Shown here: piece after piece, positions 1 to 64,000 of the stretch
How positions within the stretch are numbered: position 1 is the first letter of the stretch
Layout: each line of letters opens with the position of its first letter
IMG/VR virus record: IMGVR_UViG_3300035696_000001
Source: a virus
Length of the DNA: 64,000 nucleotides
Strand: one strand, 5' to 3'
Position numbers and translations under genes: made by a program
Notes under the pieces: generated by a model
The model's database searches: none
Told to the model about the DNA's origin: nothing
What the model saw: the letters and a program-made list of their open reading frames with translations, nothing else

Positions 1-1044
1 GACGTTGACGTTCAGGACAGGCTCGGCTGGCGACCCTCCTGTGCCGACCGTGGAAGCGAGGGCGGCGAGGGAGGATTCTGCGGCTGCGTCTTTGACGATC
101 CAAGGCGTCGTGCCTTGGGTGACCTCGAACTCCGATGGGAAATTGCTTACGCTGACGGTGGGCGCGTTCTCGATGTTTACGCCGACGTTCCCGCTTCCGT
201 CTTGGTTCAGGTTGTTCGAGAAGACGCCGCCCGAGGCAATCTGCGTGATCCAAGGCGAGGTGGACTGAGTAACAGCCACGGTTCCGGTCACCATGACAGT
301 GTTCGTCACGTCCACCAGCAGGTTGTACAATGCGTCAAGGCGAAGGTTTTGTAATAGGTTGCTGGGGTCTTGGGCACCGACGAGCACGGGCTGTATTGGC
401 CCGCCCGAAAATCCTGTGAGAACACTTGTGCCGGGGACGGAGACGCCCTGAACGAACGGGTCTGCCCACACAGCACTCGCGTTGCCCGGCTGCGAGATGA
501 GAAGCTGACCAGGGTGTGCTGGGGCGCTGATGTTCGTGGCAACCGGGGTGCATGTGCTGGTCGCAAGCTCGGTCGCCTCGATGACGCCGGAGCCGGGGCA
601 GGCAACGGTGAGCGTCGTGCCATCGCCGACAACGAAGCTCTGCCCGGTGCTGGTGCCGGAAATGATCTCGCTGAATGGCACTGACACAATGCCGGAGGTT
701 GCGTAATAGGCGCTGATGTTGCCGCTTGGGTCGTACTGCCAGATGACATTCGTGTATCCGGCAGGCGCGGCGGGCGTCGTGCTGTTGAAGTCCGGGCTGT
801 CGGGGCCGAACGGAACCGCGTTGCCATTGACGTAGACTGGCAGGTTGGACGGCGGGCTAGGCGGCAGAAGGCATGGATCGATGGTGCCTCCAGCCCCGGT
901 CATTACGATGGAGCCAGGCGGCGCGGGGCAGCCGGACGCTATATTCGCCCGCCACTCTGTCCAAGCGATTTGGTCGGGCTTGTCTCTTCGGTTGATGATG
1001 ACCGATTTTTGAAGCGCATCGAGGATGGGGTTCTCAGTGGACAT
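1..1044 (-). CDS. Structural / tail-fibre-like protein, 3'-partial (C-terminus beyond window edge)
   Basis: ATG at 1044..1042 on the minus strand opens a frame of 348 codons with no stop to position 1 (all triplets checked by hand). Absent from the ORF track, presumably because there is no stop in the window. Protein is G/S/T/N/V-rich (MSTENPILDALQKS...GTSTGQSFVVGDGTTLTVACPGSG...). The overlapping +306..827/370..684 ORFs are R/P/A-rich wrong-frame artefacts. Confidence 0.5.
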   Translation of the reverse strand, partial: MSTENPILDALQKSVIINRRDKPDQIAWTEWRANIASGCPAPPGSIVMTGAGGTIDPCLLPPSPPSNLPVYVNGNAVPFGPDSPDFNSTTPAAPAGYTNVIWQYDPSGNISAYYATSGIVSVPFSEIISGTSTGQSFVVGDGTTLTVACPGSGVIEATELATSTCTPVATNISAPAHPGQLLISQPGNASAVWADPFVQGVSVPGTSVLTGFSGGPIQPVLVGAQDPSNLLQNLRLDALYNLLVDVTNTVMVTGTVAVTQSTSPWITQIASGGVFSNNLNQDGSGNVGVNIENAPTVSVSNFPSEFEVTQGTTPWIVKDAAAESSLAALASTVGTGGSPAEPVLNVNV

Positions 1045-1045
1045 G

Positions 1046-1558
1046 TCAGTAGAAAAGCTGCTCCATATCCCAGAGGAATTGGGCGGCGACTGGACCTTGG
1101 AGCTTGCGTGGCTGCTGGGTCGTAGCTAAGGTGGACTCGGCGTAGTAAAGGTCGCACATGCGGTGCGTCGTGTCGATGACCTGCGCCCCGGCAGGCTCGG
1201 CGGTCAAGCCGTAGTCAGCGTTCGTGAAGTTCGCAGCGAACGATGTCGGCGTTGTGCTCGTGATCGTCAACAATTGCCCGTTAAGGAACGTGGAGTTGGT
1301 CAATCCGCTGAGGATGACAATCTGACCGGGACGCATCTGCCCGGTCGTGGTGACCGTCGCTGTAACGACGTTGCTGGTTACCTGCGTGGCGCTGACGCTG
1401 GCTAGGACGACTGCTGCATTTGCTTCGATGTACTGGATACCGTTGACTTCAACAATCGTCTCTTTTGAAACAGGATCGACGGTGGGATCAGGCCGGAAAA
1501 TCCACCATGCAGAATGGATCGTACTGTTAGCTTGAAATCCTGATTGTGGGTTAGCCAT
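1046..1558 (-). CDS. Hypothetical virion-associated protein (T/S/V-rich)
   Basis: Start is at the internal Met MANPQSG, with AAGGAG 7 nt upstream. The first Met of the ORF-track entry would overlap the upstream HNH gene. Confidence 0.5.
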   Translation of the reverse strand: MANPQSGFQANSTIHSAWWIFRPDPTVDPVSKETIVEVNGIQYIEANAAVVLASVSATQVTSNVVTATVTTTGQMRPGQIVILSGLTNSTFLNGQLLTITSTTPTSFAANFTNADYGLTAEPAGAQVIDTTHRMCDLYYAESTLATTQQPRKLQGPVAAQFLWDMEQLFY

Positions 1559-2336
1559 TTTGCACTCCTTGGCATAAACCACAATCGGGATTGATGACGG
1601 TTCGATTCACATGCCAACGTGCGTGGTTCCCACTGCGTCCACCTTTAGCACGAGATTCGGGGGTGGTAACTTTACGGAGTTGACCACTTTCCACCGCCCT
1701 GCGCCCTAGCTCAGCAGCCCAGCCGGACTCTTTGTTTTTTTGTCCTGCTATGGCAGATGCGTGTTTAAGATGACCATTTTCAACGGCTTTTTTACCCGCC
1801 GCTTTCCCGCCTTTAACGCAAACGTCAATGGTACGTATCCTATCCAAGTGACCGCTTTGGGCGTTCTTCAGTCCTTGAATACGGTTAACCTCTGGGTCCG
1901 GTCTGACACGATCCAAATGTCCATTTTTTATGTTTATTCTGCCTTGCGTAACTCCGAGGGCTACAGCATGGACTTTCTGTACAGCTCTTCCTCTTTCATA
2001 GACCTCAGCGTAAGAAGACACTTCTTCCGGCGTCAGTAGTTTGGCGGCTTTGCGGGGGGCGCTCATCAAGAAGAATGTCCTTTGAAATGAAAGACATTCC
2101 GGGGCGCACAAGGCGAGCCAGTAGTGCGCCCGCAGATGGTCGCCAACGGACAGGTAGATCAAGTTGTCGGGGTTTTTAACGTGTCCGGGAAACTCTCTCT
2201 TAGGGAGTATATGGTGGCGTTCTGAGTCTTTTTGATCACGTACAGGTCGGGATTCGATGAAGGCGAAATAAGGGACAAAGTCTGCGCCCGGAATCCGGTC
2301 GGACAAATCCCTGCGCAAGGTGTCGTTGGTGACCAC
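1551..2336 (-). CDS. HNH homing endonuclease with NUMOD-like repeats
   Basis: N-terminal HNH motif HHILPK..NLIYLSVGDHLRAH. Three repeated NGHLDR/SGHLDR/NGHLKH NUMOD3-like DNA-binding repeats. Confidence 0.7.
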   Translation of the reverse strand: MVTNDTLRRDLSDRIPGADFVPYFAFIESRPVRDQKDSERHHILPKREFPGHVKNPDNLIYLSVGDHLRAHYWLALCAPECLSFQRTFFLMSAPRKAAKLLTPEEVSSYAEVYERGRAVQKVHAVALGVTQGRINIKNGHLDRVRPDPEVNRIQGLKNAQSGHLDRIRTIDVCVKGGKAAGKKAVENGHLKHASAIAGQKNKESGWAAELGRRAVESGQLRKVTTPESRAKGGRSGNHARWHVNRTVINPDCGLCQGVQNG

Positions 2337-2407
2337 TTCGTCTATTCCTATCGGTGCCGACCTTGAGATTGGGGTCAGCCCTAATAAAGCACAGGAAAGA
2401 CGGAAAT

Positions 2408-3160
2408 TTACAGCAGCAGTCCTGCTTCTTTCGCCCGCGTGCAGTCGAGGGAGATGAAGTCCACCTCGCCGTTGCGCTTCGGTCTGATTTCTGCTGGGAC
2501 GCCGCGCTTTTTGCTATATTCCTCGGCAAGCTCCCTGATGCCGGTCTCGATGCCCGAGCCGATGTTGTACGTCCCGTTTGGTGCGTCCAAGGCGCGGACG
2601 ATTGCCTTGCACACCGTGTCCACATGCACGAAGTCGCGGGTCTGATCGCCGCCGTAGATTGTTATGGGGCTGTCGTTCTCGAAGTGGTTATGGACGGCTG
2701 CTTCGCCGCGCATGCCGCAGTCGCCGCCGTAAACGTTCGCCAGCCGCAGGATCACGTAATTCGCATGGAGGTATTGGACGATCAATTCCGCCTGGAGTTT
2801 GCTGCGCGTGTAAGGCGACCGGCAGTTGGCGAAGTCTGCGTCCTGCTCCCCTGCCATTCGCCGGTTGCCGTACAAGCCCCCGGTTGAGATGAACACGAGC
2901 CTGCCGATCTTGTTGCCTTGGAGGAAGTCCCACAGACCGGCTGCGTTGTTCTGGTAGTACTCCTCCGGCTTTTCGAACGACCCCATGACGCTGACGAGCG
3001 CGGCAAGGTGAATGACGGAAGAGAAGCTTCTGCCTTTGATGTCGCGGTAGTCCTCCCCGCGCTTTAGGTCGCAGCCTTCCCAGCCGGGCAACAGCCTCTT
3101 CAGGTGGGTGCCGATGTACCCGGCGTCGCCGATGATGATGAGGCTTCCCGGCATATACAA
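2408..3160 (-). CDS. NAD-dependent epimerase/dehydratase (short SDR-type nucleotide-sugar enzyme)
   Basis: Rossmann motif GDAGYIGTHL and catalytic YTRSK. Paralog of 10849..11658. Confidence 0.65.
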   Translation of the reverse strand: MYMPGSLIIIGDAGYIGTHLKRLLPGWEGCDLKRGEDYRDIKGRSFSSVIHLAALVSVMGSFEKPEEYYQNNAAGLWDFLQGNKIGRLVFISTGGLYGNRRMAGEQDADFANCRSPYTRSKLQAELIVQYLHANYVILRLANVYGGDCGMRGEAAVHNHFENDSPITIYGGDQTRDFVHVDTVCKAIVRALDAPNGTYNIGSGIETGIRELAEEYSKKRGVPAEIRPKRNGEVDFISLDCTRAKEAGLLL

Positions 3161-3217
3161 TAATCGTTCGCATAGACGGGAAACCTAAGCGCGAAAACCG
3201 TGCATTTGTGGGAAACA

Positions 3218-3844
3218 TTACTGACACAGAACTTGTAATTCCTGAAGAGTCTTTGCCTTTCCGGTATTGGGGTGAAAGGCATCGCCCGTGCAATCACAAA
3301 CCGCGACTGCCGAGCGATAATCAGGCTCGCGCCATCCGGGTACCCGAAGAGTATAACGCCTGTCCCAGTAGGGCATGATGCCATGCGTGTGGAGCACGCC
3401 GCCGACCCAGCGGTCTTCTGCCCATTCATTGGGCGGAATGGGGGCTTCGGCAAGAATTCTCATGCAGCGCTCATCGACCCAGTAACAAAACCCTGAACAC
3501 CATGGCTTGGGCGGGGTTGCGTTGATGAAACCTGCGTACGGCTGCGGCGGGATGGCGGACATGATGCGGTTGGCTGCGATGAAGGTGTCGTCGTCAAGCT
3601 TCATAACTTTCTGGTAACCGTTCGCCAGCGCCCACTGAAACATCAGCTTGACCTTGAGGGGAAGCGAGTGGTAGTCGTCAGGGGCATCAAGAAAGACTTC
3701 GTCGGGCAGCGGCTCCCGATCCTGCTTGGCAAGGAAGAACTTCACGTCCGCGCCTTGGATGCGGGGCACCCACGACGCCCGCTGGGCGTCAGCGCGTTCC
3801 TTGAGCCTTTCGCAGGTCACGACGGCAATTAGGATTTTCGGCAT
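3218..3844 (-). CDS. Fringe-like (GT31-type) glycosyltransferase
   Basis: LIAVVTCERL..ASW N-terminal pattern and DDDTF DxD motif. Paralogous to 16950..18930 trio. Confidence 0.55.
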   Translation of the reverse strand: MPKILIAVVTCERLKERADAQRASWVPRIQGADVKFFLAKQDREPLPDEVFLDAPDDYHSLPLKVKLMFQWALANGYQKVMKLDDDTFIAANRIMSAIPPQPYAGFINATPPKPWCSGFCYWVDERCMRILAEAPIPPNEWAEDRWVGGVLHTHGIMPYWDRRYTLRVPGWREPDYRSAVAVCDCTGDAFHPNTGKAKTLQELQVLCQ

Positions 3845-4803
3845 ACCTGCTCAGCAATCCATCTGTAGGTCGGCACCAAGCCGTCTGCCAAGAGCGTTGC
3901 CGGTTCCCACCCGAGGATTTCACGCAGCCTGCTGTTGTCGCTGTTGCGACCGCGAACACCTTGGGGCTTGCTGAGGTCGTGTACCTTGGTCAGGGTTTTC
4001 CCCGCGATGCCGCTCACGATGTCTACCAGTCCGTCCACGGTCACGAGTTCTTCCGTGCCGAGGTTCAAAGGTTTAGTATATCCAGACGCCATCAGGCGGA
4101 TCAGACCCTCGACGCAGTCGTCGATCCACATGTAGCTGCGGGTCGCCTTCCCGTCGCCCCAGACCTCGATTTCTCCGCCGTCTTGAGCAAGCGCGACCTT
4201 GCGACAGATGGCCGCTGGCGATTTTTCTTTGCCGCCGTCGTAGGTTCCAAGCGGACCGTAAACGTTGTGGAAGCGCACTATGCGGATGTCCAAGCCGTAG
4301 TCCCTCTGGTAGTACTCGCACATCTGCTCGGCGAAGAGTTTCTCCCAGCCGTAACCTGGTTCCGGCAATGCTGGGTAAGCGTCCTCCTCCTTCAACGGCA
4401 CCACGTTGGTGTCGCGCTGTTTGTCTTGGTTGTACACGCATGCCGAGGACGTGTAGAGGTACCTCTTTACGCCCCAGTCTTTGGCGGCTTCCAGCATGTT
4501 GACATTGATGAGGATGTTGTTGCGGGCGATGTCGGCGAGGTATCGTGTGATGTAGCCGATGCCGCCCATGTCCGCCGCAAGGTTGTAGACCTCGTCAAAG
4601 TCCCGGACGCCGTAAGGCACGCAGTTGAAAACGGCGCTTGCGGCGTGGCGCAGGTCGTGGATCACGAACTCGTCTGCGGCGCTCCCTTCGTACTCGGGGT
4701 ACTTGATGTCGATGGCACGCACGAAATGACCGTCGCGCTTCAGCCGCTTGACGAGATGATGCCCGATGAACCCGCCTGCCCCAGTTACAAGGATTTTGCT
4801 CAT
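3829..4803 (-). CDS. Nucleotide-heptose epimerase, HldD/RfaD-like extended SDR
   Basis: VTGAGGFIGHHL. YGWEKLFAEQ matches HldD YGYSKFLFDE and VRFHNVYGP matches HldD FRYFNVYGP. Context is the heptose pathway genes. Confidence 0.6.
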   Translation of the reverse strand: MSKILVTGAGGFIGHHLVKRLKRDGHFVRAIDIKYPEYEGSAADEFVIHDLRHAASAVFNCVPYGVRDFDEVYNLAADMGGIGYITRYLADIARNNILINVNMLEAAKDWGVKRYLYTSSACVYNQDKQRDTNVVPLKEEDAYPALPEPGYGWEKLFAEQMCEYYQRDYGLDIRIVRFHNVYGPLGTYDGGKEKSPAAICRKVALAQDGGEIEVWGDGKATRSYMWIDDCVEGLIRLMASGYTKPLNLGTEELVTVDGLVDIVSGIAGKTLTKVHDLSKPQGVRGRNSDNSRLREILGWEPATLLADGLVPTYRWIAEQVCRKS

Positions 4804-4808
4804 TTCAT

Positions 4809-5489
4809 TTACCTCCTGCCTTTGAATACCCCAGAGTAGCAGCGGCCGATGGCGATGCCCTCATCGGAGCCTTCTACGCACCGCACTCCCCCATAAAACT
4901 CTTTGATTTCTTCTACTTTACCGACCCCCCCAAGCCACTTGTTTAAGAGTGCTTCTGTCTGAATGTGTGAGTGTCCGGGAGAAATCTCGGTGTCGATCCA
5001 GTCGAAGAAACGAACGAGCTTTCCCGATTCGAGTGCGTTGGCGACTATTTTCTCGGGGTTTTCCGTGTGTTCCAAGACATTGTAGACCCAAACTTCATCC
5101 ACATCGAATCCCGAGACATCCTCGCCCTTGAGACGGCGATATTCAATACCAGCGATTGCGTAGCGTTCGACGATCCAGTCGGGAAAGGGCAATGGGTCGG
5201 CTAGGGTACCGCGAACATTCCTGCACTTCAACAGCAGGGAAGTCCCGCCGCCGCCAATATCTAGCACAGACCTGCCGCCAAGGTTGAAGATCGGGTACGG
5301 CGTCCCGTTTTTGAATACGCCTTTTTTGCTTCCCCAAGTCGGCTTGTAATCTGCTTTGTCCGCGTCCCACTCAGCAAAAGAGAAGAGTCCCATGCGTTTT
5401 GCGTACACAAGCTGTTTCATCTCCTCGCCCTCGGTCTCGCCGTGCCCCCACCCGCCGAGTTCCTCAACCTGATCTTCTTCCCAACTCAT
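4809..5489 (-). CDS. Class I SAM-dependent methyltransferase
   Basis: Motif I VLDIGGGGTSLL; acidic post-II motif. Confidence 0.5.
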   Translation of the reverse strand: MSWEEDQVEELGGWGHGETEGEEMKQLVYAKRMGLFSFAEWDADKADYKPTWGSKKGVFKNGTPYPIFNLGGRSVLDIGGGGTSLLLKCRNVRGTLADPLPFPDWIVERYAIAGIEYRRLKGEDVSGFDVDEVWVYNVLEHTENPEKIVANALESGKLVRFFDWIDTEISPGHSHIQTEALLNKWLGGVGKVEEIKEFYGGVRCVEGSDEGIAIGRCYSGVFKGRR

Positions 5490-5492
5490 GGT

Positions 5493-6161
5493 CTATTTCT
5501 CCCTGGTCAAGGGGACTCGTCTTAGTAAACCGCCCTCTGGCTGTATTTCATCATTGCTCCAGTCGTCGTAGACGGCGCTTACCAAACGACCGCTTAAGTG
5601 TCTTGAGGCGTCCGAGGCGAGGAACTCTACCAGCTTCACCGCCGGCCCCGGAACACCGTCGGATTCCGGGTTCATCTTGCTCCTCACAGACCCCGGAGCG
5701 ACGGCGTTAATCTGTATGTTGAAGTCTTTGAATTCGTCAGCCACGCACTCTACAAACCGGACTAGACCGGCTTTGGAAGCTGCATAGGCGGAATACTGAG
5801 GCCTGCCGTATGCTGCCCCGCCGCCCGAAAAATGGATGATTTTTCCGTAATTCTTGCCGACCATGCCGGGGAGAACGGCTTTGGTGAGATGAAAAGCGCC
5901 CACCAGATTTACGTTGATCGCTTGCACCCAGTGATCGGCGGGGTTAGATGTGACCGTCCCCACGGGGCCGAGCACTCCCGTGCAGTTTATGAGAATGTCG
6001 GGCTGGAAACGCGAAGCCGCCTGTTCGACATCCCCCAAGCTGGTGACGTCCACCCGATCTTGGTAAACTGTTGCTCCGCCATCCAGCATCCTCTGGGCTA
6101 CAGCGCTGCCGATCACCCCGGATGCGCCCGCCACCCAAACTTTCTTGCCAGTGAATAGCAT
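5493..6161 (-). CDS. Short-chain dehydrogenase/reductase (SDR)
   Basis: VAGASGVIGSAVA N-terminus and YAASKAG catalytic YxxxK. Confidence 0.7.
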   Translation of the reverse strand: MLFTGKKVWVAGASGVIGSAVAQRMLDGGATVYQDRVDVTSLGDVEQAASRFQPDILINCTGVLGPVGTVTSNPADHWVQAINVNLVGAFHLTKAVLPGMVGKNYGKIIHFSGGGAAYGRPQYSAYAASKAGLVRFVECVADEFKDFNIQINAVAPGSVRSKMNPESDGVPGPAVKLVEFLASDASRHLSGRLVSAVYDDWSNDEIQPEGGLLRRVPLTREK

Positions 6162-6162
6162 G

Positions 6163-7143
6163 CTACACCTCTACCCACACTTTTGCCGCTGCGCTGGCGT
6201 ACGCCGCCTCTATCAGTCGCTGCGCTTGCAGCCCGTCATGGCTGTTGCTTTGCAAGACGTTTCCCATGATCTCGTTTTCGAAGGCGGCCCAGTCTATTTC
6301 CCAGTGAGCCAGACTGTTTTCAAATGTTTGCGTGACCTCTGTGGGTCGGCTGTGATCCGGCAGCCGGTGCCCCGCAGTTAGTTTTTGGGGGCCGTAGAAC
6401 CCGTCGCGCCCCTCCAGTCTCAGGTAACCGTCGGTCCCAAAGATTTCCAACTCAAAGATGCTCATCCATTGGGTCCAGCTAACGTGAATCTGCGCCATCC
6501 CCTGCTGGGTTTCTAAGAGAAGAAACGCGTTGTCTTCGGTGTTAGAGAATTTGTGGAAGCAGCAATCCGTCCTCGCTAGCACTTTTCGGGGTTCGCCGAA
6601 AAGGTATCGAACTAAGTCCAGCACATGAATGGCTTGTTCAATCAAGACGCCCCCGCCGCTGAACTCTTTTTGGGTACACCAATCCTTCTCGTAGCCGGGG
6701 TGCCCGCCGTGCCCGTAGCGGCACCTGACGAACATGGGGCGTCCTATGTCACCCCTGTCAAGGCGGGCTTTGGCTGCTCGAACATGCGACATGTGCCGGT
6801 AGTTGAATCCGACGTGTAGCATGCGACTATTCTCTTTGGCGCAGGCGCACATGTCTAGGGCCTCTGAAAGATTCAGACCAAGCGGCTTCTCGCACAGGAC
6901 ATGCTTGCCCTTTTTAAGGGCTTCCATGGCTAGCTCAGCGTGGTACTTCGTGGGCGTGGCGATCACGACGGCGTCGATGTCTTTTCGTGAGAGAATTGAT
7001 TCCTTGGTGTCCGCCAAGTCGGGAGATACCTTGCCGTGGGTGGGGTCATGCGCAGCGACAAGCACAGACCGCTCCGAGTTTTTGATCGCCTCGGCGCGGA
7101 ACTGTCCCGCTCGACCCATCCCGAATATAGCTACGTTGATCAT
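6163..7143 (-). CDS. Gfo/Idh/MocA-family NAD(P) oxidoreductase
   Basis: Start at the internal Met MINVAIFGMGRAGQ, giving an ATGA overlap with the upstream gene. EKPL motif. Typical sugar oxidoreductase. Confidence 0.7.
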   Translation of the reverse strand: MINVAIFGMGRAGQFRAEAIKNSERSVLVAAHDPTHGKVSPDLADTKESILSRKDIDAVVIATPTKYHAELAMEALKKGKHVLCEKPLGLNLSEALDMCACAKENSRMLHVGFNYRHMSHVRAAKARLDRGDIGRPMFVRCRYGHGGHPGYEKDWCTQKEFSGGGVLIEQAIHVLDLVRYLFGEPRKVLARTDCCFHKFSNTEDNAFLLLETQQGMAQIHVSWTQWMSIFELEIFGTDGYLRLEGRDGFYGPQKLTAGHRLPDHSRPTEVTQTFENSLAHWEIDWAAFENEIMGNVLQSNSHDGLQAQRLIEAAYASAAAKVWVEV

Positions 7144-8012
7144 TGGCTGGTTTCCCGGATTTTGTCTACGAGTTCCACAGCGTCCAAAAGAGGGGTCTTG
7201 CAGCCGTACCGACGCCCCAATTCCTGGAGGACGTGCAGGTCTCTTATCAAGTGCCCGCCCGAAAGCCCCCAACCGGGGTTCACGTACGACTTTCCCCCCA
7301 CTCTGCTATCCGCTTTGGTGGCCCGAGCTACGTCCATCTCGTCGGCACCCACCTTTTTACATAGGTTTGCTATCTCGTTGGCGAAGCTGATCTGCGTCGC
7401 CAGCATGGTGTTGTGGGCGTGCTTGGCCATCTCAGCGGATCGCAGGCCCATTTGCAGAACGGGACGACCCAACGGCCGGTACAGGCTGACGACGCGCTCC
7501 AAGACTGCGGGGTCGTCCGCCCCTATGATAATCCGGTCTGCGTACAGAAAATTGGACACCGATTGGCCGGGCCGCAAAAGCTCTGGAACGTAAGCCACCA
7601 TTCCGCTTGTCAAACTCTCTGTCGTGCCCACGGGCACCTGAGAAGTTACGCACAGGATGCTGCCTGCGGATCGCAGTTCTTCTATCTTGGAGGCTGTGAC
7701 TAATGTGGATTCCAGCAGCAGCCCCTTCTCGTTAAACGGTAGGTCAATCGAAAGAAACACAAAGTCAGCCTCAGAGACGGCCTCGTTGTCTGTGGTGAAT
7801 CGAAGGCGGCGGAGAAGCAAGTTGTTGCGAAGCAGGGTCTCCAACCCCGGCTCGGGGATAGCGCCGGAATAATGCCCCGAATTCAACGCAGCAACGCAAC
7901 CGGCATCTCCGTCAATGGCCACGACCTGATAGCCTATCTCAGAGAAGCAAGCCGCTTGAACCACGCCCTGATGCTGCAAGCCTACGATGCAAATTTTGGG
8001 GGCGTCGCTCAT
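7140..8012 (-). CDS. UDP-glucose/GDP-mannose dehydrogenase-family protein, C-terminally truncated
   Basis: N-terminal NAD domain and central domain (RSAEMAKHAHNTMLATQISFANEIANLCKKVGAD, GWGLSGGHL). Only 290 aa, so the C-terminal UDP-binding domain is absent. Confidence 0.55.
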   Translation of the reverse strand: MSDAPKICIVGLQHQGVVQAACFSEIGYQVVAIDGDAGCVAALNSGHYSGAIPEPGLETLLRNNLLLRRLRFTTDNEAVSEADFVFLSIDLPFNEKGLLLESTLVTASKIEELRSAGSILCVTSQVPVGTTESLTSGMVAYVPELLRPGQSVSNFLYADRIIIGADDPAVLERVVSLYRPLGRPVLQMGLRSAEMAKHAHNTMLATQISFANEIANLCKKVGADEMDVARATKADSRVGGKSYVNPGWGLSGGHLIRDLHVLQELGRRYGCKTPLLDAVELVDKIRETSQ

Positions 8013-8725
8013 AGTTTGTACCCAGACTCCTGTGCGTCGCGGTAAAACATCCGCACGGTCTCAAGGGAGTATTCGTCGAGGTCTTTGCCCACAAGCGGGA
8101 GCTTTTTCAGGATGTCGGTCGTCGCCGTGATGATGTGGCATCCGACCGCGTCGGCTTGGAATACGTTCAGGAGTTCTCGCGGGGACGCCCAAAGGAGTTC
8201 GGCGTTGGGCGCGACGGAGTTGATGCGTCGCACCGCCTCCGCCATCTCTGGCACGGGGTCGCGCCCGGTGTCTGCGATGCGCCCCGCGAAAACGGAGATG
8301 TAGGCTGGAGCGCCGCCCGTCAGTGCGTCGCAGCACTGATCGACCTGCTCCAAGGTCATGAGAGCGGTCACGTTGACCTTGATGCCGTCGTGGGACAACT
8401 TGTCTACCAAACCGTAGGATTCGACGCCACGAGTATCGGTAACGGGGATTTTGACATAGACATTGCCTCCCCATGAAGCGATCTTGAGCGCCTGTGCTTG
8501 CATCGAGGCGTAATCGTCCGCGAGTACTTCGAAAGAGACGGGACGATCCGGCACGGATTCCAGTAGGTCTTTCGCGAAGGCTTCGTAATCCTTGATGCCA
8601 GCCTTGCGCATCAAGGTAGGATTTGTCGTGAAACCTTTAATGACGGGGTTCTTGTAAAGCTCCAGAATCGTAGCCTTGTCGGCACCGTCGCCGAAGATTT
8701 TCACTTTCAAATCGGTTACGTTCAC
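8009..8725 (-). CDS. tal: Transaldolase / fructose-6-phosphate aldolase family
   Basis: GFTTNPTL signature and ISVFAGRI. Start assigned to the GTG at 8725, in a GTGA overlap with the upstream stop. The ORF-track 5' extension is Arg-rich junk. Confidence 0.75.
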   Translation of the reverse strand: MNVTDLKVKIFGDGADKATILELYKNPVIKGFTTNPTLMRKAGIKDYEAFAKDLLESVPDRPVSFEVLADDYASMQAQALKIASWGGNVYVKIPVTDTRGVESYGLVDKLSHDGIKVNVTALMTLEQVDQCCDALTGGAPAYISVFAGRIADTGRDPVPEMAEAVRRINSVAPNAELLWASPRELLNVFQADAVGCHIITATTDILKKLPLVGKDLDEYSLETVRMFYRDAQESGYKL

Positions 8726-9825
8726 GGCTTGTCTCCCCGCAGAATCCAGCCCACAGCCTCTCTGAGGGATAGTACCGTGGCATCCGGCGTCGTTTCTGGG
8801 GTTTCGTTGCTGGATTCGATGAACACCGTTTTGCAGCCCGCTGCTTTGCCAGCAATGACATCTCGCCAATAGTCGCCGACCATGTAGCTGGAACCAAGGT
8901 CGATATTGAACGCCTCGGCAGCGAGCGCAAGCATGCCCGGCTTCGGCTTCCGGCAGCCGCAACCATCCTCATCGGAATGGTAGCAAACGTAAATGCGGTC
9001 TATGGGGAGTTCGGCAAGTAGCCTCTCGTTCACAGCTTCGACGAGGCTCCTTTTCACGAGACCTCGACCCACGTCGGGTTGATTCGTGACAACGATAAGC
9101 CTGTAGCCTGCTTCCTTGAGGTTGGCGAGGAGGGCCGCTGCTCCGGGAACGATTCTCAACTCCTCGACGGACTTGGGCGGAAACCGGTCCTCGGTCAGGG
9201 TGCCGTCTCGGTCTAAGAATACCGCCCGCTGGGGAAGCATGGACTCCCACTTGGTTTGTGCTTGCTTCAGAAGGGGATGGGAAACGAGGAGATGCCAAAC
9301 CACGGCCTGGAACGCCTCCGAGTGGGGCGTCACGCGGTCCGGGTTCGCCGTGGGGATTACGACGCATGCGTCCGCGACCTTGGCTGTGTACCCGCCGTCC
9401 CGCCCCACGATGCCCACCACGCGGCTCCCGACGCTTCTGGCGTAGTCTATGGCGGACACCAAGTTGGGGCTGACGTTCCTTTCCGCATCGCCTCCGCCCA
9501 CGGATAGAATCAAAAGCGTGTCCGTGGCTTTCAGGCGGCTGCCCCTGAGCCAAGCCGCGAAGACAGTCGCCCACCCTTCGTCGTTGGTTCTGGCTGTCAG
9601 TTCCGCGACGTTGTCGGTGGGGGCGTAGGCTTCGATCCCGGCTATCTTGCGGAAGTCGTTGACAGCGTGGGAAGCGTTGGCGGCGCTGCCCCCCACGCCC
9701 AAAACAAAGAGCCGACCGTTTTTGCGTGTGTCGGCGAGAATCTCAGCGCTGCGCTCTATCGCATCGAGGTCCAGCGCGGCGGCAATCTGCTGCACTTCCT
9801 CAAGGAAGAGTCTCGAAAAACTCAT
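8722..9825 (-). CDS. gmhA-gmhB: Bifunctional sedoheptulose-7-P isomerase (GmhA, SIS) / D,D-heptose-1,7-bisphosphate phosphatase (GmhB, HAD) fusion
   Basis: N-terminal SIS domain LFVLGVGGSAANASH. C-terminal HAD domain with FLDRDGTLTED and VVTNQ. Confidence 0.75.
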   Translation of the reverse strand: MSFSRLFLEEVQQIAAALDLDAIERSAEILADTRKNGRLFVLGVGGSAANASHAVNDFRKIAGIEAYAPTDNVAELTARTNDEGWATVFAAWLRGSRLKATDTLLILSVGGGDAERNVSPNLVSAIDYARSVGSRVVGIVGRDGGYTAKVADACVVIPTANPDRVTPHSEAFQAVVWHLLVSHPLLKQAQTKWESMLPQRAVFLDRDGTLTEDRFPPKSVEELRIVPGAAALLANLKEAGYRLIVVTNQPDVGRGLVKRSLVEAVNERLLAELPIDRIYVCYHSDEDGCGCRKPKPGMLALAAEAFNIDLGSSYMVGDYWRDVIAGKAAGCKTVFIESSNETPETTPDATVLSLREAVGWILRGDKP

Positions 9826-10802
9826 GAATGCACCATGATTGACGTCCCTACGAAGTCGAAACGGATGCGGACTTCGCGCAAACCGGCTCCAGACAATGCT
9901 TTCCGAAGTCGAGCCTTGTCCTCGGCGTAGAGCATCAAGAATCCCCCGCCTCCTGCCCCGACAAGCTTGCCGCCGAGAGCGCCGTTGTCCAACGCTAGCT
10001 GGTAGAGTTTGTCAATATGGGGGTTCGACATGCCCTCGGAACGCGCCCTCTTATGCAACCAGTGCTCGTGCATGAGGGCGGCGAAAGCACGCAGGTCGCC
10101 TCCCACGAGCGCATCCCGGCTCTGGAGACCAAGCTGTTTGGTGTGGTGCATGTTGTCGAGCATGGCGGCGTCGCTTTGCTTCGATTTGATGTCTTGGTCT
10201 GCAAGGATGCTCGACGCCGAGCGTGCATAGCCCGTGAAGAAAAGAAGCAGATTGTCTTCCAGGTTCGCCAGCGCTTCGCTGTTAATCGGCAACGGGCAGA
10301 AGCTCACGCTTCCGTTCCGGTTGAAGTCAAAGCAGGTCACCCCGCCTATCGCCGCGATGTACTGGTCTTGCTTGCCGCAGTGCTGTCCCAAAATGTCGTG
10401 TTCGATGTGGAACGCCTCCTCCGCGAGGTCTTGGCGCGTGATGGTCTGGTTGTGAAAAAAGTGCAGGGCTTGGAGCAAGGCTGTGGTAAAGCTGCCCGAC
10501 GAGCCTAGCCCGGTGCTATGGGGGATGTCGGCTACGTTAGCTATGTCAATAGAGTTCTGGATGCCCGTGAGCCTAAGAGCCTCGCGGATAACCGGGTGTT
10601 CGATCTGATCTACTGTGTCAACTTCCTCTTGCTTTGAGTATTTTAGGATGATCTTGGACTTGAAGGACTCGTTGACCGTGACATACACGTACCTGTTGAT
10701 CGCTGCGGAGAGGACAAAACCGCCGTGGTCTTGGTAGTAGGACGGCAGGTCAGTACCGCCCCCGCCCAAAGTGACCCTCAATGGTGATCGGACAATAATC
10801 AC
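9822..10802 (-). CDS. hddA: GHMP-family sugar kinase, heptose-7-phosphate kinase (HddA)-like
   Basis: MIIVRSPLRVTLGGGGTDLP N-terminus and PHSTGLGSSGSFTTALLQAL GHMP motif. Confidence 0.7.
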   Translation of the reverse strand: MIIVRSPLRVTLGGGGTDLPSYYQDHGGFVLSAAINRYVYVTVNESFKSKIILKYSKQEEVDTVDQIEHPVIREALRLTGIQNSIDIANVADIPHSTGLGSSGSFTTALLQALHFFHNQTITRQDLAEEAFHIEHDILGQHCGKQDQYIAAIGGVTCFDFNRNGSVSFCPLPINSEALANLEDNLLLFFTGYARSASSILADQDIKSKQSDAAMLDNMHHTKQLGLQSRDALVGGDLRAFAALMHEHWLHKRARSEGMSNPHIDKLYQLALDNGALGGKLVGAGGGGFLMLYAEDKARLRKALSGAGLREVRIRFDFVGTSIMVHS

Positions 10803-10848
10803 TCAATTTAAGCCTCAAATTAGGGCTTGAAAGTCTGCAACATAGGAT

Positions 10849-11658
10849 TTAGCCTTCGTAATCGTTGTTTGGCCGCCCGGACGGAATCAGACCTGCGTCT
10901 ATTGCTTTGGATGGGTCAAGCAGGGTGCTTTTTACGTCTTCTTTTCTGGCGGGTTTGTAGACGACCTCGACTCCGCGAAGCTTTCCGAAATGTTCCGCCA
11001 GGTCGCCGAGGCGGGTGGAATGGCCGTGGGCCAAATTGAACGTCCCGGTGTACTCCTCCCCGCTCGCCCGGATAAGCGCTTTACAGATCAGGTCAACGTG
11101 GATGAAGTCTCGAACTTGGTCGCCGCCGAACACCACGATTGGGTTGTCGTTCTTGAAATGGGTGAGCGCCAGCGTCTCGGCTCTTTCTGGAACGTGGCCG
11201 CCGAAGACGTTTCCGAATCTGGCGATGAAGTTGTTGGGGCACAGACGGTTGATGATGCCCTCGGCTATAAATTTGGATTGGGCGTAGGGGTTCAAGCACT
11301 TGTTCCAATGGGCATCCTCTTCCTTGGCGGGCGTCTCTCGCTCCCCGTACACCGCGCCGGAGGAGGAGAAAATGAACTTCTTCACCGTGTTGTTCTGGAA
11401 AAAGGGAATTAGGTTGAGGGCGTTCACTTGCATCATTTTGTCGGCCAGTTCGACGGAGCCGCCGAGGATGGACAGCGCCCCCAAGTGGAACACCACATCG
11501 AATGTGTGGCCCTGGAGGGTGCTGTAGTCTTGTCCTTCTTTGGCGTCGCACACGGAGATTAAGTCGTATGGAAAAGTCCTTGCGACCGCCTTCAGGAGGT
11601 GCGACCCTATGTAACCCGACGTACCTGTCATCAAAATGTGCATTTGAATCTCCTTCAT
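10849..11658 (-). CDS. NAD-dependent epimerase/dehydratase
   Basis: MTGTSGYIGSHL and YAQSKFIAE. Paralog of 2408..3160. Confidence 0.65.
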   Translation of the reverse strand: MKEIQMHILMTGTSGYIGSHLLKAVARTFPYDLISVCDAKEGQDYSTLQGHTFDVVFHLGALSILGGSVELADKMMQVNALNLIPFFQNNTVKKFIFSSSGAVYGERETPAKEEDAHWNKCLNPYAQSKFIAEGIINRLCPNNFIARFGNVFGGHVPERAETLALTHFKNDNPIVVFGGDQVRDFIHVDLICKALIRASGEEYTGTFNLAHGHSTRLGDLAEHFGKLRGVEVVYKPARKEDVKSTLLDPSKAIDAGLIPSGRPNNDYEG

Positions 11659-12431
11659 TTAACCCCGTATTTTTTCTTCAACTGCTCGTACAGGCTGTCT
11701 TCGGGGTAGTTTTTATTGGGGTTTAGCCCTAGATTGCCGTGTTGCCAATACGAGCAGCGAAGATGGATTGCGCGGGACTTTTCCGGGAAAGACCACGACT
11801 GCCCGCCGCTGACGAACCTCACATACTGCTTCCCGTCGAGGCAGCCTATGGCGTCGAAAACAGCCGAATCGCGATAGTAGTCTTGCAGACCCGCCTTTGG
11901 AACCCATTTTCGGAACAGCCCCGGTCCGATGCCCGCGTTTATGTTGCCTATGATTCTAGTGAGGTCGCACCCTTTTTGCGGGTTCCGGCTTTCGATCTCG
12001 TTGACTATGTTCTGGAGAAAAGGCGCTTCGGCTGGGGCTTTGAAAAGACACCCAGTCAAGTAAGCCGGGTCAAGGAGCGACGAGACACCACCGTCCGGGG
12101 ACTCGCAAAGAAGGACATAGGGTTCCGGGAAGTCGAAGGGCTTCAGGCAGACGATGTCCACATCGACATACCAGCCCCCCTTTTTGCAGATTAGATGAGA
12201 CCGGAAATAGTCGGAAAAGTGGTTTGGGCCGGTGAACCACGTATGAGCATCCTCGGGGACTACCTCGCTTGTGGCATGCACCACCGTGCCCTCGGGGATG
12301 CCCCGGCAGTCCGGGTGCGTGGTGTACAAATGGAACTCGTGCCCGTTGCTCAGAAAGGATCGGATCGAGAGCTTTTCGAGGTTCGTCAGTTCGACCCCAC
12401 ACCATACGCCGTTGATGATCTTGTTGTCCAT
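11655..12431 (-). CDS. GT32-like glycosyltransferase (DXD sugar-binding region)
   Basis: WCGVELTNLEKLSIRSFL..GHEFHLY and DVDIVCLKP DxD. ATG at 12431 is preferred over the TTG at 12464. Confidence 0.5.
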   Translation of the reverse strand: MDNKIINGVWCGVELTNLEKLSIRSFLSNGHEFHLYTTHPDCRGIPEGTVVHATSEVVPEDAHTWFTGPNHFSDYFRSHLICKKGGWYVDVDIVCLKPFDFPEPYVLLCESPDGGVSSLLDPAYLTGCLFKAPAEAPFLQNIVNEIESRNPQKGCDLTRIIGNINAGIGPGLFRKWVPKAGLQDYYRDSAVFDAIGCLDGKQYVRFVSGGQSWSFPEKSRAIHLRCSYWQHGNLGLNPNKNYPEDSLYEQLKKKYGVK

Positions 12432-12439
12432 TGAAACGA

Positions 12440-13084
12440 CTATTTTGCGCCTTTCTGCACCCAAGCGGAGTGGTCTGACAGGTTGTTGTAGATTGGTTGT
12501 TTACCTTGTTTGTGGAAAAACTCTAAGGCCGCTTTCTGGCATCCGGGCCAGAGGTAGAAATCGTCAAAATAGATAAAGCCGCCCGGTACGATAGCGTCAT
12601 AAAATTTTTCCAAGCAAACCCTTTCGGATTCGTACCAATCCGAATCAAGGCTTAGCATTGCGATTTGCGGGACTGCAACAGTCGGAAGGGTATCCTTAAA
12701 CCAACCCGCATGGATGTTGACCTTAGCCATATCTGCTCCGACTTTTTGGAGCACCTCCTTGACCGCGTCAACGCTGCCCTTACAACTACCGACGCAGCTT
12801 TCGGCAGTTACGCCGTTGGGCTGCGGAAGGTCTTCTTTGGTGGGTGTAGGTAGGCCCTCAAAAGAGTCAAATAACCAAACCTTTCTGTTAAACTTGGAAT
12901 TAGCTGCGAAGTGGGCTAAGACAGCGCCCAAGCCGCCGTTCCATACACCGCATTCGACCATATCTCCGGGGATGCCTTCTTCCTCTATTCGGCGTGCTAA
13001 AGGTATGTACTGGCGTACTTGGTCGCCGCAAGCCATAGTATAGGGCTGAACTATCTTTTCAAGTTCTTCGTTTGTTAACATCAC
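12440..13084 (-). CDS. TylF/MycF-family sugar O-methyltransferase
   Basis: ECGVWNGG, DSFEGLP and LSLDSDWYE motifs typical of macrocin-O-MTase-like enzymes. Confidence 0.65.
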   Translation of the reverse strand: MMLTNEELEKIVQPYTMACGDQVRQYIPLARRIEEEGIPGDMVECGVWNGGLGAVLAHFAANSKFNRKVWLFDSFEGLPTPTKEDLPQPNGVTAESCVGSCKGSVDAVKEVLQKVGADMAKVNIHAGWFKDTLPTVAVPQIAMLSLDSDWYESERVCLEKFYDAIVPGGFIYFDDFYLWPGCQKAALEFFHKQGKQPIYNNLSDHSAWVQKGAK

Positions 13085-14121
13085 GCGTTTCCCTTTTCAT
13101 CCAGTTTTGTTCTGTCCGCCAACTGCTGTTCCAGCCTGGCGACTTCCTTGCGCAGGATGCCGATTTCTTCTTCTGATTTGTGGAGTCTTTCCTGATGGAG
13201 GGCGTTCTCAGCTTTTAGTTGCTGCTCCACCTCGGCGACTCTCTCACGCAGGCTGCCGTTATCAGCTTTCAATTTTTCGCACTCAGTAACCAGAAATTGC
13301 ATATATTTTTCCTCGCAGTATCGTGCCTGTATCGTGCACTGCCACCTTGACCATTGGTGAAAGATGAAGTACGGTACGATGTCCGTTGCTTCGTTGTCCT
13401 CTATTTCATTATTCATCATCAATCCGTTCGTCAGTTTTCCGTGCGCCTCTACGAACGGGGCAAACACGAACTTATCTTTATATCGGAAGATTTTTGTTCT
13501 GTCCTTGTACTTGTCCTGGCGGATCAGGACGTTCAACCCCTGTTGGTCGCCGAGGCAGTCATCGTGTGTTGGGTGAAACTTTTCCCTTCGCTTGTCCCTC
13601 AAGCACATCGTGTAAATGTCCCGGCACAGGTCGGCGGCAACGTCCGGCAAGCCTGCGATGACCCCAGCGTTGAGGATTTCCTGTCCCATGAGGGACTCGT
13701 GAACTTCGTGGCCAAAGGCGTCGCAAAGCACCTTGTCATTCTCCTCGTACCGTCCGCTGTAGAGGTGCTCTTCGGAGCCAATAGCCAGGCTGTAGCCGCC
13801 GAGGCTGCCCCGTATCCACTCCATTGGGTTGCGCTGGAACACGACATCCTTGGTGTCGATCAGCAAAACGTAGCGAAGAGCAGTAGCTTCCTTGGCTAAG
13901 ATTTCGGAGATGATGCGGAACCGCGCCATGGCGGCTTCCTCCCCTTTGGAATCGACATCGCAGGTCTCGATGTCGTACGCCTCCAGTTTTTTGTCCTTGC
14001 AGTCAGTGATGAGAATACAGCGCCCGTGGTACCCCGACCACCGCAAAGAAACGACAAAAAACTCCAGTTCCTTCCAACCGTAGCCCGCAGCCATGCCGAT
14101 AATGAGATCATTCTCATTCAT
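13081..14121 (-). CDS. Putative glycosyltransferase-like protein with C-terminal coiled coil
   Basis: N-terminal nucleotide-diphospho-sugar-transferase-like region (LLIDTKDVVF). Last ~80 aa are a heptad-rich coiled coil (LKADNGSLRERVAEVEQQLKAEN..). Function uncertain. Confidence 0.35.
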   Translation of the reverse strand: MNENDLIIGMAAGYGWKELEFFVVSLRWSGYHGRCILITDCKDKKLEAYDIETCDVDSKGEEAAMARFRIISEILAKEATALRYVLLIDTKDVVFQRNPMEWIRGSLGGYSLAIGSEEHLYSGRYEENDKVLCDAFGHEVHESLMGQEILNAGVIAGLPDVAADLCRDIYTMCLRDKRREKFHPTHDDCLGDQQGLNVLIRQDKYKDRTKIFRYKDKFVFAPFVEAHGKLTNGLMMNNEIEDNEATDIVPYFIFHQWSRWQCTIQARYCEEKYMQFLVTECEKLKADNGSLRERVAEVEQQLKAENALHQERLHKSEEEIGILRKEVARLEQQLADRTKLDEKGNA

Positions 14122-14831
14122 TGATGCGCCTTGGGGTTGTCCTTCTCGATATGTATGATTTTGGGGACAAAATCAGGCGTATGCCAGATATGGGGCGCTC
14201 TCCAATAGATACGGTTGGGCGGAAACGCATAGGCCGGTGAAAGAGCTATCGCCGGGGGGTTGTGTTCCAAGTAGCAGTTCCAGTGAGACTCATCTTGCCA
14301 TTTCGCCACGATGCCCCTGCCGTCGTCAATGTCGATGTTGCGGGCGAGAATCTTGCATACCGCCAAATACTCGGGGGCCGAGCCGCCTTGGAAGCAGCCT
14401 TGGTAGTAAAAACGGTGGCTTTGGAGAAACGCTGTCGATTCTCGTCTAGTTTCGACATTCGCCCCCTCGCCGCTGGGGATGTAGTTCCGCTCCACACCGG
14501 GGTGAAGCACCGCTGTAATGCCTTTAGCACAGAATTCTTCTTCGAGAATGGGGGCCACGACCCTCATGTCGATGTCGATGTGCATCAGGTAGTCATAACC
14601 GGCAAGCCAGTCCGCTTGGCTGGATATGGCATGGTAGCGCATCATGCCAGCACGCGGCCACCCCAAATGCGGGTACTCCACGACGCGGGCATCATACGGA
14701 GCTTTGCTGTCCGTGAACAGGACTGGGTCGCAGGGCGGGAAGAACTTCCGCAGCGACTCAATGAGGGGCGGAACGAAGCTCAGGAATTCTTGCTTTCCCG
14801 TCGCGATCAGGATTACGGCAATCTTGCTCAT
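14118..14831 (-). CDS. GT6-family glycosyltransferase (ABO blood-group alpha-1,3-Gal/GalNAc-transferase-like)
   Basis: Start at the internal Met MSKIAVIL, in an ATGA overlap. Aligns with the catalytic region of human GTA/GTB: YLMHIDIDM (DxD), RRESTAFLQSHRFYYQGCFQGG, KWQDESHWNCYLE and ALSPAYAFP. Confidence 0.8.
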   Translation of the reverse strand: MSKIAVILIATGKQEFLSFVPPLIESLRKFFPPCDPVLFTDSKAPYDARVVEYPHLGWPRAGMMRYHAISSQADWLAGYDYLMHIDIDMRVVAPILEEEFCAKGITAVLHPGVERNYIPSGEGANVETRRESTAFLQSHRFYYQGCFQGGSAPEYLAVCKILARNIDIDDGRGIVAKWQDESHWNCYLEHNPPAIALSPAYAFPPNRIYWRAPHIWHTPDFVPKIIHIEKDNPKAHQ

Positions 14832-15508
14832 AAATCGTAGCCGCCCCGGTGCAAAAGTAAGACACCGTGAAAAAACCTGTGCTGCCATCCGGGCACATCG
14901 AAAGGATAGCCCTGATCCACGAGATAGTGACTTACTTCGCACGGACAACCCAACTCGTGGCACGGGTACCCCCGGAACGAAGTCACAGAGCAGCGGTCAC
15001 AGTCAGTTGCCAGCCGCTTCACGTCGTCAACGACGACGAAAGAGTCTGGGGCAAATTTTGCGATGGCGGCAAGTTCAAGCGGAACCTGGAACTCGCATGT
15101 CGTATGGGCATTGTCTCCGAAACAATGAGCGTCGAGCCAGAATAGGACACGCTTGCCGCTCGGAGGCGATGCCCATACCAGTGTCGGCAGGAAGTTTGGC
15201 AGCCAAGCGCCGCTGGAGCCGTGAACGCAGTGAACATTGGGCGCATTTTTGAACCTCTCTGTTGCCTTCTGGTACAAATCGTCACTCAGTTCGATAGTCC
15301 AGATTTCATCAAAATGGTTTTGGCAGGCAGCGGGCATGTTTCCCTTGTACGTTCCCGTTTCGACGAGGACGTTCAGGTCAAAGTGCTCGCCCAGCGCGAT
15401 GAGCAAGTCTCTGCGCCAGTTGTCGGTGGGATGCACCATGTCCGTGCCGCCGTAGCTCTTCCAAAACAACAAATCATTCGTAGTTGCAGGATCGCGAAAG
15501 GTGAACAT
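14828..15508 (-). CDS. SAM-dependent O-methyltransferase (CmcI/Methyltransf_24-like)
   Basis: Start at the internal Met MFTFRD. VLVETGTYKGN and FWLDAHC motifs. Confidence 0.45.
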   Translation of the reverse strand: MFTFRDPATTNDLLFWKSYGGTDMVHPTDNWRRDLLIALGEHFDLNVLVETGTYKGNMPAACQNHFDEIWTIELSDDLYQKATERFKNAPNVHCVHGSSGAWLPNFLPTLVWASPPSGKRVLFWLDAHCFGDNAHTTCEFQVPLELAAIAKFAPDSFVVVDDVKRLATDCDRCSVTSFRGYPCHELGCPCEVSHYLVDQGYPFDVPGWQHRFFHGVLLLHRGGYDL

Positions 15509-16122
15509 TAAAGAACCCTCACGCTGACCGCCGCTTCCCCGCTGTCCCCGATTGTGTGCAGGGCAAGGTATTCGTAGGGGCGTCCTTGGATGAATTCCTG
15601 GAACGCCTTGAACTCGTGCTCCCGCCATCCGGGGTAATCCATGTACTCGTCGAACATGATGACCGTCCCCGGCACAATCTTGGGGCCGAAGTTGTCGAAC
15701 ACCGTTTTGGTGGACGAATAAATGTCGCAGTCGATGTGTATAAAAGAGATCGGACCGGGATGCGACCTTGCGAAATCGGGAAGCGTGTCCGCAAACAGGC
15801 CCTTTACGATCTCTACATTTTCTCGAACTTTGGGCACGTCGCATTTGTTGCGCCCCTTTGGGGCGTTGCCCGGCCAATCCTCTGGCAGCCCTTCAAAGGA
15901 GTCGAAGCCGTAAATCTTGGCGGGCGCTACCAAGTCCGCGAGGCAGTTCAAACTACCGCCTGTCGCCACGCCCAACTCCATGATCAGACCCTCTATGGAG
16001 CGGGCGTCAGTGGAATACCTGTAAAAGTAGTGGCGACCGCTGGGGCGGTAAGAAGAATCGTCTGTGGGAAAGAGAAAGCGTGCGACTGTTTTCCCAGAGA
16101 AATAAAGATTCGAGTCGCGCAT
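15508..16122 (-). CDS. TylF-family sugar O-methyltransferase
   Basis: ELGVATGGS, FDSFEGLPE and IHIDCDIYSST. Confidence 0.6.
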   Translation of the reverse strand: MRDSNLYFSGKTVARFLFPTDDSSYRPSGRHYFYRYSTDARSIEGLIMELGVATGGSLNCLADLVAPAKIYGFDSFEGLPEDWPGNAPKGRNKCDVPKVRENVEIVKGLFADTLPDFARSHPGPISFIHIDCDIYSSTKTVFDNFGPKIVPGTVIMFDEYMDYPGWREHEFKAFQEFIQGRPYEYLALHTIGDSGEAAVSVRVL

Positions 16123-16123
16123 T

Positions 16124-16960
16124 TTATAGTTTTATAGCCGGGACTGTACCCGGCTCCCCCATTTTCACCCACCGCTCGGGAACAACGTCGTCGTAGCGGA
16201 CGGGCGCGTTGCCGAACCATTTCTTGGGTGCGATCACGATTCGGTCGGCCTGTGTGTCACCGAGCCAAGCGCCCCACCAGCCAAACGAGCTATTAGGAAA
16301 GATGGCGTGGCGGCACAGGCTCATCAACCACAAGTCCTCGTGCTCGTGCCCCGGACTGTCGCCGAAGCCCATCTTGTTGTGGTCTACGATTGTGCAGTCG
16401 GCAAACCTCTCCCGGCACCCGTCTGGGTCGTCCGAAAAGACGAAGAATTTCGCATCGGCAATACGTTCGCGTACGTATTGCATCGCCTCTGCATAATAGT
16501 CCCACGTCATGTTGCCGTGGAACGCCGCCTGCCCCGCGCCGAGGTAGTCGGTTCGCCGCACATGGATGAACGCGCTCTGCGGCGCTGCCGCGATTGCGTC
16601 AGCAACCCGCTTGGTCTGCTCGCCGACCGGGTTTCTGAGCGTAAAATCCCTTCGGATCAGGTCGGGTTCTGGCTCAAAGTATTTTTCCGTCTGCCAGCAG
16701 CCCCGGAAATTTGTCCCGTTCGGTACTTTGTAAACTTGCGGATCGAAAATCAGGTGCGATTCGTCGAAAAAAGGCCCTCCGCCTCCCCCGAACCGTACGT
16801 CGCGGACATTGAAGACGTCAAGCCCGTAGGCGCGGTGGCATCCGGGCCCCAAACCTACCTTGTAGAACAAAACATCCTCCCTTCGCACCCGCGAAACGCA
16901 GCGACCGAAAGCGTACTGGAACATCTGGTTGCCCAGGCCTCCATTGAGCCTAACCAACAT
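16124..16960 (-). CDS. GT11 alpha-1,2-fucosyltransferase (FutC/WbsJ/FUT2-like)
   Basis: Canonical motif I GGLGNQMFQYAF. HVRRTDY, FVFSDD and SSFGWWGAWL motifs match H. pylori FutC and E. coli WbnK. Confidence 0.85.
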   Translation of the reverse strand: MLVRLNGGLGNQMFQYAFGRCVSRVRREDVLFYKVGLGPGCHRAYGLDVFNVRDVRFGGGGGPFFDESHLIFDPQVYKVPNGTNFRGCWQTEKYFEPEPDLIRRDFTLRNPVGEQTKRVADAIAAAPQSAFIHVRRTDYLGAGQAAFHGNMTWDYYAEAMQYVRERIADAKFFVFSDDPDGCRERFADCTIVDHNKMGFGDSPGHEHEDLWLMSLCRHAIFPNSSFGWWGAWLGDTQADRIVIAPKKWFGNAPVRYDDVVPERWVKMGEPGTVPAIKL

Positions 16961-17585
16961 TACCCATCTCCCTGTGCTTCTTGTACATCCACGACACGTT
17001 GAAAGTTCGTCCTACAGTAGCGGAACAAAAGTGCGATGTTATCTCGTCGTTGTCACCGTACCGGATGTCGTCTTTCGCGGTGAGCCGACCTTCTGCGACC
17101 GCCGCCCCCACTATTTGGCCGATCCATTTGTCCTCGGCCCACGTATCAGGTTCCAGGCGCACGACCACCTCCATGGCACGCCGCGACATCCAATAGCCTG
17201 CCCCGCCCGATGCCCACGCATACCCGCCCTCCCTGACCCCCGGCACGCCTATCGGCCCGTTGAACCTGCCGATTTGGTCATATCCCTGCGGGTCGTAGGC
17301 AGCTAGCTTGGACATTACTGCGTAGGTGTCCGTGTCCGCTAAAAAAGCGTGGTCGTAGTCGTGCGCCAGTACCCACCCGAATATGGCGCGGGTCTTGTGC
17401 GGCAAGTCCAGATAGGCGTCGCCGCAATCCAACGGCTCCTCGTCCGGCGCAAGTTCGCCCCCGCCCCGCCCAACAAAAAACCTGTAATCAACTGGGCAGT
17501 TCTTCAGCCACGTGTCACGTACGGCTTGGTTGAATCCGTTGCGGCAATCGCGATAGCAGCTTTTTACGGCAATCAGTCTTTTCAC
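16950..17585 (-). CDS. Fringe-like (GT31-type) glycosyltransferase, paralog 1
   Basis: LIAVKSCYRD..VRDTW and DTDTYA DxD. ATGA overlap with the upstream paralog. Confidence 0.55.
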   Translation of the reverse strand: MKRLIAVKSCYRDCRNGFNQAVRDTWLKNCPVDYRFFVGRGGGELAPDEEPLDCGDAYLDLPHKTRAIFGWVLAHDYDHAFLADTDTYAVMSKLAAYDPQGYDQIGRFNGPIGVPGVREGGYAWASGGAGYWMSRRAMEVVVRLEPDTWAEDKWIGQIVGAAVAEGRLTAKDDIRYGDNDEITSHFCSATVGRTFNVSWMYKKHREMGNVG

Positions 17586-18223
17586 AGTATGCCTTTCGCC
17601 TTTTCGTGCACGGCATACAGGTTTGCCCTGTCACGTAGGTTCGTCAAAGAATTCCGTTCGTGGTTGTGACAGGTGATGACGTCGTTGTCGGGCTGGGGGC
17701 CTACCATTGTTCCCCTGTCAGTGCCGATCCTGTACCGGGGATCATGGAACGGTAGGATTCCGGCTTGCCTGAGCACGTAGCGCACCCACCAATCCTCAGC
17801 GCCGGAGCAAGCCGCAATTTCCCCCCTCGCCAAGAGCGCCTCCATCGCCCTGCGGCTGAGCCAATATCCCGTTCCGCCAAAGACGCTGTCGTCCCCCTGT
17901 ACGAATCCCGAATAGTCGTGCCTCTCAAAGCCCGAGGCGAGAAGGCGCGGGACGTGGACGTAGGTGTCCGTATCGCACCGGAACAGGTTGTCGTAGCCGT
18001 TCGCGAGCGCCCACGAAATTGACCCGAGTATTTTCAGACGAAGCTCAGAGCCGCCGCCATCGGGCACGTCCAAGAAGGTCTCGTCTGCTTCCGCATCCGG
18101 CTCCTTGGGGACTCCCAAAAAGAACCTGGTGTCCGCAGCCGGGGCGCTCAGCCACGTGTCACGGATTTGCGCATGGCACCAGCGGTCGCGATGGCAACTC
18201 TCTATGGCGATGAGGGGTTTCAC
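17582..18223 (-). CDS. Fringe-like glycosyltransferase, paralog 2
   Basis: GTG start in a GTGA overlap. VKPLIAIESCHRD..IRDTW and CDTDTYV. Confidence 0.55.
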   Translation of the reverse strand: MKPLIAIESCHRDRWCHAQIRDTWLSAPAADTRFFLGVPKEPDAEADETFLDVPDGGGSELRLKILGSISWALANGYDNLFRCDTDTYVHVPRLLASGFERHDYSGFVQGDDSVFGGTGYWLSRRAMEALLARGEIAACSGAEDWWVRYVLRQAGILPFHDPRYRIGTDRGTMVGPQPDNDVITCHNHERNSLTNLRDRANLYAVHEKAKGIL

Positions 18224-18930
18224 AGCGCACCCGCCGAGAGTTGGTGCGCCCTGTACATCATGCTCGGGTTGTAGGCACCCGTGCCGCAGCCGAGGTGTAC
18301 GCTGATCCCGTCGTATCCGTAGAGTTGGAGACGGTCGCCCTTGAACAGGTAACGGGGGTCGTGGTAGCCGTGCATCCCCAAGGGAAGCAGGATATTTGGA
18401 ATCCAAAGGTCTTCGGCTGGGTTGCCCTTGTTGTCGAGCCGCCTCCAGTCTAAGGGTGCGGCAACGATGGCTTCCATTGCGCGTTTGCTAGTCCAATAGC
18501 CGCATCCCCCCGAACAATAGGGGTAGACCCCTCGGGGATCGCAGTACTCGCTCAGGGTTTGCCCGTCCGCTGGCAGATAGCCTTCCTGCGGATGCAGGGG
18601 AAAGTGGCCCACGTAGTCACTCCGGTCAAAGCCGGAGACGAGCAGACGTCTCGGCGACAGGTAGGTGTCGCGGTCAGCCTTGAACACCCATTCATATTCG
18701 TGCTCAAGCGCCCATTTCCGTATGGCTTGCGACTTTTCCGGCAGGTGGGGGTAGTCATCCGGCACGTCAAGACGCTCCTCGTCGGGGAGCAGCGTCCGGC
18801 TGCCTTGCCCCACGAATATCTTGTAGTCCAGCCCCGGCACCATGTGCTGCATCCACGTGCGCCGCATGGCGTCGTGGCAGCCGTTTGCCGCGTCGCGCTC
18901 GCAACTCATCACGCCTATGAGAATTTTCAC
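18220..18930 (-). CDS. Fringe-like glycosyltransferase, paralog 3
   Basis: GTG start in a GTGA overlap. VKILIGVMSCERD..MRRTW and ADRDTYL. Confidence 0.55.
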   Translation of the reverse strand: MKILIGVMSCERDAANGCHDAMRRTWMQHMVPGLDYKIFVGQGSRTLLPDEERLDVPDDYPHLPEKSQAIRKWALEHEYEWVFKADRDTYLSPRRLLVSGFDRSDYVGHFPLHPQEGYLPADGQTLSEYCDPRGVYPYCSGGCGYWTSKRAMEAIVAAPLDWRRLDNKGNPAEDLWIPNILLPLGMHGYHDPRYLFKGDRLQLYGYDGISVHLGCGTGAYNPSMMYRAHQLSAGAL

Positions 18931-19676
18931 GCCCCCACCCAATCCTTGATGCCCTCTTTCCTCAGCATAATCGTGTGCCCTGCTGCGAAAGCCCGCCTGC
19001 GGAACCGCCCGTAGCGGGGGTCCTGCACGTCCGCCCCGGTGCCCAGCTTGAACGTGTCCACGCTCCAGCCGGGCAGCCACACCGTGACCCTGCCCGCCTT
19101 CTTCATGTGCCAGAAGAACTGCCCGTGCTCCCCGCCTATGGGGCGGACCTCCTCGTCCCACGGCACCCCGCGCAGCGTCGATGCGCGTGCGAGGAACGCG
19201 TTCACCACGAGGTCGCACCGCTGGTAGGGCGACCCGTCCGGCACCAGGCGGATTTCGCGGATCACATTCTTTTCGGCGTCAAAAACAAGATTTGATTCGT
19301 ACGGGTTGCCGTCCACGCGCCCGCCCACCAAGTCGATTTCGGGGTGCGTGTCGAGGATGTCGGCGGCTTTGGTCAAGCTTTCTTTGAACCCTTTGGTCGC
19401 GAAGTCGAAGTCGTCAGCGCCGCAGTACCAGTAAGGCGTCTCGCACAGGAGCACGCCACGGTTGCGCTTCGCCGTCAAGCCCGAGTCGAACGGCAACCAA
19501 GCCCACTGGGTGTTGAGCATGGGCGCACGCGGAGTCAAGTCCATGCCGCTCCCGCTGTCGTCCACGACGATCACTTGGCATTCCGGCAAGCTCATGCGGA
19601 CGCTGTCGAGGCACGCCCGCAGATAGCCCGGACGTAAGAAGGAGGATATAAACACTGAAATTTCATTAAGTGGCAT
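18927..19676 (-). CDS. GT2-family glycosyltransferase
   Basis: ISVFISSF, VVDDSGSG and GLTAKRNRG GT-A motifs. Confidence 0.65.
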   Translation of the reverse strand: MPLNEISVFISSFLRPGYLRACLDSVRMSLPECQVIVVDDSGSGMDLTPRAPMLNTQWAWLPFDSGLTAKRNRGVLLCETPYWYCGADDFDFATKGFKESLTKAADILDTHPEIDLVGGRVDGNPYESNLVFDAEKNVIREIRLVPDGSPYQRCDLVVNAFLARASTLRGVPWDEEVRPIGGEHGQFFWHMKKAGRVTVWLPGWSVDTFKLGTGADVQDPRYGRFRRRAFAAGHTIMLRKEGIKDWVGA

Positions 19677-19809
19677 GTGCCCTCACTTTCTTTTCGCGGT
19701 AACGGCGTGCTTTCTCTGCTCCAGTCAACGGTCTCTCACCTATGCGACGATAAGTACGGTGTCCTCCTATCCTCGCGGAGCCACATGTACGTGTAGTAGA
19801 CCTTGTCCA

Positions 19810-20481
19810 TCACAAATCTCCCCCCACCAACTGCTGGATGGTCTCGAACGGAACCGGCTTGTATTCGTTGCTGGTAAAGTTTTTTCGGCAGGCGTTCGTG
19901 TCGTGTATGCTGGCAATGACGAGCTTGGGGTCGAACAAATCCAATTTCGCCTCGGCAGGCAGTTTCCTCTGCAAATTATAGTCGGCACCCGCAACGATAT
20001 GGTCGAACTTGTTCTGCTCCCAGACGGATTTCCGAAACGCAATAGCCCCCAGCCAGCCGATGGACTTCGGGCTGGTGTACTGCCATGCCTTCTGCATGTC
20101 CTTCCGGTAGTAGTACAACGTGGACGTGCCCGTCATCTGCACCTGCTGCCGGTCGATCATGGGCTGTATCTGGCGTGCAAGGCGGTCTGTTGAATAGACG
20201 TCGTCATCGTCCCAAACGAGGAGAAAAGCCCCAGACGCCAGTTCGATGCATTGGTTGAGTTTGATCCCATGGTTGTAAACGTTCGATTGCCATGTGTACT
20301 TGATCCTCGGGTCATCCGGCAGCAGGGGCTTGACCGGCTCGGTCGAATCGTCAAGTATCAAAAGCTCCACGACCCAGTCAGCGGGGTACTGCTGCGCCTG
20401 AAAGCAGCGGATCGCACGCGGGATGAACCCACAGCGGTTGCGCGTGGGCATTAACGCTGATACGATTAAGGGGCTAGGCAT
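19810..20481 (-). CDS. GT2-family glycosyltransferase
   Basis: VSALMPTRNR and LVWDDDDV. First gene of the island, 133-bp gap to the next gene. Confidence 0.65.
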   Translation of the reverse strand: MPSPLIVSALMPTRNRCGFIPRAIRCFQAQQYPADWVVELLILDDSTEPVKPLLPDDPRIKYTWQSNVYNHGIKLNQCIELASGAFLLVWDDDDVYSTDRLARQIQPMIDRQQVQMTGTSTLYYYRKDMQKAWQYTSPKSIGWLGAIAFRKSVWEQNKFDHIVAGADYNLQRKLPAEAKLDLFDPKLVIASIHDTNACRKNFTSNEYKPVPFETIQQLVGGDL

Positions 20482-20667
20482 GGCATAACTCGCAGTTTGG
20501 GTTGGCCACCAACCCCACGGGCTTGCCGTCCACGAAGACTTCGTATGTTCTGCCGGACACCTCGGGCATTCGAATTTCCCCCTACTTAAAATACGAAAAA
20601 CCAGTAGATTGCCGGGCGTCGGGCTGGTATGCTAGGGATATTATGGTAAGGATCAAGGAGCCTGCCA
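20482..20667. promoter_or_regulatory. Divergent intergenic control region with inverted repeat CTACT-N16-AGTAG (20582..20607)
   Basis: Strand-switch point between the minus-strand glycan island and the plus-strand block. Lower GC; TATTAT and TATGCT -10-like hexamers. Carries the SD and ATG of 20668. Confidence 0.3.
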
Positions 20668-21495
20668 ATGCGAAAGGGAAGTAAGCCAGCCCTGATCTAC
20701 GACGATGCCCGCAAAGGGGCGGACGGTAAGCCGCTGCTCTTGGGCGTCGATCTTTCCTCGGATTTCTGCGCCGAGCACGAATGGGGCATCGCGGGCATCA
20801 AGAGAGCGTTCGGCCTCCTCGACGATCTGAAGGTTTACGGCCTGTGGCGGCGCATCATCACCCGCGTGCCCAAAGGCTTTGCGTGGGTGAAGTTCACATC
20901 CAAGTATTACGTCTCCAGACTAGACGTCGAGCGGGGGCTTGCCAAAAAGGTCGGGGACGTCGAAATCCAAAACGAAGGCTTCGTGTACCATAGCTGGTAC
21001 TGCGAGGAGCCGGAAAAGCTCGCCTTGAACTCCGAACTGTACGGCACCAGCCTGCGCGGCGCATGGTCTGAGGACGACTTTGCCGCAGTGTCGAGCAAGC
21101 CGGAGGAGATCGCAGCCCTGCGGGAAATCTTCGCTGAATTTGAAAAGCAGAACATTGCTTTCTGCTTCTCGGGCACGCTGCCAGTCTTTGAGAACGCCGG
21201 TCTCGTCTTCGCCATCGCCGACCGCCTGCCGGAAGGCGTCACCGAGAACTGGGACAAGCACGACCGCGACCGGGAACAGATCGATAAGGAGTTCGAGGCG
21301 ACGGGGATCGAGAAGCTTTTGGCCGATTCCGGCAAGAGGTACTACGCCCTCTCGCCCAGCCGCCAGAAGGACGGCAGCCTGCACTATTGGCTCAACCCCA
21401 TGGAGCAGCAGCAGAACAACTACGGCTGGTTCACGCTCGAAGACCTGCAAGCGTGGGCACGCGGCGAGGGTCCGATCCCGATGAAACAAAAGTAG
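20668..21495 (+). CDS. Hypothetical protein
   Basis: 275-aa ORF with AGGAG upstream. No motif recognised. Confidence 0.5.
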   Translation: MRKGSKPALIYDDARKGADGKPLLLGVDLSSDFCAEHEWGIAGIKRAFGLLDDLKVYGLWRRIITRVPKGFAWVKFTSKYYVSRLDVERGLAKKVGDVEIQNEGFVYHSWYCEEPEKLALNSELYGTSLRGAWSEDDFAAVSSKPEEIAALREIFAEFEKQNIAFCFSGTLPVFENAGLVFAIADRLPEGVTENWDKHDRDREQIDKEFEATGIEKLLADSGKRYYALSPSRQKDGSLHYWLNPMEQQQNNYGWFTLEDLQAWARGEGPIPMKQK

Positions 21496-21512
21496 CTCAG
21501 TATTAAGTCGAT

Positions 21513-21899
21513 GTGAAGCCATCGACTATCGTTGAAGCGATCCGCGCTCAACTCGGACCGCACCTCGTAAAGCCTAACTACAGAAAGTCCATTCCGAGGA
21601 ATGCCGCGCCTTCTTGGGGTTGCTGCTACGTCGCACATGAAGCCCTTTACCACCTATGGGGCAAGGAGAACGGCTTCACGCCTGTTCGCGTTCCCTATAG
21701 GGTCAGCCGCACCATGACCGGGCAGCATTGGTTCCTTGAGCACCGCCCCTCGGGGCTTCAGGTGGACATCACGGCAGACCAGTTCACGAGCCGGATGCCG
21801 GACTACGAGAAAGCGGTGCCCTGCGGGTTCATGACCAAGAAGCCCTCCAAGCGTGCCCAGCGGATCATTGACGTCGTCCGCAAAAACCTCTCAATTTAG
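21513..21899 (+). CDS. Hypothetical protein
   Basis: 128-aa ORF with coding-like composition. Confidence 0.4.
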   Translation: MKPSTIVEAIRAQLGPHLVKPNYRKSIPRNAAPSWGCCYVAHEALYHLWGKENGFTPVRVPYRVSRTMTGQHWFLEHRPSGLQVDITADQFTSRMPDYEKAVPCGFMTKKPSKRAQRIIDVVRKNLSI

Positions 21900-22444
21900 G
21901 ATTTTCCGTGCTCTTTATTTTCGTGGCGTTTTACCCAGTTGCAGTTAGCGCACAATACTTGGTACATCTGGCTTCTTTCGGGATCGGCAACGGCTTTCTT
22001 GTAGTCGTTATAGGCACCTCCTGCTTCTCGCCGAGTTTTATGGCCTCCCCCATGCTTGTGGTCTACCTGTAAACAGCGGAGGTCAGTGCATCCTTTCGTG
22101 CCATCATCGTTGACCCAATGGCAATTCGGGTCGGAACACCGACCGCCTAAAAGTCTTATAAGTTCTGTGTGTAGGCGCTTATTCCCTGACCAAAATTTTT
22201 CCAGATTTATAGGCTTTTTGGGGCAGGTTTCAGTGAATATCCACGGCTGAAAAGCCCCGGTTTTCCATGCTTCATAGTAGCATTTCCGGCATAGTCCTCT
22301 GGCTATTTTTGGCTGGTGAGTGCAAACAAATCTCATTCCGCTAAATACTGAAATCGCTAGTTGACACGAATTCCCTAAATATGTAGTATCAATAACAGAG
22401 AGACTTTGACGGAGACGTTTTCCCTGCGTTTGCAGGGCGGACAT
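21896..22444 (-). CDS. HNH endonuclease (zinc-ribbon type), homing-endonuclease-like
   Basis: VDHKHGGGHK...LCANCNWVKRH with CxxC pairs. Lone minus-strand gene in a plus-strand block, in a lower-GC island. Confidence 0.65.
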   Translation of the reverse strand: MSALQTQGKRLRQSLSVIDTTYLGNSCQLAISVFSGMRFVCTHQPKIARGLCRKCYYEAWKTGAFQPWIFTETCPKKPINLEKFWSGNKRLHTELIRLLGGRCSDPNCHWVNDDGTKGCTDLRCLQVDHKHGGGHKTRREAGGAYNDYKKAVADPERSQMYQVLCANCNWVKRHENKEHGKS

Positions 22445-22479
22445 CCCCCTCTTAGCAAACAGTTTTGATTTGGTTGTCG

Positions 22480-22700
22480 TGCAGCGGTGTTTGGCTGACG
22501 GTTACTTCTTACCTAGAAAATGTCCTTGCCCGCAAGGGCAGGACATGGGGAAACCCTCTCCGTTGCCTCTTGTTCCCTGCCGACAGTTTTCCAGCGCGGC
22601 GGTTTTTGGTTGCGGTTACTTCTGCCTGTAAAGCAGACGAGCGGGGTCCGAATCCCCGGCGACCCGCGAGGGTCGAGGCTTGGGCCTAGTCAAAATACCG
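22480..22700 (+). ncRNA. Candidate Y RNA (YrlA-like) with tRNA-like module, upstream of rsr
   Basis: 300-bp ORF-poor gap before the Ro60 gene. Hairpin with GCAA tetraloop (22521..22546). GGGG-TCCGAAT-CCCC T-arm-like hairpin at 22642..22658 containing GGTCCGA (22645..22651), which is identical to the conserved Ro-binding 5' strand of Y RNAs. CUAGUC 3'-strand-like element at 22686. Boundaries and strand not determined. Confidence 0.35.
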
Positions 22701-22749
22701 AGGCCTATTGTTCCCCGCGCCTAAATTTCTAGCTCAAAAGAGGTGAACC

Positions 22750-24174
22750 ATGGCATCACTCAACGCTGCAACCCGTACCGCAAAGACCCCGCTCCGCACC
22801 GCCGAGGGCGGCAGGGCGGTCGGCATCGGCAAGGTCGCGCAGCTTCAGCGCCTGCTGAACGCCTGCCTCCTGTGGGAGGACAACTTCTACTCGGACGGCA
22901 AGAGCGTCGCCGACCTCATGCGCGAGCTTGTGCGCGAAGTCCCAGCCGAGAAGGTCGCGGAGCTTGCGATCAAGGCCCGCGAGGAGCAGAAGCTCCGCCA
23001 TGCCCCGCTGCTCATCGTCTACGAGATGACGCTCGCCTCGAAGGCTCACCGCGAGCTTGTCGGGGAGACGCTCACCCGCGTGATCCAGCGCCCGGACGAG
23101 ATCACCGAGTTCGTCGCCATCTACTACAAGCTCGGCGGCGGGAAGCGCCCGCTCTCGAAGCAGGTCAAGAAGGGCCTTGCCGCTGCCTTCAACAAGTTCA
23201 ACGAGTATGCGCTCGCAAAGTACAACCGCGACAAGGACGTCAAGCTCGCGGACGTGCTGGCGCTCGTCCACGCCAAGCCGAAGGACAGGGAGCAGGGCCT
23301 CCTCTTCGCGAAGCTTGCGAACAAGGACCGCCTGCCGAAGAAGACCAAGTTCGCGCAGTTCCCGGTGGCCGACACCTACCGCTCGCTCGCGAAGAACTTC
23401 AAGGGTCTGGAGACCCCGGACACTTGGGAGGTCGCGCTCTCTGGCGGCGCGGACAAGAAGGAGGCCTTCGAGCGCCTCATCCGCGAGGACAAGCTCGGCG
23501 GCCTCGCGATGATCCGCAACCTGCGCAACATGCAGGAGGCGGGCGTCTCCGACGCGGTCATCAAGCAGGGCCTTGCGCAGATGAACGCCGAGCGCGTGCT
23601 CCCGTTCCGCTTCATCGCGGCGGCGAAGTACGCCCCGAAGTTCGAGGCGCACCTTGAGGAGGCGATGTTCAAGTGCCTTGAGGGGCACCCGAAGCTGCCG
23701 GGCAAGACCGTGCTGCTCGTGGACGTTTCCGGCTCGATGGATCAGCATGTTTCCTCGAAGTCCGACCTGATGCGCGTGGACGCTGCCGTCGCCCTTGCGA
23801 TGCTCCTCCGCGAGGTCGGCGAGGACGTGGTCGTGTATTCGTTCTCGGAACGGGAAGTCCTCGTCCCGACCCGGCGCGGGTTCGCCCTCGCCGAGGCGAT
23901 CAAGGGGTCGCAGCCCCATTCGGGCACGTACCTCGGCCGCTCCGTGACCGCCGTTGCCCGCGCCGAGGGCGACGCCGACCGCGTCATCGCGATCTCGGAC
24001 GAGCAGGCGCACGACAACGTCTCGAACCCATTCCGCAAGACCGAGTCGAAGGCGTACATGATAAACGTGGCAAGCGAAGCTCACGGAGTCGGATACCGTA
24101 ATGGTTGGAATCACATCGATGGATGGTCTGAGGCTGTGGTAGACTACGTAGTTGCTGAAGAGGCAACAAAATAG
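22750..24174 (+). CDS. rsr: Ro60/Rsr ortholog (TROVE domain + vWA/MIDAS)
   Basis: N-terminal TROVE-like region (LLWEDNFYSDGKSVAD..HAPLLIVYEM). C-terminal vWA domain with the MIDAS motif VLLVDVSGSMD. The overlapping ORFs 22743..23657 and 22756..24114(-) are frame artefacts. Confidence 0.8.
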   Translation: MASLNAATRTAKTPLRTAEGGRAVGIGKVAQLQRLLNACLLWEDNFYSDGKSVADLMRELVREVPAEKVAELAIKAREEQKLRHAPLLIVYEMTLASKAHRELVGETLTRVIQRPDEITEFVAIYYKLGGGKRPLSKQVKKGLAAAFNKFNEYALAKYNRDKDVKLADVLALVHAKPKDREQGLLFAKLANKDRLPKKTKFAQFPVADTYRSLAKNFKGLETPDTWEVALSGGADKKEAFERLIREDKLGGLAMIRNLRNMQEAGVSDAVIKQGLAQMNAERVLPFRFIAAAKYAPKFEAHLEEAMFKCLEGHPKLPGKTVLLVDVSGSMDQHVSSKSDLMRVDAAVALAMLLREVGEDVVVYSFSEREVLVPTRRGFALAEAIKGSQPHSGTYLGRSVTAVARAEGDADRVIAISDEQAHDNVSNPFRKTESKAYMINVASEAHGVGYRNGWNHIDGWSEAVVDYVVAEEATK

Positions 24175-24239
24175 TTGATCTGTTTTATTCCGATAATCAA
24201 CCAGAAAAGCTAATTCAGCCCTCGTATTAGAGGGTTGAA

Positions 24240-24785
24240 ATGCTTGGTCAAAGGTTTGGACGTTACACGGTTATTGAGAAAGCGGGCTACCACACATCGC
24301 CCTGTGGGCAGAAGCAAGCGATGTGGAAATGTCGTTGTGACTGCGGTACGGTGAAGACTGTCATTGGTGCAGCGTTACGAAGGGGCAATACTAAGAGTTG
24401 CGGATGCTTAAAGCTTGAGTTACTTCCTTTGTATCGTTTCAAACTCCCAGAAGGGCACTCCATACGGAACAAAGTGCTAGGAACCTATAAACATAGCGCT
24501 AAAGTACGAAAACTGATATGGCAACTTACGGATGTACAATTTGACATTTTGACGCAACAAAATTGCCATTATTGCGGAACGGCTCCGACAACTGTGCGTC
24601 AGATCAAAAACCTGAACGGACCGTTCGTATACAACGGTATCGACCGGAAGAATAATTCAAAGGGGCACACCCCGGACAATGTGGTATCATGCTGCGAAGT
24701 TTGTAATAAGATGAAGCTGACGATGTCAATCGAAAAATTTTTGGCACATGTACAGCGAATCGTTGCTCATATTCCTAGCATCTAA
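24240..24785 (+). CDS. HNH homing endonuclease
   Basis: N-terminal FGRYTV..W.CRCDCG zinc-ribbon module. HYCGT...NGIDRKNNSKGHTPDNVVSCCEVCNKMK HNH motif. Paralogous to the N-terminus of 58246..59388. Lower-GC island. Confidence 0.65.
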   Translation: MLGQRFGRYTVIEKAGYHTSPCGQKQAMWKCRCDCGTVKTVIGAALRRGNTKSCGCLKLELLPLYRFKLPEGHSIRNKVLGTYKHSAKVRKLIWQLTDVQFDILTQQNCHYCGTAPTTVRQIKNLNGPFVYNGIDRKNNSKGHTPDNVVSCCEVCNKMKLTMSIEKFLAHVQRIVAHIPSI

Positions 24786-25268
24786 GCTGTGAGGAGACCG
24801 AAGTGGTGCATAAGCGCGTGTTCAAGGCGGTAAACCGGAAGATCGACGGCAAGACCACCGTTTCCTACAAGGAAGGCGCTGACGGCACGGGGGTCACCTT
24901 GCCGTCCACCTGCGGGTTCTGCAAGGATCGCCACGGCAACGTGACGTTCGCGTGCCGCTCGCGCAGGGAGCGGAACCGCCACGCGAACGAATGCTCGGAT
25001 CGCGGGTAAAATGGCACAGAATTGCCAACGCTGCGGAAGCTACAAGCATACGACGGACGACCACGACCGCCGCAAGTTCGGAAGGCGGCGGGTTCTGCGG
25101 ACGAAGCCGGTTAAAAAAATGAAGAAGTGAAGATTCAGCGGGCGGTGCCGGACGACCTGCACCCGTCAAAGTGCTCTCTAATCGTCCATGTTCCCCCGCT
25201 TGTCAGCATCAACGAGGCGTTCCCCTCGGCGCTTTTCTGGGGTACAATTGCGGATTGAGGATACCCTG

Positions 25269-25634
25269 ATGAAGCTGTCGGCATTATTAGCCTTGATTTT
25301 TCTAGCCTTGCCATTGTTGATGGCATCCCCAAAGCCCAAAAAGGGGCAGACACAGCCTGACCCGAAACGCATCGCCGAGATTCAGCAAGCTCTCGCCGAC
25401 CATGGCTACCCTTCAGGCAAAAATTGGAACGAGACAAGGGAAATCTGCCGCAAAATCGCCGACGACCATGGCTGGCAGAACATGTGGGCACCCGACGCCC
25501 GCGTGCTTTTCCTGTTGGGCCTAGCACCGAACCTCAGCTTGAACGCCGACGACCTGAAGCCCGGCAATACCGACGCGTACGAGCGCAAGTGGGTCGAAGA
25601 CCACGGCGGCGAGGCGGCGCGAGCAACACAATGA
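25269..25634 (+). CDS. Small secreted protein (signal peptide)
   Basis: Starts MKLSALLALIFLALPLLMASPKPKKG, consistent with a signal peptide. Confidence 0.4.
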   Translation: MKLSALLALIFLALPLLMASPKPKKGQTQPDPKRIAEIQQALADHGYPSGKNWNETREICRKIADDHGWQNMWAPDARVLFLLGLAPNLSLNADDLKPGNTDAYERKWVEDHGGEAARATQ

Positions 25635-26113
25635 GCGGTAAGAGAGTCGGATTCACGGGAACCCACAAGGGCGTAAGCGCCTTTCAGCTTGCGGCTTTGA
25701 CGAAGAAGCTGGAATCCTTGAAGGAAGAAGGCTTCAACGAATTCCATCACGGTCAGTGCGTCGGGGCCGACGAGCAAGCCGCGAGGATCGCGAAGAGTCT
25801 CGGCTACCGCGTGGTGGCGCATCCCGGTCTGGCGAAAGACCCGGCGAACCTGCTGTACCGCTCCGAGTGGGGCGGGAACGACGAGGTGCGGGAACCCAAG
25901 CCGTTCATCGAGCGCGACCGCGACATCGTGGACAAGACCGAGACGATGCTTGCGACGCCGCTGACTTACGAAGAGACGACCCGATCCGGGACTTGGAGCA
26001 CGGTGCGCTACGCGAGAAAGCAGGGGCGCGTGGAGGGGCAGACTCTTTACGTGATTCGTCCGCCGTGGATGCCGCCGAGGTGGACAGATGGGATGCTCAA
26101 GGAGCCACAATGA
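25631..26113 (+). CDS. Hypothetical protein (Rossmann-like GFTGTHKG...HHGQCVGADE)
   Basis: ATGA-coupled to the upstream gene. Function unknown. Confidence 0.4.
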   Translation: MSGKRVGFTGTHKGVSAFQLAALTKKLESLKEEGFNEFHHGQCVGADEQAARIAKSLGYRVVAHPGLAKDPANLLYRSEWGGNDEVREPKPFIERDRDIVDKTETMLATPLTYEETTRSGTWSTVRYARKQGRVEGQTLYVIRPPWMPPRWTDGMLKEPQ

Positions 26114-26451
26114 GCGCAGACAACGGAATTTACATTGCGGTATTTGCTGACGGTAAGCGGCGTGTGGCGCACTGCCAAGCAATCGACAACTGCTACTATC
26201 CTGACCAAGAAAACGCCGAGTCGATAGTTGACTACTTCGGCGACGCGCCGGAGTTTTCAACGGAGCAGGAAGCATGCGGGCATGCCATGCGCATGCTGCA
26301 CGAAATCATGGACAGCGATTTTCCCGTACTGGAATACGGAATTTCTGAACTGAGGTTCGCAAAAGCGTTCGCTGACTACCTTCACGAATGCGAACAAAAC
26401 TACACGGACAAGGCGATGAAGGTCGTTGATTCGAAAAAGCGTACGAGTTGA
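26110..26451 (+). CDS. Hypothetical protein
   Basis: ATGA-coupled, 113 aa. Confidence 0.4.
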   Translation: MSADNGIYIAVFADGKRRVAHCQAIDNCYYPDQENAESIVDYFGDAPEFSTEQEACGHAMRMLHEIMDSDFPVLEYGISELRFAKAFADYLHECEQNYTDKAMKVVDSKKRTS

Positions 26452-26458
26452 GGGGCTG

Positions 26459-26809
26459 ATGGGGCACATCAAGCAAAACCGATTCAGGGGCAGCATGGCT
26501 GAGTACGGCGCGATAACGGCGCTGTTCGAGGACATCCCGGCGTCCGAGGTCAGCGTCACATCCGGGGCGCAACTTGCGTTCGACGCAGCCCGCGCCTTCA
26601 TCAAAGAGATGATCGCCAACCAATGCAGACTCGCCGGGTGCAAGCTGACAGGGCATCCCCATGGCGAGGGCGATGAGCATACGAACAAGTGCTGGTTCGG
26701 CATGAGGCAAGCTTACTACGCGGACAGGAACGCCAAAAAGCTGCTTCGAGAAGCCGAAGACCGGATGAAAATGCACGTCAAAGGCTTCGGAGGATTTGAG
26801 TTTGAATGA
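26459..26809 (+). CDS. Hypothetical protein
   Basis: GAGGGG SD before the ATG at 26459. Confidence 0.35.
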   Translation: MGHIKQNRFRGSMAEYGAITALFEDIPASEVSVTSGAQLAFDAARAFIKEMIANQCRLAGCKLTGHPHGEGDEHTNKCWFGMRQAYYADRNAKKLLREAEDRMKMHVKGFGGFEFE

Positions 26810-27216
26810 GCGAAGCATACTGGAAGGCGCGGTACCACGCAGCGGAGAGGGCGTTCCAGAAGCTCAAGGTTATCACCAAGCAAGTCCCTGCGGGCACGTG
26901 GACTGCCGACTACCGTAAACTGGCGGAGGCGGTGCATACCCTTGGGCGCGACGTATTCTGGGTGCCCCTTTGCGGCGGCTGCGGCAAATGCGAGGAGTGC
27001 CTGAAGGTCGAGCCTTCAAGTCGGGGGGAGGAAAAACCTATGGGTGACACAGTCAAGGCTACGAGCGGCATGGTCAAGTTTTGCGAGAAACACCAGCGGG
27101 AGTACGAGGTGATAAATTACGGAGACCGCTTCGGGATGGAATGCCCGGCATGCCGGGAGGAAGCCGAGTCCGAGCACACTGTGGCGTTCCTTGACCGGGT
27201 GGAATTTCCCAAGTAA
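26806..27216 (+). CDS. Hypothetical Cys-rich (zinc-binding?) protein
   Basis: CGGCGKCEEC and CPACREE pairs. Confidence 0.4.
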   Translation: MSEAYWKARYHAAERAFQKLKVITKQVPAGTWTADYRKLAEAVHTLGRDVFWVPLCGGCGKCEECLKVEPSSRGEEKPMGDTVKATSGMVKFCEKHQREYEVINYGDRFGMECPACREEAESEHTVAFLDRVEFPK

Positions 27217-27261
27217 CCAAAACCTCCGTCCTGGCTGTACACTATGGGCAGGAGGGTCACC

Positions 27262-27606
27262 ATGTATACAGGGAAGATCGTCAATGAGGGCGAGATCAAG
27301 GACGTTGACCGTATCGTCACGAATGGCGAGGGCAAGGTGCTTGACCTTGAAGCCAGCCTTAGGGTCGTGAACCATTCCCCAACAGGGTTCTGCTGGGGCT
27401 ACAACGGCTCCGGCCCGGCGCAGCTTGCGCTCGCCATCCTGCTCGACCACCTCAACGGCGACCGCGCTTACGCGCTGTCGATCTACCAAGACTTCAAGGA
27501 CAAGGTCATCGCCCGGCTTCCGATAGACGAGGACTTCGTGCTGACCGACCAGCAGGTCGAGTCCGCCATCACCGAGATCAACATTGAAAGAATGCGGAGA
27601 GCGTGA
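27262..27606 (+). CDS. Hypothetical protein (SPTGFCWGYNGSGPAQLALAIL motif)
   Basis: AGGAGGG SD before the second ATG. Confidence 0.4.
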   Translation: MYTGKIVNEGEIKDVDRIVTNGEGKVLDLEASLRVVNHSPTGFCWGYNGSGPAQLALAILLDHLNGDRAYALSIYQDFKDKVIARLPIDEDFVLTDQQVESAITEINIERMRRA

Positions 27607-28049
27607 GCGAATGGTTAAACCTAAGAAGAGACCGAAGCCCTGCTCCATGAAGATAGTTAGAATTCCTTTGTACATCGAACGTGCTGTTCAGCGGTTGGCA
27701 GATGACGAAGACCTATGCCGTGCTTTGCAAAGCGCAATGCCTTACTGCGTGCATGTTGTTGGAACGAGTTTCCATAACGCTACAGTGGAAGCAGGACACC
27801 GAGAAGACGAAGAATTACGGAAGCAAGACCTTTGCAAGCGGAAAGGTGGCGTAGCATGAAAATGGGAACCGAAGCCCTGCAATCCACACGCGAAGCCGAG
27901 TCGCTCATCGGCTCGCCGGTCACCCAGATGTTCATGGACAGTTTTCCCGAGCATCGTTTGGCGTGGCTCAGAGAAGCGCGGAAAATTCTCCGTGCGAACG
28001 GCGTCAAGCCAGAGAATCTCGACGGGCCGTGGCACACGGAGTAGTCGCC

Positions 28050-28355
28050 ATGAGAAAACTAACTTTTGCGCAATATCAGGTTCTTCAAGCATTGCTGGAC
28101 GGTAAGCCGTTCTGCGAGTTTTTAACCTTCGATAACCGCCGTTTGGTTTTTCGCACGTTGGGTAACTCTGTTCCTGCGCGTTTGAACTATGTGCTGGACG
28201 GCAAGCGGGTAGCGTACCGAACCTTTCGATCCCTGTTCAAGGCGAACATGATCAAACCGGGCAAGTACAAAGGTGACAACGATCCCGGAGACGGCATTAC
28301 GCAATTTTACCTCACTGAATTAGGGTATAAAACGTTGGTTGGAAACAAATGCTGA
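28050..28355 (+). CDS. Hypothetical protein
   Basis: Start at the internal Met, with GGAG SD. Confidence 0.4.
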   Translation: MRKLTFAQYQVLQALLDGKPFCEFLTFDNRRLVFRTLGNSVPARLNYVLDGKRVAYRTFRSLFKANMIKPGKYKGDNDPGDGITQFYLTELGYKTLVGNKC

Positions 28356-28554
28356 GTGGGCAACCTAATGCCAAAAGTCACGCGCAAGCAAAAAGCCGTT
28401 GAACTTCGTTGCCGCTTAGAGAATGGCCCGGCATTTGGGTTTCCCGGTCAAGAATTCACGCCAGAAATAGCGGCGCGGGATTTTCGCATCTGGTGCAATT
28501 CGTGGATTTTGCCTGTGGTTGACGAACTTGTTCCAGAATTGAGAAAGAAGAAGA

Positions 28555-29088
28555 ATGTCTGAATGTATCAGAGTACTGCCCCTGCGCTATTGGGACGACC
28601 CGGCGCTGTCCAAGGTCTGCGACAAGGTCGGCGACGGCGAGTTCGGGCCACAGCTTGAGGAGTTTGCCCGCCAGCTTGCGGCCACGATGGACGCCAACAA
28701 CGGCATCGGGCTGGCAGCCCCGCAAGTCGGCGTGCTCAGGCGAATGTTCGTGATGCGGTTTCCCGACCACCGGAATGCCGCGCCCATAACCGTGTGCAAC
28801 CCGGTGATGGTTTTCAGCGGGGCGAATTTGGCTGAGAGCGAGGGCTGCCTGAGCGTGCCGGGAGTGCATGTCCCGGTGTTTCGGGCATCGCATGCCAACA
28901 TGACGTACCGCACGCCGTCTGGCGAACACGTGGAATTGCTGCTAGACTTGTGGGACGCTCGCGTGGCGGCCCATGAGAGAGATCATTTAGACGGGATTAT
29001 GATGTTCGACCGGCTCAGGGTGTCGAGGCAGGTCAGCCGGGCGGCGTTGCGCGAGTGGGAGAAGGAAAAGAGGAAGCGGGGACTTTGA
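28555..29088 (+). CDS. def: Peptide deformylase
   Basis: All three PDF motifs present: GIGLAAPQVG, EGCLSVPG and HERDHLDG. Confidence 0.85.
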   Translation: MSECIRVLPLRYWDDPALSKVCDKVGDGEFGPQLEEFARQLAATMDANNGIGLAAPQVGVLRRMFVMRFPDHRNAAPITVCNPVMVFSGANLAESEGCLSVPGVHVPVFRASHANMTYRTPSGEHVELLLDLWDARVAAHERDHLDGIMMFDRLRVSRQVSRAALREWEKEKRKRGL

Positions 29089-29354
29089 GCGACCGTGCAC
29101 AACATTACAAGTTGGCAGGATGTCGCTCTCTCTCCTTGATCTGGTTACCGGGTCTTGTAGTCTCATTGACCGCCTTGGCGAACAAAAAGACTCAGTACCC
29201 ACGATCATCCTCTATCTGGTACGCCTGCATCTGCGGCGCTGAGGCTATTATATGCTCAACTTTGCATTTGTATATAGTTACAGGCATTTCCACTGCTTTC
29301 TTTTTGGTCAACATAGCCTTCGCCGTTTGGCGACCTATTAAGAAGGAGATTTAA

Positions 29355-29585
29355 TTGGCGACGACAGACCTTGACGGCGCGAATCTGCTGCTCCTGCGTG
29401 AGGGCATGCTGGTGACCCTCACCCTCGGCGACAAGAGCTACACCGGCGTCCTTAGGATGCGCAGGGAAGGCGTCCGAGAGTCCTGGTTCATAGCGCTGAT
29501 CTATCGGGCTGGGGACGACGTCCACGAAATCAAGATTCACAGGCGCGAAGGCGCGGTGGAGATCACTGATAAGAAGGAGGTTTGA
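29355..29585 (+). CDS. Hypothetical protein
   Basis: 76-aa ORF after a 270-bp lower-GC non-coding stretch (29089..29354). Confidence 0.35.
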   Translation: MATTDLDGANLLLLREGMLVTLTLGDKSYTGVLRMRREGVRESWFIALIYRAGDDVHEIKIHRREGAVEITDKKEV

Positions 29586-29816
29586 ATGACCCCCTGCGGG
29601 TGCCCGCCAGAGACGTTCTGGACGCTGCTCCATGACGCGGCGCATTGGGAATTCGAGCTTTTCCTGATGCTGGTCTTTGACGGCATCATCGGCGCGATTG
29701 CGTGGCCGTTCATAAAGAAGCACTGGCAGCACCACGTTGAGAGGGACACGGCGGAGGGGCGATGAAGAAGGGGGAAAGTCGAGTCATTATCAAGAGCGAC
29801 GGTCTGGAGGAAAGCA

Positions 29817-30902
29817 GTGGGCGAGTTTACCGAGCAACGGTTTGATTATTCTGCGGGACGCGAAGATGCCCCTGAATTGACTATTATGGTGGGGATCAGC
29901 GGCTCGGGGAAATCTACGCTCGTTAAGCAATGGATAAACCGTGGGCGTGGCGACATCGTGCGCCTGAACCGGGACAGCTTGCGTGCCATGCTGTATATAG
30001 ATGTGCCTTGGAGTAATAATTTGGAGAACTTAACGCGTGACGTGCAAAAGCACGCTGCGATTTTAGCGCTCCAACGGGGTAAGGATGTGATTATTGATGA
30101 TTGTAATCATCTTCGTCAAGTTCGTCAAAAATGGGAAGAGTTTGCCAAGGAAAACCGGGCGAAGTTTCGTATCGTAACAATGACTACAGACCTCGACGTT
30201 TGCATCAAGCGGGATTCCAAGCGCGAGGGTAAGGAAAAAGTTGGCGAGGGTGTGATTCGCCGCCAGTACAAGGATTTGCATGCTTTGGACAGGACTTCTA
30301 GGAAGGAAACGGCTCCGGCGAAGCTGACCCGCCCGTACTTCGAGCGCACCGAGTACCTCAAGAACGGTGGGTGGGTCACCCGCCTGCCCAACGCCAAGTG
30401 GGTGCTGGTGGACGTTGACGGCACGCTGGCGAACCATGTCGGCGTGCGCGGCCCCTACGACGAGTCCCGAGTGCTTGAGGATTCGGTGTGGGAGCCTGTC
30501 GCCGAGATGGTGCGCTCGCTGTACCCTAGCCACAACGTCTGCGTGGTGTCCGGCCGCCACGACTTTTGCGGCGACGACACGTGCGACTGGCTGGAGATGA
30601 ACGCCGTCCCGTTCGACCACATACTGATGCGGTACAGCGGGGACAACCGCTCTGACATTGTCATCAAGCAGGAGCTTCTCGACGAGCTTTCGGCGGTGAT
30701 CGGCAAGGAGAGCATAGCGTTCGTGATCGACGACCGCCCTCGGGTCTGCGAGATGTGGAGGAGCAACGGCCTCGCGGTGAAGCAGGTTTTCGCCGGGGAG
30801 GTCTTGGAAAACCCGACTCTTAAACATGCGGACGGATGCGCCTATGAGAAGCAAACGGGCTACCGGCGCTGCCCGGACTGCGGGGCTTTAGAGTATTTTT
30901 AG
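29817..30902 (+). CDS. pnkp: Polynucleotide kinase-phosphatase (T4 Pnk/PseT-like)
   Basis: N-terminal P-loop kinase GISGSGKST. C-terminal HAD 3'-phosphatase LVDVDGTLA..VVSGR. Same domain order as T4 Pnk. GTG start with GGAGG SD. Confidence 0.8.
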   Translation: MGEFTEQRFDYSAGREDAPELTIMVGISGSGKSTLVKQWINRGRGDIVRLNRDSLRAMLYIDVPWSNNLENLTRDVQKHAAILALQRGKDVIIDDCNHLRQVRQKWEEFAKENRAKFRIVTMTTDLDVCIKRDSKREGKEKVGEGVIRRQYKDLHALDRTSRKETAPAKLTRPYFERTEYLKNGGWVTRLPNAKWVLVDVDGTLANHVGVRGPYDESRVLEDSVWEPVAEMVRSLYPSHNVCVVSGRHDFCGDDTCDWLEMNAVPFDHILMRYSGDNRSDIVIKQELLDELSAVIGKESIAFVIDDRPRVCEMWRSNGLAVKQVFAGEVLENPTLKHADGCAYEKQTGYRRCPDCGALEYF

Positions 30903-30946
30903 TCTGGAAAATCCGGCTTCCGCAGTATTAAACAGCAGAGGCTTGG

Positions 30947-31738
30947 ATGTTCGTTTACCTGATCGTCAACGACGTGAATCTGAAGATTTACGTCGGCAAG
31001 ACCATCAGCAAAAATCTACAACTTTACTTTCAAAAGAAGCTTTGGGACGCAGAGCACCCCGAGTCCTCCCGAGGAAATTCCCATCTTTTTGCTTCTGTTC
31101 GTAAATACGGACGCGAACACTTCCACATCTTTCCGCTGTTCGAGGGTCAAACTAACGAAGAAATCTGCGTCCATGAGAAGCTACTCATAAAGGTTCTCGC
31201 TGTGCAGAATTCTGAGATTGGTTACAACATCTGCCGTGGTGGTGAAGGGCGCATGGGGTCGCACACCGCCGAGACCATCGTCAAAATTAGTAAGTCTAAT
31301 AAAATTACAAAGTCTGACCAGAAATATCGTGCTAAAGCCAGTGAAACCATGAAACAAACATGGAGAATCAATCCGCAAAATCGGATTAGGCTTAGTGAAT
31401 CTACTAAAAATAAATGGTCTACTCCTGAGTTTCGTGCAAAAGCCAGCGGAGGTATAAAGCAACGGTATATAACCGATCCGAATTATCGCTCCCAAATTTC
31501 CGAGGCGGGTAAAAAGCAGTGGATTGAAGCCGATCCTATAGAGCAAGTTAAAAGGGTAGAACGGTTAGTCAAAGCTACGAAAAGAAGGTGGGTAAAGTAC
31601 AGGGAAGAAACCAAAGAACTGACCGCACAAATTGTCAATTTACATCAAAAGGGATGGACTCAAAGGGCCATAGCGCATGAACTGAGCATAGGGAAAAGTA
31701 CAGTTCATAGCCGCTTAAAACAGACAAGAGATTACTAG
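30947..31738 (+). CDS. GIY-YIG homing endonuclease with NUMOD3 repeats and C-terminal HTH
   Basis: VYLIVNDVNLKIYVGKT (GIY) and YNICRGG (YIG). Repeated SHTAETIVKISKSN, ASETMKQTW and LSESTKNKWS NUMOD3 motifs. Markedly AT-richer than its flanks. Confidence 0.75.
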   Translation: MFVYLIVNDVNLKIYVGKTISKNLQLYFQKKLWDAEHPESSRGNSHLFASVRKYGREHFHIFPLFEGQTNEEICVHEKLLIKVLAVQNSEIGYNICRGGEGRMGSHTAETIVKISKSNKITKSDQKYRAKASETMKQTWRINPQNRIRLSESTKNKWSTPEFRAKASGGIKQRYITDPNYRSQISEAGKKQWIEADPIEQVKRVERLVKATKRRWVKYREETKELTAQIVNLHQKGWTQRAIAHELSIGKSTVHSRLKQTRDY

Positions 31739-31779
31739 ACGGCTAGCTTTCCGCCTCTTTTTGTAGGATAATCACTGAC

Positions 31780-32271
31780 ATGGCCTCGAAGAAAAATGAC
31801 ATCGAAAAGGCGCTGGGGAAGATCGGTGAAAACGCTCGTGCGGTCGGCAAGGCGGCGGAGAGCCTGAGCAAAGAGTGGCGTCAGACCCTCGACGACGTCA
31901 ACGAGGCGGACAAGGCATTCGGCGACGAGGTGTTTCAGAATAAGGAAAATTTTGTGGATTTCCTGAGAAGCAAAATCAGAAACGGCAAAACTGAAATCCG
32001 CGTGATGCAGGTTGGGCCGGATGGTCTCCTTACCGACGTCTCGGACAAGGTCAATGCAAAAGACCTCAAACCCGAGGACATCAGCGGCATCCAGACCGAA
32101 AACGGCAGGACAATACCAATCGGTCAGAGCAGGGAAGCCGCCTATCGGCTCTTGCAAGAACTGCTGACCTCAGCATCGGCAGCAAGCCAATTCGGCACAT
32201 CGGAATCGATCAGAAGAATGGAGCTTGTTTTGGCTGAGAGCGACAAAATTTTGGAGCATTGGAAGAAGTGA
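31780..32271 (+). CDS. Hypothetical protein
   Basis: 163-aa ORF, followed by a GC-rich stem-loop. Confidence 0.45.
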   Translation: MASKKNDIEKALGKIGENARAVGKAAESLSKEWRQTLDDVNEADKAFGDEVFQNKENFVDFLRSKIRNGKTEIRVMQVGPDGLLTDVSDKVNAKDLKPEDISGIQTENGRTIPIGQSREAAYRLLQELLTSASAASQFGTSESIRRMELVLAESDKILEHWKK

Positions 32272-32315
32272 CCCCCCTTCGGTATTAGACCCCGAAGAGG
32301 GGTCTGGTACCGAAA

Positions 32316-33434
32316 ATGAAGCTTTTACTCAAGAATATCCTGCCCTTCGACCTGTTCAGGCGCATGCTTGACGAGGGATACGTCCGCTCGCAGGTGCATC
32401 CCCTTTATCCTGAGTTGGTTGTCTTCAACTACACCGAGGCGGCCCAATTTGACCGTGCGTGGAATGAGGCGACCAACGTGTGCCGCGGCCTGGTCGTGCG
32501 GCTCGCAAACGGCGTGCTGGACGACGACGCCGAGGTGTTGGCGCGGCCTTTCAACAAGTTCCATAACCTGAACACTGCCTACGTGCCGGAGACTATGGAG
32601 GCGAGCCTGCCGGACGAGGCACCGCTTGTGACCACGAAGCTTGACGGCTCGATGGGCATCGTGTATTCGTACGACGGTCAATGGTGGGTCGCGACTCGCG
32701 GGTCGTTCGACTCGGATCAGGCACGCCGGGCGACAGCGTGGTACCGCCAGCACATAGCCGTGGGGTTTCCCCAGAACTGGCCCGACGGCGTTACGCCCGT
32801 GTGCGAGATCATCTACCCGGAGAACCGGATCGTCGTGGACTACGACTTCGAAGGATTGGTGTTGCTCTCGATGATCGAGAACGCAACCGGGCGCGAGCTT
32901 GCCCGCGACGAGGTGGAGGCATGGGCGAGAGTCAACGTGCTCCAGATCGTTGATAAGTTTGACAAGACGCTAGCGGAGTGCGCGGCTGAGAACGCGCTGA
33001 ACGAGGAGGGGTACGTTTTGACTTACTCGAACGGCGTGAAGGTGAAGGTGAAGTTCGCGGAGTACGTGCGGCTCCACCGCATCCTTACTGGGTTGAACCC
33101 GAAGGCGATCTGGGAGATGCTTGCCCAGAATTTCGGGGCGGGGGTGGATGCGATCCTTGCAGACCCGAAGATGCCCGTCACCTTCATCGAATGGTTCAAG
33201 GGGTGGGTGGATCAGCTTCGCAGGAAGTACGCGGAGATCGAGCGGGAGGCGCAGGCTGTGTTCGCCGCGCGTCCGCAGTCGCCCGTCCGCAAGGATCAGG
33301 CGCTCTACTTCATGCAGACGCCGCAGCACAAGTCTGTCCTGTTCGCAATGCTCGACGGCAAGGACTACGCCGGGATCATTTGGGACCGCATTGCGCCGAA
33401 GGGCAACCAGACGTTCAAGAAGGACGGAGAATAA
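32316..33434 (+). CDS. rnl: RNA ligase (T4 Rnl-like, ATP-dependent)
   Basis: Motif I TTKLDGSMG (KxDG), motif IV EEGYVL and motif V VKVKVKF. Partner of Pnkp. Confidence 0.7.
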   Translation: MKLLLKNILPFDLFRRMLDEGYVRSQVHPLYPELVVFNYTEAAQFDRAWNEATNVCRGLVVRLANGVLDDDAEVLARPFNKFHNLNTAYVPETMEASLPDEAPLVTTKLDGSMGIVYSYDGQWWVATRGSFDSDQARRATAWYRQHIAVGFPQNWPDGVTPVCEIIYPENRIVVDYDFEGLVLLSMIENATGRELARDEVEAWARVNVLQIVDKFDKTLAECAAENALNEEGYVLTYSNGVKVKVKFAEYVRLHRILTGLNPKAIWEMLAQNFGAGVDAILADPKMPVTFIEWFKGWVDQLRRKYAEIEREAQAVFAARPQSPVRKDQALYFMQTPQHKSVLFAMLDGKDYAGIIWDRIAPKGNQTFKKDGE

Positions 33435-33580
33435 AAGTTCCCGTGCGGTAACATTTCGTTGGTTTTGCCCCAAAACCGACAGAATGCTCCCGTGCGGGAA
33501 CATTGTATTCCAAAGGAACGTTATACTCCAAGTAACTGATCCTGCTGGGGTTATTCCCTTTTCCCTTTCTGGCCTTTTCA

Positions 33581-33600
33581 GGGGACTCCGCTGTATACTA
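33581..33600 (+). promoter_or_regulatory. Repeated promoter-like motif copy 1 (GGGGACTCCGCTGTATACTA)
   Basis: Extended -10-like TGTATACT. 30 nt shared with copy 2. Lies 19 nt before the ATG at 33619. Confidence 0.35.
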
Positions 33601-33618
33601 TAGGCGGAGAAACGATAA

Positions 33619-34995
33619 ATGAAGAAATCTACGGTCTTTTGGATGGTCGTGGCCGCCCTCGCTGTCCGCATCGCTTTCATGGTGGCGTTTGATACGTATC
33701 ACTTCGTTGGCGTAGACGACATGACCAAGGTCGGTGAAACGACGAACATCGCGGCGTCCATCGCCAGGGGGCACGGATTCAGTTCACCGTTCGGCGGCGA
33801 ATACACGGGGCCGACAGCTTGGATTGCCCCCGTCTATCCGTACTTCATTGCCCTTGTGTTCCACTTCTTTGGGATATTCTCGAACGCCTCAGCGGCAGTC
33901 GTTTTCACGATTCAAGCACTGTTTTCCGCCTTGACTGTCATTCCGATTTTGGGCATCGCCAATAAAACTGTCGGGAAGCGTTCCGGTTTGGTAGCCGCTT
34001 GGACATGGACTCTTTTCCCTTGGTTTAGCAAATGGGCATTAACTTGGGAGTGGGAAGTCAGCTTGAGTGCGTTGCTCCTCTCCTTAATCGTTTGGTACAT
34101 GCTCAGTCTGGAAAAGGCAGCCGCCGTTAAGTCGTGGGCTGGGTTTGGAATCCTAGAGGGATTCGCTCAGCTAGTCAATCCGGCACTGAGCGCCGTTCTC
34201 CCGGTTGCATTTGCGTGGCAGGTCTACAAACTGCGATTCAACCGCAAAGAGTGACTCAAGCCGGTCGTGGCGCTGCTGGCGTGCGTCGCCACAATAACAC
34301 CTTGGGTAGTGCGAAATCGCGTTGTGTTCGGACAATGGGTGTTCCTGCGCGGCAACTTCGGTTACGAGTTCGCCCTTGGCAACTACCATAACAGCTTCGG
34401 GCGCGGGTGGGGAGGGTTTCACCCTTCGGGTAACTTGCGCGAATACGACGACTACAAGCGCATGGGCGAGGCGGCTTACATCGAATCCCATAAAGAAAAA
34501 GGCCTCCAGTTTGTGCGCCAGTACCCGGTTGAATTCGTTACGCTAACAGCGAAACGGGTTTCCTACTTTTGGGATGGGAGCGCCGTCGGTTACCGGGCAC
34601 CCGTCGCCAAGCATTGGATTCCGTCCAGCTTCGGCGTGATCTCATTATTGCTGCTTCCAGCCCTGCTGATTACGTACAGGAATCGGGTACCGGCATGGCA
34701 AGCGTTCTTCGGTGTGTTTCTGCTGTACCCGGCACCCTATTATCTTACGTTCAGTCAATTGCGTTACCGGCACGCCGTTGAGCCTCTCATGGTAATTCTA
34801 ATCTCTTACGCCGTGGTCAACGCCATAACTGCGATCTATCAAAGTTTTTTAGGTTTGCGTCTTCCTAGCCTTTTCGGGGGACTCCGCTGTATACTACCGA
34901 CGAAAGCAGCGACGTCTGCGGCACCCGCTGCCCGAAGTCGGAGAAATCCGAAGGGCAAACGTCCTGCAAATTTTATGCTCAAGGACTCGTTATGA
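33619..34995 (+). pseudogene. GT-C fold membrane glycosyltransferase (ArnT/PMT-like) interrupted by a single in-frame TGA at 34252
   Basis: ORFs 33619..34254 and 34267..34995 are in the same frame, separated only by TGA 34252..34254 (NRKE*LKPVVALLA). Together ~455 aa with multiple TM helices and a first-loop VGVDD..GE acidic motif, typical of ArnT/PMT_2. May be a readthrough/recoded gene, a pseudogene or a sequencing error. Confidence 0.45.
34876..34896 (+). promoter_or_regulatory. Repeated promoter-like motif copy 2 (GGGGGACTCCGCTGTATACTA)
   Basis: Same 30-nt element as 33571..33600. Lies ~95 nt upstream of the CCA-enzyme gene start. Confidence 0.3.
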
Positions 34996-36317
34996 GTTGG
35001 AAGCGAGAAAATTTCATCTCGTCATTCCAGATTGCCGCGCACGCCAAGGTGATGTACAAGCTTGAAAACAAGGGCTTCGAAGCTTTCCTTGTCGGCGGCT
35101 GCGTGCGCGACCGGCTTCTCCAACGGCAATCCAGGGACTTCGATGTGACGACCGACGCCACGCCCGACCAGATTCGTGCCATCTTCCCTCACACCATCCC
35201 GGTCGGCGCGAAGTTCGGCGTCGTGGTCGTGCTGATGGACGGCGTGCAGGTCGAAGTTGCAACGTTTCGAAGCGACGGGACTTACACTGACGGTCGGCGA
35301 CCGGACGAAGTCACGTACAGCAGGAACGCAAAGGATGACGTCGTCCGCCGCGATTTCACCATGAACGGCTTGCTCATGGACTCCCTCGGCGACATTATCG
35401 ACCACGTTGACGGTCAGGAAGACATCAAGCACGGAATCATCCGCGCCATCGGCGACCCAAACGTGCGCTTCGCGGAGGATGCGCTCCGCATGATGCGGGC
35501 TGTCCGCTTCGCGGCGCAGCTTGGCTTCAAGATCGAGGAAAAGACCCTTGAAGCGATCAAGAGCAACGCCCGGCTCCTGTCCGCCATCAGCCGGGAGCGC
35601 ATCGCGATGGAGCTTTTCAAGATGCTTTCCGCGCCGTTTCCGCTCAAGGGGATCGTGCCTTTCATTGCGACGGGGCTGTTCCGCTATGCCTTGCCGGAGC
35701 AGTTCCCCGACCATGTGAACATGGCGCGAACCATACAGCGGTTCGGCACGTTCGAGGCGAAGGACGCCATGCTCGGCATGGCTATGCTATTCGCCGACAT
35801 CAACGACTTCTACTGTGGGGGGCTTGCGGATTACCTCAAGCTGTCCAACGAGCAAAAAGACGAGCTTATTTGCATGAAGAGCCACGTTCATAATTTCCAG
35901 CACCACTTAACCGGGGCGTACCGCATGACTGAGGCGCGGATCAAACGCAACCTGCGGTATCCGGGCGTCAGGCTGGCGCTGGAGATCATGACGCAGGACG
36001 AGGTCATGGGCAAGACCGGCTTCGGCATCGAGGCGCTGATGGCGTTCGTGCTCAAGGTCAAGGCGTACAAACCCGAGGAGATCAAGCCGAAGCCGCTGGT
36101 GACGGGCAAGGACTTGATTGACGCTGGCATCCCACCGGGGCCGATCTATACGAGCATCCTGTTCGACATTGAGAGCCACCAGCTTAACGGCGTGTTCACG
36201 ACGAAGGAGCAGGGCATGGAGTTCGTCCGCGAGCGCGTACGCCAAGGAGCGGGTCTGCATGGGCTTGAGTGGGTTTATACGGGCTTGTCCGCAACGGAAG
36301 CGCGGGAGCTAGAATGA
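34992..36317 (+). CDS. cca: tRNA nucleotidyltransferase (CCA-adding enzyme), class II
   Basis: Head-domain motifs LVGGCVRDRLL, RDFDVTTDA, VATFRSDG and DVVRRDFTMNGL (RRD). Confidence 0.8.
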   Translation: MSWKRENFISSFQIAAHAKVMYKLENKGFEAFLVGGCVRDRLLQRQSRDFDVTTDATPDQIRAIFPHTIPVGAKFGVVVVLMDGVQVEVATFRSDGTYTDGRRPDEVTYSRNAKDDVVRRDFTMNGLLMDSLGDIIDHVDGQEDIKHGIIRAIGDPNVRFAEDALRMMRAVRFAAQLGFKIEEKTLEAIKSNARLLSAISRERIAMELFKMLSAPFPLKGIVPFIATGLFRYALPEQFPDHVNMARTIQRFGTFEAKDAMLGMAMLFADINDFYCGGLADYLKLSNEQKDELICMKSHVHNFQHHLTGAYRMTEARIKRNLRYPGVRLALEIMTQDEVMGKTGFGIEALMAFVLKVKAYKPEEIKPKPLVTGKDLIDAGIPPGPIYTSILFDIESHQLNGVFTTKEQGMEFVRERVRQGAGLHGLEWVYTGLSATEARELE

Positions 36318-36868
36318 TCACCCCGCGTTTCAACCAGATCACCCTCCTGCACGGAAGGAACGAGCTTCCGAACGGAAAATTTCCCGGCGTCACCGAGCAC
36401 TTGGAAGCCATCCTGCATGCGGCGTATCCGGCTGTGCTTTTCGCCTGCCCGTTCGTGCCGTCCGACCTTGGTGCCAAGGATGCGTTCTTTTTCGTGCGGA
36501 AGAATTATGTCAGCCGGATGCAGGCCGACTCGCTGCTCGTCGGTCTGGAGCGCGGCGGTCTGATCGCGTGCGCCGTGCAAGATGCCTTTCCTGCGTTGCG
36601 CCTTTCGGTGTTCGCCGCCAACTCGCCCACTGAGGATGACAAGCTCGTCGTGGAGCCGTGCGATTCCCATACCCGCCTTGCCCTGTATTCCAGCGCTTAT
36701 CCCCCAATCAAGGGGCGCTGCGACTGGAAGGCGCTCACGTCAACGGCGTACGACGTTCCGTGGCTGGCGTCCGGCTGCAAGAACCTGTACCCGCTCGCCT
36801 ACCTGATCTCCGCGTACAGCCACGGGGTTGACATGGACAAGCAGGTTGCCATGATGTTCCCCTCCTAG
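36314..36868 (+). CDS. Hypothetical protein
   Basis: Start at the internal Met MITPRF, ATGA-coupled to cca, with GGGAG SD. Confidence 0.4.
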   Translation: MITPRFNQITLLHGRNELPNGKFPGVTEHLEAILHAAYPAVLFACPFVPSDLGAKDAFFFVRKNYVSRMQADSLLVGLERGGLIACAVQDAFPALRLSVFAANSPTEDDKLVVEPCDSHTRLALYSSAYPPIKGRCDWKALTSTAYDVPWLASGCKNLYPLAYLISAYSHGVDMDKQVAMMFPS

Positions 36869-36880
36869 TACAATCGAGGC

Positions 36881-37615
36881 ATGGACAAATGGCCTTCGCT
36901 CCTCATGCTCACACGGCATGGATACTCCGTCGCCAACGAGCGCAAGAACAAGGCTAAGCAGGCGGGTGCAGACTCGTGGGCCGGTATCGCCCGCGACCAG
37001 GACGCGGAACTGACCGCGCTGGGGCACCAGCAATCATTCGAGCTTGGCGTGATGATCGGAAAGTCCGTCAGCATCAATTTCAAGTCCGACCTTCCAGAAG
37101 TTATCATCACGTCGCCGCACCGCCGCGCCAAACAAACCACCGCAGGCATCGTACGGGGCGTTCAAAGCACCCACCCGGACTACAACCCGACCGTCGTCGT
37201 CGAGGAGCGCATCCGAGAGATCGAGTTCGGGATCATGGACGGCATCGACCGCGCCACGTTCCGCAAGCTCTTTTCATCCGAGGCGGATCGCCGGGAGCGC
37301 GACGGGAAGTACTATTACCGCCCGCCCGGAGGCGAGAATCGCCCCGACGTGCGCCTGCGGGTGCATTCCGTCCTCGACACACTGAACCGCGACTATGTCG
37401 GTAAGAAGGTTCTGATCGTCTGCCACAGCGTCGTCGTGCTTGCGTTCAGGAGCCTGATAGAGCGCTGGGAAGAGGACGAATACCTTCAAGTGGACAAGGA
37501 AGACGACGTCAAGAACTGTGGTCTTACGATCTACGACCGCATCGACTACCGGAAGCTCAAACTCCGGGAATACAACAAGGTCGCTCCTGCATCTAACCCG
37601 GTAGAGGCTCCATGA
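36881..37615 (+). CDS. Histidine phosphatase superfamily protein (PGAM-like)
   Basis: LTRHGYS (RHG catalytic motif) and a second His in CHSVVVLAF. Possible RNA 2'/3'-end phosphatase role in the RNA-repair context. Confidence 0.6.
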   Translation: MDKWPSLLMLTRHGYSVANERKNKAKQAGADSWAGIARDQDAELTALGHQQSFELGVMIGKSVSINFKSDLPEVIITSPHRRAKQTTAGIVRGVQSTHPDYNPTVVVEERIREIEFGIMDGIDRATFRKLFSSEADRRERDGKYYYRPPGGENRPDVRLRVHSVLDTLNRDYVGKKVLIVCHSVVVLAFRSLIERWEEDEYLQVDKEDDVKNCGLTIYDRIDYRKLKLREYNKVAPASNPVEAP

Positions 37616-37787
37616 GTAAAGCTGTTGAGCAACGAAACCAAGTAGCAGAGCGTATTTGCTTCGGCTGGAACTCCCTGCACGGACTCACCATGCTGCACAC
37701 CCTTAAGAACGCCATCGTGTACTGGAAATGCAAGTGCGGGGACGACGGCAAGACCGCCCAAGAGTGGAAGGAGCATCTGCACCAGAT

Positions 37788-38048
37788 ATGACACTTCACA
37801 CCAAGTTGAGCTATGCCAAAAGCGGCGTCCGCATTGTCGGCTGCGTTTGCCTGGTCGTCATCGGCGTCGCGCGAGGTTTGCTGGGCTTGTGGCTTGGCGG
37901 TGGGTTGCTCCTTCTTGCGGAGCTTATCGGCATCGCCGAAGAAGCGTGGCCCGGCGCGTACAAGGGCACCGAAACAGACACTTCGGGCATACGGGATGGG
38001 ACGGATGGTTGTAAGTATCATTCATCGTCTGACGTGAGCGTCAAATGA
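37788..38048 (+). CDS. Small membrane protein (2 TM)
   Basis: Start at the internal Met MTLHTK. IVGCVCLVVIGVARGLLGLWLGGGLLLLAELIGIA. Confidence 0.4.
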   Translation: MTLHTKLSYAKSGVRIVGCVCLVVIGVARGLLGLWLGGGLLLLAELIGIAEEAWPGAYKGTETDTSGIRDGTDGCKYHSSSDVSVK

Positions 38049-38293
38049 GCGAACCCCTCATGATAAAGTGCCGCTACCGCGCAGAAGGCATTCAGTGCAG
38101 TTCCGGTCTGCTGTACGACTCCGTCACGCTGGCACCCATCTTGCTTGACGGCACGGGCGTCTACTGCCCGGCATGCGAGGGCAGGGGCATGCTCCCGACC
38201 CCCAAGGGGCGCGAGTTCCTTGCGTTCCTGGAAAAATTCGGCAGGTCCCAACTCCGCGACATAGTGGACGAACTCTTCGGGGAACGCGGCTAG
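38045..38293 (+). CDS. Hypothetical Cys-containing protein
   Basis: 82-aa ORF with CPACEGRG. Confidence 0.4.
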   Translation: MSEPLMIKCRYRAEGIQCSSGLLYDSVTLAPILLDGTGVYCPACEGRGMLPTPKGREFLAFLEKFGRSQLRDIVDELFGERG

Positions 38294-38304
38294 ACGAAAT
38301 TCCT

Positions 38305-38322
38305 CTCCCCGCTGTATACTAC
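38305..38322 (+). promoter_or_regulatory. Repeated promoter-like motif copy 3 (CTCCCCGCTGTATACTAC)
   Basis: The -10-like TATACT ends 6 nt before the ATG at 38327, which implies a leaderless transcript. Confidence 0.35.
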
Positions 38323-38326
38323 TGAC

Positions 38327-38590
38327 ATGATCGAGCCTGCTGCATGGAACCCGCGCTACCTTGCTTACTGCCGGGCGCATAAAATGACCCCGGAGCAGAT
38401 GATGGAGCATGATCGCGAGAAATGGGAGGGCGGCTGCATGTGCGGCTTTATCCTCTGGCACACCGCCAAGCTGAGCGAGGCGCGGCGCATACACCGAGAA
38501 TTCTTCCACATCGAGATCAGCGGTACTGCCGGGGGCTTGCTTGACCACAAGGGCTACGATGAGTGGCTCAACGAGAGTGTGGCTAACTGA
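38327..38590 (+). CDS. Hypothetical protein
   Basis: 87-aa ORF immediately after the promoter-like motif. Confidence 0.4.
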   Translation: MIEPAAWNPRYLAYCRAHKMTPEQMMEHDREKWEGGCMCGFILWHTAKLSEARRIHREFFHIEISGTAGGLLDHKGYDEWLNESVAN

Positions 38591-38605
38591 GCCAAGGCGA
38601 CGGTC

Positions 38606-38818
38606 ATGAAGATCGAGAAACTGCAACCCGGTCAGATCAGCGTGGAGCGCCAAGGCATGGGCAACATCGTGTTTCGAGTCCACATAGTGGCAATCGACCC
38701 GAAGAAGCGGTGGGTGTTGGCTTCGTGGAACGGCAATATCCCGCGCAGATTCTCCAACCGCTCGGTCAGCAAATGGCGCGAGAAGAAACCCAATGAAAAC
38801 CCCACAGCCACAGCCTGA
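38606..38818 (+). CDS. Small protein, paralog A (MKIEKLQPGQ...WVLASWNGN)
   Basis: Paralogous to 39504..39788, ~55% identity by eye. Confidence 0.45.
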   Translation: MKIEKLQPGQISVERQGMGNIVFRVHIVAIDPKKRWVLASWNGNIPRRFSNRSVSKWREKKPNENPTATA

Positions 38819-39131
38819 TTGGCTTTACAACATCACCTACGGCTTGTCCGAGGGGCGAAAGACCCGCGTGCTGATCGACGGCACCCGGTTCGCGGTCGTG
38901 CAGACCCCCGGTGGCAAATGGTACGACAACTCGGGGGAGCACCTTGGATACGTGTGCTACTATCTCGTTGACAAGCAAACAAACCTTCGCAAGGCTCACG
39001 GACTCTTGGATTGCCGCGAGTTGCAGCGCGGCGGTCGTGCTAAGACCGCGAAGTGGAAGAAGCTCGTCGGGGGGCTAGACCGCAATCCGTGGCGCGTGTC
39101 CGAGTCGTTCGACGACCTTGAGGCTTGGTGA
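38793..39131 (+). CDS. Hypothetical protein
   Basis: 112-aa ORF. Confidence 0.4.
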   Translation: MKTPQPQPDWLYNITYGLSEGRKTRVLIDGTRFAVVQTPGGKWYDNSGEHLGYVCYYLVDKQTNLRKAHGLLDCRELQRGGRAKTAKWKKLVGGLDRNPWRVSESFDDLEAW

Positions 39132-39144
39132 GGGGGAAACTGCC

Positions 39145-39507
39145 ATGCGAGTTAACCACAAAGAATTTGTCACCATGCCTGCGATAGCGGAAGTCGTTGA
39201 CCTGTACGATGCAGGCTTGCTTGTCGAACAGGCGCAACCCACGGAGCACAGCCCAACCTGCCCGACCCAGCAGTTAACGCTCACCACCCTGTCGGCATTC
39301 TTGGAAGAGGATGAATGCACCTGCCCGCCAGAGACCCTTTACGCTATCGGCAGCCACGGAGAAGAGGCGGCGGGCATTTTGCCGTATTCTGTGACCCCGT
39401 CCTTTCGTAGCGTTGCGGAACTGGAAGCGTTTTGCAAGCTCAACCTCGACGAATTTCGGCGTTGCGCCGAGACCGACGAAGAGCCGAATTTGATCACACC
39501 CAAATGA
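39145..39507 (+). CDS. Hypothetical acidic protein
   Basis: Start at the internal Met with GAGGGGGAAA SD. Confidence 0.4.
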   Translation: MRVNHKEFVTMPAIAEVVDLYDAGLLVEQAQPTEHSPTCPTQQLTLTTLSAFLEEDECTCPPETLYAIGSHGEEAAGILPYSVTPSFRSVAELEAFCKLNLDEFRRCAETDEEPNLITPK

Positions 39508-39788
39508 AGATTGAAAAACTGCAACCCGGTCAAATGGTGTACAGCGTGGAGCGCCAGAAAATGGGCAACACAACGCTAACAACCATGTCCGTGTTCAGTG
39601 TCCGTATCGTGGAGATCGACCCGGAGAAGCAGTGGGTACTGGCTTCGTGGAACGGCAACACTCCGCGCAAGTTCTACAAGCACGCGGTCAGCAAGTGGCG
39701 GGGGAAGAAGCCAGCGATGATCTCTGGCATTTTTGGCAGCCAACGGCTGGCAACCCGCGAAGAGATCAAGGCAATGGGGCAAAAATAG
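39504..39788 (+). CDS. Small protein, paralog B (MKIEKLQPGQ...WVLASWNGN)
   Basis: ATGA-coupled. Duplicate of 38606..38818. Confidence 0.45.
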   Translation: MKIEKLQPGQMVYSVERQKMGNTTLTTMSVFSVRIVEIDPEKQWVLASWNGNTPRKFYKHAVSKWRGKKPAMISGIFGSQRLATREEIKAMGQK

Positions 39789-40300
39789 TGTTCGACTACG
39801 CACAACACGGCACCGTGGACACGCACCGCTACCGGAGCCATTACGACGCGCAACCCGGCTCGACGACCCAATGCGCCTATTGCGGTCGCGTCATACGCTA
39901 CTGCTACGTCATGCACGACCAGCACGGCAAGACCTTCGTGATCGGAACCTGCGACTTCGCCCGGTACAGGGGCACCAAGGAGCATGCCTACCTTAAAGCG
40001 GCGCAGCGGCTACAGGAATCCTTGCAAAGCAACATCCGGCATGATCTCAAGCTCTACGGCGGCGAAGCCGAGGTTCGGGAGCGCCGGAAGGCTTGGGCAC
40101 GCGCCCGGCGCGACGGCAAAAAGCTGGTGCGCATGTGGGTCATGGTCAAGGGCGCGTGGCTGCCGAGGGGCCTTTACGACCTGCGCCAAGCCGCTGGGGA
40201 AAAGCCCCGCCAGTACAAGCGGCCATCCGCCGCCCTCCGCTGGTACCAACGGCAAACCGAAAAAATCATTTCCCTGACGAAAAACATCGCCAGTATTTAA
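39788..40300 (+). CDS. Hypothetical basic protein with CxxC...C zinc-binding-like motif
   Basis: GTG start in a TAGTG overlap. CAYCGRV..GTCDF. Confidence 0.35.
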   Translation: MFDYAQHGTVDTHRYRSHYDAQPGSTTQCAYCGRVIRYCYVMHDQHGKTFVIGTCDFARYRGTKEHAYLKAAQRLQESLQSNIRHDLKLYGGEAEVRERRKAWARARRDGKKLVRMWVMVKGAWLPRGLYDLRQAAGEKPRQYKRPSAALRWYQRQTEKIISLTKNIASI

Positions 40301-40546
40301 CCCTCTACGAACCCCCCAAGTAGGGAGGGGTTATCACCGATGTCAAAATTTTTGGAAGACGAGGACTTCGACCGCGACGAGGGGGGTGCCGAGGTCGAGG
40401 AGGAAGAAGGCTACCTCGAAGAGGAAGAAACCCTCGAAGAGCTTGACGTGGACGACCGTGGGCATGTCCGCCCCCGACGCCGCCAGCGCGATGGGGACAT
40501 CGACCCCGAAGAGTACTGAATCCTTTGGAAGTGGTATTATACGGTC

Positions 40547-40834
40547 ATGAGCAACAAAGCAGTCCGCGAATTGGCTAAAGACGACCCTGATTTCCACGAC
40601 ATCCGGGCAAAAATCCTGCTTGAAGCAGCGCAACATATGGAGCGGTATGCAAAAGAGGCCCCATACGGCGCGGTTTCCGAGCGCCTTTTCGCGGCAGGGC
40701 TGCAAGAAGCGGCCGCCGAGCTTCGCCGCATGGCGTCCAACGCACGCCGGGCGCATAAGAAGCTCCAAGACGAGCGCCGGACTGTGGCGCAAGCCGGTAA
40801 CGCAAAAGTAAAAACGTTCGTATACAGAGACTAA
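40547..40834 (+). CDS. Hypothetical protein
   Basis: 95-aa ORF. Preceded by an unlisted 59-aa highly acidic ORF at 40341..40520. Confidence 0.35.
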   Translation: MSNKAVRELAKDDPDFHDIRAKILLEAAQHMERYAKEAPYGAVSERLFAAGLQEAAAELRRMASNARRAHKKLQDERRTVAQAGNAKVKTFVYRD

Positions 40835-40963
40835 TTCCCGCCAACAGTTGTGGGCTTTCCGCTCCTCGAAATAGAAAAATTTCACCGCTACCGCGTACTG
40901 TAGTGTGGGCAGCTTTATTGCCCTAGTGCAGTCAAATCCTGAGTAAGGTACAGTGAGGTTCAC

Positions 40964-42037
40964 ATGTCTCAGCAAGATGAAGCACGTCAATCCCCCATTT
41001 TCTCCGATTTTGGTGGTCAACTCCTCAATAAGCCGACGTTTGCCGCTCTGTCCGAAGCTATGGTTGACGCTGCCAACAGCATCAGTGCCGAGCCGTCTAG
41101 GGACGGAGGGCCGCTTCCGGGCGCGGCTTTCAACAAGCTTCGCGATCAGCTTTTCCTCTCGCCCCGGTTGTCCCAATGGCAAGTCGGAACCGATGAAAAG
41201 AGTAATCGCGGATACTGGCTGAAAAGCCAAGACCAGACCATAACCGTAACCGTCAGGGAGGACAAAGTCATTTTGTCTGCTTCAAAGTGCGAGGTGCCGT
41301 GGTACCCGTTCTACGATGTTGTCACGGACGGCTTAGCAGCAGCCACTCTCTTCAAATCCATACAGGACGCACAAGCCATAGTCCAACCGAAAAACCCGTC
41401 AGGAATGGCGACCGACGACGAAGACGGAGAGTTTTTCGGCGATAATGATCCGAAATACCTTTGGGGTGCCAACATGGACCCCGCCCTCGAAGAGACCCAC
41501 CCCAAGCCGTTGGTCGAGGATGACGCGGAGCTTATCGAAGAGGTCTGCGCTGAGGAGGAAATCTCAGGGAAAATAGCAGCGGACGAGGAGACCCCAGCCC
41601 TCGGTGATACCCACGTCTGGCAAAAAAACGAGCATGGCGAGCAGTGCCTAGTCGAAAAACAGGACAGTTACACGACGGCTGCAAACCAGAAAAACGCCGT
41701 TACTGACGGCTTTATCTGCCCCTACTGCGGCAACCTTAACCAGTCCGCGTACAAAGGCACCTGTCCGAAATGCCCCAAGACGATATTTGACACTGAAGTT
41801 GAACGAGCAAAAGTTCATGAGTCTTTGACCGCTACCCAGAAAGCACAATGGATGCCGCCGCAATCCAGTAAGGGTCTTGTCCTCAACACAGCTTTCATAT
41901 CCAACTTGAAATCGCTCCAAGGCCGAGTTTTGACCATTGTGGACGGATCGTTCTCCGACAAAACCCAGCGCGAGGCGGTCAAGCAGATGATCAACAAGGA
42001 ATTCCGCCGCGAAATCGGTAAGGTCACTGGAGAATAA
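40964..42037 (+). CDS. Hypothetical protein with C-terminal zinc ribbon
   Basis: 357 aa. CPYCGN...CPKCPK. GAGG SD. Confidence 0.5.
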   Translation: MSQQDEARQSPIFSDFGGQLLNKPTFAALSEAMVDAANSISAEPSRDGGPLPGAAFNKLRDQLFLSPRLSQWQVGTDEKSNRGYWLKSQDQTITVTVREDKVILSASKCEVPWYPFYDVVTDGLAAATLFKSIQDAQAIVQPKNPSGMATDDEDGEFFGDNDPKYLWGANMDPALEETHPKPLVEDDAELIEEVCAEEEISGKIAADEETPALGDTHVWQKNEHGEQCLVEKQDSYTTAANQKNAVTDGFICPYCGNLNQSAYKGTCPKCPKTIFDTEVERAKVHESLTATQKAQWMPPQSSKGLVLNTAFISNLKSLQGRVLTIVDGSFSDKTQREAVKQMINKEFRREIGKVTGE

Positions 42038-42039
42038 CC

Positions 42040-42234
42040 ATGCGTCCCAAAGAGACCGAGATCGCCAAGGTCGTCCGAAACTGCGACGGCTCCATGGACG
42101 TCACGTTCCGCGACGACTCCAACGCCCGGTACGCGGTGTTCACCATGCAGGACGGCGGCAAGATCAAGTTCAAGGACCCCAAGGGCTGCTTCCAGGCGAG
42201 CAGGCGCGTGGTCGAGGTCTCCATTCGCGGCTAA
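42040..42234 (+). CDS. Hypothetical small protein
   Basis: 64 aa, adjacent to the upstream gene. Confidence 0.35.
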   Translation: MRPKETEIAKVVRNCDGSMDVTFRDDSNARYAVFTMQDGGKIKFKDPKGCFQASRRVVEVSIRG

Positions 42235-42250
42235 TGGCGTATTAGACTAG

Positions 42251-44230
42251 GTGCCTGACCAAGAAGACTTCTCTGGCTGCCCCCTGTGGACGGCCTACGC
42301 GACGGACGAAAGCCTGAAGACCGACGTCCGTCCGTTCGCCGCCCTCGACAAAGACACGCTGGAACGGCTTTACATCATCCGCAGGTGGCCTATCGACGCC
42401 GTGAGCAACCCCATCCCGCTCAGGGTCCCAGACACCATCCGGCAGTTCCATTACGACGTAACCGCACGCAGCCTCACCGACACCCCGCTGGTCATCAAGG
42501 AATTCCAGAAGCAGGCGATTCAGCACCTCATCAGGATGCCTCGATTCATACTCGGCGACGCCGTGGGACTGGGCAAGACCCTTGACGCGCTGGCGGCCTT
42601 CGCGTGGCTCAAGGCGAAGAACCCGCAGGCGAAGATGGTCGTGATCACCACCAAATCCACCACGTACCAGTGGGCGGACGAATGCGAGAAGTACACCGCG
42701 CTGCGCCCAAGGGTGATGACTGATACTTATCGCGGGCTGAAGTCTTCCAATGCCCGCTACGCGCAGATGCGGGACTTCCTCCAGAACGATGACCACGACA
42801 TACTGGTCTGCAAGTACGACTCGCTGAAGGGCACGCGCAAATGGGTCGTCGAAGACGGCGTGAAGGAACGCCAGTGCGAATCCGAGGAGACCACATTCTA
42901 CAAGGGGATGTTCAAGGAGCACCGCAGCAAGCTGGTGCTAACGCTGGACGAATGCCACCGCTTTCGCGCCACGAGCACCCAGACGCGGCACTTCATCTCC
43001 CGCGTCTGCCGCTTCCCGGAGCGCGTGTGGGCGCTGACCGCCACGGCGATCAAGAACGGCCTGGACGAGTTCTACTCCATCGCGCACGCCATCGGCGTTC
43101 GGCCGCTTGGCCCGATGGCTCAGTTCTGGGAGGAGTATTGCCTGTGGCGCGAGCAGCCCATCGGGCAGGGTCGCACGATCAGGCTCATCCGGGGCTACCA
43201 GAACGTCGCCCATTTCAAGGAGCAGCTACGCCCGTTCTTCCTCGGGCGCTCGCAGAAGCAGGTCAAGGAGAAGCTCCCCGCTTTGTCCACCATCTACCAC
43301 CCCATCGACCTCGACGAGAAGCAGGCGAAGCTCCTCGTGGAAATCCCGATGGGCTTAGTCGAGCTTCCGCTGATCCTGTTCAAGGTCGCCGGGGAGGTGT
43401 TCGTCAAGGAGCGCGACGCCTCGAACGAGATGACCCAGCTTTCCTGCCAGCAGCTTGTGGCGAACCACTGGGCGCTGCTCGACCGCAACAACCTGGAGAC
43501 GTTCCTCACGCCGACGCTGTCGCCGAAGGAGGACGCGCTGCTCGACATGCTGGACGGCGAGTACCGGGGCGAGAAGGTCGTGGTTTACACAAAGTACCGA
43601 AGTTGGATAGATCGCCTCGAATGGCTCACCAAGAACGGGAAGTTCACCGAACGCAAGTTCCTGCGCATCACGGGTGCGGAGAGCGAGAGCCAGCGCAATG
43701 AGAACAAGCGCAAGTTCCAAGACCCTGACTCCGGCTATGACCTGATCGTAGTCAACGCTGCCGGGATGGAGGGCATCAACCTCCAGCAGGCAGCCCACAT
43801 GATCATGCTGGATGTGCCGTGGTCGTGGGGCGACTTGATACAGCTTGTCGGCCGCATGGTGCGCATGGCCTCGCCTCACTCCGCCTGCACGCTCCATATC
43901 ATGGTTGCCAAGGGAACCATCGACGAGTACGCCATCGAGACGCTGCGCGGGAAGAAAGGGGTCTTCGAGGCCATCTTGGGGAACAGCCATTCGGCTGGTA
44001 TCCTAGATAGCGGGGACAGTTTAGATTTGCAGGCGGGCATGGAAGTCGCCGGGAGCGACGCGGAGTTCAAGGCGCTGCTCAGGGCTTACGCCAAGAGAAT
44101 AAGGATGAGGGCATACCTCACGGGCGAACAGGTCGAGGCGGCGCAGGAGTTGGAGTACCTCATGCCTTTTGAGCGCGAACCCAAGAAGAAACGCAAGAGA
44201 GGGGGGCAGGACGACTCATGGGCGTTTTAG
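42251..44230 (+). CDS. SNF2/DEAD-like superfamily-2 helicase
   Basis: Motif I LGDAVGLGKTL, motif II LTLDECHRF and motif VI IQLVGRMVRMAS (QxxGRxxR). Confidence 0.8.
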   Translation: MPDQEDFSGCPLWTAYATDESLKTDVRPFAALDKDTLERLYIIRRWPIDAVSNPIPLRVPDTIRQFHYDVTARSLTDTPLVIKEFQKQAIQHLIRMPRFILGDAVGLGKTLDALAAFAWLKAKNPQAKMVVITTKSTTYQWADECEKYTALRPRVMTDTYRGLKSSNARYAQMRDFLQNDDHDILVCKYDSLKGTRKWVVEDGVKERQCESEETTFYKGMFKEHRSKLVLTLDECHRFRATSTQTRHFISRVCRFPERVWALTATAIKNGLDEFYSIAHAIGVRPLGPMAQFWEEYCLWREQPIGQGRTIRLIRGYQNVAHFKEQLRPFFLGRSQKQVKEKLPALSTIYHPIDLDEKQAKLLVEIPMGLVELPLILFKVAGEVFVKERDASNEMTQLSCQQLVANHWALLDRNNLETFLTPTLSPKEDALLDMLDGEYRGEKVVVYTKYRSWIDRLEWLTKNGKFTERKFLRITGAESESQRNENKRKFQDPDSGYDLIVVNAAGMEGINLQQAAHMIMLDVPWSWGDLIQLVGRMVRMASPHSACTLHIMVAKGTIDEYAIETLRGKKGVFEAILGNSHSAGILDSGDSLDLQAGMEVAGSDAEFKALLRAYAKRIRMRAYLTGEQVEAAQELEYLMPFEREPKKKRKRGGQDDSWAF

Positions 44231-44529
44231 CATTTGTATTGATCGTGCTGCTTTTGCTGGGCATCAAGGTCACATGGATGTCCGGTTACGTCGCTGGCAC
44301 CATGCATGAAGTGAAATTTTGGCTTGACGCGATAGACAAGCTCATGGTACCGAACTGGCAGTCCCTGCCTGTCACAGGGGACGATGAGAGCCTAACGCCA
44401 GAGCAGTCCAAGTCTGTAAATCAAGTTTATGTGTCGGCCTACGCTTTGGCTCTCTATACCATCAAGACGGAAATAGCCGAGGCAAGGCGCGAGGCTATCG
44501 AAAAAATAAAGGCCAAAAAGCTGCTATAA
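44218..44529 (+). CDS. Small membrane protein
   Basis: N-terminal TM helix VLAFVLIVLLLLGI. Confidence 0.4.
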   Translation: MGVLAFVLIVLLLLGIKVTWMSGYVAGTMHEVKFWLDAIDKLMVPNWQSLPVTGDDESLTPEQSKSVNQVYVSAYALALYTIKTEIAEARREAIEKIKAKKLL

Positions 44530-44542
44530 CGGAGGTTTCAGA

Positions 44543-44854
44543 ATGAACAATCCGATCAAAGGCGAGTTCCCCACTTTCGCGGACTTCTGCTACCGTCCCG
44601 ATCCCGAGTACCCGAGGGGGAGGAACGGAAAGTTCCAGTGCCCGTGCTGCTGCAACTTCACGCTGGACGCGGTTGCGGTGTACAACATCTGCCCGGTATG
44701 CTTCTGGGAGGACGACGGCACCACAAACGAGCATTGCTTTTCCCCGAACGGCATCAACTTGGACGAAGGACGCATGAATTACCGGAAATACGGCTCAAGC
44801 AAGGAACACGACATCCCATATGTGAGGCCCCCGAAGCCCGATGAGCTTCCATAA
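44543..44854 (+). CDS. Cysteine-rich CPCC-family protein
   Basis: KFQCPCCCNFTLD...ICPVCFWEDDG matches the CPCC cysteine-rich domain. Confidence 0.5.
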   Translation: MNNPIKGEFPTFADFCYRPDPEYPRGRNGKFQCPCCCNFTLDAVAVYNICPVCFWEDDGTTNEHCFSPNGINLDEGRMNYRKYGSSKEHDIPYVRPPKPDELP

Positions 44855-45036
44855 CCACAGGAGTGCATTCCCGAAGCGCAACGTTGACCGCTTCACGATA
44901 AGCTGCCCCGCTTGCGGGACGGGCAAGAATTCCGAGGATTTCGGCGGAAACGACCGTTGCTTCCACTGCGACACATGCGGGCTGGTCGAATGCGAAATAA
45001 CCAGCCCGGCTGTCAAAAACGAGAGTATTAACGGGT

Positions 45037-45396
45037 ATGGCCAAAGTCAATAAGCTCGCTCTGGTGCGCCTCGCGCTGCGCACGACCCTCCTCCAACTGG
45101 ACGACAGGGAACTGCTGTGCGTCCTGACTGACATGTACACGGGCGGCGCTGTCGCTGATCAGCCCCGCTGGTGCGGCAACGGCGGCGGCACAAGCGGTCT
45201 TGAACAGGGCATTTACAACTATATGACGACGTTCCGCCGCGTCGCGAACTTGTGGATGAAGATCATAGCCCTACACGACAGCGATAAGGACAAGATCAAG
45301 CAAGAAACCATGCGCGTGCGCGACATGATCGTAAAGCGGCTCACCGAAAAAGGGGTGGAACTGACGGAAATCGAAGTAGAGGAGCCGAATGAGTAA
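45037..45396 (+). CDS. Hypothetical protein
   Basis: 119-aa ORF. Confidence 0.4.
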   Translation: MAKVNKLALVRLALRTTLLQLDDRELLCVLTDMYTGGAVADQPRWCGNGGGTSGLEQGIYNYMTTFRRVANLWMKIIALHDSDKDKIKQETMRVRDMIVKRLTEKGVELTEIEVEEPNE

Positions 45397-46276
45397 CGCA
45401 GTCTCCGGCGTGATGAACGCCCTGAAGGCCGAGGAGCTTCTGAAAGGCTCGCAGCTTTTCGACCAAATCGAGAAGCTGCGCGGCAACGTTTCGTACAGCA
45501 CGGCGGACGGGAAGCTCGCCTTCGACGATTACTTCAAGACGCTCGCGGAAGCTATCGACGCGATCCCGAAGCTCCAGCTTGAGGACGACGTCGCCCCCGG
45601 AACCGAGACCACCTACACCATCCAGCTTACCCAGGAGGTCGAGCGGATCGTTGACGAGTGCGACCGCATCTTCCGCAGGCTCAACCAGTTCGAGGGGAAG
45701 CTCCGCGAGGCGGAGCGCCAAATCCTCAACCAGAAAGCGGAATTCGTGGCGTGGTACATGCTTGCGGCGGCGACCCTCCTGAAGGACTTGGAGGACATCA
45801 AGCTCCCGCAGGCGGAGATACGCAAGCTCGGGGAGGCTGAGTTCTCCCGGCTCATGGGCGGGCTGGACGTCGTGCTCGCGTCATTGCTGGACGCCGTCAA
45901 GATCGAGACCAACCGTGCCGCGCAGCACAAGGCTTCGCAGAAGGAGAAATACAATCTCGGCAGGGATCAGGCGAACGCAAGCTGGACTAGCTCGCTCCCG
46001 GCGTTCGGCAATGCCTTCGCCGAGGAGCGCGGCGAAGTGTCCGGCGTCCAAGAAATGGACGAGGATGTGCCCGCACAGGTCAAGGCAAAGCCGCAGATTT
46101 CCATCGGCGACACGCTGCGCGTCATCAAGCCTGAGGATGCTACGATCAAGGGAACGTTCGCTAAGACGGGTGACCCGGTGCCAGCTAGGGTGATCGGCGA
46201 AGTTGAAATCCCAAATGAAGAAAAGCCGAAGTCCCCGCGCAGAAAGCTGATCGAGGAAGAGGACGAGGCGGTCTGA
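45389..46276 (+). CDS. Hypothetical coiled-coil protein
   Basis: 295 aa, helical and acidic C-terminus. Confidence 0.45.
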   Translation: MSNAVSGVMNALKAEELLKGSQLFDQIEKLRGNVSYSTADGKLAFDDYFKTLAEAIDAIPKLQLEDDVAPGTETTYTIQLTQEVERIVDECDRIFRRLNQFEGKLREAERQILNQKAEFVAWYMLAAATLLKDLEDIKLPQAEIRKLGEAEFSRLMGGLDVVLASLLDAVKIETNRAAQHKASQKEKYNLGRDQANASWTSSLPAFGNAFAEERGEVSGVQEMDEDVPAQVKAKPQISIGDTLRVIKPEDATIKGTFAKTGDPVPARVIGEVEIPNEEKPKSPRRKLIEEEDEAV

Positions 46277-46475
46277 TGCCGCCGTTCGTCGAAACCGTCA
46301 GGCTCACAGAGCAAGAACGAAAAGTCCTCAGCTTAACAGGCGAGGTATGGAACGAGTACTGCAAGCTGGACCGGGTGCATCCCGACGAGTTCGAAGAGTT
46401 GCGGCAATTCGTCCACCAGATTCAATATCTTTTGGCGAGACGAGTCGCACGGCGCGTGGAACCGGAGGTTTGGCG

Positions 46476-47078
46476 ATGAGCTTGTACGGCATGATCAACC
46501 CCGAGATTCGTCTTGCCGCTCTTGAGGCGGAGCAGGGGCATTACCTCAGCTTTGTCGCGCTCCTCGCGTTAATCCCGAAGCCCAACTACACTAAATTTTG
46601 GGAGATTATCCACGACCACAAGGAAAAAATCGTCAAGGGCCTAGGTTCCAGCCATAACCACCAGAATTGGCCTGGGGGCTACCTCGACCACATCGTGGAG
46701 ACGATGAACATAGCCTGCCAGCTTTACCGCACATTGAACGGGCTGCGCAAGCTGCCGTTCAGCCTCCACGAGGCGCTGGAGGTCATGTTCCTGCACGACA
46801 TCGAGAAACCGTTCTCCGAAGAGTTGAAGGCGGAGGGCAAATACGCCAAGGCGGACCGGAGGCGGTTCCGGGCGGACATCATCCAGAAATACGAAATCAG
46901 CCTGACGCCCGAGCAGGAGAATGCCCTGCGCTACGTGGAGGGCATACCGGACAGCGAGTACACGCCCGACGAGCGCGTCATGGGCGAGCTTGCGGCGCTT
47001 TGCCACAGCGTCGATATTTTGTCTTCGCGCCTGTGGCACGACAGGGGCAGCAAAGTCCCCGCGCCGGATTGGGAGTGA
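46476..47078 (+). CDS. HD-domain phosphohydrolase
   Basis: Start at the internal Met MSLYG. SSHNHQ..GGYLDH and FLHDIEK (H, HD, D). Confidence 0.5.
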   Translation: MSLYGMINPEIRLAALEAEQGHYLSFVALLALIPKPNYTKFWEIIHDHKEKIVKGLGSSHNHQNWPGGYLDHIVETMNIACQLYRTLNGLRKLPFSLHEALEVMFLHDIEKPFSEELKAEGKYAKADRRRFRADIIQKYEISLTPEQENALRYVEGIPDSEYTPDERVMGELAALCHSVDILSSRLWHDRGSKVPAPDWE

Positions 47079-47483
47079 GCTATGAAAAAATTCAATAAAC
47101 GAGAAAAAGCCTTCTTGCGCGACATCAAAAAGGCAAAACAGTTGGTAGACAAGAATTTCAACGGAGGCGATTCCGATGCGCTATGCGATGCGAATCTTGC
47201 TGCGTCGCGTGCATTGGACAATATTTTGAAAGGATTAGAGCCTTCATGCCGAGCCTGCTGAACGCTGCGCGGCACCTGTTCGACGAGTCCGGCATGGAGT
47301 TTATCTGGCTTGACGATCCGATGTTCCCAGACCCGATCATCGCCGTCAAGGACGCCGAGACCCTCAAAGCCATCCACACCCTGATGTGCGCCGCGACGGG
47401 GGCAGACCCGGCGTACGTCAACGTACGGCGCGTCGCCGACTGGCTGACCGAGGGGCACGCCGCCCGGAAAGCCAAGGCGGCGC

Positions 47484-47960
47484 ATGCCTCTTGATGCCGA
47501 GGTCGTCGTCAATAAGGATTTCGAGGGCCCCTCGATTCTTGAACTGACGGACATCATCCCCGGAGTCGAGGACGCCGTCAGGGTGGACTGGTCCAATTCC
47601 CGCGACGAGATAGCCACGATCCTGCGCTTCCCCGGCAAGAAGCTCATCCTCTACGTCCGCGACTTTGCCGCGCGGGACCGCACGGTGTCCTCTCTGGGGC
47701 TTCCCCTGAGGATCGAGGAGCCGGTGGTCGCAAGGGCGTGGAGCGCCCTCGCTTACCCCAAGGAGTACGACTGGCGCAACTTTTGCAAGCAGAACGAGCA
47801 CGGACCGTCCACGCGCAACATCCTGCTCAAGCTGGCGGCGGACTCGCTGCGCAAGGGCAACCGCCCATTTATAGCCGACCTCATCGAGCCGCTTTTCCTC
47901 GACGGTGTTAATATTGTGGATGTGGACGTGCTTTTGCGTTTGAAAGGCAGACAAAGGTAA
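47484..47960 (+). CDS. Hypothetical protein
   Basis: 158-aa ORF. Confidence 0.4.
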   Translation: MPLDAEVVVNKDFEGPSILELTDIIPGVEDAVRVDWSNSRDEIATILRFPGKKLILYVRDFAARDRTVSSLGLPLRIEEPVVARAWSALAYPKEYDWRNFCKQNEHGPSTRNILLKLAADSLRKGNRPFIADLIEPLFLDGVNIVDVDVLLRLKGRQR

Positions 47961-48218
47961 GCATGTGGAGGGGGCTGTGAGCATGAAGGCATTTGACAGC
48001 GGGAAAGTGACGTTCGACATTCCAAGAACATTCGATGGGGACAAGTGCCCTACGTGCGGCACGGTATTCATCAAGGACATGCACCCGTTCGCCGTGAAGT
48101 TCCGCAAGGAGCAGGAGCGCAAGCGCCGCTCCCGCGCCGCCAAGAAAGGCTGGCAGAGGCGCAAGTGCGAGGAAAACGACCCCGACCGCGACGGGGCGAG
48201 GCACTACTAGGGCATAAT

Positions 48219-48470
48219 ATGTCAGAAGCCTGTAACCACGAACGCTACAACCCAACGTGCAAGCATGCGAAGCCGACTAAGTTCGAGCTTAAGGTCGCCA
48301 AGGTGCTTTGCGACGCGCAGGGCGAGTACGACTGGAAGGGTCTCAAGGATGTAAAGAATAACCCCTCCACGGCGTATGCCTATTACGACTACATCGAGAT
48401 GGCTCAGAAAGTCATCAAGAAGTTGGGGCTGAAAGACGATGCCGAAGGGTCAAAGGGGATGTCGCGATAG
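48219..48470 (+). CDS. Hypothetical protein
   Basis: Start at the internal Met MSEACNHERY. Confidence 0.35.
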   Translation: MSEACNHERYNPTCKHAKPTKFELKVAKVLCDAQGEYDWKGLKDVKNNPSTAYAYYDYIEMAQKVIKKLGLKDDAEGSKGMSR

Positions 48471-48514
48471 CCCGGACATACGAGCCACGAGGCGTTTCCT
48501 ATTCGTCGAGGCTG

Positions 48515-48904
48515 TCAGTCTTTTCTCTCACCGCGATCCACGAGCTTAATGATCCCGTCCCTGATTTCCCGCGAAAGCAAAATCTGTTCCTCGTGGTACT
48601 TTTTCTCGTCGATGAGAGCGTCCTCAATATGCCGAAGGTGGTTAGTTTCAATGGCGTCCACCCCAAGCTTGGTCTCTGCAACCATCTTAGCAGACTCGAC
48701 CAATGTTACTTTCATTTCTTCGATACTCATGATGTTGCGAAACGCCTCGGAACTTTTCTCGTACATAACGCCTATCCACCGGATCATCCCGTAGCACACG
48801 CCGACAGCGCCCCCCACGCTCACGATGATGCCGCAAACCCAAAGTAGTTTTGTCAGGGATACGAGTGCGAGGAAGGTCGTTACGATCTCGGCTTTTGGTG
48901 TCAT
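48515..48904 (-). CDS. Hypothetical membrane protein (opposite strand, lower-GC islet)
   Basis: Start at the internal Met MTPKAEIVTTFLALVSLTKLLWVCGIIVSVGGAVGV. The upstream part of the ORF-track entry is junk. No good SD. Confidence 0.35.
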   Translation of the reverse strand: MTPKAEIVTTFLALVSLTKLLWVCGIIVSVGGAVGVCYGMIRWIGVMYEKSSEAFRNIMSIEEMKVTLVESAKMVAETKLGVDAIETNHLRHIEDALIDEKKYHEEQILLSREIRDGIIKLVDRGERKD

Positions 48905-48973
48905 ACTACTTAAAGGACAGGAAGTTAAGGAATATCGCCGGATTGCGGTATTACTTTGAAGAGGTAAGGAAAT

Positions 48974-49276
48974 TTGCCAATAAATGAAGCAAATATGGTG
49001 GCGACCGCTGACAGTGAGGTAGTGACGTTCGACAGGACATCGAATACCTGCTATGGAGAAACGATGGCGATAGACTGGAAAAAGGAGCTTAGCCTTCTCG
49101 GGCGCGGTTATTGGTGGTATATGAAGGCGGGCCTCATCTCCGTGCCCTTCGGCATTGCCTACGGGTGCATCAACCTGTACCTCGGGCACGAAAGCAAGGC
49201 AGCCTTCGTCGTCATCATCGCCGCGGCCTTGATTACTACCTTCAAAATTCAGGGGATGATGCCGCCGAGAGAGTAA
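48974..49276 (+). CDS. Hypothetical membrane protein
   Basis: TM segments ISVPFGIAYGCINLYL and AAFVVIIAAALITTF. Confidence 0.35.
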   Translation: MPINEANMVATADSEVVTFDRTSNTCYGETMAIDWKKELSLLGRGYWWYMKAGLISVPFGIAYGCINLYLGHESKAAFVVIIAAALITTFKIQGMMPPRE

Positions 49277-49296
49277 TAGACTCGTGGAGGTCCGCC

Positions 49297-49611
49297 ATGA
49301 GTAAAAACAATTCGTACATCACCCTTGTCCAAGCACCCGGAATCCCCGCGTCAGAACGCAAAGCCCTTGAGGCGCATTGGCGCAAAGCTGAGCTAGACCC
49401 TAATTACGCCGTCGTATTAAACTACGAGTGCAGGGTCGATGTGATCACAATTTTACCCGGTTCTAAGCTGCTTGTGCAGGCTCCCGAGATTCCGGTGTCG
49501 GAGCTTCGCAAGCTTGGCGAGCAGGTCACGAAGGCAAGAAAAGCCAAGCGACAAGAAGATCGTCTAGTTGTGGTCAACTACGGATGCCGGATCGACGCTG
49601 TCGCCGCCTGA
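49297..49611 (+). CDS. Hypothetical protein with internal duplication
   Basis: VQAPGIPASERKALE and VQAPEIPVSELRKLGE half-repeats. GGAGG SD. Confidence 0.4.
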   Translation: MSKNNSYITLVQAPGIPASERKALEAHWRKAELDPNYAVVLNYECRVDVITILPGSKLLVQAPEIPVSELRKLGEQVTKARKAKRQEDRLVVVNYGCRIDAVAA

Positions 49612-49944
49612 AGTGGTGTGGTAGACTTGCGGGGGAGGCTTGATGGCGACGAAATCAACCATTACCGACCTGCAAGCGGTCTTGGATCGCCTTCGCTCCC
49701 ATCGTGAATGCGAATGTTGCGGGGAGACCGTGGTTTGCCTCGGTCCCGACCCCAACAACAGACCCTACGGATTGTGGGTTCACGAAGCCACACAGGACAA
49801 ATTGTGCCAATACGATGATGCCGAGGCGCACGAAGCGAGGAGACGATGACGGATCGCTTGGGAACCCACAAAGTCGGTCATCCTCCGGGGCACCGTGCGG
49901 CAGACCTGAAAATCGGGAATAGCCTCCTTTAGTAGGAGCTTTCG

Positions 49945-50625
49945 GTGAACAATTGGTATGACATCCTAAAAATGACCCAAGTCGGTCACAGGCTTTTCGT
50001 GGGCGGATACGCCCAAGCGACGGACTTGGCCAAGGACAATCCCCACAAGATCACTGCGGTTTTGTGCGTCCATCAGGTGATGGACTACCCCAAAGACCCC
50101 GGCATTGTCTACATGCACATCCCGTTCGCTGACGGCGAGGGCATTCCGCCCAAGGTGTTTGTGAGATGCCTCGGCTGGCTGAAGTACATGTACGAGAACG
50201 GGCATACGATCTACATCCACTGCGCCGCTGGCATTTCCCGGTCGGTGGCGATAATGGCAGCCTTCATGCACTACGAGGGCATTGCGGAATTCAACGAGGC
50301 GCTCGACCAAATTCGCCTGTGCCGCCCGAACGCCAGCCCCGCGCCGAACGTGCTCAATTCCGCGAGGCAGATGCTGGGCGTGTACCCCTACGACGGGTCA
50401 TATGACGCCGAGCCGGAACACCAGAAAGCTGTTCACAGCGATCTGATCGAAGCAGCGCAAAACCGCCGTGCCGCCGAGCAGCACCCGGACGAGAATTGTC
50501 CGATGCGGCAGTTTCTCCTGTCGGGAACGGAAAGCAACGTGCCGCGCCACGAGATTCCTTGTTCCTGCGAGTCGCTCCAAACGCCGCTGGACATCGCAAG
50601 GCAGAAGGACGAAGCACCCCAATGA
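49945..50625 (+). CDS. Dual-specificity protein phosphatase (DUSP, CX5R)
   Basis: Active-site P-loop IHCAAGISRSVAIMAAFM. Confidence 0.8.
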   Translation: MNNWYDILKMTQVGHRLFVGGYAQATDLAKDNPHKITAVLCVHQVMDYPKDPGIVYMHIPFADGEGIPPKVFVRCLGWLKYMYENGHTIYIHCAAGISRSVAIMAAFMHYEGIAEFNEALDQIRLCRPNASPAPNVLNSARQMLGVYPYDGSYDAEPEHQKAVHSDLIEAAQNRRAAEQHPDENCPMRQFLLSGTESNVPRHEIPCSCESLQTPLDIARQKDEAPQ

Positions 50626-50799
50626 GCATTGGGCTATGCCCTACGGGCGAGCATTACGACGACTGGTGCTGCAAGGTGCACGACCACGGCATCGAGGACG
50701 CTCTTTGCGTTTGCGATGAGCTTCGGGAAAATGCTGAGGATTTTGCCAGGGCGCTAAAGACCGCCTTCTCTCCCCGTCGCATCAAACCCAGTGGGAGCA

Positions 50800-51440
50800 A
50801 TGGTGACACCTGAACAAATCCTCGACGAAGCCTTCGACAACGAAGGCGTTGCCCAGAACCATCGCGACGACATCAAAGCCTACCTTCATGCCCTGAAGAA
50901 CCGCGACCCGAAGACCTATGAGCACAGCATCCGCGTCGGCGTGCTGGCCAGCAGGGTTGCTCTTTATGCCGCCAAGCCGGGAATCAGCGCGAGGATGCTC
51001 CTCTGGGCTGGGTTGCTGCACGACATAGGCAAGACTCTCGTCCGCCCGGAAGTCCTCACCAAGACGTCGAACTTCACGCAAGAGGACTACGCCGCCATAG
51101 AGCCGCATGTCCAGTACGGCTGGGACATGCTGAATCGCGTCCACGACTGGACGGCGTACATCATCGTTAGGCACCACCAGTTCAGGGCTAAACCCTATCC
51201 CGCCGAGCTTCCCCCGCTGCCGGAGTACCTGCGCGACAAAGCCGAGATAATCCAAGTTGCCGCCCGCCTGTGTTGGCGCTTGCAGATTTTTTTGACGCCC
51301 TCACCCACAGGGATAACGACAGGAACGGCAACAAGCCCTTTACAGCTAGGGAAAAACGCGAAATCTACATGCGGGATAACGCCGACCAGAGAGAACTCAT
51401 TGAGCTTCTTGAATCAGTTGGCGTGCTGAAGTTCTCATGA
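50800..51440 (+). CDS. HD-GYP/HDIG-type HD-domain phosphohydrolase with apparent frameshift near 51270-51285
   Basis: YEHSIRVG..LLHDIGK..HHQ in frame A up to ~51280. The canonical C-terminal IADFFDALTHRDNDRNGNKPF..REIYM continues in the -1 frame, which ends at TGA 51438..51440. No single intact frame covers both parts. Confidence 0.5.
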
Positions 51441-51683
51441 CGCAAGACGAATGGCGGGAAATCATAGAGATTCTTTTTGACCATTGGAACCCGTTCCCGA
51501 GCCGGTCTTATTGTGAAAAAGTGGGCTGGGAGGCGAATCCAGACGGCACCGTCGAAACACCGTTCGGATGCATCCCCACCAGCGACCTTTGCGAAATCCG
51601 GGAGCTTGAAGCGTTATACCGAAAATGACCCTAGCCAAGCGAATAAGACTGTTTTTCAGGCGCTTAGGTAGGGGAAAACCTGC

Positions 51684-52154
51684 ATGGCAGTAGAAATCAA
51701 AGCGCCCGGAAAGTACGATACCTCAGCACGCTACACGATCTTCCTTGCAGGAGCCATAGACCAAGGGAAGGCGGAGAACTGGCAGGAAAAGGTCGTCCGA
51801 GCGCTGGATGAGTTTGACGTCACCGTTCTGAACCCACGTCGGGACGACTGGGACGACTCTTGGGAACAGACTGCCGATAATCCTCAGTTTCGGGAGCAAG
51901 TAGAATGGGAGCTTGATGCGCAAGAAGCGGCTGATATGATCGTTTTCGTTTTTACCGCCGACTCGAAGGCCCCGATCACCTTCCTTGAATTCGGGCTGTT
52001 CGCCCCGAAGAAGGACGCGGTGGTCTGCGCCGAGGAGGGCTTCTACAGGCAGGGGAACCTCGACATCGTGGCCGAGCGCCACAAGGTGTCGATGTACCAC
52101 AACCTCGACGAGATGATAGCCGATCTGCAAACAGTTTTGAGGGAGAAGGCTTGA
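51684..52154 (+). CDS. Nucleoside 2-deoxyribosyltransferase-like protein
   Basis: YTIFLAGAIDQG N-terminus and FLEFGLFAPKKDAVVC with a candidate catalytic Glu. Weak family assignment. Confidence 0.4.
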   Translation: MAVEIKAPGKYDTSARYTIFLAGAIDQGKAENWQEKVVRALDEFDVTVLNPRRDDWDDSWEQTADNPQFREQVEWELDAQEAADMIVFVFTADSKAPITFLEFGLFAPKKDAVVCAEEGFYRQGNLDIVAERHKVSMYHNLDEMIADLQTVLREKA

Positions 52155-52984
52155 TGGGCCAGATGGTGTATGTCTTGACGACTTTCGAGGGCACCGGCAA
52201 GCACAAGGAATGGAGACCCGTGGCCGTGGTCTCCAACCCTGACCTCGCGAGCCAGTGGTACGAGTACGGCACGAACGTTGACTGGATTCCGTTTGAGCTT
52301 GACGACGTCAAGAACATCTCGCCGGAAAACATGCCGACCTTCCACCCCCGCGAAACCACGCCCGGCGAGGCGAGAGCCATCGAACTTAGCAAAAAGATGG
52401 AGGCGACGATCCAGCGGATGCAGAAGATCATCGACGACCAGGAAGCGCTCATCAAGAAGCTGACGCGGGGGAAGAAAGCCGGGCACGAGTCGATGCTAAA
52501 AGGCGTCAATGTACTGAACATCTCAGACCCGGAGAACCCAGCCCCCAACCCTTTCGTCCACAACTCGGGGACTGCCGAGGAGGATACAATCCCGCCAAAG
52601 CCGATGGAAGGCGGTTCGCGACCATTTCCCCCGACGTTGGACGCGCAAGGGATCGCCGATTACATCGAGACCTACGCGGTGTACCCGGTGGACAACGAGT
52701 TCGTGTACGAGAAGTTCCGGGGCAGCCACGCAGTTCTCAAGCTGGTGCCGATAGCCAGCCTCCGCGAGGGCGGTCGCGAGCAGAATCTCCGAAGCAAGAA
52801 GATCGAGGACAAGTACCTGAAGCAGAGTCTCAAGACGCAGCCCCCCGCCGTGGTCGAGGACGGGGAGGTCTTGGACGGCAACCACAGGCTCCGAGCCAAC
52901 AAGCGGAGGGGTTTGACGCACATGTGGTGCTATGTTGTTATGGGGGATGAGAATGGTGACACTGACGCCAACGGCAGTAATTAA
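52151..52984 (+). CDS. ParB-like nuclease domain protein
   Basis: C-terminal VVEDGEVLDGNHRLRANKRRG (DGxHR ParB N-terminal-domain motif). Confidence 0.5.
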   Translation: MMGQMVYVLTTFEGTGKHKEWRPVAVVSNPDLASQWYEYGTNVDWIPFELDDVKNISPENMPTFHPRETTPGEARAIELSKKMEATIQRMQKIIDDQEALIKKLTRGKKAGHESMLKGVNVLNISDPENPAPNPFVHNSGTAEEDTIPPKPMEGGSRPFPPTLDAQGIADYIETYAVYPVDNEFVYEKFRGSHAVLKLVPIASLREGGREQNLRSKKIEDKYLKQSLKTQPPAVVEDGEVLDGNHRLRANKRRGLTHMWCYVVMGDENGDTDANGSN

Positions 52985-53282
52985 GATCAAGCAGATCGCG
53001 GAGCAGCAAGACCCGAAGCCTCCTGCGGTGCGCATCGGCGTGCGCGGCGGGGGATGCAGTGGTTTTAGCTACGCCATGGCGTTCGACCCTGAGCCTGCTG
53101 CGGGCGAAAATGACAACGAGTTCGACCTCGACGGCTTGAAGGTGCGGGTGGACAACATGTCGGCCATGTACCTTGAAGGCTGCGAGATCGACTACGTGGA
53201 GGCGCTGGACGGCGCGGGCTTCAAGTTCAACAACCCGAACGTGAAGAGCACGTGCGGCTGCGGAAGCTCGTTCAGCGTATAA
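52953..53282 (+). CDS. iscA: IscA/ErpA-type Fe-S cluster insertion protein
   Basis: RIGVRGGGCSGFSY...NPNVKSTCGCGSSFSV carries the three conserved Cys. Start at the internal Met MVTLTP with GGGGGATGAGA SD. Confidence 0.8.
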   Translation: MVTLTPTAVIKIKQIAEQQDPKPPAVRIGVRGGGCSGFSYAMAFDPEPAAGENDNEFDLDGLKVRVDNMSAMYLEGCEIDYVEALDGAGFKFNNPNVKSTCGCGSSFSV

Positions 53283-53291
53283 TGGGGAAGC

Positions 53292-53954
53292 GTGAATTTC
53301 CCGTACAACAAAGTCCTTGAGATCAGGGCGCAGTACCAAGCCGGGAAGCTCGACCGCGAGGCGGCGAAGGAACGGCTTGCGTACCTGCTTGACTTGAAGG
53401 ACGACAGCGACTTCTGCGAGGATGCCGTCAAGGCTCAGGTCGATAGCGGCGGCTGGGGGGAGCTTTGGTCAAAAAACTATCGGAGCTACGGCCCGCTCCT
53501 GCGGCTGTCCGATGTGTGCAACGTCCTGAGGCTGTGGGCTAGGGTGTATGCCGCGCCGCTTCCCGGCGACGACGAACACAAAAGGCAGGACCGCGAGAAG
53601 CTGCAAGAGACGGCGAGCTACGTGGACATGCAAATCTCGAAAAGCTGCCTGCTCGACCGCCTCTTCCTCCAAGAGGAAGGGCTGCGCACTGTCCCTTGCC
53701 CCGAGCACAAAGGGTACTGGAGCGGCTGCAACTGGGACGCCCTTGGCTGTGCGTGCCGCAATGGGGCGAACGTGACGGGCTGGCTCCCTGCCGGGGAATC
53801 CACCGGGTACTCCGACGACCCCGAAGCCCCGCCGTGCGATTTCTGCGGCAAGCCGCCGCTCAGGCAGGGGCTGTGGAGCCGCCGGATAGACGGCAAGCAT
53901 GGGCACCCCGAGTGCCTGGACAAAAATCCCATGGCCCCGAAGGACGCAGCATGA
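53292..53954 (+). CDS. Hypothetical Cys-rich protein (possible metal/Fe-S client)
   Basis: 220 aa with CPEHKGYWSGCNWDALGCACRNG and CDFCGKPP...HPECLDKNP. Confidence 0.45.
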   Translation: MNFPYNKVLEIRAQYQAGKLDREAAKERLAYLLDLKDDSDFCEDAVKAQVDSGGWGELWSKNYRSYGPLLRLSDVCNVLRLWARVYAAPLPGDDEHKRQDREKLQETASYVDMQISKSCLLDRLFLQEEGLRTVPCPEHKGYWSGCNWDALGCACRNGANVTGWLPAGESTGYSDDPEAPPCDFCGKPPLRQGLWSRRIDGKHGHPECLDKNPMAPKDAA

Positions 53955-54286
53955 TCGGCGCGGGCACACACATCCCAACTCCGAAGGACGCCCCCACGGG
54001 GGGCTGGGACACGGGGGGCTGGGACACGGGGGGCTGGGACAACATGTACTGCTACAGCGTGCCCGCGACGCCTGAGCGCCCAGACCCACGCAAAAACCCC
54101 AAGAATTGGGCGCTGTGGTTCCGGGAATTCCTGGCGCTGGTCTGCCTCCGTTGTGAACAGCCCACAATTCGAGCTACGAGGATCGTTTATGATTGGCTCG
54201 CCGGGCAAGTGCGCTGCCGATCCGGCACCCTGCCGACCCGTGAATGGAAAATGAAGGATTGGGTTCAAGCGCTGAGAGCTTCCTGA
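53951..54286 (+). CDS. Hypothetical protein with GGWDT x3 repeat
   Basis: ATGA-coupled. Encodes TGGWDTGGWDTGGWDN from a 15-bp tandem repeat. Confidence 0.4.
   Translation: MIGAGTHIPTPKDAPTGGWDTGGWDTGGWDNMYCYSVPATPERPDPRKNPKNWALWFREFLALVCLRCEQPTIRATRIVYDWLAGQVRCRSGTLPTREWKMKDWVQALRAS
53996..54045. repeat. 15-bp tandem repeat x3 (GGGGGGCTGGGACAC)
   Basis: Direct perfect repeats visible in the sequence, lying in-frame within the CDS 53951..54286. Confidence 0.8.
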
Positions 54287-54666
54287 TGGCGTACAGCGAA
54301 AAAGTTCTGGATCATTACAACAACCCCCGCAATGTGGGTTCGCTGGACAAGTCCAGCCCGGATGTGGGCACGGGCTTGGTCGGAGCGCCGGAGTGCGGGG
54401 ACGTGATGAAGCTTCAGATCAGGGTAAACGGAGCCGGGGTCATCGAGGACGCCAAGTTCAAGACCTTCGGCTGCGGCTCGGCAATTGCCTCGTCCTCGCT
54501 TGCGACCGAGTGGGTCAAGGGCAAGACCGTGGACGAGGCGCTCCAGATCAGGAACACCGAGATCGTCAGGGAGCTTTCCCTTCCCCCGGTCAAGATTCAC
54601 TGCTCAGTGCTTGCCGAAGACGCGATCAAGGCCGCCATTGCGGATTGGAAGAATAAAAAACAGTAG
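54286..54666 (+). CDS. iscU: IscU Fe-S cluster scaffold protein
   Basis: MAYSEKVLDHYNNPRNVGS...GAPECGDVMKLQI...FGCGSAIASSSL...PPVKIHCSVLAEDAIKAAIADWK. Near-collinear with E. coli IscU (~75-80% identity by eye), including the three Cys and LPPVK. Confidence 0.9.
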   Translation: MAYSEKVLDHYNNPRNVGSLDKSSPDVGTGLVGAPECGDVMKLQIRVNGAGVIEDAKFKTFGCGSAIASSSLATEWVKGKTVDEALQIRNTEIVRELSLPPVKIHCSVLAEDAIKAAIADWKNKKQ

Positions 54667-54754
54667 CTTACGCTGCGCCACAAAATAGCCAACTTTTCCC
54701 CATTTTTCGGGTATTGAATCCCTAGTAGGCGGCTAAACCGCCAGAAAGGGAAAC

Positions 54755-55099
54755 ATGTACAAATACCCGAAGTACCCACGCCGCCCCCACCCTGGATGCC
54801 CGGCGAATCAGGAGCCTTGGATCGACCCGTGGTGGGAGTCTCAATGCATCCTTAACAAGCCCCTTATGATAGTGATACCACCGGAAGGCATCCATCTTCC
54901 CTGCCCGGTGCACCCGGAAGGTCACCACATCTACGGCTCCGGCATCGTGTGGTGCGAAAACAACCTGCCCGACCCGGCCAACAAGCCGTGGTGCGAGTAC
55001 GAGCACGACCCCTCCAAGGACTTAACTTACGACTCAACGAGGCCTTGCGGGACGGCAACAGGCTTTACCGGAAAAGACACCTTCAAATTTTCGATGTAA
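54755..55099 (+). CDS. Hypothetical Pro/Trp/Cys-rich protein
   Basis: 114-aa ORF. Confidence 0.4.
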   Translation: MYKYPKYPRRPHPGCPANQEPWIDPWWESQCILNKPLMIVIPPEGIHLPCPVHPEGHHIYGSGIVWCENNLPDPANKPWCEYEHDPSKDLTYDSTRPCGTATGFTGKDTFKFSM

Positions 55100-55118
55100 A
55101 CTGCCCAATTAGTTTAAC

Positions 55119-55556
55119 TTAGACGGGTCTATTTCGTTTCAACCATCCACGCTGCTTCCGGGAAGCTATTCGCTTTGCAACATGAGCGGCTGTCTGCTTA
55201 CGGCCAAGATTCAGTGGATTGCCCTTTAAGGAAATGCTATTTTTTGCGTTAATCTGCCTTCGAATTTCTGGTGTGATGGCTTTAGCTCCTTCTTTACCTC
55301 CTGCCCTGCTGTTGCAAATAAAGTGGGAAAACGCGATATTGGTGAGGTCCCAAAAGAGCGCTGGGTCAACATCAAGCCAACGTTGTTTATGTTCGATACT
55401 AAAGTCTTTCACTTGTTCAATCTGTTTACCGCAGCGGTAGCATGTGTCTAACCCTAGACGTTGAACCAACGAAAAGAGAATGATACGTTCAAGTCGTTTG
55501 CTTGCTCTCCCGTGATCCATCCCAAGTTGCATTTGATATTTGACTTTGAGTTCCAT
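55119..55556 (-). CDS. HNH endonuclease, homing-endonuclease-like
   Basis: CYRCGKQI..SIEHKQRWLD..NIAFSHFICN. Opposite strand in an AT-rich islet. Confidence 0.6.
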   Translation of the reverse strand: MELKVKYQMQLGMDHGRASKRLERIILFSLVQRLGLDTCYRCGKQIEQVKDFSIEHKQRWLDVDPALFWDLTNIAFSHFICNSRAGGKEGAKAITPEIRRQINAKNSISLKGNPLNLGRKQTAAHVAKRIASRKQRGWLKRNRPV

Positions 55557-55647
55557 TTTTAGTATTACTATATAAGCGGGAGAAATCCCGTATCCAATGG
55601 ACTTAAAAATGGGCGTTTAGTCCATGCGCCGTTAAAGGAGACCCACC

Positions 55648-56463
55648 ATGGTCTACAGTCCGAACAAGGTAGTAGCTTGCGTCAAAGTGGACGGGAAGAT
55701 TCTGCGCGAGGACAAAAACGTCGTCACGCTGCCTTTCGGTTCCGAGTATTCCGTTTTCATCAAGAACCTCAATGCGGTCCGCATCAAAATCAAGGTGTCC
55801 GTGGACGGCACCAACGCCACAGAAGGCGTTTGGCTTGTCGTAGAGCCGAACTCTGATTTGGAATTGGACCGCTTCATCCGCGCCGCCAACGTAGAGAGAG
55901 GCAACCGCTTCAAGTTCATCGAGTCTACCAGCGACATCGAGGAGCACCGGGGCATCAAGGCGGAGGACGGCCTGATCCGCGTCGAGTACCAAGTCGAAAA
56001 GCCGAAGCCCATCGTCCGGGAAGTCATTGAGGAGCATCACCACCGTCACCATGACGATTGGCCTTGGTACCCGCCATACTACCCGCGTCCGTACCCCCGC
56101 CCATGGAGGTACTACGAATGCTCTATTGGCGGAGCCTTGAAGTCTTCCAACAGCGGGCCGCTCCGTGCCAGCATGAGACCTAGCGCAAGCATGGCGAAGA
56201 AGGTCGTTCGCCCCATGTCGTTTAACGACCACGGCATCACCGTGCCGGGCAGCGAGTCCAACCAGAAGTTTCGCTGGACTGAATGGTTCGAGACGGGGCC
56301 AAGCGAAGTCATCGTGCTCCAGCTTCGCGGCGAGGTGGCAGGCAAAAAGGTGACCAAAGCGGTCACCGTGGCAACCAAGCTCTGCTGCCCGACCTGCGGC
56401 AAGACGCAGAAGAGCACGGAGAAATTCTGCGGGAAGTGCGGCACCGCCCTGGAGATCATCTAG
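55648..56463 (+). CDS. Hypothetical protein with His-rich and Pro/Tyr-rich segment and C-terminal zinc ribbon
   Basis: EEHHHRHHDDWPWYPPYYPRPYPRPWRYYE and CCPTCGKT..CGKCGT. AT-rich promoter-like region and inverted repeat ATGGACT-N15-AGTCCAT upstream. Confidence 0.5.
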   Translation: MVYSPNKVVACVKVDGKILREDKNVVTLPFGSEYSVFIKNLNAVRIKIKVSVDGTNATEGVWLVVEPNSDLELDRFIRAANVERGNRFKFIESTSDIEEHRGIKAEDGLIRVEYQVEKPKPIVREVIEEHHHRHHDDWPWYPPYYPRPYPRPWRYYECSIGGALKSSNSGPLRASMRPSASMAKKVVRPMSFNDHGITVPGSESNQKFRWTEWFETGPSEVIVLQLRGEVAGKKVTKAVTVATKLCCPTCGKTQKSTEKFCGKCGTALEII

Positions 56464-56488
56464 CCAAATCTGGGTATTAGAGGTAGGT

Positions 56489-56986
56489 ATGGTGGACGAC
56501 CGTACCTACCTCGATACCTGCTATGAGTACGCCAAACAGACCACGTGCGTAAAGGCGCGGGTTGGCGCTTTGGTGGTATCTGCCGGTCAAGTTGTTGGCG
56601 CAGGTTACAATCACCCGCCTAATGTTGCGTTCCTCGACTGCGCCAAACTGTGCGCCGGAGGCATCAGGCAGGGCGTCAAGTCCGGCACCCGACTGGAATT
56701 GTGTTACGCCGTCCACGCTGAGCAGTGGGCTATCCATGAGGCGGGCCCGCTTGCCAAGGGCGCGACGCTGTACGTCGCCTCGTTCGATGACAGGTGGAAC
56801 AAGCGCCTGAAGGATTCTTCCCTCCCGCTGGGGCACCCCATGCATTCTTTCTATTGTTCGATGTGTGCCCGCGCCTGCTGGATGGCGGGCATCGACCGCA
56901 TCGTCACTGACGGCGTCAGCGGCATCGTGGAGTTCACCCCCGAGGAAATCTGGAAAACGTCATACGGCGTTGCCGGGAGTATTTGA
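56489..56986 (+). CDS. Cytidine/deoxycytidylate deaminase family protein
   Basis: HAEQWAI (HxE zinc-ligand motif) and SFYCSMCARA (CxxC). Confidence 0.6.
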   Translation: MVDDRTYLDTCYEYAKQTTCVKARVGALVVSAGQVVGAGYNHPPNVAFLDCAKLCAGGIRQGVKSGTRLELCYAVHAEQWAIHEAGPLAKGATLYVASFDDRWNKRLKDSSLPLGHPMHSFYCSMCARACWMAGIDRIVTDGVSGIVEFTPEEIWKTSYGVAGSI

Positions 56987-56990
56987 GATT

Positions 56991-57470
56991 ATGGAACAAA
57001 AACAAATGTACGTGGTCGGATTTTTGTTAGACCCCACGTTGTCTAAAGTCGTCCTCATCCGCAAGACGAAGCCCGAATGGCAAGTTGATCTTCTCAATGG
57101 CGTCGGCGGCAAGATAGAGCCGGATGAGGGTGCGCTAACCGCCATGCACCGAGAGTTTCTGGAGGAGACCGGGGTGGGGGGCTTGGAGTGGAAGCCGTAC
57201 CTCACGCTTCATACCCCGCACTCCGAGATTCACTTTTTCCGCGCCGTGGGGAACGTCCACTATTGCGCGTCTGTCACGGACGAGGCGGTGGGCGTGTTCG
57301 ACATCAGCAACGTGATGGATCGTTGCGACACTATGCCCAACATCCGTTGGTGCATCCAGATGGCTCGCACTTTCCACTTCGGCGAAAACGCACAGGCATT
57401 CGAAGTAAAGGAAGTTATGGCCCCAGAATGGTCTGGAGACGGCTACCGATTGGGAAAGAGCGCGACGTGA
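56991..57470 (+). CDS. Nudix hydrolase
   Basis: Nudix box GGKIEPDEGALTAMHREFLEETGV. Confidence 0.8.
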   Translation: MEQKQMYVVGFLLDPTLSKVVLIRKTKPEWQVDLLNGVGGKIEPDEGALTAMHREFLEETGVGGLEWKPYLTLHTPHSEIHFFRAVGNVHYCASVTDEAVGVFDISNVMDRCDTMPNIRWCIQMARTFHFGENAQAFEVKEVMAPEWSGDGYRLGKSAT

Positions 57471-58246
57471 AAACAAAGCGTCCGGTAAACCAAGGAGCGG
57501 AGGAATTTCTTTACGTTGAGATTCCTGTCTTAGACAAGGGGTATATAAAGCTTGTGGATTACATGGGCAACGACGACTCGGTTGTGGGTGCCGCACGGGT
57601 CAGCTATGCGAAAACCGCCAACCCCGAGGAGGCGGAGAAGAACGCCAAGCTCATTAGCTACCTGATGCGGCATAAGCACACGTCGCCGTTCGAGCAATGC
57701 ATCCTGACCTTCGAGTGCAAAATGCCCATTTTCGTGGCCCGGGAGTGGGTCAGGCACCGCACCGCGAGGCTGAACGAGATGTCGGGGCGCTATACCCAGC
57801 TTCCCCAAGAAGTCTATACCCCCAGCCGCGAACGCATAATGGGGCAGGACAAGGCGAACAAGCAGGGAAGCGCAGGCGAAGTATCTGAAGACATTAAAGA
57901 CAGCTTTTTGGCGACGCACGGCTCCGCCACTCAAGAAGTCTTTCAACATTATCAAGCCTACATCGACGGCGGCATCGCCAAGGAGGTCGCCCGGATCGAC
58001 CTCCCGCTGAGCACCTACACGAAATGGATATGGCAGATGGACTTGCACAACCTGTTCCACTTTCTCCAGCTTCGGATGGCCCCGAACGCACAGTGGGAAA
58101 TCAGGCAGTACGCGAACGCAATCGCCCAAGTCGTGGAGAAAAGCTTCCCCGCCGCCTGGGACGCCTTCCAAGAGCACGTTTTGAATGCCGTGACTATACC
58201 GATTGCCGAGTACCGACAATTGACAGAGCGCAGAGGAGACAAATAG
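57467..58246 (+). CDS. thyX: Flavin-dependent thymidylate synthase ThyX
   Basis: ThyX motif RHRTARLNEMSGRY. GTG start in a GTGA overlap with the Nudix gene. The ORF-track 5' extension is junk. Confidence 0.85.
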   Translation: MKTKRPVNQGAEEFLYVEIPVLDKGYIKLVDYMGNDDSVVGAARVSYAKTANPEEAEKNAKLISYLMRHKHTSPFEQCILTFECKMPIFVAREWVRHRTARLNEMSGRYTQLPQEVYTPSRERIMGQDKANKQGSAGEVSEDIKDSFLATHGSATQEVFQHYQAYIDGGIAKEVARIDLPLSTYTKWIWQMDLHNLFHFLQLRMAPNAQWEIRQYANAIAQVVEKSFPAAWDAFQEHVLNAVTIPIAEYRQLTERRGDK

Positions 58247-59388
58247 TGCCTGCGAAGATTAAAAGTCTTGTGGGGCAAACTTTTGGCGAACTTACTGTGG
58301 TTCGCATGGGCGAGCGTACCGGCAAAAGAAATCGAGTGACTTGGGTGTGTCGTTGTTCGTGCGGAAATGAGGTACAAGTAACCGCTTCTAACCTCATAAG
58401 AGCGGGGAAATTCAGCCATACGTGTAAGAATCATGCTGGATATGGGCTTGTGGGAAAACGTTTTGATCGTTTATTTGTGCTTCGTCGCTCGACAAAACGC
58501 ACGCGATATGGCGGGGCGTACTGGGAGTGTCGCTGCGATTGCGGGAATACCGCTGTTGTCTTAAAACAAGCTCTTATTAACGGTTCTATACGATCCTGTG
58601 GCTGTCTGAAAAAGGAGAAAGAGACTAGGTTTGAGGGCATAAGCGGTAATTATTGGGGTTCCCTAAAGGCAAGCGCTCTAAAACGCAGACTAGAGTTTTC
58701 TATCAGCATTAAGCAAGCATGGGACTTATACAACAGCCAGAAGGCCCGTTGCGCCTTGTCTGGGGTACCGATTTTGTTTGGGCATAATCAAACAGCATCA
58801 CTGGATAGGGTTGATAGCAACCTTGGCTATGTGTTGGGGAACGTGCAATGGCTTCACAAGGATGTGAACAGAATTAAAAGCGATTTTTCGGAGTTCGATC
58901 TTACCCAATGGTGCGCCAGAATTTATTTGACTTCTTTGAAGAACTTGAACGGAGACGACAAGTGGGATATGAGGTTTTTGCAGCTAGCCAGATTTATGGC
59001 CTCATTCTCCAAAGACCCGTCCACGCAAACGGGGGCGGCTATAATTCGCCCCGACCGAACTGTAGTGTCTGTGGGCTATAATGGGCTTGCTCGCGGGGTA
59101 CAGGACAGCCCTGAACGTCTCAATAACCGTGAGATCAAATACAAAGTTATCTGCCATTGCGAACGCAATGCCATTGTGTTTGCTCGGCAAGACGTAGGCG
59201 GATGTACTCTATATACGTGGCCCTTCATGTCGTGTGCGGCTTGTGCTGCTATAGTCATCCAAGCCGGGATCAAGCGCTGCGTAGCCCCGCGCAACGACAA
59301 TCCCCGCTGGCAGGAAGACTTCAAGCTGGCGCAGCAGCAGTTCGCCGAAGCCGGAGTGACGATGGACTTTACCGACTCTATGGAGTAG
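58246..59388 (+). CDS. HNH endonuclease fused in-frame to dCMP deaminase
   Basis: GTG start in a TAGTG overlap. N-terminal ~230 aa carry two FGxLTV..W.CRC.CG modules and an HNH motif (paralog of 24240..24785), in lower-GC DNA. C-terminal ~150 aa are a dCMP-deaminase domain (AAIIRPDRTVVSVGYNG, HCERNAI, SCAACAAIVIQAGIKR) in high-GC DNA. Confidence 0.6.
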   Translation: MPAKIKSLVGQTFGELTVVRMGERTGKRNRVTWVCRCSCGNEVQVTASNLIRAGKFSHTCKNHAGYGLVGKRFDRLFVLRRSTKRTRYGGAYWECRCDCGNTAVVLKQALINGSIRSCGCLKKEKETRFEGISGNYWGSLKASALKRRLEFSISIKQAWDLYNSQKARCALSGVPILFGHNQTASLDRVDSNLGYVLGNVQWLHKDVNRIKSDFSEFDLTQWCARIYLTSLKNLNGDDKWDMRFLQLARFMASFSKDPSTQTGAAIIRPDRTVVSVGYNGLARGVQDSPERLNNREIKYKVICHCERNAIVFARQDVGGCTLYTWPFMSCAACAAIVIQAGIKRCVAPRNDNPRWQEDFKLAQQQFAEAGVTMDFTDSME

Positions 59389-59398
59389 AATTATTACC

Positions 59399-60346
59399 GT
59401 GCCTAAAAAAGCCAAAGCTAAACTGCCCAAGCTGCGACCCTATCGCGTGGACTATTTCGACATCGAGGAGATGAAGGACAACGACTTGGCTCTCGTCCGG
59501 TCGGTCGTCGTTCGCGCCGTAACCGCTGGCGATGCGATCTACGAGATCACGGCAAGACCCGAGTTGAACACGACCAACTATCCTTCTTTGGTCGTCATCC
59601 GCGCTTATCGCTACTACAAGAACCTCGTCCACAAGAAGGACGTATACAAGGCGGTTGAAGACCTTTTCACCGCGAACAAAGCGGTCGAGGTCATGGAGAC
59701 AGTCGAAGCCTACCGCAGGAAAAAATCCGGCGGGCACGTCACCAGACTCTCCGATTCAAGCTTGTACGATGAGGTCTGCACGAACTGCGGAGCGACGGAC
59801 GCCAGTGGAAAACTTAATCAGCCTTGTCCCGCGACTGCTCCCGCGCCTGAGCCGACTCCCGCCGCCGCCCCCGCGACCGGACCGGACAGTCCCGCGACCA
59901 AAGCCGTGGTCGCCGACCTGCAAGGCATGCTTTCGCACGACGCGCACGAGCAGGCGATGGACACGTTTATTCCCCAAGTCACGCCCGGCATTACCACTCC
60001 ACAACTTCAAGCTGCCGTAGGGACAAAGGAGCCGTTCACTGTCCGTACAAGCAACGGAAAGCTCGGAGTGCTCGACCCAACTGCCACTAATGAGGCAGCG
60101 AAAACCCCAACGTCAAAAGTGACTTATAAGTCAATCGGGATGCCGTGGCTTCACCACGACACAGAACCTCCCATCGAGCCAGATCAGGCAGTAGGCCCTA
60201 CTGGACGCCCCAAGTACTTCAACGATTCGCCGCCTCCACCTCCACCGAATGTCTTTGGCAATTTCCCGCTATGGGCAAAGATTTTTCTCTTCCTCGGCGT
60301 GCTGGCGATCACAATCCTGACGGTTCTTGCCCTCCTGCACCACTGA
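59399..60346 (+). CDS. Hypothetical membrane-anchored protein (Pro/Ala/Thr-rich linker, C-terminal TM)
   Basis: C-terminal hydrophobic anchor LWAKIFLFLGVLAITILTVLALL. Confidence 0.45.
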   Translation: MPKKAKAKLPKLRPYRVDYFDIEEMKDNDLALVRSVVVRAVTAGDAIYEITARPELNTTNYPSLVVIRAYRYYKNLVHKKDVYKAVEDLFTANKAVEVMETVEAYRRKKSGGHVTRLSDSSLYDEVCTNCGATDASGKLNQPCPATAPAPEPTPAAAPATGPDSPATKAVVADLQGMLSHDAHEQAMDTFIPQVTPGITTPQLQAAVGTKEPFTVRTSNGKLGVLDPTATNEAAKTPTSKVTYKSIGMPWLHHDTEPPIEPDQAVGPTGRPKYFNDSPPPPPPNVFGNFPLWAKIFLFLGVLAITILTVLALLHH

Positions 60347-60390
60347 CTTGTGGAGCAGGTGTATAATGGTATAGTGGTCTTGGGGCTTGT

Positions 60391-60900
60391 ATGGAACTAC
60401 AAAAAGAGTTGCTACAGATACGGCAGGCTGGGATGAAGAAGGCTGCGGCGATTTGGGAAACCCTAGAAAGCCTCCCGGTTCCGATAGCGCCAGCCAACAT
60501 TTACAAAGCCGCAGTGTCCGTGAAATGCGCGGAATTCACCAACCGCGTACGCACCCACAGGTTCGCCCCCGCGCTTCTAAAGCTTGTGGTCCAGTTTCTG
60601 GACGACACCCTCGATGTGGTCGGCGTCAATGCAGGCGACATATCCGGGGGCGTACGCGCCCTCGCATTTTTTGCGGAAGCTATGCCGCTGACCAATGAGA
60701 TTTTCAATGATCCGGCAGCCTACGCAATGCGCCAGCACGTGTACGATGATTTGCTCCTGCTGGCTGCCTTGCGGCTTGGCAAAGAAGCCGAGACCAAAAA
60801 GTGCATCAATGACATGCAGTATGGCGTGATGAGGTTGCTGGTCACAGGCTATTTCGAAGGAAGTAGCCTACGATTCGACCCGGACAAGCCGCAAGCATGA
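60391..60900 (+). CDS. Hypothetical protein
   Basis: 169-aa ORF. Confidence 0.4.
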   Translation: MELQKELLQIRQAGMKKAAAIWETLESLPVPIAPANIYKAAVSVKCAEFTNRVRTHRFAPALLKLVVQFLDDTLDVVGVNAGDISGGVRALAFFAEAMPLTNEIFNDPAAYAMRQHVYDDLLLLAALRLGKEAETKKCINDMQYGVMRLLVTGYFEGSSLRFDPDKPQA

Positions 60901-61199
60901 TCATCGAGCAAATTTTCGACGATGAGCGGGAGCGGAAAGTCCTGCGCGAGACCATGGAGAAGCTGGGCATCTCCGCCGAGGCAACCGTCCGCTACCTTTG
61001 CCGGATAGGGCAGCTTGTCGATCACCAAACCCGGCAGGGATACAAGCTCGCATGGGTCAAGGATGGCGAGGTCGTCGATCCTCTTGACTTGGGTCCCAAG
61101 AGGGCACCCACGGGGGGCGGTCACGTCGATTGCCCGTGCTGGATCACCGGAAGCTTCAAGCGGACGGAAGGCTGCCGCTTTCACCCCTACGACCTGTGA
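60897..61199 (+). CDS. Hypothetical protein
   Basis: ATGA-coupled, 100 aa. Confidence 0.4.
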   Translation: MIIEQIFDDERERKVLRETMEKLGISAEATVRYLCRIGQLVDHQTRQGYKLAWVKDGEVVDPLDLGPKRAPTGGGHVDCPCWITGSFKRTEGCRFHPYDL

Positions 61200-61425
61200 A
61201 AGCCCGAGTCACATTGACGCCCGCTCTCCTGAAGCTGCTGCTGGACGGGAAGCCCCTCCGGTTCAAGTTCCCAAAGGCGGCGACAGAGGTTGAAATTACC
61301 ATTGAAGAAGACATTTTTGCCAAGTTTGACCGCATTTTTTCCAAGCTTTGGCACAAGGCGCTGGACAAGCTCGACAAGCTGACCTAAAAACCCAATTGGC
61401 GATCCCTTAGTAGGACAGGACGCCT

Positions 61426-62016
61426 ATGCCGCGCTACATCCAAGTCAGTTCCGAACGCTTCTCCGAAATGCATGAAACGCTTGCGCTTATCGAGGCTGTT
61501 GACAGGGACGGCTTTTACAATCTCGACCTGTACATCTACGGTCTGACCACCAACCCCCAGATTTTGGACGCCGCCAAGGAAGCCATCGCTGAGGAAGCAG
61601 AGATCGCCGAACAGGACGTCCAGCTTGCCGAGGTCGCTGTCGCCATTCCCTTGAGTTCCGACATCATCTACTACTTTGCCGGAAGCGGGCTGACCCTTCG
61701 GCGCGAGGACTTCGCTTACATGGGCGGGGGCGGCGAAGGCGTCCGCACCATGAGCTTTGCCTTTGCCCACTACCGCCCCAAGGCAACCTTCAGCTATTTC
61801 AGCAAGCTGGCGCTGGCGAATTCCAGCGCTTGGCTGGACGACTTCCTCCGCAAGGAAGGCTCCGGCAAGCCCGCCACGGTCACCCAGAACGTCCGCCGCA
61901 CCGAGGAAGCCACCCAACCCGGCGTTCCGCCCGCGCCGCAACCAGCAGCCCCGCAGGGGCGGATGCCGAAGCAGACTTCTCTCGACCAGAAATTTTTCGA
62001 CGAGTTTTTGGACTAG
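61426..62016 (+). CDS. Hypothetical protein
   Basis: 196-aa ORF. The overlapping 550-aa minus ORF 61384..63036 is rejected. Confidence 0.45.
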   Translation: MPRYIQVSSERFSEMHETLALIEAVDRDGFYNLDLYIYGLTTNPQILDAAKEAIAEEAEIAEQDVQLAEVAVAIPLSSDIIYYFAGSGLTLRREDFAYMGGGGEGVRTMSFAFAHYRPKATFSYFSKLALANSSAWLDDFLRKEGSGKPATVTQNVRRTEEATQPGVPPAPQPAAPQGRMPKQTSLDQKFFDEFLD

Positions 62017-62070
62017 ACACCCCCAACTTATTTTTGTATCATCCTTGCCGAGTCTGGCATCATAGAGACT

Positions 62071-62979
62071 ATGGCGACCAATTTCCGCAAAGATGCCTTT
62101 GGCGACCGCATGAAGCGGTACGAAGAGGCGACGCGTTTCGTTCTTCCCAGACGCACTTACACCATCCTTCGGGTTGACGGTCGGGCGTTCCACTCGTGGA
62201 CGCGGGGCCTCGCCAAGCCCTACGACCCCAACTTCATGGAGTGCATCGACAGCGCGGCGGTGGTCTTGTGCGAGCAGATTTCCGGCGCACAGTTCGCCTA
62301 CGTGCAGTCCGATGAGATCAGCGTGCTCGCCGTGGATTTCCTCGCAGTCGATACCCAAGCGTGGTTCGACGGCAATGTGCAGAAGTGGGCGAGCATCGGA
62401 GCGGGCATTGCTACGATGGCATTTAATAATATGGTTGTGAGCATGCACCACCGGGCGCTCGACGCACTCGAAGAGCACACGAGCAAGACGCTCCCTGAGG
62501 AGCGCAGCAAGGACTGGGTGAACCCCTACAGTGAGATTTCCAGGAAGGCACCCAACGCAGTTTTTGACGCCCGCGTGTTCACCGTCCCGGACCCAATCGA
62601 GGTGGAAAATTATTTCGTCTGGCGGCAGCAGGACGCGGAGCGCAACTCCGTCATGATGCTCGCTCGCGCTCATGCCAGCCACAAGCAGCTTGCGGGCAAG
62701 AAGCGGGCCGACCAGCACGAGATCATCCACAAGGCGGGCGATAACTGGGCGAAGCATCCTGTGCGGTTCAAGCACGGGGCTGTCGTCCGCAGGTCCGGTG
62801 TGAAGGACTGGGGCAAGGATGTGGGTCGGCAGCCCTTCTCGGAGAACTATTTCGTCGGCAACTGGTTCGTGGACAACGACACCCCGATGTTCACCAAGGA
62901 TCGGAAGTACCTCCGCAGTCTCGTCCCCATCGTCTGGAACGACGACCTGTTGGTCAGGAAGGCAGCGGCGGGTGGCTAA
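62071..62979 (+). CDS. Thg1-like protein (tRNA-His guanylyltransferase family 3'-5' nucleotidyltransferase)
   Basis: ILRVDGRAFHSW..KPYDPNFMECIDSAA...AYVQSDEISVL matches the Thg1/TLP catalytic core (RxDGxxF, SDE). Confidence 0.75.
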   Translation: MATNFRKDAFGDRMKRYEEATRFVLPRRTYTILRVDGRAFHSWTRGLAKPYDPNFMECIDSAAVVLCEQISGAQFAYVQSDEISVLAVDFLAVDTQAWFDGNVQKWASIGAGIATMAFNNMVVSMHHRALDALEEHTSKTLPEERSKDWVNPYSEISRKAPNAVFDARVFTVPDPIEVENYFVWRQQDAERNSVMMLARAHASHKQLAGKKRADQHEIIHKAGDNWAKHPVRFKHGAVVRRSGVKDWGKDVGRQPFSENYFVGNWFVDNDTPMFTKDRKYLRSLVPIVWNDDLLVRKAAAGG

Positions 62980-63125
62980 GAGACTGAAAAAAGCAACGAA
63001 GCGCCGGACATCCGTGGCAGATCGCATTATCGCCATTGCGGAGCGGGAGCGAGAACCGATAGGTTACGGCGAAGACGGTGTGACCCGCGAGGGGTATCAA
63101 AAGATTTTGAGGATTTTAAGGGACA

Positions 63126-63413
63126 ATGGCCTCTAAGAAGAGACCGAAGAAACCGGAATGCTACCTGTTGGTGGTGATTGGCCCGCTTGGTTTCGACTAT
63201 CCCGCCGACGTGCGCTGGCTGTCAAAGCCCCCGGAAAGCCTTTACCAGTACACGCGGGGCGAGGGGCAGGCGCTCCTGTTCAAGCTGGAAAATTATGATG
63301 CGTCCACAGAGTTCCATGAAGCGCTTCTTTCGGGAGAGGCGCAGGAAGCCTACGGCAAGATAGCCTTTGCTCTGGCAATGAGCGGGAGAAAGCCGAATGG
63401 AAAACAGCAATGA
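63126..63413 (+). CDS. Hypothetical protein
   Basis: 95-aa ORF. Confidence 0.4.
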   Translation: MASKKRPKKPECYLLVVIGPLGFDYPADVRWLSKPPESLYQYTRGEGQALLFKLENYDASTEFHEALLSGEAQEAYGKIAFALAMSGRKPNGKQQ

Positions 63414-63750
63414 CGGCAAGCTGGGGTACCGGGTCATCAATCTCCTCGGCGCAACATTCCGCTTCCGCATCAAGCGGCTGGAGACGGAGTTCCTGTTTGC
63501 CGATGGCTCCGTCCATGTGTTCTCGAACTGGGACGTCAAGGGGTGCCGCGAGCGGTTCTACATGGAGGAGTTCGTCAACGTGCCCATAGACGAGTACCTG
63601 CGGATGGCCGCCGAGTCCGGCGAGATCGTGGAATACGGGATCAAGACTTCCGATGTCAGGAGGTTCGTTGAGCAGAAAGCGGAATTCTTCGAGGACTTGC
63701 TGCTCGCTGCGGCAGGCGACATGCCCCTCGACTCAAAAGAAAATTTATAA
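63397..63750 (+). CDS. Hypothetical protein
   Basis: 117-aa ORF. Confidence 0.4.
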   Translation: MENSNDGKLGYRVINLLGATFRFRIKRLETEFLFADGSVHVFSNWDVKGCRERFYMEEFVNVPIDEYLRMAAESGEIVEYGIKTSDVRRFVEQKAEFFEDLLLAAAGDMPLDSKENL

Positions 63751-63760
63751 GGCGATTGGT

Positions 63761-64000
63761 ATGAAAGACATCAAGGTCGAACTGGCACGGCTGCGGCAAG
63801 GGGTCAAGACTCTGAGCCAAATGGCAGACCTGCTGGTGATGGACAAGCAGGTGCGCATCCTGTCTGACTACAACGGTCAGCCATACGGCAGGTCTCGGTG
63901 CTCGCTGCGCGGGCAGATCATGACGGTTGAACGGGCGCACATTGACCCGCACTGGGGTGTCTTTTTGTTCCTTCGAGGGGAGAGGGTCTTGATCAGAGAA
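63761..64000 (+). CDS. Hypothetical protein, 5'-partial in window (continues past 64000)
   Basis: MKDIKVELARLRQG... runs open to the window end. Confidence 0.35.
   Translation, partial: MKDIKVELARLRQGVKTLSQMADLLVMDKQVRILSDYNGQPYGRSRCSLRGQIMTVERAHIDPHWGVFLFLRGERVLIRE

Follow-up and report, generated by a model that had tools for sequence, protein, structure and literature searches.

The window analyzed here (64,000 nucleotides, IMG/VR virus record IMGVR_UViG_3300035696_000001) carries 23 genes, all on the minus strand, as are all features given below with coordinates, in one uninterrupted array of about 18 kb that runs from position 20481 down to 2408. The original prediction had described about 24 genes, mostly coupled by ATGA or GTGA overlaps. 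The uninterrupted, largely overlapping array stands, with 23 as the count; overlaps occur at 14 of the 22 internal junctions, with the 4-nt ATGA/GTGA type at 9 of the 22 and other overlaps, of 1 to 25 nt, at 5. The remaining eight junctions are gaps, five of 1 to 11 nt and three of 63, 79, and 133 nt, and the coding fraction of the island is 0.989 (98.9%). No minus-strand terminator-like sites were found in the intergenic gaps, and terminator-like sites are depleted overall (9 found versus 22.5 expected). Fifteen of the 23 gene calls match those on identical public contigs. A divergent intergenic region of 186 bp lies upstream of g23, the first gene of the leftward unit. Beyond the last gene, g01, an HNH homing endonuclease gene (1551..2336; phrog_12434 and phrog_655) separates the island from structural genes, the first of which encodes a 1794-aa mosaic fiber-like virion protein whose 5' part (1..1044, called on the identical contig) runs off the window. 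A long leftward transcription unit probably begins with the island and continues into the tail fiber genes.

The array includes a heptose supply module. g08 (8009..8725) encodes a short-type transaldolase, a predicted source of sedoheptulose-7-P (TIGR02134, 340 bits against an equivalog cutoff of 282); g09 (8722..9825) fuses a GmhA isomerase to a GmhB 7-phosphatase (SIS_2 plus HAD-IIIA), its best PDB matches all being GmhB (E 3e-25) or GmhA (E 5e-10); and g10 (9822..10769) encodes an HddA/WcbL-like heptose-7-phosphate 1-kinase of the GHMP family (NCBIfam HddA, 168 bits), whose PDB matches are heptose kinases (WcbL, 3k85, 4n3o; E ~1e-42). Next to this module lie genes for a Gfo/Idh/MocA oxidoreductase (g06, 6163..7143; profile match), a member of a conserved bacterial cassette, and for an NDP-sugar dehydrogenase without its C-terminal domain (g07, 7140..8012), which we call truncated because the match spans only positions 2 to 292 of the 413 in TIGR03026; its homologs in the bacterial cassette have 420 to 454 aa. 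Profile and PDB searches thus upheld these five enzyme assignments of the original prediction, including that of a truncated UGDH-like protein. Four SDRs were detected by profile searches: g01 (2408..3154; Pfam Epimerase, 102 bits) and its paralog g11 (10849..11643; 41% identical, Pfam Epimerase 86.8 bits, best NCBIfam match GalE), both short epimerases/dehydratases; the classical SDR g05 (5493..6161; adh_short profile match); and the extended SDR g03 (3829..4803; Pfam Epimerase, 157 bits), which is GDP-L-fucose-synthase-like (NCBIfam Fcl, 136 bits, below the equivalog cutoff). An HldD-like epimerase was not specifically supported, since GalE scores higher.

Of 80 viral and 80 bacterial loci, 71 and 70, respectively, have a g08-type transaldolase next to GmhA/B, and the transaldolase-fed module is also found on at least 58 IMG/VR contigs. 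As g09 is 74 to 76% identical to Bryobacterales/Solibacteraceae proteins, the heptose module was, judged by its sequence, captured from acidobacterial hosts. The bacterial version of the cassette has the fourth enzyme of the route, a heptose nucleotidyltransferase, as does another phage lineage; this enzyme is absent from the island and from the readable DNA around it (about 85 kb, from -9 kb to +74 kb, with the capsid, portal, and terminase genes outside it), so the heptose module alone cannot make the donor sugar. The same 85 kb contains no gene for Gmd (GDP-mannose 4,6-dehydratase). With these two enzymes missing from the readable DNA and the UGDH-like gene truncated, the predicted "complete" pathway is not supported.

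Profile searches confirmed nine glycosyltransferases (GTs) in the island: four GT31-like paralogs, one GT32, one GT6, one GT11, and two GT2-like enzymes. The GT31-like proteins g02 (3218..3844; Pfam Galactosyl_T, 27.4 bits, cutoff 23), g19 (16950..17585), g20 (17582..18223), and g21 (18220..18930) are mutually paralogous at 31 to 36% identity, by which, together with a joint profile of the four, the latter three were assigned; this profile matches C1GalT1 (PDB 7q4i, E 9e-11) and B3GALT6. The others are the GT32-like g12 (11655..12464; Pfam Gly_transf_sug, 29 bits, cutoff 23, with a DXD region), the GT6 enzyme g15 (14118..14831; Pfam 60.5 bits, phrog_3317 over the full length at E 8e-40, motifs DID and W.DESH.N), g18 of the GT11 alpha-1,2-fucosyltransferase family (16124..16960; Pfam 73.5 bits, phrog_2644 at E 7e-49, motif HVRRTDY), the GT2 enzyme g23 (19810..20481; Pfam Glycos_transf_2, 51.9 bits, above the cutoff), and the GT2/GT12-like GT-A enzyme g22 (18927..19676; PDB matches B4GALNT1 at E 1.8e-7 and PglI; Pfam GT2 21 bits, slightly below the cutoff), which has a 59% identical ortholog in the related IMG/VR contig L008. 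Among 5.8 billion proteins, the orphan g14 (13081..14121), which has a C-terminal coiled coil, has a single distant homolog. Its structure model is poor (pLDDT 51), and the top Foldseek matches are all retaining GT-A enzymes (BoGT6a, glycogenin, and UGGT; E ~1e-5), so that a retaining GT-A domain is probable and a tenth glycosyltransferase is suggested.

Three methyltransferases are supported: the TylF-family O-methyltransferase g13 (12440..13081; Pfam TylF, 147.8 bits), the TylF/Methyltransf_24 sugar O-methyltransferase g17 (15508..16122; Pfam 51.8 and 52.5 bits), 54% identical homologs of which lie within heptose operons of other viral contigs, and the class I SAM methyltransferase-like g04 (4809..5489; phrog_3603, E 5e-35). 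The family profile of g04 matches only SAM methyltransferases in the PDB (UbiG, E 3e-4), and members of this family are frequently fused to GT4, GT32, or GT2 domains. g16 (14828..15508) is a weak candidate for a fourth (Methyltransf_24, E 0.083 over the whole profile; weak PDB methyltransferase matches), with two homologs in L008. The enzyme families originally predicted were therefore largely borne out by HMM and structure searches; the count of "nine or ten" glycosyltransferases from five families is confirmed for nine and that of four sugar O-methyltransferases supported for three.

The flanks of the island look viral, as the original prediction had noted. They carry Pnk, Rnl1, a CCA-adding enzyme, Thg1, ThyX, dCMP deaminases, a DNA ligase, and homing endonucleases. 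The helicase shares 53% identity with its counterpart in Acidobacteria phage Tunturi 5 (309 kb, a myovirus) and 62% with a helicase encoded on an IMG/VR contig of 463 kb that comes from the same peat sample. Such an arrangement might also result from a chimeric assembly or from an O-antigen or capsule locus of a bacterium lying beside a prophage remnant: the heptose cassette occurs across bacterial phyla and is common in bacterial chromosomes, and one contig of 894,233 bp, on which window genes occupy 3.8 to 47 kb, exceeds the 243 to 463 kb of the relatives seen, which are isolated or predicted jumbo phages. However, the sequence recurs base for base in the assemblies of at least five peat samples, across different assemblers, over 50 kb separate the island from either end of a 196-kb contig, homing endonucleases flank the island on both sides, and no tRNA, ribosomal, or other cellular core or housekeeping gene occurs in the 85 kb of readable DNA. 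Furthermore, none of 185,579 species-representative genomes contains a 100% match, PHROGs classes the families of GT6, GT11, and g04 as phage families, and profile searches of the island found no flippase (Wzx), polymerase (Wzy), ligase, initiating phosphoglycosyl transferase, or ABC transporter. We thus consider a nonphage origin very improbable and the glycan island very likely to be phage borne, its source being an uncultivated jumbo myophage from peat whose host is probably a member of the Acidobacteriota.

The predicted adjacency to a tail-fiber-like gene was confirmed, and the island is codirectional with the gene for the 1794-aa protein and with five more large genes of unassigned function. 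The 1794-aa protein matches phrog_1645 ("virion structural protein"; E 1.7e-11), and its homologs share merely 5 to 45% of its length; in one relative, the homolog adjoins a collagen-repeat protein 8 kb from the tail sheath. Host recognition clusters of pelagimyophages likewise combine glycosyltransferases with tail fibers, but hypervariable "islands" of T4-like phages typically adjoin fiber genes as well (PMC7029224), and such adjacency is therefore no proof of a functional link.

We propose the following model. Judged by sequence, the transaldolase makes sedoheptulose-7-P, the GmhA domain of g09 isomerizes it, and the g10 kinase adds the 1-phosphate, while the SDRs, the Gfo/Idh/MocA enzyme, and the truncated dehydrogenase tailor nucleotide sugars. 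NDP-heptose activation and GDP-fucose would be supplied by the host or by genes in other parts of the phage genome, which has at least 196 kb. Acting in the cytoplasm during infection, the enzymes, among them nine or ten soluble GT-A glycosyltransferases and three or four SAM methyltransferases, would build a methylated, heptose-containing, and probably fucosylated oligosaccharide. Virion proteins are glycosylated in chloroviruses and mycobacteriophages, and by analogy our preferred acceptors are the virion proteins of the phage itself, its fibers and capsid. We give this choice of acceptor, and with it the whole explanation of an accessory jumbo myophage glycan island, a tentative probability of about 40%.

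Of the functions originally suggested, remodeling of the host surface is the other leading explanation and a real possibility, while nothing supports immune mimicry for a phage of peat soil. In the remodeling scenario, the host would be given additional heptose, and new methylated sugars would be attached, on the inner side of the membrane, to glycan intermediates of its LPS, capsule, EPS, or S-layer and exported by host flippases and ligases; the altered surface would exclude superinfection or prevent progeny phages from attaching to debris. Cyanophage "LPS" clusters have classically been read in this way, as have the GT6/GT11/epimerase clusters of cyanomyoviruses and pelagimyophages. In the phage, the host-derived cassette is without the nucleotidyltransferase of its host counterpart, so the phage depends on a host already making this heptose; several acidobacterial loci place the cassette beside a GT-C/PMT_2 membrane transferase, and the phage has a GT-C-like gene, interrupted by a stop codon, 13 kb from the island. 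Against host surface remodeling, the island has no lipid carrier, flippase, polymerase, or ligase gene, and no hydrophobic segment was found in its 23 proteins (19-residue hydropathy maximum below 1.5). Enzymes of the GT6, GT11, GT31, GT2, and GT25 types, whose usual role is to assemble LPS or capsule glycans on lipid carriers, are nevertheless soluble and peripheral in that role too, and the missing transmembrane proteins therefore do not exclude the use of host export machinery. Also against remodeling, none of the nine glycosyltransferases has a homolog within 10 kb of 80 bacterial heptose cassettes, the island is contiguous and cooriented with structural genes, the early genes lying on the opposite strand, and a host surface function is not known to have been demonstrated in any lytic phage cluster of this type.

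A further possibility, that some or all of the transferases place heptose or another sugar on a modified base of phage DNA as protection against restriction, has precedents in phage clusters with HAD/kinase, cytidylyltransferase, and GT-B genes that place mono- and diheptose on 5hmC (Pyle et al., 10.1101/2023.12.21.572611) and in arabinosylation pathways with the same isomerase, kinase, HAD phosphatase, and nucleotidyltransferase logic (PMC13326640). In an AT-rich IMG/VR lineage, the transaldolase-GmhA-GmhB-kinase operon contains exactly one GT4 (GT-B) enzyme and a cytidylyltransferase, neither of which was found in the window phage. The readable region has ThyX and dCMP deaminases but no cytosine C5-methyltransferase, TET/5mYOX, or ThyA-type hydroxymethylase, and nine to ten LPS- or eukaryote-like GT-A enzymes with several O-methyltransferases far exceed the known needs of DNA glycans. 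We consider DNA hypermodification improbable.

Phage glycan clusters of this size are less unusual than originally claimed. P-SSM2, a cyanophage, carries 24 genes of this kind (PMC1079782), the cluster of S-SCSM2R has 22 genes with 13 glycosyltransferases (PMC12801897), and the pelagimyophage clusters, too, contain glycosyltransferases together with tail fibers. GT6 homologs occur in 72 and GT11 homologs in 103 deposited phage genomes, nearly all of them cyanomyoviruses, whose GT6/GT11/epimerase clusters lie, like this island, beside tail fibers; such clusters have been known in marine cyanophages since 2005. In L008, a collinear island shares 17 of the 23 genes at 26 to 77% identity, which we take as a sign that the island may be under selection. 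Compared with the marine cyanophage clusters, the island described here is larger and has an added heptose supply module. What is new is the host-derived, transaldolase-fed heptose module, the GT31 expansion, and the methylation genes, found in a phage lineage from soil.

Gene-by-gene analysis upheld the original prediction as regards the gene array and its enzyme families, and bore out its interpretation only in part, since the glycan pathway is incomplete in the readable DNA and its unusualness for a phage was overstated. On the minus strand, 23 consecutive genes run uninterrupted from 20481 to 2408 (g23, 19810-20481, to g01, 2408-3154), with a coding density of 98.9% and no credible gene on the opposite strand. 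The predicted translational coupling is evident at most junctions, as ATGA or GTGA overlaps account for 9 of the 22, other overlaps for five and gaps of 1 to 11 nt for a further five, with only three gaps exceeding 60 nt (133 nt after g23, 79 nt after g11 and 63 nt after g02). Independent gene calls on identical public contigs agree for all 15 genes they cover. Terminator-like hairpins are rarer than in shuffled sequence and absent from the minus-strand gaps, and no promoter-like motif was seen to recur across five intergenic gaps. A hydrophobic segment was found in none of the 23 island proteins.

The window is base-for-base identical to contigs from at least five samples and three assembly pipelines, and in one of these contigs (196,020 bp; ena:ERZ27256877:k141_2503787) the island lies more than 50 kb from both ends. 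Its left flank, on the same strand, encodes a homing endonuclease, a 170-aa protein, a 1794-aa protein and five further large proteins without a known domain. The 1794-aa protein, encoded 1.3 kb downstream of the island, matches a "virion structural protein" PHROG (E = 1.7e-11). Its homologs share only 5 to 45% of its length, a mosaicism typical of fibres, and in one relative the homolog, next to a gene for a collagen-repeat protein, is 8 kb away from the tail sheath. By this mosaic protein, the island is placed next to a putative tail-fibre or hypervariable region. The fibre-like flank proteins showed no similarity to four stretches of the Acidobacteriota phage Tunturi 5 (165.6 of 308.7 kb, annotated tail-fibre genes included), and a pattern scan of IMG/VR returned no relatives of them. 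The homing endonuclease gene (1551-2336) sits exactly where the glycan island meets the fibre genes and has the lowest GC3 of the region (0.50, compared with 0.71 for the island); a presence/absence polymorphism of this HNH gene between contigs was rejected, as the contigs differ in their gene calls but not in their DNA.

The right flank, on the other strand, encodes a Ro60-like protein, peptide deformylase, Pnk, Rnl1, a CCA-adding enzyme, an SNF2 helicase, a nucleoside deoxyribosyltransferase, IscA/NifU proteins, two dCMP deaminases, a NUDIX protein, ThyX, a Thg1-like enzyme and DNA ligase, interspersed with dozens of small genes annotated without function. The SNF2 helicase shares 53% identity with its counterpart in Tunturiibacter phage Tunturi 5, a tundra-soil myovirus of Acidobacteriota with a 309-kb genome, and 62% with a homolog on an IMG/VR contig of 463 kb that comes from the same peat sample. 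Tunturi 5, the closest isolate, lacks the island and shares only a few neighbouring genes with the window, and the relationship is therefore distant. With viral genes on either side over about 85 kb of readable DNA, and with Tunturi 5 and the 463-kb contig as relatives, the predicted phage setting stood: the island is very probably encoded in a phage rather than in a cellular chromosome. That it might instead be a bacterial locus beside a prophage remnant is very unlikely, because those 85 kb contain no cellular core gene, tRNA or rRNA, and no identical copy of the sequence occurs among 185,579 species-representative genomes. The hallmarks of an O-antigen or capsule locus are likewise missing, with no Wzx/Wzy, ABC transporter or initiating phosphoglycosyl transferase in the island and no chromosomal housekeeping genes in its flanks. 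Gtr-type seroconversion, which combines a GtrA flippase, a GtrB bactoprenol transferase, a membrane GtrC and a lysogeny module, does not describe it either, as the island encodes no transmembrane protein and the readable region no integrase.

No megablast match to window 1-46000 was found among 50,697 phage records. A search with the Tunturi 5 tail sheath returned 539 relatives, and among the 120 matches listed none lies on the 196-kb contig or on a second public contig of 894,233 bp. The latter carries exact copies of the window proteins from 3.8 to 47 kb (window 3829-47078) and lacks those at 49.3, 49.9, 55.6 and 63.4 kb; it is a chimera, a join between strain variants or else a genome that exceeds in size all of the relatives found (243-463 kb).

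Several further features of the flanks and of Tunturi 5 deserve mention. Ro60/TROVE+vWA, Pnk, T4-type Rnl1, the CCA-adding enzyme and the Thg1-like 3'-5' polymerase (22750-24174, 29817-30902, 32316-33434, 34992-36317 and ~62071-62979) form a full RNA- or tRNA-repair set. Rfam scans of the window, including a permissive scan beside the Ro60-like gene, gave no match, and neither a Y-RNA nor a tRNA gene was found in the 64 kb; if the Ro60-like protein has a partner RNA, it does not belong to a known family. One dCMP deaminase (residues 312-447 of the product of 58024-59388) is preceded in frame, directly on its N-terminal side, by an HNH/endonuclease-VII-like domain (residues ~134-303), while a second, stand-alone deaminase is encoded 1.5 kb upstream. 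The Fe-S assembly genes (IscA-like and NifU_N, 52.9-54.7 kb) and the peptide deformylase gene (28555-29088) are auxiliary genes also typical of cyanomyoviruses. An ORF of 550 aa on the minus strand (61384-63036) was discarded as a spurious antisense reading frame. In Tunturi 5 (our loci L102/L103/L185; PP885688), gp303 is annotated as a DNA methyltransferase; this annotation may be wrong, since its homolog in the window (36881-37615, 51% identity) belongs by Pfam to the histidine phosphatase family. The same phage encodes a glycosyltransferase and a nucleotidyltransferase (gp35 and gp36) about 4 kb from its tail-fibre genes gp28-29, just beyond gp30-34, an arrangement that is a minimal counterpart of the island's position.

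Profile searches with Pfam and NCBIfam confirmed nearly all of the predicted glycosyltransferase and modifying-enzyme families. Pfam thresholds were passed by the GT6 (g15), GT11 (g18), GT2 (g23), GT32 (g12) and GT31 (g02) enzymes. g15 scores 60.5 bits against PF03414 (cut-off 25) and contains DID and WQDESHWN, which we take to be the DXD and W.DESH.N motifs of GT6, and g18 scores 73.5 bits against PF01531 (cut-off 23.9) and contains HVRRTDY, matching the HxRRxD motif. While g02 scores 27.4 bits against Galactosyl_T (cut-off 23), g19, g20 and g21, for which Pfam is blank or weak, are its paralogs at 31 to 36% identity, and a profile built from all four matches C1GalT1 (E = 9e-11), B3GALT6 (6e-8), B3GALT5 and Manic Fringe. 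g22 matches B4GALNT1. For g14, a single distant homolog was found among 5.8 billion proteins; the top fold matches of its model are all retaining GT-A enzymes (BoGT6a, glycogenin and UGGT), which is suggestive only, because the model is poor (pLDDT 51), and g14 is a possible tenth glycosyltransferase. The island thus clusters nine or ten glycosyltransferases with enzymes that modify nucleotide sugars. The only membrane glycosylation component seen is a GT-C (PMT_2/STT3-like) glycosyltransferase in the right flank, cut by one in-frame TGA into ORFs 33619-34254 and 34267-34995 with four and two hydrophobic segments; the sequence is the same in all assemblies, and the split gene may be a pseudogene, may be read through at the TGA or may encode two subunits.

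Among the methyltransferase-type proteins, g13 and g17 are TylF-type enzymes. g04 is a member of a family comprising about 400 clusters (phrog_3603) whose profile matches only SAM methyltransferases in the PDB and whose members are frequently fused to GT4, GT32 or GT2 domains, and g16 has only a marginal Methyltransf_24 match, its single-sequence structure model being unusable (pLDDT 33). For g04, g14 and g16, phmmer against the PDB gave no usable match and local hhalign against TylF-like alignments no informative one. In chloroviruses, methyltransferases accompany the glycosyltransferases that glycosylate the virion.

The island also encodes a heptose-supply module. The transaldolase g08 scores above its equivalog threshold (TIGR02134, 340 bits), and g09 is a fusion of an SIS isomerase domain (SIS_2) with a HAD-IIIA phosphatase domain. 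For residues 1-180 of g09, the best PDB matches are all phosphoheptose isomerases (E = 5e-10), with an NCBIfam GmhA score below the equivalog cut-off, and its GmhB part exceeds the HAD-IIIA cut-off and matches GmhB in the PDB at E = 3e-25. The kinase g10 has HddA as its top NCBIfam match, at 168 bits below the cut-off of 600, and the heptose kinases WcbL, 3k85 and 4n3o as its best relatives in the PDB (E ~1e-42). Three of the four enzymes of the GmhA/HddA/GmhB/HddC pathway are thus present, each best matching a heptose-specific enzyme; in this phage GmhA and GmhB are fused, a transaldolase shares the operon, and the HddC-type nucleotidyltransferase is missing, in that no NTP_transferase or CTP_transf_like domain was found in the island, the rest of the window or either readable flank, and tblastn with bacterial and phage versions of the enzyme gave no match in the readable region. 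Nor does that region encode a GDP-mannose dehydratase (Gmd). The pathway, predicted to be complete, is therefore incomplete as encoded there. Of the seven oxidoreductases and epimerases, the nucleotide-sugar dehydrogenase g07 ends at position 292 of the 413-position profile, and g03 is closest to GDP-fucose synthase, yet far under the cut-off of that model. The short SDRs g01 and g11 are paralogs (41% identity), and for both the label HldD-like is unspecific, because GalE is the top-scoring model.

At the level of family assignment, these enzymes would lead from sedoheptulose-7-P, made by the transaldolase, through isomerase, kinase and phosphatase to heptose-1-P. NDP-heptose might then be formed by a nucleotidyltransferase of the host or one encoded in a distant part of the phage genome, the oxidoreductases and SDRs would tailor it and other nucleotide sugars, the GT-A enzymes would build an oligosaccharide and the methyltransferases would cap or decorate it.

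A query with the GmhA/B protein retrieved 82 IMG/VR contigs, and in the 80 loci kept, the gene is neighboured by a transaldolase in 71 and by the kinase in 58; a transaldolase also adjoins it in 70 of 80 bacterial loci. The sub-module of transaldolase, GmhA/GmhB and GHMP heptose kinase is thus shared by at least 58 contigs of uncultivated viruses and by bacteria of many phyla. Among the 80 viral loci, the remainder of the island was found only in L008, a 142-kb viral contig with a collinear island in which 17 of the 23 genes are represented at 26 to 77% identity; GT11 and g16-like genes are each present twice there, and the GmhB domain is missing. At least 574 matches to the GmhA/B fusion are bacterial, the closest (74 to 76% identity) being in Bryobacterales and Solibacteraceae MAGs from peat, and the bacterial cassette runs in the order SDR, full-length UGDH, adh_short, Gfo/Idh/MocA, GHMP kinase, NTP_transferase, GmhA/B and transaldolase. 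Since it holds the same enzymes, plus the NTP_transferase and the full-length UGDH, g05 to g10 are a rearranged copy of a host cassette, in which the nucleotidyltransferase has been lost and the dehydrogenase no longer has its C-terminal domain. The phage glycosyltransferases were not found near any of the 80 bacterial heptose cassettes. This cassette (L104-L183; e.g., L116, L124, L158 and L171) is present in Acidobacteriota, Rhizobium, Asaia, Verrucomicrobiota (including Akkermansia MAGs), Chlorobium and others, and in some Acidobacteriaceae it adjoins a 612-aa PMT_2 GT-C enzyme. Our searches found no paper linking transaldolase to heptose synthesis.

Most of the other viral contigs belong to an AT-rich T4-like lineage with the module order cytidylyltransferase, GmhA, GmhB, transaldolase, GT4 and GHMP kinase. 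In about 57 of them (L010-L086; e.g., L014 at 8.5-14 kb, L028 and L072), this six-gene module, whose GT4 is a GT-B enzyme, is flanked by glutaredoxin/SpeD-like and rnh/phoH genes, away from structural genes, and in layout it is similar to the heptose-on-5hmC DNA modification cluster described by Pyle et al. The GmhA part of this module was found in no deposited phage genome. DNA glycosylation is real in phages, heptosylation included (Pyle et al. 2024), and the hypermodification clusters (Pyle et al. 2024; PMC13326640) combine sugar-activation enzymes with glycosyltransferases, heptose being among the sugars used. As the function of the island it is improbable: it fits the AT-rich lineage better, and the known clusters lie beside enzymes making 5hmC or 5hoC and use mostly GT-B glycosyltransferases, whereas the readable region yielded neither. 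Acceptor-base enzymes (a C5-MT with TET/5mYOX, or a ThyA-type hydroxymethylase or hydroxylase) were not found in it, which holds only ThyX (Thy1) and the dCMP deaminases, and the island is without a GT-B enzyme.

Comparison with known clusters argues that the island is a member of an established class, the glycan clusters of lytic phages, rather than a new kind of system. P-SSM2 carries 24 "LPS" genes in two clusters, S-SCSM2R has 13 glycosyltransferases among 22 cell-wall genes, and ACG-2014f has genes for Gmd, SDR, GT11, GT6, "heptose epimerase" and GT25 in a cluster whose end is 1 kb from a tail-fibre gene; given these and the pelagimyophage clusters, the predicted unusualness of the island was overstated. 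The GT6 and GT11 proteins are full-length homologs of their cyanophage counterparts (32 to 35% identity); tblastn matched them over their full length in 72 and 103 deposited phage genomes, respectively, almost all cyanomyoviruses, and they fall in phrog_3317 and phrog_2644 (E = 1e-40 to 1e-49). The cyanomyovirus clusters (P-SSM2, ACG-2014f, S-SCSM2R and S-SSM7, among others) likewise group glycosyltransferases with SDR epimerases and dehydratases in large lytic myoviruses. They differ in that the host here is a soil or peat bacterium, the lineage is Tunturi-5-like and unrelated to Kyanoviridae, and the genes form one contiguous 23-gene operon with a de novo heptose-phosphate module including transaldolase, four GT31-like paralogs, three or four methyltransferases and no Gmd. 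The host recognition cluster of pelagimyophages and cyanomyophages (Zaragoza-Solas et al. 2020, PMC7029224) is similarly hypervariable and mixes tail fibres with many glycosyltransferases, rfaE and UGDH, but it is a loose, variable region of 35-45 kb dominated by GT8, whereas the island is a compact coupled operon that is collinear in L008. Viruses are known to encode heptose-pathway enzymes, as the survey of Tang et al. (2024; summarised in PMC11461863) documents for the beta (HldE-type) route, reporting that the phosphatase is absent from viruses; the island instead has the GHMP-kinase (alpha) route and a GmhB phosphatase domain. What sets the island apart is the phage lineage and habitat, the single 23-gene operon, the host-derived heptose-phosphate module with its in-operon transaldolase, a GmhB phosphatase in a virus, the fourfold GT31 expansion, the several methyltransferases and the glycosyltransferases (GT31-like, GT32, g14 and g22) that have no PHROG family at all.

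Considering these data, we tentatively favor the virion proteins of the phage, its fibres and capsid, as the acceptor, at somewhat less than even odds. All of the enzymes are soluble, export and lipid-carrier functions are wholly absent from the island, and the operon runs on into the fibre genes. There is precedent in chloroviruses, mimiviruses and mycobacteriophages: in giant viruses (PMC4691112) and mycobacteriophages (Freeman et al. 2023, as cited in PMC12619734), soluble virus-encoded glycosyltransferases build capsid- or tail-protein glycans in the cytoplasm without export machinery, and mycobacteriophages carry two to four such enzymes. The island likewise encodes soluble glycosyltransferases, but nine or ten of them. 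Remodelling of the host envelope, the traditional interpretation of the cyanophage clusters, is an alternative nearly as likely; the glycosyltransferase families of the island usually act on lipid-linked LPS or capsule intermediates, and the phage relies on a host that already makes this heptose. A more far-reaching form of the virion reading, to which we assign a probability of roughly 0.3, is that a complex O-methylated glycan of heptose and fucose, built wholly by phage-encoded soluble enzymes, is placed by this jumbo phage of soil Acidobacteria on its own tail fibres or capsid, with the captured, transaldolase-fed heptose module drawing carbon from the host pentose-phosphate pathway.

"LPS-like" clusters have been known in lytic phages since 2005, none with an experimentally shown product or acceptor, and the island, among the largest contiguous examples found, sharpens the long-standing question of what such clusters glycosylate. 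Practical impact is limited, as the phage has not been cultivated and its closest isolate, Tunturi 5, does not carry the island; the conserved sub-module suggests a concrete, testable role for phage transaldolase. Our findings take such clusters beyond marine T4-like phages and into the jumbo phages of Acidobacteria in soil. If the virion-decoration reading is true, the island would be a bacteriophage counterpart of the autonomous glycosylation of chloroviruses and mimiviruses and would supply a function for the "LPS" clusters of lytic phages, a puzzle for 20 years, and phage transaldolase, a classic auxiliary metabolic gene, could serve glycan synthesis instead of NADPH or ribose supply.

Follow-up and report, generated by a model that had tools for sequence, protein, structure and literature searches.

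A phage gene cluster that very probably holds a copy of a widespread bacterial cassette for a nucleotide-activated higher-carbon sugar

The GDP-octose of lincomycin and celesticetin is built by the transaldolase LmbR, the isomerase LmbN, the kinase LmbP, the phosphatase LmbK and the guanylyltransferase LmbO, and it is processed further by the dehydrogenase LmbL, the oxidoreductase LmbZ, the epimerase LmbM and the aminotransferase LmbS. LmbR is a transaldolase that forms octulose-8-P from ribose-5-P and either fructose-6-P or sedoheptulose-7-P (PMC5854111; PMC7014725), and the lmb/ccb sets comprise a transaldolase, isomerase, kinase, phosphatase, nucleotidyltransferase, dehydrogenase, epimerase and NAD(P) oxidoreductase (PMC12945683). 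The closest non-lincosamide homologues of the Ccb proteins are from Solibacter usitatus for CcbK (49%), Sorangium for CcbN (39%, a 'sugar phosphatase') and CcbP (37%), an uncultured Acidobacterium for CcbZ (40%) and Acidobacterium capsulatum for CcbO (38%) (PMC4351081 S1). The 'sugar phosphatase' name of the CcbN match implies a SIS-HAD fusion in Sorangium. Among phages, RB69, DLP3 and HY126 have an NDP-arabinose pathway for DNA arabinosylation (PMC13326640).

Here we describe a sugar gene cluster in a large phage-like genome, IMG/VR record IMGVR_UViG_3300035696_000001; the window is the whole stretch analysed, 64,000 nucleotides long. The first-pass annotation had proposed three coupled genes for a GHMP kinase, a SIS+HAD fusion and a transaldolase. 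All three are present on the minus strand at the positions below, and the unit proved to be larger: coupled translation continues through genes for an NDP-sugar dehydrogenase, which is truncated, a Gfo/Idh/MocA oxidoreductase and an SDR.

10849..20481, minus strand: upstream glycan-assembly block (Pfam matches; gene calls on identical contigs)
9822..10802, minus strand: GHMP sugar-phosphate anomeric kinase (HddA/WcbL-like, LmbP-like), 326 aa, GTG start
8722..9825, minus strand: SIS+HAD-IIIA fusion, 367 aa (Pfam SIS_2 and HAD)
9238..9825, minus strand: SIS isomerase domain, residues 1-196 of the fusion; GmhA-like fold, a distinct, highly conserved subfamily
8722..9231, minus strand: HAD-IIIA phosphatase domain, residues 199-367 of the fusion; GmhB/LmbK-like
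8009..8725, minus strand: transaldolase, 238 aa; its GTG start overlaps the fusion stop
7140..8012, minus strand: NDP-sugar dehydrogenase family protein without the C-terminal nucleotide-binding domain, 290 aa
6163..7143, minus strand: Gfo/Idh/MocA oxidoreductase, 326 aa (PF01408 and PF22725; PDB matches)
5493..6161, minus strand: classical SDR, putative ketoreductase, 222 aa (PF00106, E 3e-31)
4809..5489, minus strand: 226-aa protein, function unassigned (phrog_3603, unknown function, E 5e-35)
3829..4803, minus strand: GDP-mannose 3,5-epimerase homologue (PDB 8sg0 and 2c59, E 1e-96, full length)
3218..3844, minus strand: GalT-like glycosyltransferase at the downstream end of the cluster (Pfam)
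2408..3160, minus strand: extended SDR epimerase at the downstream end of the cluster, which spans 2408..3844 (Pfam)

Neighbouring genes overlap by 4 nt at the kinase/fusion, fusion/transaldolase, transaldolase/dehydrogenase and dehydrogenase/oxidoreductase junctions, and no intrinsic-terminator-like site was found on the minus strand from 10802 to 2408; on these two grounds we read the genes as an operon. In all likelihood, the trio is the core of this operon of roughly eight genes, in which a phage carries a copy of an uncharacterised cassette that is widespread in bacteria and serves to make a nucleotide-activated higher-carbon sugar. Identical copies of the module occur in several independent samples. 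The kinase-fusion-transaldolase order without a nucleotidyltransferase is also found, at 67-78% identity, in two further contigs of large size, L001 with 142 kb and L088 with 454 kb.

The conserved cassette, found in many phyla, consists of an epimerase, NDP-sugar dehydrogenase, SDR, Gfo/Idh/MocA oxidoreductase, kinase, nucleotidyltransferase, SIS, HAD and transaldolase. In our survey of 80 species genomes (Acidobacteriota, Rhizobium, Polynucleobacter, Chlorobium, Verrucomicrobiota, Planctomycetota and Myxococcales), the transaldolase gene directly follows SIS/HAD in 70 and an NTP_transferase gene directly precedes SIS/HAD in 63, while a GHMP kinase is present in 57; genes for the Gfo/Idh/MocA enzyme, SDR, dehydrogenase and epimerase lie upstream in many. 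Plasmid 3 of Lawsonia intracellularis carries an annotated example. Nearly all IMG/VR phage loci likewise have the transaldolase gene after SIS/HAD. Some bacterial variants have a reversed-order HldE-like kinase/adenylyltransferase in place of the kinase and transferase, and T4-like phage versions have an rfaE-domain-II-like transferase; outside the cassette, enzymes of either kind are known from heptose pathways.

In the fusion, both domains were supported by HMM and PDB matches, the first as a GmhA-like SIS rather than a KpsF/GutQ type and the second as a GmhB-like HAD-IIIA. The SIS domain matched SIS_2 of Pfam (39.8 bits) and reached 50.5 bits with TIGR00441 (GmhA; cut-off 209), and GmhA is the PDB sequence match for residues 19-178. 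The HAD domain scored above the cut-off with TIGR01656 (132.4 bits against 84) and below it with the GmhB equivalog (130 bits against 178); residues 199-345 matched GmhB in the PDB (4pnh, E 3e-25), and the motifs DxDGT, TNQ, CxH..CxC-RKPxPG and GDxxxD are present. In Foldseek, the AlphaFold model of the fusion (pLDDT 81.7) gave TM scores of 0.80 to E. coli GmhB and 0.6-0.7 to GmhA structures.

The SIS domain shows about 30% (32%) identity to E. coli GmhA and 59-68% to cassette SIS proteins of Rhizobium, Lawsonia, Polynucleobacter and T4-like phages. Compared with GmhA, the equivalents of His61 and His180 are retained, Glu65 is replaced by Asp and Gln172 by Glu; three subfamily-specific indels surround the substrate site, including the phosphate loop, and the Arg69 region is gone. 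Judged by these alignments, the domain forms a subfamily of its own that is conserved across phyla and phages. The fusion architecture had been considered unusual. This did not hold: the best 120 of more than 8000 matching database clusters are all full-length SIS+HAD proteins with 60-70% identity, and at least 574 species genomes contain relatives. Truly fused genes were found in 25 of the 80 genomes, typically in Acidobacteriaceae and Sulfotelmatobacter, and elsewhere the two are adjacent separate genes. On these gene comparisons, the SIS+HAD fusion is common in Acidobacteria, to which most of its full-length relatives belong.

The kinase has the N- and C-terminal GHMP domains (PF00288 and PF08544, Pfam scan). 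Its best NCBIfam match is HddA (NF049969, 179.6 bits, E 1e-52), which stays below the cut-off of 600 and clearly outscores fucokinase, galactokinase and mevalonate kinase. Its best PDB relatives are structures of the heptose-7-P kinase WcbL (4usk/4usm, E 3e-46, aligned from residue 2) and of HddA type. Thus, the NCBIfam and PDB matches bear out the HddA-like assignment and speak against a galacto- or mevalonate-type enzyme.

The third gene encodes a real transaldolase (TIGR02134, 338.2 bits against a cut-off of 281.95; PF00923, E 5e-44). The listed 317-aa ORF was over-extended, and the gene called on identical contigs encodes 238 aa. Its Schiff-base lysine motif VKIP aligns with the transaldolases of T. 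maritima and T. acidophilum, and the protein matches the phage transaldolase family phrog_440 (112 bits). The view of this gene as a phage add-on had to be given up: it was inherited with the bacterial cassette, from which it is rarely missing.

The dehydrogenase matches PF03721 and PF00984 only (TIGR03026, 191.6); PF03720 was absent in the Pfam scan. Residues 7-284 match PDB 3gg2, a 450-aa protein (E 2e-46), and the full-length counterpart in bacterial cassettes has 433 aa. Considering this truncation and that the gene is absent from L001, the closest phage relative, an LmbL-like step may not operate. The Gfo/Idh/MocA protein is 31-37% identical to the cassette gene product in 29 of the 80 bacterial loci, and in Rhizobium and Lawsonia a counterpart of the SDR lies between the dehydrogenase and Gfo/Idh/MocA genes. 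The 226-aa protein gave no Pfam or NCBIfam match; its LDIGGGG motif, read as SAM-binding-like, may mark a candidate methyltransferase. The gene at 3829..4803 had been called HldD-like, an identity that we reject in favour of a GDP-mannose 3,5-epimerase homologue, considering its 61 bits with TIGR02197 (cut-off 275) against its full-length matches to epimerase structures. The upstream block comprises an SDR epimerase, a DXD glycosyltransferase, two TylF-type O-methyltransferases, GT6, GT11 and GT2 enzymes and several Fringe/GalT-like GT-A proteins.

The set lacks only the nucleotidyltransferase of the cassette within the window, and the pathway is incomplete as encoded there. This absence, already remarked in the first-pass annotation, holds for PF00483 and PF01467 types alike: Pfam found no sugar-1-P nucleotidyltransferase among essentially all window ORFs, searches of the window with HMMs built from 67 cassette NTP_transferases and 62 small PF01467 enzymes returned only noise (best E 0.67 and 0.34), and a motif scan of the window that matched 62 of the 67 control sequences found nothing.

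Among characterised pathways, only the lincosamide route joins a dedicated transaldolase, SIS isomerase, GHMP kinase, HAD phosphatase and nucleotidyltransferase, followed by an NDP-sugar dehydrogenase, NAD(P) oxidoreductase and SDR epimerase. Also, the Acidobacteria and Myxobacteria (Sorangium) from which the nearest Ccb homologues come are the taxa in which the cassette is abundant. On the other hand, the window has neither the nucleotidyltransferase nor the aminotransferase, whose place in the scheme is taken by the short SDR; isomerase and phosphatase are fused here and separate in lmb; and a phage glycan cluster is likened to an antibiotic cluster by enzyme families and a published BLAST table. 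The transaldolases are probably not orthologous, since that of the window is a 238-aa TIGR02134 type and CcbR/LmbR have 222 aa and a Cellulomonas enzyme as the nearest relative. Based on the enzyme-family composition and the BLAST table, we consider an Lmb-like C8 sugar (octose) the most likely product, with about an even chance of being right, and we favour it over a plain heptose because the enzyme set is nearer to the lincomycin octose route than to ordinary heptose synthesis.

Against an octose, each of the three core enzymes has a heptose enzyme as its best characterised relative, and the HldE-like and rfaE-domain-II-like transferases of some variants are of types familiar from heptose synthesis. 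The genes could instead serve a GDP-D-glycero-alpha-D-manno-heptose pathway, in line with the first-pass annotation, in which the SIS domain, the kinase and the HAD domain would fill the roles of GmhA, HddA and GmhB and the host would provide HddC; the transaldolase would boost sedoheptulose-7-P from fructose-6-P and erythrose-4-P, and downstream oxidoreductases and methyltransferases would yield a modified (methyl-)heptose. We regard this as possible but rather doubtful. The known pathway (GmhA, HddA/WcbL, GmhB, HddC) has the same reaction logic and folds and supplies the best solved relatives and the top matches for the kinase and both fusion domains; the catalytic histidines and the Zn-binding CxH..CxC motif are retained, and phrog_440 is a precedent for a rewiring of the pentose-phosphate pathway by phage transaldolases. 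However, the domain calls of the heptose proposal stood while the heptose identity was not borne out, every equivalog cut-off being missed by a wide margin (GmhA 50 against 209 bits, GmhB 130 against 178, HddA 180 against 600). The SIS domain has active-site indels, HddC is absent from the window, and its tailoring enzymes are unlike the SDR and cupin enzymes known to modify heptoses; the NDP-sugar dehydrogenase and Gfo/Idh/MocA enzyme, which are conserved together, match the LmbL/LmbZ classes and take part in none of the known heptose pathways. The transaldolase is linked in most surveyed genomes, even though central metabolism already contains sedoheptulose-7-P. We know of no heptose pathway or characterised heptose cluster with a dedicated transaldolase, and a literature search found no heptose cluster carrying one. 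In the ADP-heptose pathway, the bifunctional HldE is a precedent for fusing non-consecutive higher-sugar steps, whereas the window has a GHMP rather than a PfkB kinase, no adenylyltransferase domain and no HldD.

The transaldolase might also build another non-central ketose phosphate, such as a different heptulose isomer or a nonulose from hexose-6-P, with the same isomerase, kinase and phosphatase logic leading to a sugar 1-phosphate. Its tight linkage argues for a dedicated skeleton-forming step, the SIS domain belongs to a distinct subfamily, and the results here would allow other chain lengths. This reading is improbable, as it has no precedent, transaldolases work best with C3-C5 aldose phosphates as acceptors, and the lincosamide parallel points to C8 specifically. 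It is less probable still that the module is a decaying or non-functional piece of a captured host operon, broken by loss of the nucleotidyltransferase, which in bacteria lies between kinase and fusion, and of the C-terminal domain of the dehydrogenase, considering that all ORFs are intact and coupled by start/stop overlaps, catalytic motifs are conserved, and the arrangement is kept in L001 and L088 and in the identical copies from independent samples. Least credible is a role of the gene in general auxiliary metabolism, as for talC of cyanophages, in which it would redirect host carbon flux for nucleotide synthesis and lie next to the sugar genes by chance: talC is likewise a phage-borne PF00923 member and the window gene matches phrog_440, but the window gene is of the TIGR02134 subfamily, overlaps both neighbours and is co-inherited within a sugar-activation operon, and its usual place after SIS/HAD in bacteria and phages effectively refutes this reading.

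Phage encoding of precursor supply had also been thought unusual; considering the phage NDP-arabinose route, it is not unprecedented (PMC13326640). That route likewise takes a pentose-phosphate-pathway intermediate to an NDP-sugar with a phage-encoded SIS isomerase, anomeric kinase, HAD phosphatase and nucleotidyltransferase (PMC13326640), but its SIS is KpsF-like, its kinase is APH-like, its nucleotidyltransferase is present, its target is DNA, and it has no transaldolase.

In summary, the data give the enzyme families of the operon, and from these we infer the substrate and specific reaction of each step. The transaldolase would join a C3 unit of fructose-6-P onto an aldose phosphate to form a ketose-phosphate skeleton, the SIS domain would convert the ketose to an aldose omega-phosphate, the GHMP kinase would place a phosphate on C1, and the HAD-IIIA domain would remove the terminal phosphate to leave a sugar 1-phosphate. 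As the SIS domain would act before and the HAD domain after the kinase, the fusion would catalyse the steps flanking the kinase step. In the octose reading, ribose-5-P would be the acceptor, giving an octulose-8-P skeleton and octose-1-P, and later 6,8-dehydration and keto-reduction would give an 8-deoxy-octose. For nucleotide activation, the phage would depend on the nucleotidyltransferase of a host cassette or on a gene in another part of its large genome. The NDP-sugar would then be tailored by the truncated NDP-sugar dehydrogenase, the Gfo/Idh/MocA enzyme and the SDR, and used by the products of about 15 neighbouring glycosyltransferase and O-methyltransferase genes for a glycan on the virion or the host envelope.

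The three genes that the first-pass annotation had coupled into a heptose nucleotide-sugar pathway are present on the minus strand of the window, with the domains named there. They overlap by 4 nt at each junction, and this coupling runs on into a dehydrogenase gene and an oxidoreductase gene, with a short-chain reductase gene after them. Since the translational coupling extends into three further genes, the unit exceeds the three-gene boundary drawn at first. The genes are the following:

9822..10802, minus strand: GHMP kinase, 326 aa, GTG start, N-terminus IIVRSPLRVTLGGGGTD
8722..9825, minus strand: fusion of a SIS (GmhA-like) and a HAD-IIIA (GmhB-like) domain, 367 aa
8725 (GTG start) to 8009, minus strand: transaldolase, 238 aa (its listing as a 317-aa ORF is over-extended)
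7140..8012, minus strand: NDP-sugar dehydrogenase family protein without the C-terminal domain, 290 aa
6163..7143, minus strand: Gfo/Idh/MocA oxidoreductase
5493..6161, minus strand: short-chain reductase, beginning one base past the Gfo/Idh/MocA gene
after the short-chain reductase, minus strand: a 226-aa protein of no known family, then an extended SDR (3829..4803)

The alignment of the kinase to the heptose-7-P kinase WcbL begins at residue 2, and therefore the longer start is the right one. No intrinsic terminator was found inside the operon in the terminator scan; promoter and terminator scans were otherwise uninformative. The real unit is a conserved bacterial cassette of epimerase, NDP-sugar dehydrogenase, SDR, Gfo/Idh/MocA oxidoreductase, kinase, nucleotidyltransferase, SIS, HAD and transaldolase, and the window holds every member but the nucleotidyltransferase. 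We conclude that the window carries a transferase-less, phage-borne variant of a widespread and unnamed higher-sugar cassette.

On the one hand, the domain families of these proteins are of the heptose type, as had been proposed. On the other hand, the cut-offs of the GmhA, GmhB and HddA equivalog models were all missed, and the heptose label is not established. The kinase matched both the GHMP N and C domains in Pfam, and HddA was by far its best NCBIfam model (E 1e-52, vs 7e-31 for fucokinase, 2e-27 for mevalonate kinase and 2e-19 for galactokinase), which rules out a galacto- or mevalonate-type enzyme. WcbL and other HddA-type proteins were its best structural matches in the PDB (best E 3e-46), in agreement with the HddA-like call; against the HddA equivalog NF049969 it scored 179.6 bits, below the cut-off of 600. 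The SIS domain of the fusion passed the Pfam cut-off for SIS_2, its SIS matches in the PDB were all GmhA or DiaA, and a Foldseek search with the AlphaFold model of the fusion (pLDDT 81.7) gave TM values of 0.6-0.71 to GmhA. These results agree on a GmhA-type domain rather than one of the KpsF/GutQ/GlmS type, and the PDB matches rule out KpsF/GutQ. Its scores were below the cut-offs of the GmhA equivalog TIGR00441 (50.5 bits, cut-off 209.45) and of other GmhA models (44-49 bits, cut-offs 265-320). The GmhB-like HAD half was borne out by 132.4 bits against TIGR01656 (HAD-IIIA, histidinol-phosphatase-type; cut-off 84.15), by GmhB structures as top PDB matches and by a Foldseek TM of 0.80 to E. 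coli GmhB. The sequence retains the four HAD motifs as well as the CxH..CxC zinc insert (FLDRDGT, VVTNQ, CYH..CGCRKPKPG, GDYWRD). It fell below the GmhB models NF006506 (130 vs 178) and TIGR00213 (94.3 vs 149.6) and the alpha-specific NF050049 (80.9 bits, cut-off 250). The transaldolase is genuine, with 338.2 bits against TIGR02134 (Staphylococcus/Coxiella type; cut-off 281.95) and its Schiff-base lysine, in 'VKIP', aligned with that of solved transaldolases. A transaldolase of this type also occurs on a Streptomyces plasmid, in an unrelated gene context.

The SIS domain forms a tight subfamily, with 59-68% identity from Acidobacteria to Lawsonia to phages and about 30% to E. coli GmhA. In the alignment, His61 and His180 of E. 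coli GmhA are kept, Glu65 is replaced by Asp and Gln172 by Glu, and the phosphate loop (S119-T-S-G-x-S124 in GmhA) reads S-V-G-G-G and is then extended by an insertion of 6 aa. Past the catalytic acid, 5 aa are missing, and with them the Arg69 region, and 4 aa are inserted before the Gln172 equivalent. The substitutions and the three indels are all conserved across the cassette subfamily.

The fusion architecture had been regarded as unusual, which does not hold. A protein search with the fusion matched at least 8000 clusters, and the best 120 were all full-length SIS+HAD proteins of 60-70% identity, mostly from Acidobacteria and named 'HAD-IIIA family hydrolase' or 'D-sedoheptulose 7-phosphate isomerase'. 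Species-representative genomes yielded at least 574 relatives. Of the best 80 of these genomes, 25, mainly from Acidobacteriaceae and Sulfotelmatobacter, encode both domains in one polypeptide, and 55, among them Bryobacterales, Rhizobium, Polynucleobacter, Chlorobium and Verrucomicrobia, have them as two neighbouring genes. In the same 80 genomes, a transaldolase directly follows SIS/HAD in 70, a PF00483 nucleotidyltransferase directly precedes it in 63 and a GHMP kinase is found in 57, and many of the loci have an SDR epimerase, a full-length NDP-sugar dehydrogenase, a short SDR and a Gfo/Idh/MocA oxidoreductase upstream. The Rhizobium tubonense cassette has an extra methyltransferase and a GtrA-like protein. 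Acidobacterial cassettes have an extra GT2 and a PMT/ArnT-like GT-C, which suggests that in Acidobacteria the sugar reaches an envelope glycan in polyprenyl-phosphate form. In the window, two adjacent plus-strand ORFs (33619..34254 and 34267..34995) together resemble a PMT_2/ArnT-like GT-C membrane glycosyltransferase; given the PMT-family GT-C adjoining Acidobacterial cassettes, this pair may be a candidate transferase using a lipid-linked sugar. Lawsonia intracellularis, a veterinary pathogen, carries a complete cassette on plasmid 3 (NC_008014, locus L170, record 14573..22924) under generic annotations: SIS, HAD-IIIA, transaldolase, nucleotide sugar dehydrogenase, SDR, Gfo/Idh/MocA, 'galactokinase' and nucleotidyltransferase.

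That the window encodes no heptose nucleotidyltransferase had been noticed at first and is upheld here. Pfam scans of essentially all window ORFs revealed no sugar-1-P nucleotidyltransferase, and none was found in the window by HMMs of 67 cassette transferases and of 62 small PF01467 enzymes or by motif scans. The cluster proteins of no known family look like GT-A or methyltransferase folds by motif, and therefore none of them is a nucleotidyltransferase candidate. In bacterial cassettes the nucleotidyltransferase sits exactly between the kinase and SIS/HAD; the two closest large contigs, L001 (142 kb, 75-78% identity) and L088 (454 kb, 67-74%), have the kinase-fusion-transaldolase arrangement of the window, also without the transferase. 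The absence is thus specific to the lineage of the window. About 60 T4-like phage loci in IMG/VR (L003-L079; e.g., L007 8961..13856 and L030 2241..8889) contain a separate compact module in the order rfaE-domain-II-like transferase (PF01467, about 140 aa), SIS, HAD, transaldolase, GT1 glycosyltransferase and GHMP kinase, with T4 RNase H and PhoH genes nearby and often a TylF methyltransferase. In some cassette variants, the GHMP kinase and NTP_transferase are replaced by an HldE-like bifunctional protein of reversed order, with the adenylyltransferase domain N-terminal and the PfkB kinase C-terminal (about 125-160 bits, HldE cut-off 521):

L133, 11152..12723: reversed HldE-like protein
L137, 12753..14420: reversed HldE-like protein
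L080, 14057..15682: reversed HldE-like protein

Since the kinase and transferase types differ between variants, SIS, HAD and transaldolase form an invariant core, and the activating enzymes are interchangeable. In L080, one 419-aa ORF (11073..12332) joins GIY-YIG and NUMOD3 homing-endonuclease domains to a transaldolase domain, which suggests that a homing endonuclease either entered the transaldolase gene at its 5' end or became fused to it there.

The extended SDR at 3829..4803, first read as an HldD-like heptose epimerase, is instead a full-length GDP-mannose 3,5-epimerase (GME) homologue (E 1e-96 to plant GME structures). Its best relatives are GDP-mannose 3,5-epimerases, and its 61.3 bits against HldD (TIGR02197) lie far below the cut-off of 274.6. 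The operon belongs to a cluster of about 20 kb, all on one strand, with GT2, GT6, GT11, DXD-type and several GalT/Fringe-like glycosyltransferases, two TylF-type O-methyltransferases and three extended SDRs, and identical copies of this cluster occur in several metagenome samples. The GME homologue together with the GT11 fucosyltransferase-family gene (16124..16960, minus strand) suggests that the glycan carries L-galactose or L-gulose. Overall, the domains and the missing transferase stood up. The fusion is not novel, the gene at 3829..4803 is not HldD and the unit does not stop at three genes, and the heptose label is not established.

By its gene content, the window seems to belong to a large phage, with genes for polynucleotide kinase, RNA ligase, CCA-adding enzyme, a Thg1-like enzyme, helicase, ThyX, dCMP deaminase, homing endonucleases and peptide deformylase; since no virion gene was identified in the window, its phage nature is no more than inferred. 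The host is probably a member of the Acidobacteriota. P0001, a protein identical to the fusion, comes from a contig of 894,233 bp, and L088 (454 kb) encodes a relative at 67%; the element could be either a very large phage or part of a bacterial chromosome. Against cultured phage genomes, no near-identical DNA was found, and protein matches were weak and confined to the HAD half. The window has no tRNA genes and no Rfam families. A dense RNA repair and maturation set occupies 22750..36317 and 62071..62979 on the plus strand (phrog_850 RNA-binding protein, polynucleotide kinase, RNA ligase, CCA-adding enzyme and Thg1-like tRNA-His guanylyltransferase), and the 'DVSGSM' motif of the phrog_850 protein may mark a putative vWA-like domain. 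The region 24800..29800 has few credible ORFs, a strong positive AT skew and no Pfam or Rfam match. At 57188..59388 (plus strand), the ThyX ORF overlaps a 454-aa ORF with an HNH endonuclease region (residues 134-303) and a dCMP deaminase domain (312-447), which may be another mobile-endonuclease insertion. Two further genes are:

28555..29088: peptide deformylase
54244..54666: NifU/IscU gene

The enzyme families of the window operon resemble those of the lincomycin (Lmb) and celesticetin (Ccb) GDP-octose pathways, where LmbR transaldolase makes octulose-8-P out of ribose-5-P and a C3 unit donated by fructose-6-P or sedoheptulose-7-P (PMC5854111, PMC7014725). LmbN isomerase, LmbP kinase, LmbK phosphatase and LmbO guanylyltransferase follow, and then LmbL dehydrogenase, LmbZ oxidoreductase, LmbM epimerase and LmbS aminotransferase (PMC12945683, PMC4351081). 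Transaldolase, SIS, GHMP kinase, HAD, dehydrogenase, oxidoreductase and SDR epimerase are all in the window operon; this comparison rests on enzyme-family composition and a published homologue table, not on aligned sequences. In that table, the nearest non-lincosamide homologues are from Solibacter usitatus for CcbK (49%), an uncultured Acidobacterium for CcbZ (40%), Sorangium for CcbP (37%), Acidobacterium capsulatum for CcbO (38%) and, for CcbN, a Sorangium 'sugar phosphatase' (39%) (PMC4351081). Acidobacteria and Sorangium are taxa where the present cassette is common, and a 'sugar phosphatase' matching an isomerase query implies a SIS-HAD fusion in Sorangium. The Solibacter usitatus relative of CcbK was not identifiable among the matches listed for a Bryobacterales HAD query, the PDB holds no Lmb or Ccb structures, and the literature on the family membership of LmbL and LmbZ gave generic labels only. 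The window differs from the Lmb/Ccb pathways in having neither an LmbO-type nucleotidyltransferase nor an LmbS-type aminotransferase; Pfam scans found no aminotransferase in the window, and none occurs in the bacterial cassettes examined. CcbL is a 436-aa nucleotide sugar dehydrogenase (PMC4351081). The window dehydrogenase is without the C-terminal domain, and L001 has no such gene. CcbR, at 222 aa, is closest to a protein from Cellulomonas (PMC4351081), and therefore the window transaldolase and CcbR are probably not orthologous.

From this comparison, we give a C8 sugar, an octose, about an even chance of being the cassette product. We go no higher because the transaldolases are probably non-orthologous, activating enzymes of the cassette variants are otherwise heptose-associated, the dehydrogenase is truncated and its gene missing from L001, and the comparison with Lmb/Ccb is at the level of enzyme families. 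A plain heptose, which we consider rather unlikely though to be taken seriously, would fit the best characterised relatives of the core enzymes, which are heptose enzymes, and the HldE-like and rfaE-II-like activating enzymes of the variants, which are otherwise heptose-associated. Sedoheptulose-7-P, however, is a central metabolite, and yet the transaldolase is almost never absent from the cassette. The divergence of the SIS subfamily from E. coli GmhA, with its substitutions and three indels, also speaks against heptose, and the sole characterised pathway of this enzyme composition is the lincosamide octose route. To our knowledge, no characterised heptose cluster contains a transaldolase; our literature search found neither a transaldolase-linked heptose cluster nor a cassette-derived octose in LPS. 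Another sugar skeleton is improbable, and a non-functional remnant or unrelated auxiliary gene very improbable.

Returning to the octose, LmbL and LmbZ jointly catalyse a 6,8-dehydration that depends on a C8 chain. If the cassette enzymes act likewise, a short SDR replacing the aminotransferase would reduce the keto group, and the product would be an 8-deoxy-octose. Taken together, we tentatively propose, with a little less than even confidence, that the cassette is a primary-metabolism NDP-aldo-octose pathway, probably for an 8-deoxy-octose, which serves envelope glycans widely, in Acidobacteria, Rhizobia, Verrucomicrobia, Lawsonia and others, and from which the lincosamide sugar pathway evolved. 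At least two captures by phages would have taken place, one in T4-like phages, which bring a small rfaE-II-type nucleotidyltransferase of their own, and one in the huge-phage lineage of the window, which has no transferase and whose glycan synthesis would hence depend on the activating enzyme of the host.

Phage encoding of precursor supply had been called unusual; however, precedents exist in NDP-arabinose for DNA arabinosylation (PMC13326640), in heptose on phage DNA and in talC. The cassette deserves biochemical study in its own right. Its carriers include the cultured Rhizobium tubonense and R. panacihumi and the pathogen L. intracellularis, and current annotation hides the family as 'HAD-IIIA family hydrolase', 'galactokinase' and 'transaldolase'. 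In the phage glycan cluster, the sugar skeleton is supplied and the activation step is not, which would be a form of host dependence. A heptose product would still leave three novelties, namely a transaldolase that is obligatory, a SIS subfamily of its own kind and tailoring by the dehydrogenase and Gfo enzymes. An octose product would make this the first aldo-octose pathway beyond the lincosamide antibiotics, and would bring a new monosaccharide class to bacterial and phage glycans across hundreds of species.

Follow-up and report, generated by a model that had tools for sequence, protein, structure and literature searches.

A very large uncultivated phage with an operon very probably encoding heptose and L-galactose synthesis, glycosyltransferases and four sugar methyltransferases

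A very large uncultivated phage (IMG/VR record IMGVR_UViG_3300035696_000001) carries a 19-kb operon that very probably encodes heptose and L-galactose synthesis, about ten glycosyltransferases, and four methyltransferases that methylate the sugars. The stretch that we analysed, hereafter the window, is 64,000 nucleotides long. The operon is best read as making, in the cytoplasm, a glycan with several O-methyl groups, and virion proteins are the predicted target. We hold it rather probable that the four methyltransferases tailor the sugars of one complex glycan, which the phage operon makes in the host cytoplasm and which likely sits on a virion protein.

The operon consists of 23 tightly packed genes on the minus strand (2408–20481), and their reading frames abut or overlap. 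A heptose pathway is encoded within it, which agrees with the analogy to methylated capsular heptoses drawn in the original prediction. In this pathway a transaldolase (8009–8725; TAL_FSA, E = 5e-44; 238 amino acids in the gene call) would supply sedoheptulose-7-phosphate, and heptose-1-phosphate would then be formed by a fusion of a GmhA-like SIS isomerase and a GmhB-like HAD phosphatase (8722–9825; SIS_2 and HAD domains) and an HddA-like GHMP sugar kinase (9822–10802; GHMP_kinases_N/C), a putative heptose-7-phosphate 1-kinase. The fusion has homologues of 49–61% identity in viral heptose modules, and the HddA-like kinase is found together with GmhA, GmhB and transaldolase in viral loci. A heptose-activating nucleotidyltransferase was not found within the 64-kb window. 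The NDP-heptose may be remodelled by a classical short-chain dehydrogenase (SDR; 5493–6161; adh_short, E = 2.9e-31), a Gfo/Idh/MocA oxidoreductase (6163–7143) that accompanies SDR and heptose genes in four other loci, and two GalE-like NDP-sugar epimerases/reductases that are 41% identical. One of these is a short SDR (10849–11658), homologues of which adjoin an HddA-like kinase in four loci; the other is the last gene of the operon (2408–3160; Epimerase, E = 4.6e-29). A UDP-glucose/GDP-mannose dehydrogenase-like protein (7140–8012) matches PF03721 and PF00984 only and lacks the C-terminal domain. GDP-L-galactose would be made by a GDP-mannose 3,5-epimerase (GME; 3829–4803; GDP-L-galactose/GDP-L-gulose synthesis), which matches plant GME structures over its full length (E = 1.5e-96; next family 1e-31).

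Chain assembly would fall to about ten soluble GT-A enzymes, all encoded on the minus strand. The first gene of the operon encodes a GT2 enzyme (19810–20481; Glycos_transf_2, E = 1.1e-13, 51.9 bits against a cut-off of 23.3) with homologues of 40–42% identity in four related phage clusters. It is followed by a weaker GT2-like protein (18927–19676; 21.4 bits, slightly under the same cut-off), which has a homologue in another locus (33%, E = 1e-24). Four GT31/Fringe-like paralogs are present, of which 3218–3844 matches Galactosyl_T (PF01762, 27.4 bits against 23) and 18220–18930 has sub-threshold Galactosyl_T/Fringe hits. The latter shares 31–36% identity (E = 1e-20 to 1e-35) with the other three; 16950–17585 is assigned by this paralogy and has no Pfam hit of its own, and 17582–18262 has an uncertain start (213 amino acids in the public gene call). 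A Gly_transf_sug protein (DXD, GT32-like; 11655–12464; PF04488, 29 bits against 23) has homologues of 32–44% identity in related clusters. The glycosyltransferases said in the original prediction to be interleaved with the methyltransferases were borne out for GT11 (16124–16960; Glyco_transf_11, E = 2.3e-20, 73.5 bits against 23.9), an alpha-1,2-fucosyltransferase family, and for GT6 (about 14118–14831; Glyco_transf_6, E = 9.7e-17, 61.2 bits against 25); their homologues in related phage clusters are 48–57% and, in three clusters, 47–50% identical, respectively. A third presumed glycosyltransferase (13081–14121) is instead an orphan with a C-terminal coiled coil. Searches of Pfam, PHROG and PDB matched it to coiled-coil proteins only, structure comparison gave no match, and a single homologue was found among 5.8 billion proteins; nothing in the family and structure searches supports a glycosyltransferase.

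All four putative methyltransferase genes are present on the minus strand, and their products are class I SAM-dependent methyltransferases as predicted. Two score above Pfam cut-offs, and two were recognised by profile searches and by AlphaFold models for which Foldseek returned solely methyltransferases; SAM-binding motif I aligned in all four. The protein encoded at 12440–13084 is a canonical TylF-family sugar O-methyltransferase (TylF, E = 4.6e-43, 147.8 bits against a cut-off of 23) that contains the quoted motifs VECGVWNGG and FDSFEGLP, and it would catalyse a sugar O-methylation of the TylF/MtfC type. Its best solved relatives, 4cdz/5i10 (which we take to be SpnH), MycF and NovP (E = 1e-22 to 1e-28), align with it at the ExGxxxG, LDxDxYES and DD motifs. 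The protein encoded at 15508–16122, with MELGVATGGS and FDSFEGLPEDW, belongs to a heptose-associated family of TylF/Methyltransf_24-type O-methyltransferases (51.8 and 52.5 bits, both over cut-off; phrog_6608, 2.3e-45), and its TylF assignment by HMM thus stands like that of 12440–13084. Among proteins of solved structure it is closest to CalS11, a TDP-rhamnose 3'-O-methyltransferase, and E49, G51, G55, D74, D131, D133, Y135 and D158 are invariant in its family. The suggested parallel to mycobacterial glycolipids also finds support, in that the M. avium glycopeptidolipid cluster encodes homologues of two of the methyltransferases, mtfC (35% identical to 12440–13084) and AAD44214.2, the latter adjoining GDP-fucose genes.

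The remaining two proteins have no match in Pfam. The protein encoded at 14828–15508 had been called CmcI-like. However, it belongs to a large, unnamed, GT11-associated class I family (10,291 representatives) for which Pfam has no model, and the CmcI identity was rejected. The family profile matches only class I methyltransferases in PDB, covering motifs I–III (ErmAM, 1.5e-5). The AF2 model (pLDDT 72.8) is closest to cation-dependent O-methyltransferases of the TrmR/CCoAOMT/COMT type (E = 3e-8; 672 hits at E<=1e-3). Invariant residues are E50, G52, T53, G56, E73, D126, H128 and D161. Among the best 50 BFVD matches listed, the closest viral structures are giant-virus methyltransferases; the chlorovirus proteins A061L and A064R are absent from these 50. 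The protein encoded at 4809–5489 belongs to the PHROG 3603 family, typical of phages, homologues of which carry PF08241/PF13489, and its AF2 model (pLDDT 86.6) matches class I methyltransferases only.

We compared gene neighbourhoods in 320 other loci (viral sets of 80 each and a bacterial set of 80), counting loci as independent, some being related. Of the 80 viral loci with the 14828–15508 family, 37 have a GT11 gene within 8 kb of it, versus 1/80 and 2/80 in the other two methyltransferase sets (Fisher 1.5e-12 and 2e-11), at a median distance of about 1.5 kb. GME genes (at least 40% identity) occur in 15/80 loci of this set versus 0–1/80 elsewhere. Heptose genes were found within 10 kb of the 15508–16122 family in 16/80 viral loci versus 0/80 in the 4809–5489 set (1.3e-5). 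Fusions related to the cluster include MT-GT11-MT (P0179) and GT2-MT (L216, ORF 7317–8537). From family and neighbourhood, 15508–16122 would methylate the heptose branch, and 14828–15508, acting with GT11, an L-galactose/L-fucose-type residue. The claim that such methylation is rare in phages holds for multiplicity only. Single methyltransferases beside glycosyltransferases are common in viral contigs: relatives in IMG/VR number 175, 270 and 373, and single members of these families appear in 113 mycobacteriophage records. Four are exceptional, and none of 240 viral loci has more than two of these methyltransferases.

Sequence analysis bears out, to the extent that it can, four methyltransferases set within a glycan-synthesis cluster, which points to an O-methylated glycan; a sugar acceptor for all four, and the positions methylated, are what we infer from families and neighbourhood. 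We judge it quite unlikely that at least one of them, most plausibly 4809–5489, acts on a protein, small molecule or nucleic acid and is merely co-located. The folds nearest to its model are alkaloid N-methyltransferases, UbiG, RdmB and NodS, and as some of these methylate small molecules at N or C, a sugar O-methyltransferase is not proven. The model of 14828–15508, similarly, is no closer to any sugar methyltransferase than to COMT or to TrmR, a tRNA methyltransferase. However, all four genes belong to one uninterrupted sugar operon whose reading frames abut, and the 14828–15508 family is strongly and repeatedly tied to GT11 and to glycosyltransferase fusions. GT1-type glycosyltransferases are just 15 of 66 immediate neighbours of the 4809–5489 family in viral contigs, yet are by far its commonest neighbours and are linked to it near tail-fibre genes; a phage-typical enzyme paired elsewhere with GT1 may serve the same glycan here. 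A mini-cluster (L093) moreover unites both families with GT11 and a GT31-like gene.

The predicted acceptor is a virion surface protein. Downstream of the operon and in the same direction are an HNH homing endonuclease gene (1551–2336; phrog_12434/655), a mobile insertion outside the pathway that is missing from the otherwise identical contig L248, a gene for a 170-residue Ser/Thr-rich protein (1046–1558), and, abutting it, the part (1–1044) encoding the N-terminal 348 residues of a 1794-residue structural protein, our leading candidate. This protein is complete in L248 (10515–15899), is repeat-rich and rich in Ser, Thr, Val and Gly (S+T 23.6%, K+R+E 4.2%), and matches phrog_1645 'virion structural protein' over residues 1361–1639 only (E = 1.7e-11). 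No terminators or promoters linking the structural genes to the operon were found.

A less likely alternative, though one to be weighed, is that the operon remodels a host surface glycan (LPS O-antigen, capsule or S-layer) and could in this way block superinfection or change receptors, as has often been suggested for the 'LPS genes' of cyanomyoviruses. O-antigen and capsule loci typically encode GT2, GT11, GT6 and a heptose pathway, members of the 14828–15508 family occur widely in bacteria next to GT11 (within 6 kb in 18/80 loci), and phage glycosyltransferases and epimerases have been discussed as modifiers of the host surface (PMC12801897). However, genes for an initiating phosphoglycosyltransferase, a flippase, a polymerase or an ABC exporter are missing from the operon, none of its proteins contains a membrane segment, and the 25 proteins tested show no hydrophobic segment (maximum KD19 1.41), in favour of assembly in the cytoplasm. 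A virion structural gene comes directly after the operon, four related clusters lie 4–6 kb from the large terminase gene, and another adjoins a collagen-like tail fibre. The window does encode a PMT_2 GT-C membrane glycosyltransferase (33619–34995), and the phage may therefore also act on envelope glycans, but this gene is 13 kb distant, on the opposite strand, amid RNA-repair genes.

Attachment of some or all of the sugars to phage DNA, as 5-hydroxymethylpyrimidine glycans that the methyltransferases would tailor, is highly improbable. Phage clusters that combine a kinase/HAD enzyme with a cytidylyltransferase and a GT-B enzyme place mono- or di-heptose on 5hmC (bioRxiv 10.1101/2023.12.21.572611), and share with the present operon phage-encoded sugar activation and glycosyltransferases, heptose included. 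Simpler L062-type loci (CTP_transf_like, GmhA, GmhB, transaldolase, SDR, GFO, MT, GT1 and kinase) adjoin T4-type RNase H and PhoH, and among the window's gene products are a dCMP deaminase and a protein resembling nucleoside deoxyribosyltransferases. However, the scanned ORFs of the window yielded no cytosine C5-methyltransferase, TET-type dioxygenase or dCMP hydroxymethylase, and the glycosyltransferases are of GT-A families (GT2/6/11/31/32) rather than GT-B enzymes like T4 beta-GT, whereas the known clusters join GT-B DNA glycosyltransferases to 5hmC-forming enzymes. Ten glycosyltransferases, moreover, imply a glycan far larger than the 1–3 sugars reported on DNA.

The operon has counterparts in several known systems. 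The Campylobacter jejuni capsule is made with GDP-heptose epimerases/reductases and O-methyl heptoses, and is lipid-linked and exported. It would share with the phage operon an HddA-type kinase route to a heptose nucleotide, SDR-type redox tailoring and O-methylation, but HddC, a cupin epimerase and export genes were not found in the window. Like the deoxysugar O-methyltransferases TylF, MycF, NovP and CalS11 and the Mtf enzymes of the M. avium glycopeptidolipid cluster, 12440–13084 and 15508–16122 keep the SAM motif ExGxxxG and the DxD...DD/DE acidic residues. The antibiotic enzymes, however, have 250–280 residues versus 204–214 in the phage proteins, which lack the N-terminal region, and the 15508–16122 family goes with heptose rather than 6-deoxyhexose genes.

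Freeman and colleagues are said to have shown in 2023 that mycobacteriophage virions are glycosylated. Cluster O mycobacteriophages (Corndog, Smooch) encode an O-methyltransferase, 44% identical to 15508–16122, and three glycosyltransferases from within the virion structural module, where their genes are flanked by those for the portal and the capsid protease, and methyl/glycan modification of their capsids has been proposed (PMC4351075). These 70-kb siphoviruses have one methyltransferase and no sugar-nucleotide synthesis genes, whereas the present phage has four methyltransferases drawn from three or four families, some ten glycosyltransferases and at least two sugar-precursor pathways on a contig of up to 894 kb. 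Chloroviruses and Mimiviridae infect eukaryotes, use other glycosyltransferase and methyltransferase families and make rhamnose, viosamine and bacillosamine glycans. The likeness would be virion glycosylation that is virus-encoded, host-independent and cytoplasmic and has sugar O-methyltransferases of its own. The chlorovirus PBCV-1 forms 2-O- and 3-O-methyl-rhamnose (PMC9614988) and encodes A061L and A064R, the latter with two glycosyltransferase domains and a methyltransferase domain, Mimiviridae have glycan gene clusters, and glycosyltransferase-methyltransferase fusions also occur in relatives of the phage cluster. If, as is most likely, phage-made sugars coat a virion protein here, this phage would parallel giant viruses and some mycobacteriophages.

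The first 20.5 kb of the window consists of a single long series of minus-strand genes whose reading frames abut or overlap; 23 of these genes form an operon (2408–20481). Families were assigned by Pfam and PDB comparisons, and gene order is read from 20481 down to 2408. The operon begins with genes for a GT2 glycosyltransferase (GT), a GT2-like protein, three GT31/Fringe-like paralogs and a GT11 enzyme, followed by two methyltransferases (MTs; 15508–16122 and 14828–15508), a GT6 enzyme, an orphan with a coiled coil (13081–14121), a TylF-type MT (12440–13084) and a GT32-like protein. It continues with a GalE-like short-chain dehydrogenase-type protein (SDR), an HddA-like GHMP kinase, a GmhA-GmhB fusion, a transaldolase (8009–8725), a protein resembling UDP-Glc/GDP-Man dehydrogenases (7140–8012), a Gfo/Idh/MocA oxidoreductase, another SDR, an MT (4809–5489), a predicted GDP-mannose 3,5-epimerase (GME; 3829–4803), a fourth GT31-like protein and a second GalE-like SDR. 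The 290-aa dehydrogenase-like protein consists of the N-terminal and central UDP-glucose/GDP-mannose dehydrogenase domains and lacks the C-terminal one; weakly similar proteins occur with the MT families in several of the viral loci that we collected (L093, L153, L044/45, L078-81). The orphan had been labeled as another GT, but it has a single homolog and no Pfam, PHROG or PDB match except to its coiled coil, and this label is unsupported. At both ends of the operon, scanning for promoters and terminators produced no more candidates than scanning shuffled sequence did, and a megablast search with positions 10000–20000 against 50,697 phage records returned no match.

The original prediction was that four SAM-dependent MTs interspersed with GTs produce an O-methylated glycan. 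All four ORFs are present as described, the quoted motifs are there, and we rejected the possibility that any is a chance ORF. SAM-binding motif I is retained in profile alignments of all four proteins, so the loss of this motif that would count against the prediction is not observed.

The first protein, 12440–13084, matches the Pfam TylF family (PF05711) with an E-value of 4.6e-43 and 147.8 bits (cut-off 23) over profile positions 67–248 of 264, and is a canonical member of that family. Its nearest solved structures (E-values 1e-22 to 1e-28) are MycF, NovP, and chains 4cdz/5i10, which we take to be SpnH, the spinosyn rhamnosyl 4'-O-MT. The ECGVWNGG, LDSDWYES and FDDF sequences align with ETGVWRGG, LDGDLYES and IDDY of 5i10/4cdz, so that motif I (ExGxxxG) and the acidic LDxDxYES and DD residues are aligned with those of solved members. 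The acidic DxD...DD residues are metal ligands in MycF and NovP. A related-locus search from this single protein found no viral relatives, and its matches in the phage collection are mostly cross-matches to the family of 15508–16122. That second protein is a distant paralog (32% identity, E-value 3.6e-16). It scores 51.8 bits against TylF (cut-off 23) over profile positions 173–237 only and 52.5 bits against Methyltransf_24 (cut-off 26.3) over its full length, and is closest to CalS11, a TDP-rhamnose 3'-O-MT. An alignment of 22 members of its family has invariant residues E49, G51, G55, D74, D131, D133, Y135 and D158. Both proteins are predicted to use SAM to O-methylate sugar hydroxyls.

The third protein, 14828–15508, had been called CmcI-like. 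It has no Pfam match at an E-value of 0.01 or less, and no CmcI chain is among the best 50 Foldseek matches in the PDB, so the label is unsupported. Membership in the CmcI/cephalosporin hydroxylase family (PF04989) was rejected on the same grounds. A word-indexed search returned just five relatives. A profile built from these five recovered 10,291 representative proteins among 1.84 billion (E-value of 1e-3 or less), and the family is thus a large one for which Pfam has no model; members match Methyltransf_24, Methyltransf_11 and Methyltransf_25 below threshold only. A 60-sequence profile compared with the PDB gave 52 matches with E-values up to 1, nearly all of which are class I MTs and span motifs I–III. 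ErmAM is the best of these (1.5e-5, with VETGTYxG of the family aligned to EIGTGKG), followed by KsgA, PIMT, TrmR and COMT. An AlphaFold model of the protein (pLDDT 72.8) matches TrmR, CCoAOMT-like proteins and catechol O-MTs (E-value 3e-8); there are 672 Foldseek matches with E-values of 1e-3 or less, and the best 50 are almost all chains of MT families. Taken together, the profile and the model place 14828–15508 among the class I (Rossmann-fold) SAM-dependent MTs. Invariant residues D126 and H128 end strand 4 and D161 ends strand 5, and D162 is conserved in at least 90% of members. These residues probably correspond to the metal and catalytic residues of COMT-type O-MTs. When the family was aligned with that of 15508–16122, the motifs ETGT/EFGV, WLDxH/HIDxD and DD/DE lined up, but hhalign assigned a probability of 2.3%, and for this reason we do not claim kinship with TylF.

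The fourth MT, 4809–5489, belongs to PHROG 3603, which is annotated as 'unknown function', and has 183 homologs, some of which match PF08241 or PF13489. Its profile gives a weak signal in the PDB, where all significant matches are MTs; the alignment that pairs VLDIGGG with ILDLGCG of pavine NMT has an E-value of just 0.0024. The structural model is confident (pLDDT 86.6) and its best 50 Foldseek matches are almost all class I MT-family chains, which together with the profile places it among the class I SAM-dependent MTs. The methyl acceptor atom is probably oxygen. Sugars are the likely substrates of each of the four enzymes, although one of them may instead act on a non-sugar substrate.

We examined the surroundings of three of the MT families using the best 80 viral loci for each, drawn from 175, 270 and 373 relatives in IMG/VR and searched with all operon proteins. 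A GT11 homolog lies within 8 kb of the 14828–15508 family in 37 of 80 loci (median distance about 1.5 kb) compared with one and two of 80 in the other two sets (Fisher 1.5e-12 and 2e-11). The same pairing occurs in 18 of 80 loci from bacterial genomes. One related protein (P0179) is an MT-GT11-MT fusion, and a homolog in the Mycobacterium avium serovar-2 glycopeptidolipid cluster adjoins gtfB and GDP-fucose genes. GMEs with at least 40% identity are present in 15 of 80 loci of this set versus zero or one of 80 in the others. The GME assignment of 3829–4803 itself is strong, with an E-value of 1.5e-96 to plant GMEs (8sg0/2c59) over residues 3–322 and about 1e-31 (2.5e-31) to the next family, and this activity is predicted from sequence. 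Phage GMEs, which are 43–52% identical to one another, accompany GT11 and a 14828-type MT in many viral contigs (L170-L175, L180, L181, L185, L186, L192, L203, L218, L231, L244). Bacterial MT-GT11 pairs are accompanied only by weaker SDR matches (22–38% identity) that may be GDP-fucose-synthase-like. This suggests that phage GT11 enzymes may transfer L-galactose rather than L-fucose.

The 15508–16122 family has a different association. Heptose genes (transaldolase, GmhA/B, HddA-like) are nearby in 16 of 80 viral loci versus none of 80 for the 4809–5489 family (1.3e-5). Of the GDP-D-glycero-alpha-D-manno-heptose pathway (GmhA, HddA, GmhB, HddC), the operon encodes the isomerase, kinase and phosphatase at the family level, as a SIS_2 and HAD fusion and a GHMP kinase, and viral loci repeatedly combine these three with transaldolase. 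We found no heptose nucleotidyltransferase of HddC or RfaE-II type in the window, where no credible ORF has a GxGxRL-type motif and tblastn with a cytidylyltransferase-like protein from locus L062 gave no match; this enzyme may be encoded elsewhere in the genome or supplied by the host. The L062 module comprises that protein, GmhA, GmhB, transaldolase, an SDR, a Gfo/Idh/MocA oxidoreductase, an MT, a GT1 and a kinase, and adjoins SpeD, PhoH and T4-type RNase H. Transaldolase lies inside modules of GmhA, GmhB and HddA-like kinase in the window (8009–8725) and in seven loci (L008, L056, L057, L062, L064, L174, L236). This placement offers an alternative reading of some phage 'talC' auxiliary metabolic genes, which may feed sedoheptulose-7-P to heptose synthesis rather than the pentose-phosphate pathway. 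For the 4809–5489 family, the commonest immediate neighbor is a GT1-type GT (15 of 66), and others include Laminin_G_3, collagen, DUF2793 and terminase proteins. One locus (L093) unites an MT of this family with a 14828-type MT, GT11, a GT31-like protein and a UGDH-like protein.

The nearest relatives of the cluster as a whole (L214/L216, on contigs of 237 and 317 kb, L182-184/L239, L170-172 and L168) share its GT2, GT11, GT6, GT32-like and GT31-like proteins at 42–57% identity. A large terminase gene is 4–6 kb away from them, or else they adjoin a collagen-like tail fibre. Homologs of the four MTs typically occur singly (230 of 240 viral loci), with two in ten loci and more in none. Several domains encoded singly in the window appear fused in two related jumbo-phage clusters (L216 7317–8537 and 9915–12383; L184 5802–7337 and 8578–10275), as GT2+MT, GT32-like+GT31-like, GT2+GT11 and GT6+GT31-like proteins; the GT2-MT fusion is in L216.

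None of 25 operon-region proteins tested has a hydrophobic segment, and a flippase, polymerase, exporter and initiating transferase are all absent from the operon. The genes directly downstream, in the same orientation, encode a 170-aa protein rich in Ser and Thr, followed by a protein of 1794 aa that is repeat-rich, has almost no charged residues and is 23.6% Ser+Thr. The latter matches PHROG 1645, 'virion structural protein' (E-value 1.7e-11). An HNH endonuclease gene (1551–2336, minus strand) separates these two genes from the operon and is missing from an otherwise identical contig (L248). The best-supported reading is that the operon would be a cytoplasmic glycan factory, whose product would contain modified heptose and L-galactose, be O-methylated at several positions and be attached to a virion surface protein. 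Soluble virus-encoded GTs and tailoring enzymes, the PHROG 1645 protein immediately downstream and the proximity of relatives to terminase and tail-fibre genes argue for glycosylation of the virion, with a virion protein as the probable acceptor.

Two other destinations for the glycan were considered. The operon might remodel glycans of the host envelope, a reading supported by the distribution of these families in bacteria and by a PMT_2 GT-C gene at 33619–34995. This gene is split into adjacent plus-strand ORFs (33619–34254 and 34267–34995) between those for an RNA ligase and a CCA-adding enzyme, and no other membrane-bound enzyme of glycosylation was seen across the window. The classifiable GTs of the cluster are all from families with a GT-A fold. 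Glycan hypermodification of DNA is a further candidate, given phage clusters reported to put heptose on 5hmC (bioRxiv 10.1101/2023.12.21.572611), but among window ORFs scanned with Pfam and PHROGs there is no enzyme forming 5hmC or 5hmU and no GT-B DNA GT.

Elsewhere the window carries phage-type genes, all on the plus strand where coordinates follow, including one for an SNF2 helicase. An RNA-repair set consists of a Ro60/TROVE protein (22750–24174), polynucleotide kinase-phosphatase (29817–30902), Rnl1-like RNA ligase (32316–33434) and CCA-adding tRNA nucleotidyltransferase (34992–36317); a tRNA scan and an Rfam scan, the latter covering Y RNA among other families, gave no match in the window. 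Peptide deformylase (28555–29088), a nucleoside 2-deoxyribosyltransferase-like protein (51684–52154) and a NifU/IscU-like Fe-S scaffold protein (54244–54666) are encoded in the midst of genes for which no homology was detectable, and a second HNH element (58024–59388) interrupts a dCMP deaminase gene in its N-terminal region. A bacterial O-antigen island was rejected given the phage RNA-repair and nucleotide genes, relatives beside terminases and the absence of export genes. Proteins identical to those of the window were found in peat-type metagenomes on contigs of up to 894,233 bp. To our knowledge, the largest phage genomes are about 735 kb. The longest contig would exceed this if it is one phage genome, and may instead be a misassembly or a host contig.

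A broader proposal, which as a whole we regard as tentative and rather doubtful, is that a phage as large as giant viruses (contig up to 894 kb) itself produces a glycan of heptose and L-galactose with multiple O-methylations, independently of the host's glycosylation machinery, and presents it on the 1794-aa fibre-like virion protein, much as mimiviruses have fibrils and chloroviruses have capsid glycans, and that 14828–15508 defines a large unnamed family of fucose/L-galactose O-MTs partnering GT11 in phages, giant viruses and bacteria. If confirmed, the operon would demonstrate that self-sufficient glycan factories on a par with those of giant viruses can exist in huge phages. The analysis also provides testable assignments for three poorly annotated MT families that in total occur in hundreds of viral contigs; one of them exceeds 10,000 representatives and lacks a Pfam model. 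Freeman et al. 2023, a paper cited in PMC12582341, state in their title that mycobacteriophage virion glycans affect immune recognition, and methylated sugars might further alter antigenicity or recognition.

Virus-encoded glycosylation with dedicated sugar MTs is known in chloroviruses (A064R-D3 and A061L; PMC9614988) and predicted in Mimiviridae and cluster O mycobacteriophages; thus, the operon is not a new kind of system. The apparent multi-domain fusions in the related jumbo-phage clusters recall three-domain chlorovirus A064R. The O-MTs of cluster O mycobacteriophages are cultured relatives of the 15508–16122 family (44% identity); their genes lie, together with those for three GTs, in the interval from the portal gene to the capsid protease gene, and a methyl-glycan modification of the capsid has been proposed (PMC4351075). 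It differs from these systems in its scale and its composition, given that it belongs to a bacteriophage. The operon combines four MTs of at least three families and two sugar-precursor pathways with about ten GTs, whose families (GT6, GT11, GT31/Fringe, GT32) are more familiar from eukaryotes, and it lies immediately upstream of the gene for a giant structural protein rich in Ser and Thr.
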